Translations under genes and position numbers: made by a program | Notes under the pieces: generated by a model | The model's database searches: none | The model's input: only the letters and a program-made list of their open reading frames with translations | Told to the model about the DNA's origin: nothing | Shown here: positions 1 to 12,936 of the stretch, piece by piece | How positions within the stretch are numbered: position 1 is the first letter of the stretch | Layout of the letters: the number at the start of each line of letters is the position of its first letter | Origin: a virus | Virus record (IMG/VR): IMGVR_UViG_3300045988_139237 | Reading direction: 5' to 3' (one strand) | DNA length: 12,936 nucleotides

Positions 1-55
1 ACACGGACACATGTGTATGTCTCCGACGGACACATGTGTATGTCTCCGACGGACA
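1..55. repeat. Left inverted terminal repeat (55 bp)
   Basis: Positions 1-55 are the exact reverse complement of 12882-12936; identity breaks at 56/12881. Composition is AC plus 2.3 copies of a 23-bp unit. Confidence 0.95.
3..55. repeat. 23-bp tandem direct repeat x2.3 inside the ITR (mirrored at 12882-12934)
   Basis: The unit ACGGACACATGTGTATGTCTCCG occurs at 3-25 and 26-48 (identical), with a partial copy ACGGACA at 49-55. Each unit contains the perfect 10-bp palindrome ACACATGTGT (7-16, 30-39). Confidence 0.95.
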
Positions 56-84
56 ATAATTGCGGTATAATTTTATAAAAACTA

Positions 85-113
85 TTGACAATGCGGTATA
101 AATGTGGTATTAT
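85..113 (+). promoter_or_regulatory. P1, sigma-A/sigma-70-type promoter for the left (early) operon
   Basis: TTGACA (85-90), 17-bp spacer, TATTAT (108-113), with TG at 105-106 giving an extended -10 (TGgTATTAT). An A/T-rich tract lies at 70-84. The -10 hexamer ends 45 nt upstream of the first ATG. Confidence 0.75.
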
Positions 114-158
114 ATAATCATAACAAGGAGATAGCAACAAGAAAAGGAGAGTAGCAAA

Positions 159-389
159 ATGACAAAAAAAGTTTTTATCAAAAAAATTAGAGAACTCAAC
201 AAAAACTATAGACAAGTTATTGGTAATAAATGTGAGGGCATTTATATAAACAGTATTTATTTCCGTTATGAGCACATCAGATTGTGCTTTGACGATGATG
301 ATAGTTTATTATATATATTTGCAAGAAACCAAAACAAAATTATTGCGGGTGTCAGTTATACTGATTTAATAATTGGTTTTAACATCTAA
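159..389 (+). CDS. Hypothetical early protein (76 aa)
   Basis: ATG 159 is preceded by AAGGAG (144-149, 9-nt spacer). It is the first gene after P1. No recognisable motif. Confidence 0.7.
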   Translation: MTKKVFIKKIRELNKNYRQVIGNKCEGIYINSIYFRYEHIRLCFDDDDSLLYIFARNQNKIIAGVSYTDLIIGFNI

Positions 390-441
390 AATATATAAAC
401 TGCTGACCTATCGGCACGACGGGGAGAAAAAGAGGTATAAA

Positions 442-1026
442 ATGACAAGAACAGTTGATTTAATCAAAAAACACACTCAGGAGTACAATGAGTATATGCT
501 CAAAAATGGTGAGTACAGCTTCCACAGATTTACAGACGGTTCTATTCATTTCACAAAACCGGTGTTTGTTACTAGAAATATTGCGAAAGAAACTGACATA
601 TTACCTCTCAGACCAGTAAGAGAGTTAGAAGAGCTTGTGAAAGCCGCTATGGATGATGGCGCTTTAGTTACAATCAACGACTACATTAGATTTAGAGGAC
701 GTGACGCTATTTTAGGCGAAACTGAGATTGCGTTTTGTAATAGTAGTATTAGAATTGAATACACAGGGATTAGCAGCATATATGTCGATTTCAATCACGA
801 ACTGAGAAAAATCATGAAAGATATGCAAAACGGTCGTTACGGGGATGCTGTTTTTATAGATGGCGTTAAAATAAGTACCCATGATTTAGTGCTGTTGGAA
901 CAGGAATTGATGTATTTTCCAGATGATAACGATTTGCATACACACGGGATATATAAAAAATATAGTGACGTAAAATCAATTGTAGATATTGCCGGATATT
1001 ATATTTTTTGGAGGTTAAAAAAATGA
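442..1026 (+). CDS. Hypothetical early protein (194 aa)
   Basis: The ORF-track start at 373 (TTG) has no SD. ATG 442 is preceded by AGAGG (431-435, 6-nt spacer). The stop overlaps the next start (ATGA, 1023-1026). No recognisable motif. Confidence 0.7.
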   Translation: MTRTVDLIKKHTQEYNEYMLKNGEYSFHRFTDGSIHFTKPVFVTRNIAKETDILPLRPVRELEELVKAAMDDGALVTINDYIRFRGRDAILGETEIAFCNSSIRIEYTGISSIYVDFNHELRKIMKDMQNGRYGDAVFIDGVKISTHDLVLLEQELMYFPDDNDLHTHGIYKKYSDVKSIVDIAGYYIFWRLKK

Positions 1027-1190
1027 TAGCAACAACCACGAGTGATATAATTTATGTGTCTATAGCTTTAATTATGATGTTTGTGTCGGGGTACATCCTC
1101 GGCACAACAGACGAAATGGGAAGAGAGAAAAGGAGAAAAGAAAAACTCAGAAGAAAACGAGAGCAAAGAAAGGAGTTGAAAAAACATTGA
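1023..1190 (+). CDS. Small early membrane protein (55 aa) with one TM helix and a polybasic C-terminal tail
   Basis: ATG 1023 is preceded by GGAGG (1010-1014, 8-nt spacer). There is a hydrophobic stretch DIIYVSIALIMMFVSGYILG followed by GREKRRKEKLRRKREQRKELKKH. Translationally coupled on both sides (ATGA, TTGA). Confidence 0.65.
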   Translation: MIATTTSDIIYVSIALIMMFVSGYILGTTDEMGREKRRKEKLRRKREQRKELKKH

Positions 1191-1540
1191 GAAAATTATC
1201 ATTGCGATTAGATATGAGAATATACAATTGGGCAAAAGAATATGGAACAACAGTGAGCGAATACCTCGAACATGCTGTGTACTCGGCTTTGGAGTTCGGT
1301 GGCACTGGATTTCAATTCGAGCTAGTGCGAGCCGTGCCGAAGTACGATACAAGCGTGTATCTCACAGATAGGACTTTTAAAGAAGTGAAAAAGTTAGCAA
1401 AACAGAACAACCTCAGCAAAGCACAGATACTGAATCGTTCCGCGATAATGTTTCACGTGAAACATATTCACGATGTAGAACGAGAGGAAATGGAGAGTGA
1501 GCAGTGGCATGATGACAGATTATGCAAAACGCCGTACTAA
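1187..1540 (+). CDS. Tandem ribbon-helix-helix (CopG/Arc/MetJ-type) DNA-binding protein, putative transcription regulator (117 aa)
   Basis: TTG 1187 overlaps the upstream stop (TTGA). AGGAG lies at 1171-1175 in the context aggagttgaaaaaacaTTG, which mirrors aggagttgaaaaacATG at gene 4060. Two strand-helix-helix units are present: KLSLRLD-MRIYNWAKEYG-TTVSEYLEHAVYSAL and SVYLTD-RTFKEVKKLAKQNN-LSKAQILNRSAIMF. Confidence 0.6.
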   Translation: MRKLSLRLDMRIYNWAKEYGTTVSEYLEHAVYSALEFGGTGFQFELVRAVPKYDTSVYLTDRTFKEVKKLAKQNNLSKAQILNRSAIMFHVKHIHDVEREEMESEQWHDDRLCKTPY

Positions 1541-1967
1541 AGTTATAAGAAAGCTTAAAGTCTTAGCGCAAAACAAAAATTTCGGAATGGGTGCAAAGAG
1601 TAATATACAATACATGCTACAGCAATTACCACCAGAAAGTCAGATAAAAACCGCCCGCCAGAAACGAGGCGCAATGAAAGCACTAGAACAAGCTGAGAAA
1701 TCTGATTTATACAGTGTATCAGGGCAAAGGAGAATTGCCAGACGAAAAATGGCAAAACTTGAAAAGCTGGGGATTAAATTTAAGACTTATAAAGAGCTCA
1801 ATGAGTTTGGTGAGTTCATGGAATCTGTTCGCAATTATTCATTGGGGCGAGTATACGACAGCACAAAGGCGCTAGAGTTGTTTATTGATAGAGGTGGAAA
1901 ATCTGGTGATGAATTACTCAATCAGTACGGGGAATGGCAAAAAGCAAAGAGAAGAATTGATACGTAG
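1509..1967 (+). CDS. Candidate terminal (priming) protein, basic, 152 aa (start uncertain: GTG 1497 or ATG 1509/1512)
   Basis: It lies immediately upstream of, and overlaps, the protein-primed polymerase gene, which is the position of the TP gene in phi29, Cp-1, PRD1 and Bam35. It is Lys/Arg-rich. The N-terminal DYAKRRTKVIRKLKV...NFG loosely recalls the phi29 p3 N-terminus EYARLVKNTKAKIARTKKKYG (from memory, unverified). Confidence 0.4.
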   Translation: MMTDYAKRRTKVIRKLKVLAQNKNFGMGAKSNIQYMLQQLPPESQIKTARQKRGAMKALEQAEKSDLYSVSGQRRIARRKMAKLEKLGIKFKTYKELNEFGEFMESVRNYSLGRVYDSTKALELFIDRGGKSGDELLNQYGEWQKAKRRIDT

Positions 1968-3996
1968 AGTACAACAGATATATAGAACACCTAACATGAG
2001 AGGAAAACAACGCTTTGCAAAACAGTCATACCGAAATTGTATATGCGCTTTTGATATCGAAACTACACGACTTCCTGAAATCGAACAAAGCATCATGTAT
2101 TTATGGCAATTTGCGGTATTACTTGATGATAACGAAATAATATGTGTGTACGGGAGAAACTGGAACGAACTTGAAGAATTGTTTACTGGAATCGAAGATG
2201 AACACCTTATCACAATGATTTTCGTTCACAATCTGTCATACGAATTTCAGTTTCTGCGCTCACATATAGGAATAAAGCCGGATGAGGTGTTCTCTCTCAA
2301 ACCTCGAAAAATACTCAGAATCAGGGCAGGAAATCATATGCAAGGAAATTTGGAGTTTCGATGCTCATACATGCAGACACATAAGAGCCTTGACAAGTTC
2401 CTGAGCGATAGTGGGGTTGAGAACCAGAAGTTGAAAGATTTTGATTATGACAAGCGTAGATATCCGTGGACAGAATTAACACCCAAAGAAATTGAGTACG
2501 GATGCAACGATGTTATCGGATTATTACAGGCAATGCATAAACGATTGGTGGATAATAACGATACTCTATACACTCTACCATTAACATCTACAGGTTACGT
2601 CAGGCGAGAAGCAAGGCAAGCTATGAAACAGTACAATTATAAAAAACTGCACAGCATGATGTGCGATGCAAGCTTATACACACTTCTTAGAGAAGAATTC
2701 AGGGGTGGCGATACTCACGCAAATAGATATCATGTAGGGAAAATACTCAATAAGGTTGCTTCTTTTGACAGGGCAAGCTCTTACCCAGACGTTATGCTCA
2801 ATTGTGAATTTCCAATGACAAAATTTGTGCGACAGGGAAATTGCGGTATAGAGGATATTGACAGGTGGACAAAATTCCACAAGGCTTATGTGGGGCGATT
2901 CCATTTCCGAAACATCAGGCAAAAAGATGTGTATTACGGTGCGCCATATCTTACAAAAGACAAGGGCTATTACATAAGCACAGAATCAGTTTGGGACAAT
3001 GGTCGTCTACTCTCAGCCGATGAATACTCGTGTACACTAAACGATATTGATTTTGGAATTGTAAAAGGGGAATACGTTTGGGACAGCGTGGAACTTACAG
3101 ATTTTTATACAGCCGGGTATGGTTATCTTCCCGAACCATTGCGAAATCTGGTGAAACGCTTATTTACAGATAAAACGTCTTTAAAAGGTGTTGAGGGTAA
3201 GGAAATTGAGTACGCTCTGTCAAAAGAATTGATAAACTCACTATACGGGATGTCCGCGCAAAACCCTGTCAAGCCAGATATCATCTACAGCAACACCGAA
3301 AAACCATTCTCGGTTAAGGATGGGGACACAGAGGAAAAGTTAATGAAGTATAACAAAAGGGCATTTATGTTATACGCATGGGGTTGTTGGGTGACTGCTC
3401 ACGCAAGACAAAGGCTCAAGCTTGCCGTGAACATAGCTGACGAGGATTTCGTTTACTGCGACACAGATTCGTGTAAAATACTGATTACAGAAAGATATAC
3501 CGAAATCCAAAAGGGGTTTGACGAGCTGAATAATCGGTTAAAGAACGATTCTTCAGAAAATGGTGGTCATGCCACAGACCCAAAAGGCGTGGAACATTAT
3601 CTAGGCGTATATGAGTATGAGGGCACATCAGACCGATTTATCACATTAGGTGCGAAAAAATACGCCCAGGAAAAAAACGGCAAGCTCGAAATCACAATAG
3701 CAGGGGTGAACAAGAAAAAAGGTGCGGAAGAATTGCGGAAAATGGGCGGTTTGGAAGCTCTGAAAATCGGAACCACATTCAGGGCTGCAGGTGGCACAGA
3801 ATCTGTCTATAATGATACAGATTATGGTTATTACAACCCCGACCCAGACAACCCGGATAAAAGCGTGTGCATTACTAGAAACGTTGTCATACGCCCGTCT
3901 GAATATACTTTGGGACTTACTCTCGAATACCTGAACGTTCTTAACAGCGTTGACTTGTGGCATGATTTTCTAAAAAATACCAAAGAAAAGTCTTGA
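1909..3996 (+). CDS. Protein-primed family-B DNA polymerase (phi29 gp2-like), about 695 aa (start uncertain: TTG 1885, ATG 1909 or ATG 1996)
   Basis: Motifs read in order: ExoI FDIETT, ExoII HNLSYE, ExoIII YGCNDVIGL, motif A DRASSYPDVM, motif B KELINSLYG, motif C YCDTDS, and KxY (GAKKYAQ). These match phi29 DxE, HNLKFD, YxxxD, DxxSLYP, KxxxNSLYG, YCDTDS and KTY. Confidence 0.9.
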   Translation: MNYSISTGNGKKQREELIRRVQQIYRTPNMRGKQRFAKQSYRNCICAFDIETTRLPEIEQSIMYLWQFAVLLDDNEIICVYGRNWNELEELFTGIEDEHLITMIFVHNLSYEFQFLRSHIGIKPDEVFSLKPRKILRIRAGNHMQGNLEFRCSYMQTHKSLDKFLSDSGVENQKLKDFDYDKRRYPWTELTPKEIEYGCNDVIGLLQAMHKRLVDNNDTLYTLPLTSTGYVRREARQAMKQYNYKKLHSMMCDASLYTLLREEFRGGDTHANRYHVGKILNKVASFDRASSYPDVMLNCEFPMTKFVRQGNCGIEDIDRWTKFHKAYVGRFHFRNIRQKDVYYGAPYLTKDKGYYISTESVWDNGRLLSADEYSCTLNDIDFGIVKGEYVWDSVELTDFYTAGYGYLPEPLRNLVKRLFTDKTSLKGVEGKEIEYALSKELINSLYGMSAQNPVKPDIIYSNTEKPFSVKDGDTEEKLMKYNKRAFMLYAWGCWVTAHARQRLKLAVNIADEDFVYCDTDSCKILITERYTEIQKGFDELNNRLKNDSSENGGHATDPKGVEHYLGVYEYEGTSDRFITLGAKKYAQEKNGKLEITIAGVNKKKGAEELRKMGGLEALKIGTTFRAAGGTESVYNDTDYGYYNPDPDNPDKSVCITRNVVIRPSEYTLGLTLEYLNVLNSVDLWHDFLKNTKEKS

Positions 3997-4021
3997 CATA
4001 TACACCTACATATGCTATTAT
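3993..4021 (+). promoter_or_regulatory. P2, strong sigma-A-type promoter
   Basis: TTGACA (3993-3998), 17-bp spacer, TATTAT (4016-4021), with TG at 4013-4014 (TGcTATTAT). The -35 overlaps the polymerase stop codon TGA (3994-3996). Confidence 0.7.
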
Positions 4022-4059
4022 ACTTGTAACAAAACAAAATAGAAAAGGAGTTGAAAAAC

Positions 4060-4281
4060 ATGATTACAAGAAGCATTGAGAAAGTAACAGCAAAGATTAC
4101 AGACGAAAACGGACAGTCTGTAGAAAAGACCTACTACGGTGCAAACGTAACAGCTACAAGGATTAAAAAATCTTACGAAGCTGAAACAGGAGTAAAAGCT
4201 GTGAAAGTTTCTATGGATACTGAAGTTGTAAAAGCATCTATGACAGAAGCTGAATTTGTACACTACGGAAAAGTAGAGTAG
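4060..4281 (+). CDS. Hypothetical small protein (73 aa), first gene behind P2
   Basis: AAGGAG (4045-4050) lies 9 nt before ATG 4060. The ORF-track TTG at 4051 abuts the SD and is implausible. The protein is Lys/Glu/Thr/Val-rich with no recognisable motif. Confidence 0.7.
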   Translation: MITRSIEKVTAKITDENGQSVEKTYYGANVTATRIKKSYEAETGVKAVKVSMDTEVVKASMTEAEFVHYGKVE

Positions 4282-4368
4282 GAGCACATTAAGAAACAAA
4301 CAGGTCGCAATCTGAAACAACTCATAGCTGTGGATAAAACAGCATAAAAGAAAAAAGGAGAAAACATC

Positions 4369-4725
4369 ATGGAAATTATTAAAACAAACATTCAGGAAAA
4401 CGAGTACACAATGGAGTTAATGTATGCATTGCTCGAGGACGAGAACAGAATCCGTCTTTCCGACATTGAAGGAACAACTGTGGAGTTTGACCACTATGCT
4501 ATTGTTGAAGATGAAAACGCAAAGGGCGAAGTTATGAAAACTCTGTCAATCGAGGATGCGGAAACACACAGCGTTTATGTGACGACTTCTACCTCATTCA
4601 TTCAGTCTTTCGAGCGCATTATCGCAATGGCTGAAAAATGTGGAACGGACTTCCGAAAAGTATCTGTATTTTCCAAAAAATCACAGCGTGGAAGAAACTT
4701 CTTAGTAGCAGGTTATGTGATATGA
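4369..4725 (+). CDS. Hypothetical acidic protein (118 aa)
   Basis: AAGGAG (4355-4360) lies 8 nt before ATG 4369. The N-terminal two-thirds is strongly acidic (about 21 D/E overall) and the C-terminus is basic. The stop overlaps the ATPase start. Confidence 0.7.
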   Translation: MEIIKTNIQENEYTMELMYALLEDENRIRLSDIEGTTVEFDHYAIVEDENAKGEVMKTLSIEDAETHSVYVTTSTSFIQSFERIIAMAEKCGTDFRKVSVFSKKSQRGRNFLVAGYVI

Positions 4726-5777
4726 AGAAACCCGAACTGTACAACAGTAACGGTTATGTGAATATAAGGGGCATCTTGGAAACAGGGTGCCCTTTTATCT
4801 TTATATGGGGCGGTAGAGGAACGGGAAAAACTTATGGTATTTTGAAACACGCTGTGGAAAACAATAAAAAATTCATTTACCTACGCACCCGACAAACTCA
4901 GATAGATATGATACGCACACCACAATTTAATCCGTTTAAGCAATACAATGCCGACTGTAACAGACGTATCACTCCGTCACCTATCAATAAAATGTATTCA
5001 GGTTTTTATGATACAGAGTTTGACGAGAAAACAAAAAAATATACAAACTCAGGGGAACCACTAGGCTACTCAGCAGCACTCGGCACTATATCCAATTTAC
5101 GAGGTTTCGGGGCAGCGGACGTTGAGTTGATGTTTTATGACGAGTTCATCCCGGAAAAGACAGAACCACAGTTAAAAAACGCCACAATCGCTCTCTTAAA
5201 TGGATATGAAACCATAAACAGAAATCGAGAGCTTATGGGAGATAAGCCTTTGCAGCTCATATGTGCATCAAACAGCGAAAACGCAAACTGCGACATATTC
5301 GCAAAACTAGGTTTAATCCGTAAAGTCACTGATATGCACAAAACAGGGCAGGAATTTAGCTATTTGCCTGATAGAGGTATTATCCTCGTCAATCTTGCCA
5401 ACTCCCCGATTTCACAGGCGAAATCTGAAACGGCTGTGTACAGAATGATTGGTAAAGACAGTGATTTTTACAAGATGTCAATTCAGAATGATTTCTATAC
5501 TGAGGACTATTCGGATATTAAATCCGAACCCATAAATGAGTACGTCCCCATTGTGACAGTTGGAGAAATAACCATATACACGCACAAAAGCAAGGAAAAA
5601 CTGTATATTACACAGCACCTACAAGGCTCACCCCAGATTACCTATTCCACGTCAACAAGAGATTTAACAGCTTTCCGGCACAAGTTCATATGGGTCTGGG
5701 GGATGTACCTTGACGGGTTAGTGAGTTTTTCTGATATCGAATCAAAATATTTACTTGACAATTATTTCAAGATGTGA
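4722..5777 (+). CDS. DNA encapsidation (packaging) ATPase, phi29 gp16-like (351 aa)
   Basis: ATG 4722 overlaps the upstream stop (ATGA). Walker A is WGGRGTGKTYG and Walker B is LMFYDEF. The blocks FIYLRTRQ, DEFIPEK and NRNRE...LICASNSEN parallel remembered phi29 gp16 FIYVRRYK, DEFIREK and FRNRE...CICLSNAVS. Confidence 0.9.
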   Translation: MKKPELYNSNGYVNIRGILETGCPFIFIWGGRGTGKTYGILKHAVENNKKFIYLRTRQTQIDMIRTPQFNPFKQYNADCNRRITPSPINKMYSGFYDTEFDEKTKKYTNSGEPLGYSAALGTISNLRGFGAADVELMFYDEFIPEKTEPQLKNATIALLNGYETINRNRELMGDKPLQLICASNSENANCDIFAKLGLIRKVTDMHKTGQEFSYLPDRGIILVNLANSPISQAKSETAVYRMIGKDSDFYKMSIQNDFYTEDYSDIKSEPINEYVPIVTVGEITIYTHKSKEKLYITQHLQGSPQITYSTSTRDLTAFRHKFIWVWGMYLDGLVSFSDIESKYLLDNYFKM

Positions 5778-5783
5778 TACTTT
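5755..5783 (+). promoter_or_regulatory. P3, candidate promoter for the structural/lysis operon
   Basis: TTGACA (5755-5760), 17-bp spacer, TACTTT (5778-5783), with TG at 5775-5776 (TGaTACTTT). The spacing and TGn are identical to P1 and P2, but the -10 hexamer is weak (T1, A2 and T6 only). The TG is part of the ATPase stop codon. Confidence 0.5.
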
Positions 5784-5791
5784 ATCATTGT

Positions 5792-5878
5792 AGGGGGAGT
5801 GGTACAAAACCGACGGGCGGAACCCGTGTACATGAGTTTGGTTGACTCACAGCACTTCCCCTCAATTCAAAAGAGGGG
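5792..5878 (+). ncRNA. Structured RNA element (multi-helix 5' leader or candidate small RNA) between the ATPase and holin-like genes
   Basis: A 10-bp outer stem (5792-5801 with 5853-5862, one G-U) encloses two hairpins. The first spans 5802-5831: GTAC/GTAC plus ACGGG/CCCGT with a 5-nt loop. The second spans 5834-5848: GAGT/ACTC with a 7-nt loop. An alternative 6-bp helix CCCCTC (5858-5863) / GAGGGG (5873-5878) occludes the SD of the 5887 gene. Confidence 0.45.
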
Positions 5879-5886
5879 GTGACAAT

Positions 5887-6081
5887 ATGGAATGGATTCA
5901 GGCAGTAAGCCAGTTATTCAGCTCTTTAGGTGTACCTGTAGCGTGCCTTGCAGTAACCTTTTATTTATGGTACAGGGAGACTGAAAACCATAAAGAAGAA
6001 ATACACAACCTCTCAGAGGTTCTGAACAACAACACGATGGCAATTCAGAAACTTGCAGACAAACTGGACGTAAAGGAGTGA
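5887..6081 (+). CDS. Holin-like small membrane protein (BhlA/UviB-like architecture), 64 aa
   Basis: GAGGGGG (5873-5879) lies 7 nt before ATG 5887; the ORF-track start at 5842 lacks an SD. The N-terminal TM segment LFSSLGVPVACLAVTFYLWY is followed by a charged helical tail (ETENHKEEIHNLSEVL...KLADKLD). This resembles the remembered BhlA layout. Confidence 0.5.
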   Translation: MEWIQAVSQLFSSLGVPVACLAVTFYLWYRETENHKEEIHNLSEVLNNNTMAIQKLADKLDVKE

Positions 6082-6085
6082 TACC

Positions 6086-6388
6086 ATGCCATTAGGCGCA
6101 AAAATTCTACTAGACCCCGATATGGAAGAACAGTACGGAATGATTAACATTATACCAGACTGCGATGTATATGGTGAATACAAGATAAGCACAAAGAGTT
6201 CCCCACTGATGTTGCGTGATAAGCCAGATACAAACGCAGATATCATTGTAGAGATGCCAAAAGGACGTACTATTTTTTGTTACGGGTTCACAGATATCAC
6301 TATGAACTGGTATCTTTGCGAATACTCCGACAGCGGAAAGATTTATACAGGTTTTTGTAATAAAAAATATTTAATAAAAAAGGAGTGA
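6086..6388 (+). CDS. Free-standing SH3b-like (bacterial SH3, cell-wall-binding type) domain protein, 100 aa
   Basis: AAGGAG (6073-6078) lies 7 nt before ATG 6086. The C-terminal 60 aa, LMLRDKPDTNADIIVEMPKGRTIFCYG...NWYLCEY..SGKIYTGFCNKKYL, follows the SH3b pattern (LNVRsGPs...vig.l.kGt.v.v....gW.kv.y.GktGyv...yl). Confidence 0.5.
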   Translation: MPLGAKILLDPDMEEQYGMINIIPDCDVYGEYKISTKSSPLMLRDKPDTNADIIVEMPKGRTIFCYGFTDITMNWYLCEYSDSGKIYTGFCNKKYLIKKE

Positions 6389-6392
6389 CAAC

Positions 6393-6749
6393 ATGAAAAT
6401 CGAGGATATCATCGCCCTTGCAGGGGCAGGATTTAGCAAACAGGACATCATCAAGATTGCAGGTACAGGGTCAATTCCGACTCCGACTCCGGCTCCGACT
6501 CCGGCTCCGATTCTGACACCGACACCGGCATCAGCACCAGCACCAGCATCAGCACCAGCATCAGTTCCGGCACAGGTTCCGGGTAATACTCAGGACGTTT
6601 TTAATCAGCGTATGGGAGTTCTTGACAATCGGTTGGATGAAATTACTAGATTGATTCAGGCGGGTAACCTGAGTAACTCTCAGATTCCAGAACCACCGAC
6701 AACGAACGACATGTTAGCATCAATTATTAATCCACCAGTAAAGGAGTGA
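6393..6749 (+). CDS. Putative scaffolding protein (by position) with a Pro/Thr/Ala linker, 118 aa
   Basis: AAGGAG (6380-6385) precedes ATG 6393. It lies immediately upstream of the capsid gene, like phi29 gp7. It has an N-terminal helix-hairpin-like segment, 18 [P/S/L/Q]-[T/A/I/V/G] dipeptides, and a helical C-terminus (VLDNRLDEITRLIQ). Confidence 0.4.
   Translation: MKIEDIIALAGAGFSKQDIIKIAGTGSIPTPTPAPTPAPILTPTPASAPAPASAPASVPAQVPGNTQDVFNQRMGVLDNRLDEITRLIQAGNLSNSQIPEPPTTNDMLASIINPPVKE
6477..6584 (+). repeat. Degenerate hexanucleotide array (18 units, CCGACT/CCGGCT/CCAGCA/TCAGCA types), in frame within CDS 6393-6749
   Basis: Tiling in 6-nt steps from 6477 gives ccgact ccgact ccggct ccgact ccggct ccgatt ctgaca ccgaca ccggca tcagca ccagca ccagca tcagca ccagca tcagtt ccggca caggtt ccgggt. 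Confidence 0.9.
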
Positions 6750-6753
6750 TATT

Positions 6754-7950
6754 ATGGGTTCATCAAATGAATTAACGACGGGCGCACCGAACGTAGCCAA
6801 TTTTAGCTCAGCTGCTATTCTGAATGAAATTGTAAGTCAGGCGACAGGCAACAAATCAATTAGCGCGATTTCGACTGGCAGTTTTACTTCGGTTGCTACA
6901 ACTGCACTCGGGTTGGGAATCGACCCGCTGTTAAACGCAATTTCTCAGGTTCTCAGTAGAACCATTTTTTCTATCCGACCATATTCACGAAAGTTTAAGG
7001 GGCTGTATCAGGATAACATGACTTTTGGAAACCATGTGCGGAAACTTAACATCGCAGATTCTGATTGGGATAAAGATGATAGATACGACCTGGAAGACGG
7101 ACAGAGCGTGGACGACCAGGCAGTGGCTATTCCAAAAATACTACAGACAAATTTCTATGGACAGAACGTTTACCAGAGACAGATTACACTGTTTAGAGAT
7201 CAGTTAAACGTTGCTTTACAAAATGAACAGGAATTTCAGAGGTTTGTTACTATGATTATGACAAATGCGTCTGATTTGATTGAACAGGCACATGAAGCAA
7301 CAGCAAGAATGACGCTTGCGAACTTTATCGGGGGTAAAGTTATAGGGGACACAGACAATGTTATTCATCTTGTGACAAAATACAATGAAGTAGCAGGAAC
7401 TACACTGACAACTGACACGGTAAAACAGCCTGAAAATTTTGTGCCGTTCATGAAGTGGGTGACAGGTTACATCAAAACAGTGTCAGACTGGATGTCTGAG
7501 AGAACACAAAAGTTTCACATTAACGTGACAGGAAAAGAGATTTCCAGACATACGCCATACAACAAACAGAAACTGTATCTGTATTCTGAGGAACTGAACA
7601 ACATTGATTCTACTGTTATGTCCTCTATCTTTAACGACAGCTATCTGAAAATGGCTGACCACGAGAAAGTTGGATTTTGGCAGAACATTGACACCCCCGA
7701 CGGTATCCATGTAAAAGCATCTTATATGGATAACCTCGGAAATATTGAATCTGATTCTGAGGGTACGGCTACATCGAATATTTTCGGCGTGTTATTCGAC
7801 GAGGAAGCAGTTGGTATCACAACTTACGGCGAGTGGTCTGCACCTTCACCGTTTAATGCACGGGGTGGGTACAGTAACATTTTCTGGCATTTCAATGACA
7901 GATATTATAATGATTTCACAGAAAATGGAGTTGTGTTCTTATTAGATTAA
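6754..7950 (+). CDS. Major capsid protein, phi29 gp8-like core (398 aa)
   Basis: AAGGAG (6741-6746) precedes ATG 6754. The size and the position after the scaffold gene fit. The blocks LSRTIFSIRPYSRKFKG and YQRQITLFRDQL...FQRFV parallel remembered phi29 gp8 VDRIGLVVIRQ...KKFKKG and YHQTIQDDSL...FESFV. There is no C-terminal Ig-like extension. Confidence 0.7.
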   Translation: MGSSNELTTGAPNVANFSSAAILNEIVSQATGNKSISAISTGSFTSVATTALGLGIDPLLNAISQVLSRTIFSIRPYSRKFKGLYQDNMTFGNHVRKLNIADSDWDKDDRYDLEDGQSVDDQAVAIPKILQTNFYGQNVYQRQITLFRDQLNVALQNEQEFQRFVTMIMTNASDLIEQAHEATARMTLANFIGGKVIGDTDNVIHLVTKYNEVAGTTLTTDTVKQPENFVPFMKWVTGYIKTVSDWMSERTQKFHINVTGKEISRHTPYNKQKLYLYSEELNNIDSTVMSSIFNDSYLKMADHEKVGFWQNIDTPDGIHVKASYMDNLGNIESDSEGTATSNIFGVLFDEEAVGITTYGEWSAPSPFNARGGYSNIFWHFNDRYYNDFTENGVVFLLD

Positions 7951-7965
7951 TAAGGTGGTGACAGC

Positions 7966-9342
7966 ATGAGAGTTCATTTTTACAATGTGGGAAAACGTAA
8001 AAATTCTACATGGGTTCCCCCAGATTCTTCTGCTGTTGTGACTAGAACTGGGGCTTTACGAAGCCCCTCTTCTATTTCAAGTCCAACGCTGAGCGTACAA
8101 TATAACGATGCTTCTGGGAATCCGACTAATTTAAATTACTGTTATGTTGAAGAGTTTAACAGATATTATTTTGTAAAAGACTGGACGTTTGAAGAGGGTC
8201 TATGGATTTGTTCATTAGAGTGTGACGTATTAGCAAGCTTCAAAAGCAAAATCATAGAAGAAGAATTTTACATTTTACGAAGCAGTGCCACTTTTGATGG
8301 TTCTGTAATAGACAATTTTTACCCCGCAAAATCTGGTTACACAAAAAAGGCGCAAGAAATTAGCGTACTGCCAGAAGGTGCAAGCACAGGTTGGATGACA
8401 GGGTTCATTATACTGACAGTAGTAGGTCAAGAGGGTGCATTAGAATATTACCAATTTCAAGTAACAGATTTCACAACGTTCTGCCAGAAAGCATTCGGCG
8501 ACATAGATTGGGCTGATATCAAAGAATCAGGAATAAAAGATTCCATTGTTAAAATTGTTATGAACCCATTCCAGTACGTGTCAAATTGTATGTGGATGCC
8601 TTTTGGTATACCCGGTGGAACAGAAGTGTCAGAACTTCCGTTAGGATATTGGAAAATTCCTGCAGTATGTACAAAATTGGATGGACTTTTAGCATACAAA
8701 CTAAAACGGAGTGTGACCTTGTCAAGTCATCCTCAGGCTTCTAGAGGTGATTACCTGAACCACGGCGCATATCATCGGTTGGAAATAGCCTCAAGACTAT
8801 TTGGTGTGATGCAAATTGACACCAATAAAATAAATATTAGCGCTCCAATTAATGTTGATTTCCGAATAGACCCAAGAACAGGTGTATATGATATCTCGTT
8901 TACTAATAATAATGCACTACTCGGCTATAGTTCTGGTATGTATGGTGTTCCTGTTCAAATAAATGAAGCTAGAAACAATCCTCTTGAGGGTGTGATATCA
9001 TCTGTAGCCGCACTCGGTAGTATTGCTTCCACTCAACTCATGAAAGGAGTTGGGTATATCGGGAACGCTGTAAATGAGTTCCTTCCTACAGTGTCGTCAA
9101 AAGGGTCTAATGGCTCAACTATAGGAACCGATTGTTGGATATCATTTTTTCAATATTTCCTAACAGTCACTGACGAGGACAACAGTGAAAATGGGAGACC
9201 GTATATGAAACGTGGTACTTTTAAGTCACTGGGAACCGGATATTATTTGGTAGAACATGGGGACATGAATATTACAGGGGCTTATTCAGATGAGATATCA
9301 AGAGTTAAATCATTGTTAGAAGGGGGTGTTTATTATGCATAG
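7966..9342 (+). CDS. Tail knob / distal tail tube protein, phi29 gp9-like (458 aa)
   Basis: AAGGTGG (7952-7958) precedes ATG 7966. The N-terminal block NYCYVEEFNRYYFVKDWTFEEGLWICSLECDVLASF parallels remembered phi29 gp9 YIMFQNADYGNKWFYAFVTELEF...VHFEIDVLQTW. Confidence 0.6.
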   Translation: MRVHFYNVGKRKNSTWVPPDSSAVVTRTGALRSPSSISSPTLSVQYNDASGNPTNLNYCYVEEFNRYYFVKDWTFEEGLWICSLECDVLASFKSKIIEEEFYILRSSATFDGSVIDNFYPAKSGYTKKAQEISVLPEGASTGWMTGFIILTVVGQEGALEYYQFQVTDFTTFCQKAFGDIDWADIKESGIKDSIVKIVMNPFQYVSNCMWMPFGIPGGTEVSELPLGYWKIPAVCTKLDGLLAYKLKRSVTLSSHPQASRGDYLNHGAYHRLEIASRLFGVMQIDTNKINISAPINVDFRIDPRTGVYDISFTNNNALLGYSSGMYGVPVQINEARNNPLEGVISSVAALGSIASTQLMKGVGYIGNAVNEFLPTVSSKGSNGSTIGTDCWISFFQYFLTVTDEDNSENGRPYMKRGTFKSLGTGYYLVEHGDMNITGAYSDEISRVKSLLEGGVYYA

Positions 9343-9979
9343 AAACATCAGAAATGACAACTCAGCATTATTAATAGGTCTTTCCATTGGTGGCTCTGGG
9401 GGTAGCGGTAGTGAAATCCCCCTGCCGTCTGGAAAATGGAATGTGATAGTTACAGACAAAGAGAACGGATATTTTACACTAGAACAAATGAAGCAAAATG
9501 CAGCCAATATTAACAACTACTTTAAGGAAAGAGGATGGAGTGCGTCAGCCAGAATGGCACTTTTGGGGAACATGGAAAAAGAAAGTACCATGAATCCCGG
9601 ATTAATTGAAGTTGGTGGCGGTACTACTTCGGCAGGCCCGGGAAGAGGTCTTGTACAGTGGACACCCGGTCAGAATCTTCTCACAGTTTTAGACGTGCTG
9701 TACAGTGGGCATGATGATTGGTATGATGGGGGAAAACAGTGTGCTGTTTTGTTTGCTGAATATCAGGAAAGTGTGGGGGATGCACATAGAGGTATTGAAC
9801 CGCAGTGGTATCAGACATCTAGTTATCCAATAACATGGAGACAATGGGCAACTGGAAACTATGATTTAAAATATCTAACAAATGCGTTCATGTATAATTA
9901 TCTCAGACCTGGCGACCTGAATCAGCCTGATAGATATGTAAAAGCGCAATACTGGAGTTCAATATTTATAAAGGGGTGA
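9335..9979 (+). CDS. Tail-associated peptidoglycan hydrolase, phi29 gp13 N-terminal lysozyme-like domain only (214 aa)
   Basis: GGGGGTG (9322-9328) precedes ATG 9335. LLGNMEKESTMNPGL...GRGLVQWTPGQN and YLRPGDLNQPDRYVKAQYW match remembered gp13 MLGNMQSESTINPGL...GFGLVQWTPASN and YERPANPNQPERGDQAEYW. There is no C-terminal M23 peptidase domain. Confidence 0.85.
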   Translation: MHRNIRNDNSALLIGLSIGGSGGSGSEIPLPSGKWNVIVTDKENGYFTLEQMKQNAANINNYFKERGWSASARMALLGNMEKESTMNPGLIEVGGGTTSAGPGRGLVQWTPGQNLLTVLDVLYSGHDDWYDGGKQCAVLFAEYQESVGDAHRGIEPQWYQTSSYPITWRQWATGNYDLKYLTNAFMYNYLRPGDLNQPDRYVKAQYWSSIFIKG

Positions 9980-9980
9980 T

Positions 9981-10901
9981 ATGATGCCATACAGTTATGA
10001 AATGGTAAACTTGTTTAACTCGTCTTACAGTCCGTCAACTCTTCACACAAAAAACACTCAAATGTTCAATTTTTTCAAGAAGTATTTACTCGAGAAAGTT
10101 ATATCTGTGTTTGAATTTGAGTTACCTGAAATGTGGGATAAGAATTATTTTCTGTACTCGTTGTTTTTAAATGGCTATCTGGCAATTGTGAATACGGACA
10201 AGTTTGGTGTTATATGTCAGCATTGTGAATTGAGAGGGTATAATATCTATTACAATCCCACACATGCCATAATTGTCAATCCTCTATTGACTGGAATTTT
10301 AGAACCTAAAATTGGCACTCAGTGTTCTCTTATCAGATTACAGCCAAATTATAGTGGTGTTTCTGATATCGTAAATTACTATGCAGATAATATGGCTATG
10401 ACTGCTGAAACGTGTGAAATGAATATCATGAATAGCAAGCTATCATTCCTTTTCGCAGTGAGAGGAAAAAGCCAGGCTGAATCAATGAAGAAAATTCTTG
10501 ACCAGGTGATGAGGGGTGAGCTAGGGGTTTTCTATGATGAAAAACTGAAAATGGGAAATGACAATATCCCATTAGATTTTTTTAACAATGACTTAAAAAA
10601 GAATTTTATTGCCCCGGAATTACAGGACACGTTAAGACGGTGGGAAGAAATGTTCTGTAATGAGGTTGGTATCCCGAACATAAGAAGCGACAAGAAAGAA
10701 CGTATGATAGTGGATGAAGTGAACAGCAACAATATTGAATGTTTCACAAAAGCGGAACTGTGGCTTGAAACACTAAAAGAGGGGGTTGAGCAAACCAACA
10801 AAATGTTCAATCTTGACCTCGGCGTTAAATTGCGTCATAATGAAGGGGGTGAGAATAATGCCCGGGGAACTTTACTTGCAGGGTCTGCTAGCATGGAATG
10901 A
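9981..10901 (+). CDS. Portal (head-tail connector / upper collar) protein, phi29 gp10-like (306 aa)
   Basis: AAGGGGTGA (9971-9979) precedes ATG 9981. WEEMFCNEVGIPNIRSDKKERMIVDEVNSNN...NLDLGVKLR parallels remembered gp10 [30 protein letters not shown]...GLNVKVKFR. The size is nearly identical to gp10 (309 aa). Confidence 0.85.
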   Translation: MMPYSYEMVNLFNSSYSPSTLHTKNTQMFNFFKKYLLEKVISVFEFELPEMWDKNYFLYSLFLNGYLAIVNTDKFGVICQHCELRGYNIYYNPTHAIIVNPLLTGILEPKIGTQCSLIRLQPNYSGVSDIVNYYADNMAMTAETCEMNIMNSKLSFLFAVRGKSQAESMKKILDQVMRGELGVFYDEKLKMGNDNIPLDFFNNDLKKNFIAPELQDTLRRWEEMFCNEVGIPNIRSDKKERMIVDEVNSNNIECFTKAELWLETLKEGVEQTNKMFNLDLGVKLRHNEGGENNARGTLLAGSASME

Positions 10902-11499
10902 GAATCTGTTGAAAGATAATTTCATAAGCCATTTACCTATCAATATGGTGAATGATATTGGAAAGGATAATATTCAGAACTATGTGTTGTTGAAATGTGC
11001 TGAACTGGAAGTTCTGATACCGTCACCTACTGAAATGGCGTTGGCTTTAAATTCGTGGGCTTCAGTGAATGAGAGATTGTTCTCAATCATCTATGATATA
11101 GAACTTGCTATTTCCACGACAGAGGGTGCAAAAACAGAAACGATTACGAGAGACAGGAAAGGAAAATCTGAAACAGAAGATAATGAAAATTTAAAACGTG
11201 AAAGTAATAGTGGGACGAGTGGGGCAGATTCAACAGCCGAAAAAGTGGCAGGGTTTAATTCTACGTCACTTGTGGATAAGGGAAGCACAACCATTACTTA
11301 TGGGGGAAAAGCAAGCTATGATGAGACAAATAACAACGCAAAAAATTCTAAAAATGAAACGACAGAAACGGAAAAAGAAACAAGGTCTACGGGGATGTCG
11401 GAACTTGAAGTGCTGGATTTCAAGCTTGAAAAATCTATGAGTGCACTGGGTAAAATTACTGAAATGTTTAAAGAGGAGTTTTTCCTGTTAGTGTATTAA
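10858..11499 (+). CDS. Putative lower collar / head-tail adaptor protein (by position), 213 aa
   Basis: GGGGGTGA (10845-10852) precedes ATG 10858; the ORF-track start at 10786 has no SD. It follows the portal gene, as gp11 does in phi29. The central region is rich in Thr/Ser/Glu/Lys/Asn and low in complexity. Confidence 0.4.
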   Translation: MPGELYLQGLLAWNENLLKDNFISHLPINMVNDIGKDNIQNYVLLKCAELEVLIPSPTEMALALNSWASVNERLFSIIYDIELAISTTEGAKTETITRDRKGKSETEDNENLKRESNSGTSGADSTAEKVAGFNSTSLVDKGSTTITYGGKASYDETNNNAKNSKNETTETEKETRSTGMSELEVLDFKLEKSMSALGKITEMFKEEFFLLVY

Positions 11500-11512
11500 G
11501 GAGGGTGAGAAA

Positions 11513-12838
11513 ATGTTTAAATTTCCATATACAAATTTTCATGAAATGAATTTAACATGGATTATAGAAACGGTAAAGAAGTTAGTAGACGAGTGGGTTA
11601 AAATGCAGGGTGATTTCTCCAATTTACAGGGTGACTTTGAGGAATTAAAGAAGTATGTGTCAGATTATTTTACAAAGCTTGAAATTGACAAGGAAATAAG
11701 AAAAATCCTAGAGGAAATGAAAACTAGCGGTGAGCTTTCAGAAATCATTTCAGATGCGTTATTACAGGGTGCGTTGGCGAGAGTTAATAAACCCACAGTT
11801 CTTATTTTGGGTGACAGTTACGGTGCAGGGGAAAACCTCTCTAATAAAGAAAATTCGTGGGCATATATGCTTAAAAATGCCCTCGAAAAAAATGGGTATA
11901 CAGTGAAACTGAGTGCCATTGGTGGTTATGGTTTTACAGCGGACGGAACAAAAACATTCACCAGTATGTTAAACACATTAGCTAACAGTATGACAACGAA
12001 TGACAAAACAAATGTTGTAAAGGTAATTGTAGGTGGTAGCTATAACGACCGAAATGCTCCTGAAAGTGATATCAGTCAGGGCATGATTGATTTTCAAAGT
12101 GCCATTTCAAACAATTTTGAAAACTGCAAAAATGTTGTTGTGTGCCCTATGGGTTGGACTTGGGAAGGACATCAGCAGGGTATCCACACATCAACAACAT
12201 ATATCAGTGTGATTAAAGCAATTAAAATCTGGATGTACTCAGCGGCTCAGTTAGGGTTCAGTGTTATCCCTGCATATCAGGGAATGTTGTATGAATCCTC
12301 CTTTTCAAATGATGGCGTGCATCCGTCCGACCAAGGGCAGAAGAATATTCTGAATATGGTAATTGGAGCGTTTGACGGACTTTATTTTAAACCAATTAAC
12401 AGTATCGAATATGGTACAACGTTTACAAAAACATCTAGTATCCCCGGTAAAGGTGGCGCGAAAATCAGATATTCCATTTTCAATGGTACTGCTAAAGTAA
12501 GATGTTTGGAGCTAAAGCTCAGTGAAATAAATGTGCCGAACCAGAAACTGGACGGAACACCATTAGAGATTGGTACTATTGACAGTCCGGCAATTCATTT
12601 TAATGCAACAGATTGTACGTTCCCGTGTAGTGTGATTCTGAGAGGTAAAGAAACTGACACAGCAGGTGAAGCAAATTTGTTCACAATGGTGCAGGGTTCT
12701 ATTAAAATTTCAGAAAAAAAAGTGTATTTAATTATGCACGCGATTAATACTGCGAAAAGGAATTATTTAAAGTATGACATCAACCAGATAGAGTGCGTAG
12801 ATTTTGGGGAATTTGTCTTCGACCCTCTTTTTCAGTAG
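11513..12838 (+). CDS. Tail appendage / receptor-binding protein with an SGNH (GDSL) esterase domain (441 aa)
   Basis: AAGGAGGGTGA (11498-11508) precedes ATG 11513. All four SGNH blocks are present: LILGDSYGAG (I), IGGYGF (II), GGSYNDRN (III) and DGVHPSDQG (V). There is an N-terminal helical/coiled segment and a C-terminal domain of about 150 aa. It occupies the gp12 position after the collar gene. Confidence 0.7.
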   Translation: MFKFPYTNFHEMNLTWIIETVKKLVDEWVKMQGDFSNLQGDFEELKKYVSDYFTKLEIDKEIRKILEEMKTSGELSEIISDALLQGALARVNKPTVLILGDSYGAGENLSNKENSWAYMLKNALEKNGYTVKLSAIGGYGFTADGTKTFTSMLNTLANSMTTNDKTNVVKVIVGGSYNDRNAPESDISQGMIDFQSAISNNFENCKNVVVCPMGWTWEGHQQGIHTSTTYISVIKAIKIWMYSAAQLGFSVIPAYQGMLYESSFSNDGVHPSDQGQKNILNMVIGAFDGLYFKPINSIEYGTTFTKTSSIPGKGGAKIRYSIFNGTAKVRCLELKLSEINVPNQKLDGTPLEIGTIDSPAIHFNATDCTFPCSVILRGKETDTAGEANLFTMVQGSIKISEKKVYLIMHAINTAKRNYLKYDINQIECVDFGEFVFDPLFQ

Positions 12839-12852
12839 GTGAACAAACGTTT

Positions 12853-12878
12853 GGCCTCGACTTCGGTCGGGGTCTTTT
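12853..12878 (+). terminator. Rho-independent terminator closing the single-strand transcription unit
   Basis: Stem CCUCGAC (12855-12861) / GUCGGGG (12866-12872), with one G-U pair, a UUCG tetraloop (12862-12865) and a following UCUUUU (12873-12878). It lies 15 nt after the last stop codon and 3 nt before the right ITR. Confidence 0.75.
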
Positions 12879-12881
12879 GCG

Positions 12882-12936
12882 TGTCCGTCGGAGACATACA
12901 CATGTGTCCGTCGGAGACATACACATGTGTCCGTGT
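12882..12936. repeat. Right inverted terminal repeat (55 bp)
   Basis: Exact reverse complement of 1-55. Confidence 0.95.

What the first reader, a model, noticed from the sequence alone, without database searches (positions are those of the whole stretch)
1..12936. The window is a complete, unusually small (12.9 kb) phi29-like genome with every gene on one strand
Perfect ITRs sit exactly at both ends of the window. A protein-primed PolB and a full but minimal virion module are all fitted into 12,936 bp and about 18 genes: ATPase, scaffold-position protein, capsid, knob, tail lysin, portal, collar-position protein and appendage. From established knowledge, phi29 is about 19.3 kb and its characterised relatives are roughly 16-27 kb. 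Those phages have early genes on the opposite strand from late genes. Here transcription is strictly unidirectional, running from a promoter 30 bp inside the left ITR to a terminator 3 bp from the right ITR. This would place it among the smallest tailed dsDNA phages and suggests a distinct lineage of protein-primed podophages.
Basis: partly seen in the sequence, partly recalled or inferred. Interest (0 to 1): 0.7.

Follow-up and report, generated by a model that had tools for sequence, protein, structure and literature searches.

The report
Small gut phi29-like phage genome
The window is a nearly complete genome, about 13 kb, of a small phi29-type phage that is common in human-gut data; phages of this size and layout are already known, but it carries a conserved folded RNA that looks like the packaging RNA so far known only from phi29 and its Bacillus relatives.

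Summary
The observation mostly holds. Perfect 55-nt inverted repeats sit at both ends. All 18 genes lie on the + strand. The hallmark phi29 proteins are present: protein-primed PolB, gp16 ATPase, phi29-type capsid, gp9 knob, gp10 connector, gp11 collar and a tail lysozyme.

The window is not complete. A same-strain contig runs 38 nt past the right end into a terminal sequence conserved in at least 18 relatives. The 55-nt repeat equals the largest default SPAdes k-mer. The true ITR is about 98 nt and the genome about 13,022 bp.

It is not a new lineage. IMG/VR holds about 26 near-full-length relatives at 81-95% nucleotide identity and more than 500 related loci, all 12-14 kb. Isolates of 10.4-12.3 kb exist, and a 2024 review describes 11-14 kb phi29-like genomes.

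One unexpected feature stands out. A 75-nt RNA at 5789-5863, with its own promoter, shows strong covariation and the topology of phi29 pRNA, including a co-varying bulge/loop pairing. It occurs in at least 70 related loci and in the cultured Amedibacillus phage AD70P3. It is either a packaging RNA outside the Bacillus phages or a leader of the late operon.

The parts
1..55 (.). Left inverted terminal repeat, inner 55 nt only. It carries three CGGACA boxes 23 nt apart. About 43 nt of outer ITR are missing.
85..113 (+). Promoter P1, TTGACA-17-TGnTATTAT
   Evidence: read from the sequence
159..389 (+). g01, 76 aa, unknown function, strong RBS
442..1026 (+). g02, 194 aa, unknown function, fast-evolving
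1023..1190 (+). g03, 55 aa, one transmembrane helix plus a basic tail
1187..1540 (+). g04, 117 aa, weak ribbon-helix-helix / Arc-like DNA-binding hits
   Evidence: sub-threshold
1449..1464 (.). Perfect palindrome TGTTTCACGTGAAACA, conserved across the whole phage family. Candidate operator, binder unknown.
1497..1967 (+). g05, 156 aa, basic, overlaps the polymerase start. Terminal-protein candidate by position and by an N-terminal motif only.
   Evidence: hhalign E 0.036, probability 1.4%: inconclusive
1909..3996 (+). Protein-primed family B DNA polymerase. The ORF is open from 1885; the ATG at 1909 is the start called in public assemblies.
3993..4021 (+). Promoter P2, TTGACA-17-TGnTATTAT, with the same hexamers as P1
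4060..4281 (+). g07, 73 aa, unknown function. + strand coding shown by codon-position variation.
4369..4725 (+). g08, 118 aa, sub-threshold match to phi29 SSB (PF17427, E 0.02)
4638..5777 (+). gp16-type DNA packaging ATPase. The start is uncertain; an alternative ATG lies at 4722.
5755..5783 (+). Promoter P3, TTGACA-17-TGaTACTTT. It is conserved upstream of the RNA in every clade and places the start about 1-2 nt before the closing helix.
   Evidence: read from the sequences
5789..5863 (+). Structured RNA, a three-way junction. P1/A helix 5792-5801 pairs with 5853-5862. P2/C helix 5802-5805 pairs with 5828-5831. The bulge is 5806-5812 (AACC at 5808-5811). The E hairpin is 5813-5827 with loop CGGAA. 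The D hairpin is 5834-5848 with loop UUGGUUG (GGUU at 5840-5843). pRNA-like candidate.
5887..6081 (+). g10, 64 aa, one transmembrane helix, holin-like (weak)
6086..6388 (+). g11, 100 aa, bacterial SH3-like (weak)
6393..6749 (+). g12, 118 aa, Pro/Ala/Thr-rich linker followed by a C-terminal region that looks helical by eye (not computed). Scaffold candidate by position only.
6754..7950 (+). Major capsid protein, phi29 type
7966..9342 (+). Tail knob, phi29 gp9 fold. The low-confidence loop at residues 334-378 sits where gp9 has its long loop.
9335..9979 (+). Tail-type lysozyme (PF18013), similar to the N-terminal domain of phi29 gp13
9981..10901 (+). Portal / upper collar connector (gp10)
10858..11499 (+). 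Lower collar (gp11 homologue), 213 aa
   Evidence: hhalign probability 95%. The AF2 model was unusable.
11513..12838 (+). Appendage / receptor-binding protein with an SGNH/GDSL-like hydrolase domain (below the Pfam cut-off) and a conserved N-terminal ~25 aa
12853..12879 (+). Intrinsic terminator: 9-bp stem, UUCG loop, U-run
   Evidence: z = -3.0
12882..12936 (.). Right inverted terminal repeat, inner 55 nt only. A same-strain contig continues 38 nt further.

Best explanation
The window is the near-complete linear genome of an uncultured, lytic, phi29-like podophage that is widespread in human-gut sequence data.

Genome ends. The true genome is about 13.02 kb with ITRs of about 98 nt that begin GTGGAATACTCAAGTCC. 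A de Bruijn assembler at k = 55 collapsed the shared ITR and left only the 55-mer next to each unique end. That is why the repeats look perfect and sit exactly at the ends.

Replication (inferred). It is protein-primed from both ends by the family B polymerase. The primer is probably the small basic protein encoded just upstream (g05). The periodic CGGACA boxes in the ITR are likely origin-binding sites.

Transcription. It runs left to right from three host-type promoters at 85, 3993 and 5755, and ends at one terminator at 12853-12879.

Virion and packaging. The virion module is the minimal phi29 set: capsid, gp9 knob, tail lysozyme, gp10 connector, gp11 collar and an SGNH appendage. DNA is packaged by a gp16-type ATPase. 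I rate it the single most likely reading, at about 0.45, that the 75-nt three-way-junction RNA encoded right after the ATPase gene assists packaging. It has the helix order and the CE-bulge/D-loop pairing of phi29 prohead RNA.

Shown here: gene identities, strandedness, truncated ends, population of relatives, RNA structure and covariation. Inferred: the terminal protein, the origin function of the boxes, promoter use and the RNA's function. The confidence given below is for the genome-level statement; the RNA-as-packaging-RNA sub-claim stands at about 0.45.
For: Ends:
- Same-strain SPAdes contig L035 has 0 mismatches over 2,999 nt and then 38 extra nt.
- A second contig from that assembly, L038, starts at exactly window nt 1.
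- At least 18 relatives begin or end with GTGGAATACTC. One has a TruSeq adaptor remnant abutting it, and the terminal sequence varies between relatives, so it is not an adaptor.
- ITRs of 38-92 nt in relatives start at that outer end.

Identity: Pfam/PHROG hits, knob fold, collar hhalign.

Population: about 26 relatives at 81-95% identity, 12.5-13.5 kb; more than 525 related ATPase loci with contigs up to about 14.2 kb; homologue-bearing contigs never exceed about 15.3 kb.

One strand.

Promoters and terminator.

RNA:
- Independent MFE folds of dissimilar sequences give the same three-way junction.
- Covariance models find it at the same place in 16 and then 54 further loci.
- 91.5-95.9% of cells are paired, against 64-72% in shuffles and 29-55% when slid. 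21 of 23 and 24 of 27 pairs change on both sides.
- The bulge/loop helix is 97% paired and takes about 11 different complementary sequences across clades.
- The helix order is the same as in phi29 pRNA folded. The features of the pRNA family are taken from PMC5066667.
Against: - The outer 38 nt were seen only at the right end of this strain. The last 5 nt (GTGGA) and the left outer part are inferred from relatives.
- That the window's own assembler used k = 55 is an inference.
- The terminal-protein assignment is not supported statistically (hhalign probability 1.4%).
- For the RNA: neither the Rfam pRNA model nor my models link it to the phi29, B103 or GA-1 pRNAs.
- In the window's clade no terminator separates the RNA from the first late gene.
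- In MT835998 the RNA stays with the structural operon while the ATPase gene is on the other strand. That also fits a leader RNA.
- The host is unknown.
Confidence: 0.85

Rival explanations
1. The 75-nt RNA is not a packaging RNA. It is a cis-acting 5' leader of the late (lysis and structural) operon, for example a riboswitch-like or protein-binding attenuator. The bulge/loop pairing is then an intramolecular pseudoknot, and the 3' strand of the closing helix competes with the ribosome-binding site or forms part of a terminator.
For: - The RNA always sits at the head of the structural operon, including in MT835998, where the ATPase gene is elsewhere.
- In the window only 23 nt separate it from the g10 start codon, and CCCCUC in the P1 3' strand is complementary to the g10 RBS GAGGGG.
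- In L040 and AD70P3 a U-run follows P1, and in L062/L088 a terminator follows the element. That is the usual arrangement of an attenuator.
- Three-way junctions with loop-loop contacts are common in riboswitch aptamers (established knowledge).
Against: - The junction strands are short and not conserved. The only conserved single-stranded sequence is the E loop CGGAA, which is unlike a ligand pocket.
- In L062/L088 the terminator is followed by operator-like palindromes and about 100 nt more before the first late gene. That suggests a separate transcription unit.
- The helix order and the co-varying bulge/loop pairs match pRNA point for point.
- These phages have a gp16-type ATPase, and in phi29 that ATPase needs pRNA to dock on the connector (PMC5066667).
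Confidence: 0.4
2. The window is truly complete: a 12,936-bp genome with 55-bp ITRs that start ACACGG.
For: The perfect repeat lies exactly at both ends. An independent contig, L038, starts at the same base.
Against: - A same-strain contig extends 38 nt further into a sequence that forms the conserved terminus of at least 18 relatives.
- 55 nt is the largest default SPAdes k-mer. A shared start in a second SPAdes assembly is what a graph branch point would give.
- Relatives at 92-95% identity all carry the outer segment.
Confidence: 0.03
3. The element is not an autonomous phage. It is a linear phage-plasmid or a defective or satellite element.
For: Some phi29-related sequences are phage-plasmids (PMC11476376). 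No dedicated endolysin was identified apart from the tail-type lysozyme.
Against: - A full replication, packaging and virion gene set is present.
- No partition, toxin-antitoxin or integrase genes were found.
- Hundreds of independent assemblies have the same size and gene order.
- The cultured relative AD70P3 is a plaque-forming isolate with the same layout.
Confidence: 0.03

Closest known systems
IMG/VR uncultivated viral genomes of the same clade (e.g. IMGVR_UViG_3300045988_115397, _125340, _122178, _104999)
   Same: 81-95% nucleotide identity over 80-100% of the window. Same gene order, same size (12.5-13.5 kb), same promoters and same RNA element.
   Different: They carry the outer ~43 nt of the termini that the window lacks. 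In the nearest relatives the two ends diverge after 31-52 nt, whereas the window has a tandemly duplicated 23-nt unit on both ends. None is formally classified as far as these tools show.
Amedibacillus phages AD70P2/AD70P3 (12.2-12.3 kb isolates; NCBI places them in Guelinviridae)
   Same: Same gene order from replication genes to appendage. Nearly one-strand layout (14 of 17 genes). Polymerase 34%, capsid 31%, portal 31% and ATPase 30% identical. The same RNA element with its promoter lies in the gap after the ATPase gene.
   Different: Much lower G+C (27% against 39.5%). Three small outward-facing genes at one end. No tail lysozyme between knob and portal. The early proteins are unrelated at the sequence level.
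Astrithrvirus and relatives infecting Gram-negative hosts (Salmonella phage astrithr 11.6 kb, Pectobacterium DU_PP_III, Acinetobacter Phanie, Vibrio K58 g2 10.4 kb)
   Same: Small protein-primed podophages, mostly one-stranded, with short ITRs. Polymerase 31-34% identical.
   Different: Different order of structural genes (portal before capsid). Capsid only 24% identical. Four leftward genes at the right end. The RNA models found no element.
Bacillus phage phi29 and Salasmaviridae
   Same: The hallmark set is shared: protein-primed PolB, gp16 ATPase, gp8 capsid, gp9 knob, gp10 connector, gp11 collar and a gp13-type lysozyme. The termini are ITRs. The candidate RNA has the helix order of pRNA, and in this clade even the same AACC/GGUU pair and the D-loop sequence UUGGUUG.
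   Different: Phi29 is 19.3 kb with early and late genes on opposite strands, 6-nt ITRs, a p4-dependent late promoter and its pRNA at the left end under an early promoter. The polymerase is only about 24% identical. The Rfam pRNA model does not match this RNA.

Membership tests
phi29-like phages (hallmark set of Evseev et al. 2024, PMC11476376: p2, p8, p9, p10, p11, p16) | Protein-primed family B DNA polymerase (p2) | tested here: met
   PF03175 at 55.7 bits against a cut-off of 25.8; phrog_1907 E 6.6e-59
phi29-like phages (hallmark set) | phi29-type major capsid protein (p8) | tested here: met
   PF25622 at 65.4 bits against a cut-off of 27
phi29-like phages (hallmark set) | Tail knob (p9) | tested here: met
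   AF2 model pLDDT 82; Foldseek 5fb5 E 1.9e-12, probability 1.00, TM 0.54; the next hit has E 1.7e-3
phi29-like phages (hallmark set) | Upper collar / connector (p10) | tested here: met
   PF05352 at 74.3 bits; phrog_2038 E 9e-34
phi29-like phages (hallmark set) | Lower collar (p11) | tested here: met
   hhalign of the clade profile against phi29/B103/GA-1 gp11 gives probability 95% and E 3.8e-8 over 44 columns; cross-controls give 0.1-0.2%. The AF2 model was too poor to use.
phi29-like phages (hallmark set) | gp16-type packaging ATPase (p16) | tested here: met
   PF05894 at 47.2 bits against a cut-off of 25; phrog_2150 E 4.8e-33
phi29-like phages | Linear genome with inverted terminal repeats | tested here: met
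   55-nt ITR in the window and about 98 nt when reconstructed. Relatives have 38-92 nt.
phi29-like phages | Terminal protein covalently bound to the 5' ends | not testable with these tools
   Candidate gene g05 lies upstream of the polymerase. Only an N-terminal basic motif aligns with phi29 TP (hhalign E 0.036, probability 1.4%).
Salasmaviridae (phi29, B103, GA-1) | Close protein relatedness and divergent early/late transcription on opposite strands | tested here: not met
   Polymerase about 24% identical. All genes are on one strand.
Guelinviridae (as NCBI files AD70P3) | Shared-gene and phylogenetic criteria of the family | not tested
   Only pairwise identities of 30-34% to AD70P3 were measured. 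The review notes that the Amedibacillus phages cluster apart from the Clostridium Guelinviridae.
Prohead RNA (pRNA; Rfam RF00044; features from PMC5066667) | Match to the curated covariance model | tested here: not met
   No hit at E <= 10 on the whole window or on 5740-5900. The model also misses the annotated GA-1 pRNA, so this test has little power.
Prohead RNA (pRNA) | Helix order: A 5', C 5', CE bulge, E hairpin, C 3', D hairpin, A 3', around a three-way junction | tested here: met
   Structure supported by covariation. Same order as in the phi29 pRNA fold.
Prohead RNA (pRNA) | Watson-Crick complementarity between the CE bulge and the D loop that co-varies between phages | tested here: met
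   97% of cells paired; 3 of 4 pairs change on both sides. About 11 different complementary pairs occur across clades. Whether the pairing is in cis or in trans cannot be told from sequence.
Prohead RNA (pRNA) | Bound to proheads and required for DNA packaging | not testable with these tools
   Needs experiments. AD70P3 is a cultured phage that carries the element.

The most novel reading that the evidence does not exclude
The 75-nt RNA at 5789-5863, with its homologues in at least 70 related gut-phage loci and in the cultured Amedibacillus phage AD70P3, is a functional prohead (packaging) RNA. It would be the first outside the Bacillus Salasmaviridae. That would mean an RNA component of the packaging motor is ancestral or widespread in the phi29 supergroup and not a Bacillus-phage oddity. 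It would also be a much smaller natural pRNA (about 75 nt) than the 117-174-nt Bacillus versions.
Probability: 0.45. Interest if true: 0.8.

Novelty: new member of a known kind. Interest (0 to 1): 0.5.

Why it matters
As a genome, this is one more member of an already catalogued group of 10-14 kb phi29-like phages. Its main practical lesson is that a perfect ITR at contig ends whose length equals the assembler's k-mer marks truncated ends, not physical termini.

The embedded RNA is the valuable part. Reviews state that pRNA is known only from phi29 and its Bacillus relatives (PMC5066667, PMC11476376). How other phi29-like phages dock a gp16-type ATPase on the connector is an open question. A strongly co-varying RNA with pRNA topology is present in a very abundant gut-phage family and in a cultured isolate. 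That makes the question directly testable, and it offers new natural self-assembling RNA scaffolds.

Tried and rejected
- Megablast of the whole window against INPHARED found nothing.
- An exact search for the tandem-unit junction in IMG/VR found nothing.
- phmmer of the knob, collar and appendage proteins against PDB sequences gave nothing useful.
- The AF2 model of the collar, built from a shallow alignment, was unusable (pLDDT 42), so I used hhalign instead.
- The search for homologous proteins for g05 and g17 returned only close relatives, so no deep alignment for the terminal protein could be made.
- Rfam scans of the window and of the RNA region gave only chance-level hits.
- The RNA models did not detect the phi29, B103 or GA-1 pRNAs, and found nothing in astrithr, HM2 or MT836263.
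- The gaps at 4282-4368, 4022-4062 and 119-160 show no notable folding.
- Minus-strand ORFs were rejected as genes. All are embedded in + strand ORFs and are not conserved in position, and the only competitor region shows a + frame codon signature.
- The idea that GTGGAATACTC is an adaptor was rejected because it varies between relatives and real adaptor remnants sit outside it.
- Host inference from the genome collection gave only whole-phage-sized contigs binned into Phascolarctobacterium and Christensenellaceae MAGs. I do not trust these as host evidence.

Full report
**1. The observation**

The window has a 55-nt, 100% complementary inverted repeat exactly at its two ends. The repeat consists of a 23-nt unit, CGGACACATGTGTATGTCTCCGA, present about 2.4 times. 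CGGACA therefore recurs every 23 nt. Six of the window's ten CGGACA copies lie in the two termini, against 4.2 copies expected by chance in the whole window.

Every long ORF is on the + strand and 96% of the window codes on that strand. GC and AT skews stay positive almost throughout.

The only place where a minus-strand ORF could compete is 4018-4320 (100 aa), which overlaps the + ORF at 4060-4281. Across 24 relatives the variable columns fall 12/11/41 on codon positions 1/2/3 of the + frame, so the + strand codes. Other minus ORFs are embedded in + genes and are not conserved in position.

The two best promoter matches in the window are identical in form, TTGACA-17-TGnTATTAT, at 85-113 and 3993-4021. 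The best free-standing terminator is at 12853-12874 plus a U-run, 3 nt before the right repeat (fold z = -3.0).

**2. Gene content**

Above curated cut-offs:
- PolB of the protein-primed type (PF03175)
- gp16 packaging ATPase (PF05894)
- phi29-type capsid (PF25622)
- connector (PF05352)
- tail-type lysozyme (PF18013)

The 458-aa protein had no sequence-level hit. An AlphaFold model built from 48 homologues (pLDDT 82, pTM 0.68) matches only the phi29 gp9 tail knob (5fb5, E 1.9e-12, probability 1.00; the next hit has E 1.7e-3).

For the 213-aa protein after the portal, the structure model failed (pLDDT 42). A profile of the clade aligns to phi29/B103/GA-1 gp11 with 95% probability (E 3.8e-8), against 0.1-0.2% for cross-controls.

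The last gene carries an SGNH/GDSL-like domain below the Pfam cut-off. Its N-terminal ~25 residues are conserved in distant relatives.

Weak but sensible hints:
- g08 resembles phi29 SSB (E 0.02).
- g04 resembles a ribbon-helix-helix protein.
- g11 resembles bacterial SH3.
- g10 is a single-pass membrane protein.

The terminal protein remains a positional guess. g05 is 156 aa, basic, and overlaps the polymerase start. Proteins in that position share an N-terminal basic motif across clades, and that motif aligns with the N-terminus of phi29 TP. The score is not significant (E 0.036, probability 1.4%).

**3. The ends are not the physical ends**

IMG/VR holds about 26 near-full-length relatives with 81-95% nucleotide identity and 12.5-13.5 kb. 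At least 18 of them begin or end with GTGGAATACTCAAGTCCGTGGTGGA-CGGACA. That start lies about 43 nt outside the position homologous to window nt 1.

That outer sequence is genuine phage DNA. It varies between relatives (AATATTC in one, GTGGCGG against GTGGTGG in others). Recognisable Illumina adaptor remnants lie outside it, and in L029 GCTCTTCCGATCT abuts GTGGAATACTC, which marks a physical end (adaptor identities are from my own knowledge).

The decisive evidence is L035, a SPAdes-style contig from ENA assembly ERZ654221. It is identical to the window over 2,999 nt and then continues 38 nt into exactly this sequence. Another contig of that assembly, L038, starts at exactly window nt 1.

A repeat of exactly 55 nt, whose inner boundary is where the left and right unique sequences diverge, is what a k = 55 de Bruijn graph gives. 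The ITR collapses into one edge, and the unique edge keeps one k-mer of it at each side. That the window's assembly used k = 55 is my inference.

The reconstructed ITR is about 98 nt with four CGGACA boxes, and the genome is about 13,022 bp. The left outer part and the last 5 nt are inferred from relatives.

**4. How unusual is it?**

By polymerase, the nearest annotated phages are:
- human-faecal MAGs of 12-14 kb (41-47% identical)
- Amedibacillus phages AD70P2/P3 (12.2-12.3 kb, 34%)
- Clostridium phage HM2 (17.5 kb, 35%)
- the Gram-negative group: astrithr/Astrid/assan 11.6-11.7 kb, DU_PP_III 11.5 kb, Phanie 11.9 kb, Vibrio K58 g2 10.4 kb (31-34%)
- the phi29 group, at only about 24%

AD70P3 has the same gene order and 14 of 17 annotated genes on one strand. 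Astrithr has 11 of 15. My ORF tiling shows the strict one-strand layout throughout the clade and in more distant IMG/VR relatives. It puts 21 of 26 ORFs of HM2 on one strand. Two MAGs with 41-43% identical polymerases are bidirectional.

An ATPase profile finds more than 525 related stretches in IMG/VR, with contigs of about 12-14.2 kb among the 80 kept. Knob homologues fall in 177 clusters, one with 792 members, on contigs never longer than about 15.3 kb.

Evseev et al. 2024 (PMC11476376) report 2,115 phi29-related sequences. They list many 12-14 kb human-metagenome genomes and state that genomes of 11-14 kb occur in this group.

The size and layout are therefore typical of an already recognised, populous part of the phi29 supergroup. 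Near-identical genomes are public, although I found no formal classification of this clade.

**5. An unexpected RNA**

The 109-nt gap between the ATPase stop codon and g10 folds into a three-way junction. The homologous gaps of relatives show compensatory changes.

A covariance model built from the window's clade found the element in 16 divergent loci with about 50% ATPase identity. A second model found it in 54 more. In nearly every case it lies on the coding strand 25-50 nt after the ATPase gene. A subgroup has a 94-96-nt version in which the E hairpin is replaced by two hairpins.

Pair counts:
- First alignment: 91.5% of cells paired, against 63.8% in shuffles and 29-44% when slid. 21 of 23 pairs change on both sides.
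- Second alignment, with the extra helix: 95.9% against 71.5% in shuffles and 29-55% when slid, with 24 of 27 pairs changing on both sides.

These alignments were fitted to the model. However, single-sequence MFE folds of very dissimilar members give the same architecture independently.

A 4-6-nt stretch of the bulge between helices P2 and E is complementary to the loop of the other hairpin. That pairing co-varies: it is 97% paired and 3 of 4 pairs change on both sides. About 11 different forms appear across clades:
- AACC(A/G)A:UUGGUU in the window's clade
- GAAAC:GUUUC
- GCUG:CAGC
- GGAC:GUCC
- GCUAU:GUAGC
- GUACA:UGUAC
- GUGC:GCAC
- GGGUAA:UUACCC
- GCACA:UGUGC
- GACUA:UAGUC
- UAUCC:GGAUA in AD70P3

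This is the helix order of phi29 pRNA: A 5', C 5', CE bulge, E hairpin, C 3', D hairpin, A 3'. It also has the pRNA hallmark of CE/D loop pairing (PMC5066667). In the window's clade even the AACC/GGUU pair and the D-loop sequence UUGGUUG coincide with phi29.

A TTGACA promoter with an extended -10 precedes the element in every clade and puts the start at the first bases of the closing helix. In several clades that helix is lengthened by an outer helix.

In L062/L088 a canonical terminator follows the element. After it come palindromic boxes and about 100 nt more before the first late gene, so the RNA looks like its own transcription unit there.

Evidence against a simple pRNA reading:
- No model links it to the Bacillus pRNAs. 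The Rfam model also misses the annotated GA-1 pRNA, so that test is weak.
- In the window's clade only 23 nt separate the RNA from the g10 start codon, and the P1 3' strand is complementary to the RBS.
- In MT835998 the RNA stays with the structural operon while the ATPase gene lies on the other strand.

I rate packaging RNA at about 0.45, a late-operon leader at about 0.4, and other functions for the remainder. I found no prior report in the searchable literature. Two reviews say pRNA is known only from phi29-like Bacillus phages.

**6. Verdict**

The interpretation of an unusually small, distinct lineage is not supported, and the genome is a new member of a known kind.

The score is raised above ordinary only by the RNA element. 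It is real, conserved and co-varying. Because the cultured phage AD70P3 carries it, the question whether packaging RNAs exist outside Bacillus phages can now be tested directly.

Noticed in passing
window 5789-5863 (+), promoter 5755-5783; also L001 (AD70P3) 6276-6398 (-), L032 5451-5525, L040 12897-12971 (-), L062 5463-5558 and at least 70 other loci: A conserved 75-96-nt three-way-junction RNA with its own promoter, strong covariation and a co-varying bulge/hairpin-loop pairing. It has the same helix order as phi29 pRNA and is not in Rfam.
   Followed up: yes
window 1449-1464 (inside g04, 35 nt before g05); L032 x4, L034 x3, L047 x4, L059 x3, L062 x3, L088 x4, L089 x2, L106 x1, L001 8513: The perfect palindrome TGTTTCACGTGAAACA is invariant in the window's clade. 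It is present in 1-4 copies in every other clade, although their proteins are only 30-50% identical. In L062/L088 two copies lie between the RNA terminator and the first late gene. It is probably an operator; the binder is unknown (possibly the RHH-like g04 or a host factor).
   Followed up: partly
window 4-9, 27-32, 50-55 and mirror copies at 12882-12933; relatives L005-L031, first and last ~100 nt: CGGACA boxes recur every 21-23 nt in the terminal repeats: three in the window's 55 nt and a fourth in the missing outer part. The spacers between them diverge between relatives and between the two ends of one genome while the boxes stay. This recalls the periodic p6 binding at phi29 origins. The function is untested.
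   Followed up: partly
window 1-55 compared with L005, L011 and L014 ends: In the window both ends carry a tandem duplication of one 23-nt unit, so the inner ITR is perfect for 55 nt. In the nearest relatives (92-93% identical) the left and right ends differ after 31-52 nt. This suggests recent end-to-end copying (gene conversion) in this strain.
   Followed up: no
L006, L016, L027, L029 ends; L012 both ends: Several IMG/VR contigs of this clade carry Nextera or TruSeq adaptor remnants at their ends. L012 has long poly-A runs at one end and inside its other terminus. These look like uncleaned library artefacts in public viral contigs.
   Followed up: no
window 3993-4021 and 85-113: The promoter at the end of the polymerase gene has exactly the same -35 and -10 hexamers, spacing and TG as the leftmost promoter. 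Together with the promoter at 5755 this gives three host-type promoters and a single terminator, with no obvious early/late switch.
   Followed up: partly
window 9335-9979, 5887-6388: No separate endolysin gene was found. The only muralytic domain is the tail-type lysozyme between the knob and the portal. Upstream there are a small membrane protein (g10) and a free-standing SH3-like protein (g11).
   Followed up: no
L114 (QAMT01000010.1, 12,489 nt) and L115 (JAZNMA010000005.1): Whole-phage-sized contigs of related phages are binned into bacterial MAGs labelled Phascolarctobacterium sp. and Christensenellaceae. These are likely binning artefacts, or at best weak host hints.
   Followed up: no
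L113 (GA-1) 1719-1879: The Rfam pRNA model RF00044 does not reach its gathering score on the annotated GA-1 pRNA. The curated family is therefore narrower than the biological family.
   Followed up: partly

What the first reader, a model, noticed from the sequence alone, without database searches (positions are those of the whole stretch)
5755..5889. Multi-helix RNA at the predicted 5' end of the P3 transcript, with an alternative fold that hides the holin SD
The 109-nt gap between the ATPase and the holin-like gene is the longest non-coding stretch in this compact genome, and it is conspicuously G/C-rich. P3 should start transcription at about 5790, so the element would begin at the very 5' end of the RNA. 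Fold A has three parts. A 10-bp stem pairs AGGGGGAGUG (5792-5801) with CACUUCCCCU (5853-5862). It closes a junction bearing hairpin 5802-5831 (GUAC/GUAC plus ACGGG-CGGAA-CCCGU) and hairpin 5834-5848 (GAGU-UUGGUUG-ACUC). Fold B pairs CCCCUC (5858-5863) with GAGGGG (5873-5878), the SD of the holin-like gene, and is mutually exclusive with the outer stem of fold A. There are three possible readings. (i) It is a translational switch that sets holin dosage and lysis timing. (ii) It is a 5'-terminal stabiliser stem-loop for the late mRNA, as known for Bacillus and phage SP82 leaders. (iii) It is a packaging-RNA-like molecule. For the third reading, phi29 gp16-type motors use a pRNA with a three-way junction, and the element lies immediately next to the gp16-like gene. 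Against the third reading, there is no terminator after the element. The portal N-terminus (MMPYSYEMVNLF) also lacks the basic RKR patch that binds pRNA in phi29.
Basis: partly seen in the sequence, partly recalled or inferred. Interest (0 to 1): 0.7.

Follow-up and report, generated by a model that had tools for sequence, protein, structure and literature searches.

The report
Miniature prohead-RNA-like element in gut phage
A 71-base RNA at the start of this small gut phage's late genes folds into a conserved three-armed shape that copies the layout of the phi29 "packaging RNA", so it may be the first such RNA recognised outside the Bacillus phages, although it could instead be a structured mRNA leader.

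Summary
A conserved sigma-70-type promoter lies directly upstream. The element recurs once per genome in over 100 related ~13-kb phi29-like gut phage genomes.

On an alignment made without reference to structure, 24 of 27 pairs show compensatory changes. The 5'-side bulge of the first arm (AACC, 5808-5811) is complementary to the loop of the second arm (GGUU, 5840-5843). This complementarity covaries through 28 or more different sequence pairs (z = 13.6).

The topology matches the phi29 pRNA core: an A helix formed by the two RNA ends, a C helix, a one-sided CE bulge abutting an E hairpin, and a D hairpin whose loop pairs with the bulge. In the window the kissing letters are the same as in phi29. 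No Rfam family matches, including RF00044.

Best reading (0.55): a miniature pRNA-type packaging RNA made as the 5' end of the late transcript. Main rival (0.3): a cis-acting late-operon leader with an intramolecular pseudoknot.

The holin SD switch (fold B) is a minor conformer and shows no compensatory support in relatives.

The parts
5755..5783 (+). Promoter P3: -35 TTGACA (5755-5760), 17-nt spacer with extended -10 TG (5775-5776), -10 TACTTT (5778-5783). The inferred start is about 5790-5792. It overlaps the ATPase stop codon (5775-5777).
   Evidence: Read from the sequence. TTGACA and TG are unchanged in all 27 close relatives. The same arrangement (TTGACA, 16-18 nt, TAnnnT, often with TG) ends 5-11 nt before the element in distant lineages. 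The scan tool did not list it because the -10 matches only 3 of 6 positions. The transcription start is inferred, not measured.
5792..5801 (+). A helix, 5' strand (AGGGGGAGUG). It pairs with 5853-5862.
   Evidence: Minimum-free-energy structure and centroid; pairing probability 0.99. All pairs of this helix show compensatory changes. L024 and L023 have a matched one-base shortening on both strands.
5802..5805 (+). C helix, 5' strand (GUAC). It pairs with 5828-5831.
   Evidence: 90-96% paired, with compensatory changes in the two or three inner pairs.
5806..5812 (+). One-sided bulge AAAACCG (CE-loop equivalent). AACC (5808-5811) is complementary to GGUU (5840-5843), and G5812 can wobble with U5839. 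It directly abuts the E helix.
   Evidence: Bulge-to-loop complementarity averages 4.4 bp for cognate partners against 2.2 bp for non-cognate partners. There are 28 distinct cores, z = 13.6, and 86.6% of cells are paired on an alignment not fitted to any structure.
5813..5827 (+). E hairpin: ACGGG (5813-5817), loop CGGAA (5818-5822), CCCGU (5823-5827).
   Evidence: All pairs are compensatory and 97-99% paired. The loop is CGGAA, or CAGAA, CUGAA, CGAAA, UCGAA or YGGGA, in almost all lineages.
5828..5831 (+). C helix, 3' strand (GUAC).
5833..5849 (+). D hairpin: UGAGUU (5833-5838), loop UGGUU (5839-5843), GACUCA (5844-5849). The closing U5838-G5844 pair is a wobble, so the loop is effectively UUGGUUG.
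   Evidence: Pair U5837-A5845 becomes U-G and then C-G in close relatives. The four core pairs are 96.7% paired with compensatory changes. The loop letters are identical to the phi29 pRNA D loop.
5853..5862 (+). A helix, 3' strand (CACUUCCCCU). It resembles an anti-SD sequence and could alternatively pair with the SD region (fold B).
5863..5889 (+). Single-stranded linker CAAUUCAAAA, SD GAGGGGGUG (5873-5881) and the ATG (5887) of the first late gene, a 64-aa membrane protein. No terminator is present.
   Evidence: The SD is 67-94% unpaired in the ensemble.

Best explanation
Window 5792-5862 most likely encodes a miniature prohead (packaging) RNA, the functional and probably evolutionary counterpart of the phi29 pRNA core.

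What is shown:
- The RNA is a three-way junction whose A helix is formed by the two ends of the element.
- The first arm is a C helix, a one-sided 7-nt bulge and an E hairpin with a conserved CGGAA loop. The second arm is a D hairpin.
- The 3' nucleotides of the bulge are Watson-Crick complementary to the D loop, and this complementarity is kept through many different sequences across the phage family.
- The phage encodes a gp16-type packaging ATPase, a phi29-type connector and a phi29-type capsid protein. It has no other candidate structured RNA.

What is inferred:
- Transcription starts at the first nucleotides of the A helix, from promoter P3.
- Bulge and D loop pair between molecules, hand in hand, to build a ring on the portal vertex of the prohead.
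- The E-loop region docks on the prohead, and the A helices carry the ATPase.
- In this phage the RNA is made as the 5' end of the late transcript and is either cut off in the AU-rich linker 5863-5872 or used while still attached. Some relatives instead end it with a hairpin plus U-run, as phi29 does.
For: 1. The structure is real. RNAalifold on a structure-agnostic alignment of 23 lineages gives the same junction, with 21 of 22 pairs compensatory. 90% of cells are paired, against 57% in shuffles and at most 43% when slid. A covariance model finds one copy per genome: 51 hits in 88 sources, with the window at 83.9 bits and E = 1.4e-18, and 31 further hits among 64 new loci. A descriptor search finds about 20 more.

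2. The bulge and D loop covary. There are 28 distinct cores (AACC/GGUU, GGAC/GUCC, GUACA/UGUAC, GGGUA/UACCC, AAUCA/UGAUU, AAAAGGAA/UUCCUUUU and others). Cognate partners average 4.4 bp against 2.2 bp for non-cognate partners, z = 13.6, permutation p <= 5e-6. The covariance model did not model this helix, yet it is 86.8% paired on that alignment.

3. The topology equals the Rfam structure line for phi29 pRNA. Both have an A helix made from the ends, a C helix, a 5'-side bulge whose last nucleotides (AACC) abut the E helix, an E hairpin, and a D hairpin with loop UGGUU. The window has the same AACC/GGUU letters and the same UUGGUUG loop.

4. The packaging proteins are phi29-type:
   - PF05894, 2.7e-12
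   - phi29 gp16 structure 7jqq, 3.7e-6
   - the phi29 connector family
   - the Phi29_MCP family

5. Group C relatives have promoter, element, then a hairpin plus UUUUGUUU, like the 174-nt phi29 pRNA with its terminal hairpin. In groups B and C the widespread palindrome GTTTCACGTGAAAC lies between the RNA and the late genes. This suggests the late regulatory site is downstream of the RNA.

6. pRNA sequences are known to share only about 12% similarity while keeping their structure (PMC5066667). Failure of sequence-based detection is therefore expected.
Against: - Rfam RF00044 gives no match even at E <= 10 on a 121-nt stretch, although it scores phi29 at 145 bits. The model built here does not find phi29 pRNA either.
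- In every genome examined the element lies at the 5' end of the late operon, usually 16-60 nt before an SD and start codon. This includes the two genomes where the operon is on the other strand from the ATPase gene. That placement is what a cis-acting leader would show. The phi29 pRNA is not placed like this.
- This window has no terminator, so a discrete RNA requires processing that has not been shown.
- The A helix is only 10 bp and lacks the bulge that binds gp16 in phi29. The connector lacks the N-terminal RKR.
- The C helix is 4 bp, against 9-10 bp in phi29. By my own rough geometry, C + D + kissing helix is about 15 bp per monomer, against about 20 bp in phi29. A pentamer would be too tight around a phi29-sized connector. 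With such short arms the bulge and D loop could also pair within one molecule.
- There are no expression or binding data.
Confidence: 0.55

Rival explanations
1. The element is a cis-acting leader of the late operon. Bulge and D loop pair within one molecule, giving a compact pseudoknotted three-way junction at the very 5' end of the late mRNA. It could protect the mRNA from 5'-end-dependent decay (an elaborate 5' stabiliser). It could instead act on the transcribing polymerase or bind a regulator, as a put- or EAR-like antiterminator or a protein-binding leader.
For: - The element always lies at the head of the late operon, also when that operon is on the other strand from the ATPase gene.
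- The helix starts within a few nucleotides of the inferred transcription start.
- An SD and start codon usually follow within 16-60 nt.
- Group C has a hairpin plus U-run after it, which also fits an attenuator or antitermination layout.
- The C helix (3-5 bp, plus a 1-2 nt linker) and the D helix (3-6 bp) have similar lengths. By my own geometric reasoning an intramolecular contact is therefore conceivable.
Against: - A stabiliser needs only a terminal hairpin. That does not explain a conserved junction, a nearly invariant CGGAA loop and a kissing helix.
- No conserved alternative pairing links the element to the terminator or the SD, so no expression platform is visible.
- The detailed match to the pRNA layout would be a coincidence.
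- In groups B and C a regulatory palindrome lies downstream of the element.
- A phage with a gp16-type motor would be left without any pRNA candidate.
Confidence: 0.3
2. The element is a translational switch. The 3' strand of the outer stem alternates between pairing with 5792-5801 (fold A) and with the SD of the gene at 5887 (fold B). This would set the dosage of the small membrane protein and the timing of lysis.
For: - CCCCUC (5858-5863) can pair with GAGGGG (5873-5878).
- CACUUCC can also pair with GGGGGUG, 7 bp including G-U pairs. Similar complementarity exists in the close relatives and in L105.
Against: - Fold B is 2.9 kcal/mol less stable than fold A. The outer stem is 99% paired and the SD 67-94% unpaired in the ensemble.
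- The complementarity is what any C/U-rich strand shows towards an SD.
- The paired changes seen between L105 and L106 are not compensatory.
- Most other lineages (L110, L111, L112 and others) have no such pairing.
- The first downstream gene differs between lineages, being either holin-like or scaffold-like.
- No trigger for switching is apparent.
Confidence: 0.05
3. The fold is a chance fold in a G+C-rich spacer and has no function of its own.
For: The single-sequence signal is modest: z = -2.73 for the element and -1.28 with the flanks.
Against: There is one copy per genome in over 100 genomes whose ATPases are as little as about 27-30% identical to the window's. Compensatory changes occur in nearly every pair, and no shuffle reaches the observed values.
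Confidence: 0.01

Closest known systems
phi29-family prohead RNA (pRNA; Rfam RF00044, 3WJ core)
   Same: - A three-way junction closed by a helix made from the 5' and 3' ends.
- A first arm made of C helix, 5'-side bulge and E hairpin, and a second arm that is the D hairpin.
- The last 4-5 bulge nucleotides abut the E helix and are complementary to the D loop, with lineage-specific covariation.
- In this window even the letters (AACC/GGUU, loop UUGGUUG) are the same as in phi29.
- It is encoded by a protein-primed podovirus with a gp16-type ATPase and a phi29-type connector and capsid protein.
- The promoter fires at the first nucleotides of the A helix. Some relatives add a terminal hairpin plus U-run.
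   Different: - 71 nt, against 117-120 nt for the core.
- C helix of 4 bp against 9-10 bp. A helix of 10 bp without the CCA bulge, against about 25 bp.
- Junction strands of 0, 1 and 3 nt (A to C, C to D, D to A), against 1, 3 and 0 nt. Different helices probably stack.
- No detectable similarity to the covariance model.
- It lies at the head of the late operon and, in this window, is fused to the late mRNA. In phi29 the pRNA is a separate early gene at the genome end.
- The connector lacks the N-terminal RKR.
- No experimental evidence for ring formation or prohead binding.
5'-terminal mRNA stabiliser stem-loops of Firmicutes and their phages (ermC, aprE and SP82 leaders; recalled from my own knowledge)
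   Same: A stable helix begins within a few nucleotides of the inferred 5' end of an mRNA, followed by an SD.
   Different: Known stabilisers are simple hairpins or ribosome-binding sites. They have no conserved junction, no conserved loop sequence and no tertiary or kissing pairing.
Three-way-junction RNAs with an intramolecular loop-loop contact, and cis-acting processive antiterminator RNAs (purine riboswitch, HK022 put, Bacillus EAR; recalled from my own knowledge)
   Same: - P1 is formed by the two ends, and two arms of similar length have covarying tertiary pairs.
- The element lies just after a promoter and ahead of an operon.
- Group C has a terminator-like hairpin downstream.
   Different: - No Rfam family matches.
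- The contact is bulge-to-loop, not loop-to-loop.
- No alternative pairing with a terminator or SD is conserved.
- No ligand-pocket-like conserved junction. The junction strands are short and variable.
pRNAs proposed for phages outside the phi29 group (Streptococcus Cp-1; archaeal ampullavirus)
   Same: These are claims of pRNA-type RNAs outside the Bacillus phi29 group, mentioned in PMC6266182 and bioRxiv 10.1101/2020.07.06.188573.
   Different: The model built here finds nothing in Cp-1. According to PMC6266182 those proposals were not recoverable with covariance models either. As far as I could read, they rest on single sequences rather than covariation.

Membership tests
phi29-type pRNA (Rfam RF00044) | Scores against the curated covariance model | tested here: not met
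   No RF00044 match at E <= 10 in the whole window or in 5770-5890. The positive control, phi29, scores 145.4 bits.
phi29-type pRNA (Rfam RF00044) | Three-way junction closed by an A helix made from the 5' and 3' ends, with a C/E arm and a D arm | tested here: met
   Minimum-free-energy structure, RNAalifold consensus and pair counts. Compared with the Rfam structure line.
phi29-type pRNA (Rfam RF00044) | A one-sided (5'-strand) bulge between the C and E helices whose 3' nucleotides are complementary to the D loop, with covariation between lineages | tested here: met
   28 distinct complementary cores, z = 13.6. 86.6-86.8% of cells are paired on alignments that did not model this helix.
phi29-type pRNA (Rfam RF00044) | The bulge-loop pairing is intermolecular and builds a ring on the prohead | not testable with these tools
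   Sequence cannot separate pairing within one molecule from pairing between molecules. My own geometric estimate shows that both are conceivable.
phi29-type pRNA (Rfam RF00044) | Encoded by a phage with a gp16-type ATPase, a phi29-type connector and protein-primed replication | tested here: met
   PF05894, PF05352, PF25622 and PF03175. PDB 7jqq, 7jq6 and 1h5w. 55-nt inverted terminal repeats.
phi29-type pRNA (Rfam RF00044) | A discrete small transcript with its own promoter and terminator | tested here: inconclusive
   The promoter is present and conserved. The window has no terminator. Group C relatives have a hairpin plus U-run, and L109 has a U-run right after the A helix.
phi29-type pRNA (Rfam RF00044) | A long A helix with a bulge (CCA in phi29) that binds the ATPase, and a basic N-terminus (RKR) on the connector that binds the RNA | tested here: not met
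   The A helix is 10 continuous pairs. The connector begins MMPYSYEMVNLF. The phi29 features are taken from PMC5066667 and from my own knowledge.
5'-terminal mRNA stabiliser | A stable helix within a few nucleotides of the mRNA 5' end | tested here: inconclusive
   Met if transcription starts where the promoter geometry predicts. The start was not measured, and the effect on half-life cannot be tested here.
Riboswitch or attenuator-type leader | A conserved alternative pairing between the sensor domain and a terminator or SD (an expression platform) | tested here: not met
   Fold B is a minor conformer. It is not maintained outside the window's own group, group A. The group C terminator does not overlap the A helix.

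The most novel reading that the evidence does not exclude
This would be the smallest natural pRNA known. It is made as the 5' end of the late transcript rather than from its own gene. Its short arms imply a ring of different size or stoichiometry from that of phi29. If true, RNA-dependent DNA packaging would be an ancestral and widespread trait of phi29-like phages, not a peculiarity of Bacillus phages.
Probability: 0.5. Interest if true: 0.88.

Novelty: new variant of a known kind. Interest (0 to 1): 0.78.

Why it matters
pRNA is the only known RNA component of a viral DNA-packaging motor. The most recent review I found treats it as unique to phi29 and related Bacillus phages (PMC11476376). 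Whether other phages with gp16-type ATPases use an RNA has stayed open because pRNAs cannot be found by sequence.

This study provides a covariance-supported family of more than 100 members. It has the defining pRNA topology, many natural kissing-loop variants, and a cultured member. That makes the question directly testable with RNase-sensitive packaging, RNA in proheads and two-molecule complementation.

The family would also supply a minimal 71-nt scaffold for RNA nanotechnology. The changed arm lengths bear on the pentamer-versus-hexamer question.

If the rival is right, this is still a new, widespread and well-supported structured RNA class at the head of phage late operons.

Tried and rejected
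- Rfam (all 4227 families, permissive thresholds) on the window and on the short stretch gave nothing relevant.
- Megablast of the whole window against GenBank phages gave no match.
- The model R1, run with filters off, gave no credible hit in the following genomes. The family as modelled is therefore restricted to the ~13-kb gut phage group.
  - phi29
  - Streptococcus phage Cp-1 and Enterococcus phage Athos
  - Clostridium phages CPS2 and CI644P6 and Eggerthella phage LE1-1
- A home-made descriptor scan of those genomes gave nothing above the score of shuffled sequence, which is about 56.
- Fold B and a second SD pairing (CACUUCC with GGGGGUG) were examined. They are thermodynamically minor and not conserved.
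- Adjacency to the gp16 gene as the meaningful association was rejected after L109 and L178.
- I considered a second structured RNA elsewhere in the window and found none. The only other gaps are 1-158 (ITR plus promoter) and 4282-4368, which is AT-rich.
- The first automatic parser mis-parsed group C, which has an extra hairpin. It was re-parsed with a second descriptor.
- The kissing partner in AD70P2 (L114) stays ambiguous: UCC/GGA with one D stem, or UAUCC/GGAUA with another.
- Literature searches found no prior description of a pRNA in Guelinviridae-like or gut phages. The library does not cover subscription journals.
Full report
**Context.** The window is a complete linear phage genome of 12,936 bp with 55-nt inverted terminal repeats. 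All genes lie on the + strand. They include:
- a protein-primed type-B DNA polymerase (1885-3996);
- a gp16-type packaging ATPase (about 4722-5777; PF05894);
- a phi29-type major capsid protein (6754-7950);
- a phi29-type connector (9981-10901).

The ATPase matches the phi29 gp16 structure 7jqq and the asccphi28 ATPase 7jq6. The connector matches 7pv4, 7pv2 and phi29 1h5w. GenBank phages hold no close relative. The nearest records are unannotated human-faecal phage contigs. The nearest cultured phages are Amedibacillus phages AD70P2 and AD70P3 (Guelinviridae), whose ATPase is about 30% identical.

**The observation.**
- The ATPase gene stops at 5777 and the next gene starts at 5887. This 109-nt gap is the longest internal non-coding stretch.
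- The element is 56% G+C against 39.5% for the genome.
- The minimum-free-energy and centroid structure of 5792-5862 is exactly fold A. It has a 10-bp outer stem (5792-5801/5853-5862), GUAC/GUAC (5802-5805/5828-5831), hairpin ACGGG-CGGAA-CCCGU (5813-5827) and hairpin UGAGUU-UGGUU-GACUCA (5833-5849).
- Its energy is -29.5 kcal/mol and z = -2.73 against dinucleotide shuffles. With flanks, z falls to -1.28. The single sequence alone is therefore only suggestive.

The promoter is TTGACA (5755-5760), 17 nt, TG, TACTTT (5778-5783). The scan tool did not list it. TTGACA and TG are unchanged in all 27 close relatives.

**Relatives.** In this report, group A means the window and its close relatives. 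Groups B and C are two more distant sets of related genomes whose ATPases are about 50% and about 48-50% identical to the window's.
- A scan of IMG/VR with the ATPase gave 27 close relatives, 92-98% identical in the ATPase and 85-99% identical in the region.
- A scan with an ATPase alignment gave 68 more distant genomes, 46-52% identical.
- GenBank records and a third scan reached ATPases about 27-43% identical.
- Almost all are genomes of about 12-14 kb.

Already within the close set there are textbook compensatory changes:
- U5837-A5845 goes to U-G and then C-G.
- G-C goes to A-U in the E stem (L024, L026).
- G-C goes to A-U in the outer stem.
- L023 and L024 have a matched one-base shortening of both outer-stem strands.

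**Formal tests.** I built a covariance model (R1: 71 positions, 24 pairs).
- It finds exactly one hit per genome. The window scores 83.9 bits, E = 1.4e-18. There are 51 hits in 88 sources (1.03 Mb) and 31 more hits among 64 new loci.
- A descriptor search adds about 20 elements in genomes the model missed.
- On the model alignment, 90.5% of cells are paired against 63% in shuffles. 21 of 24 pairs change on both sides.

That alignment leans towards the structure, so I repeated the test on a plain MAFFT alignment of 23 lineages.
- RNAalifold predicts the same three-way junction, with 21 of 22 pairs compensatory.
- Counting gives 90.0% paired, against 57.2% in shuffles and at most 43% with slid partners. 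No shuffle out of 500 reaches the observed value.

The structure is real and under selection.

The 7-nt bulge AAAACCG (5806-5812) contains AACC (5808-5811). This is complementary to GGUU (5840-5843) in the loop of the second hairpin. The complementarity is kept in other lineages with different letters, for example:
- GGAC/GUCC
- GUACA/UGUAC
- GUGC/GCAC
- GGGUA/UACCC
- GUCCA/UGGAC
- GCACA/UGUGC
- AAUCA/UGAUU
- GUCG/CGAC
- AAAAGGAA/UUCCUUUU
- AGUCA/UGACU
- UAGCA/UGCUA
- GCUA/UAGC

The statistics are:
- With 13 lineages, the mean longest complement is 4.6 bp for cognate partners against 2.0 bp for non-cognate partners (p <= 1e-5).
- With 28 distinct cores it is 4.39 against 2.23, z = 13.6, p <= 5e-6.
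- In fixed columns the five pairs are 86.6-86.8% paired, and three or four of them change on both sides. Neither alignment was fitted to this helix.
- The pairing nucleotides always sit at the 3' end of the bulge, directly abutting the E helix. Two or three unpaired nucleotides precede them.

**Comparison with phi29 pRNA.** I fetched phi29 (EU771092). Rfam RF00044 scores its pRNA at 145 bits. The Rfam structure line reads: A helix made from the two ends; C helix; a 9-nt bulge on the 5' strand ending in AACC next to the E helix; E hairpin; UUU; D hairpin with loop UGGUU.

The window element has the same order of parts, the same side and register of the bulge, the same bulge-loop complementarity, and even the same AACC/GGUU letters and UUGGUUG loop.

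[quoted passage not shown] The A helix contacts the ATPase. pRNAs share only about 12% sequence similarity while keeping their structure.

The differences are substantial:
- The element is 71 nt, against 117-120 nt.
- The C helix is 4 bp, against 9-10 bp.
- The A helix is 10 bp and has no bulge.
- The junction strands are 0, 1 and 3 nt, against 1, 3 and 0 nt.
- RF00044 gives no match at E <= 10, and R1 does not find phi29.

It therefore works like a pRNA in layout, but it is not a member of the curated family.

**Genomic setting.**
- In group A and many other lineages the element is followed within 16-60 nt by an SD and the first late gene. That gene is holin-like in some lineages and scaffold-like in others.
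- In L109 and L178 the late operon is on the strand opposite the ATPase gene, and the element has moved with the late operon. The conserved association is therefore with the start of the late operon, not with gp16.
- A near-consensus promoter ends 5-11 nt upstream of the element in most lineages. The RNA would thus begin at the A helix, as phi29 pRNA does.
- In group C the element carries an extra hairpin. It is followed by a 9-bp hairpin plus UUUUGUUU, and then by two copies of the palindrome GTTTCACGTGAAAC ahead of the late genes. This resembles the 174-nt phi29 pRNA with its terminal hairpin.
- The palindrome is multi-copy and widespread in phi29-like gut phages, and occurs also in Athos and CPS2. 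In groups B and C it lies between the RNA and the late genes, which suggests that late regulation acts downstream of the RNA there.
- In L109 and some other lineages the A helix is followed directly by a U-run. The window has neither a terminator nor a U-run.

**Fold B.** The pairing 5858-5863 with 5873-5878 exists. So does a 7-bp pairing of CACUUCC with GGGGGUG. However:
- Forcing fold B costs 2.9 kcal/mol.
- The outer stem is 99% paired, and the SD is 67-94% unpaired in the ensemble.
- The 3' strand of the stem is simply anti-SD-like in group A.
- Other lineages mostly lack any such complementarity, and the paired change between L105 and L106 is not compensatory.

A holin-dosage switch is therefore not supported.

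**Weighing the explanations.**

In favour of a pRNA-type packaging RNA:
- the specific topology, including the covarying bulge-loop helix;
- the phi29-type motor proteins;
- the lack of any other RNA candidate in a very compact genome;
- the stand-alone layout in group C.

Against it:
- the invariable position at the head of the late operon;
- the fusion to the late mRNA in this window;
- the short A and C helices;
- the missing RKR.

My own rough geometry adds a further caution. C + D + kissing helix is about 15 bp per monomer, against about 20 bp in phi29. A pentamer would be too tight around a phi29-sized connector. A stack of the D helix, the bulge-loop (kissing) helix and the E helix within one molecule is sterically conceivable.

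My estimates are:
- pRNA-type RNA: 0.55
- purely cis-acting leader with an intramolecular pseudoknot (stabiliser, antiterminator or protein-binding site): 0.30
- fold B switch: 0.05
- chance: about 0.01
- the remainder unassigned

The two leading readings are not mutually exclusive.

**Novelty.** The 2024 review of phi29-like phages calls pRNA a feature unique to phi29 and related Bacillus phages (PMC11476376). Other papers mention a proposed Cp-1 pRNA that covariance models cannot recover, and pRNA-like RNAs in archaeal ampullaviruses. I found no description of this element, or of any pRNA, in Guelinviridae-like or gut phages, and no Rfam family. The library searched lacks subscription journals, so prior description cannot be fully excluded. 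I rate it a new variant of a known kind. If the cis rival is correct, it is a new structured RNA class.

Noticed in passing
window 1-55 and 12882-12936: Perfect 55-nt inverted terminal repeats, each built from two 23-nt tandem units (ACGGACACATGTGTATGTCTCCG-type). The window is therefore a complete linear genome of the protein-primed type. No terminal-protein gene was identified by name.
   Followed up: partly
window 1451-1462; relatives L042 5762-5775, L058 5512-5525 and about 5546; L118 4328-4366; L116 4789-4802: The palindrome GTTTCACGTGAAAC is multi-copy in many of these phages, and also occurs in Enterococcus phage Athos and Clostridium phage CPS2. It often lies just upstream of late genes or of the ATPase gene, so it is probably the operator of a shared transcription regulator. 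The window has one exact 12-nt core, located in the early region.
   Followed up: partly
L058 5477-5515 and the equivalent in L059-L103, L074, L082: The hairpin that follows the element in group C keeps a conserved 10-nt loop motif GUGUCA(C/A)AGC while its stem sequence changes completely between subgroups. It is therefore probably more than a plain terminator, and may be a protein-binding 'domain II'.
   Followed up: no
window 4766-4795: A strong terminator-like hairpin (13 pairs, then UAUCUUUAUA) lies inside the 5' part of the ATPase gene. It could be an internal attenuator or a chance match.
   Followed up: no
window 6070-6088, 6377-6395, 6738-6756, 9968-9986: A repeated block of about 19 nt, (G/A)UAAAGGAGUGAUAnnAUG, precedes four late genes. 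It is a conserved SD-spacer-start cassette at tightly coupled gene junctions.
   Followed up: no
window 6476-6564: Tandem 6- and 12-nt repeats (TCCGACTCCGGC and CACCAGCATCAG types) lie inside ORF 6393-6749. They encode a low-complexity Ser/Asp/Gly/Thr/Pro-rich stretch in a small late protein, possibly the scaffold.
   Followed up: no
window 4638-4725 versus 4722: The ORF list starts the ATPase at ATG 4638 (379 aa). Homologues in the protein database are 337-355 aa and align from about residue 29. The real start is probably ATG 4722, which overlaps the stop of ORF 4369-4725.
   Followed up: partly
window 5853-5862: In group A the 3' strand of the A helix (CACUUCCCCU) resembles the 3' end of 16S rRNA (the anti-SD). 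The SD region of the next gene resembles the 5' strand (GGGGGUG against GGGGGAGUG). If the 5' strand were removed, the SD could be occluded.
   Followed up: partly
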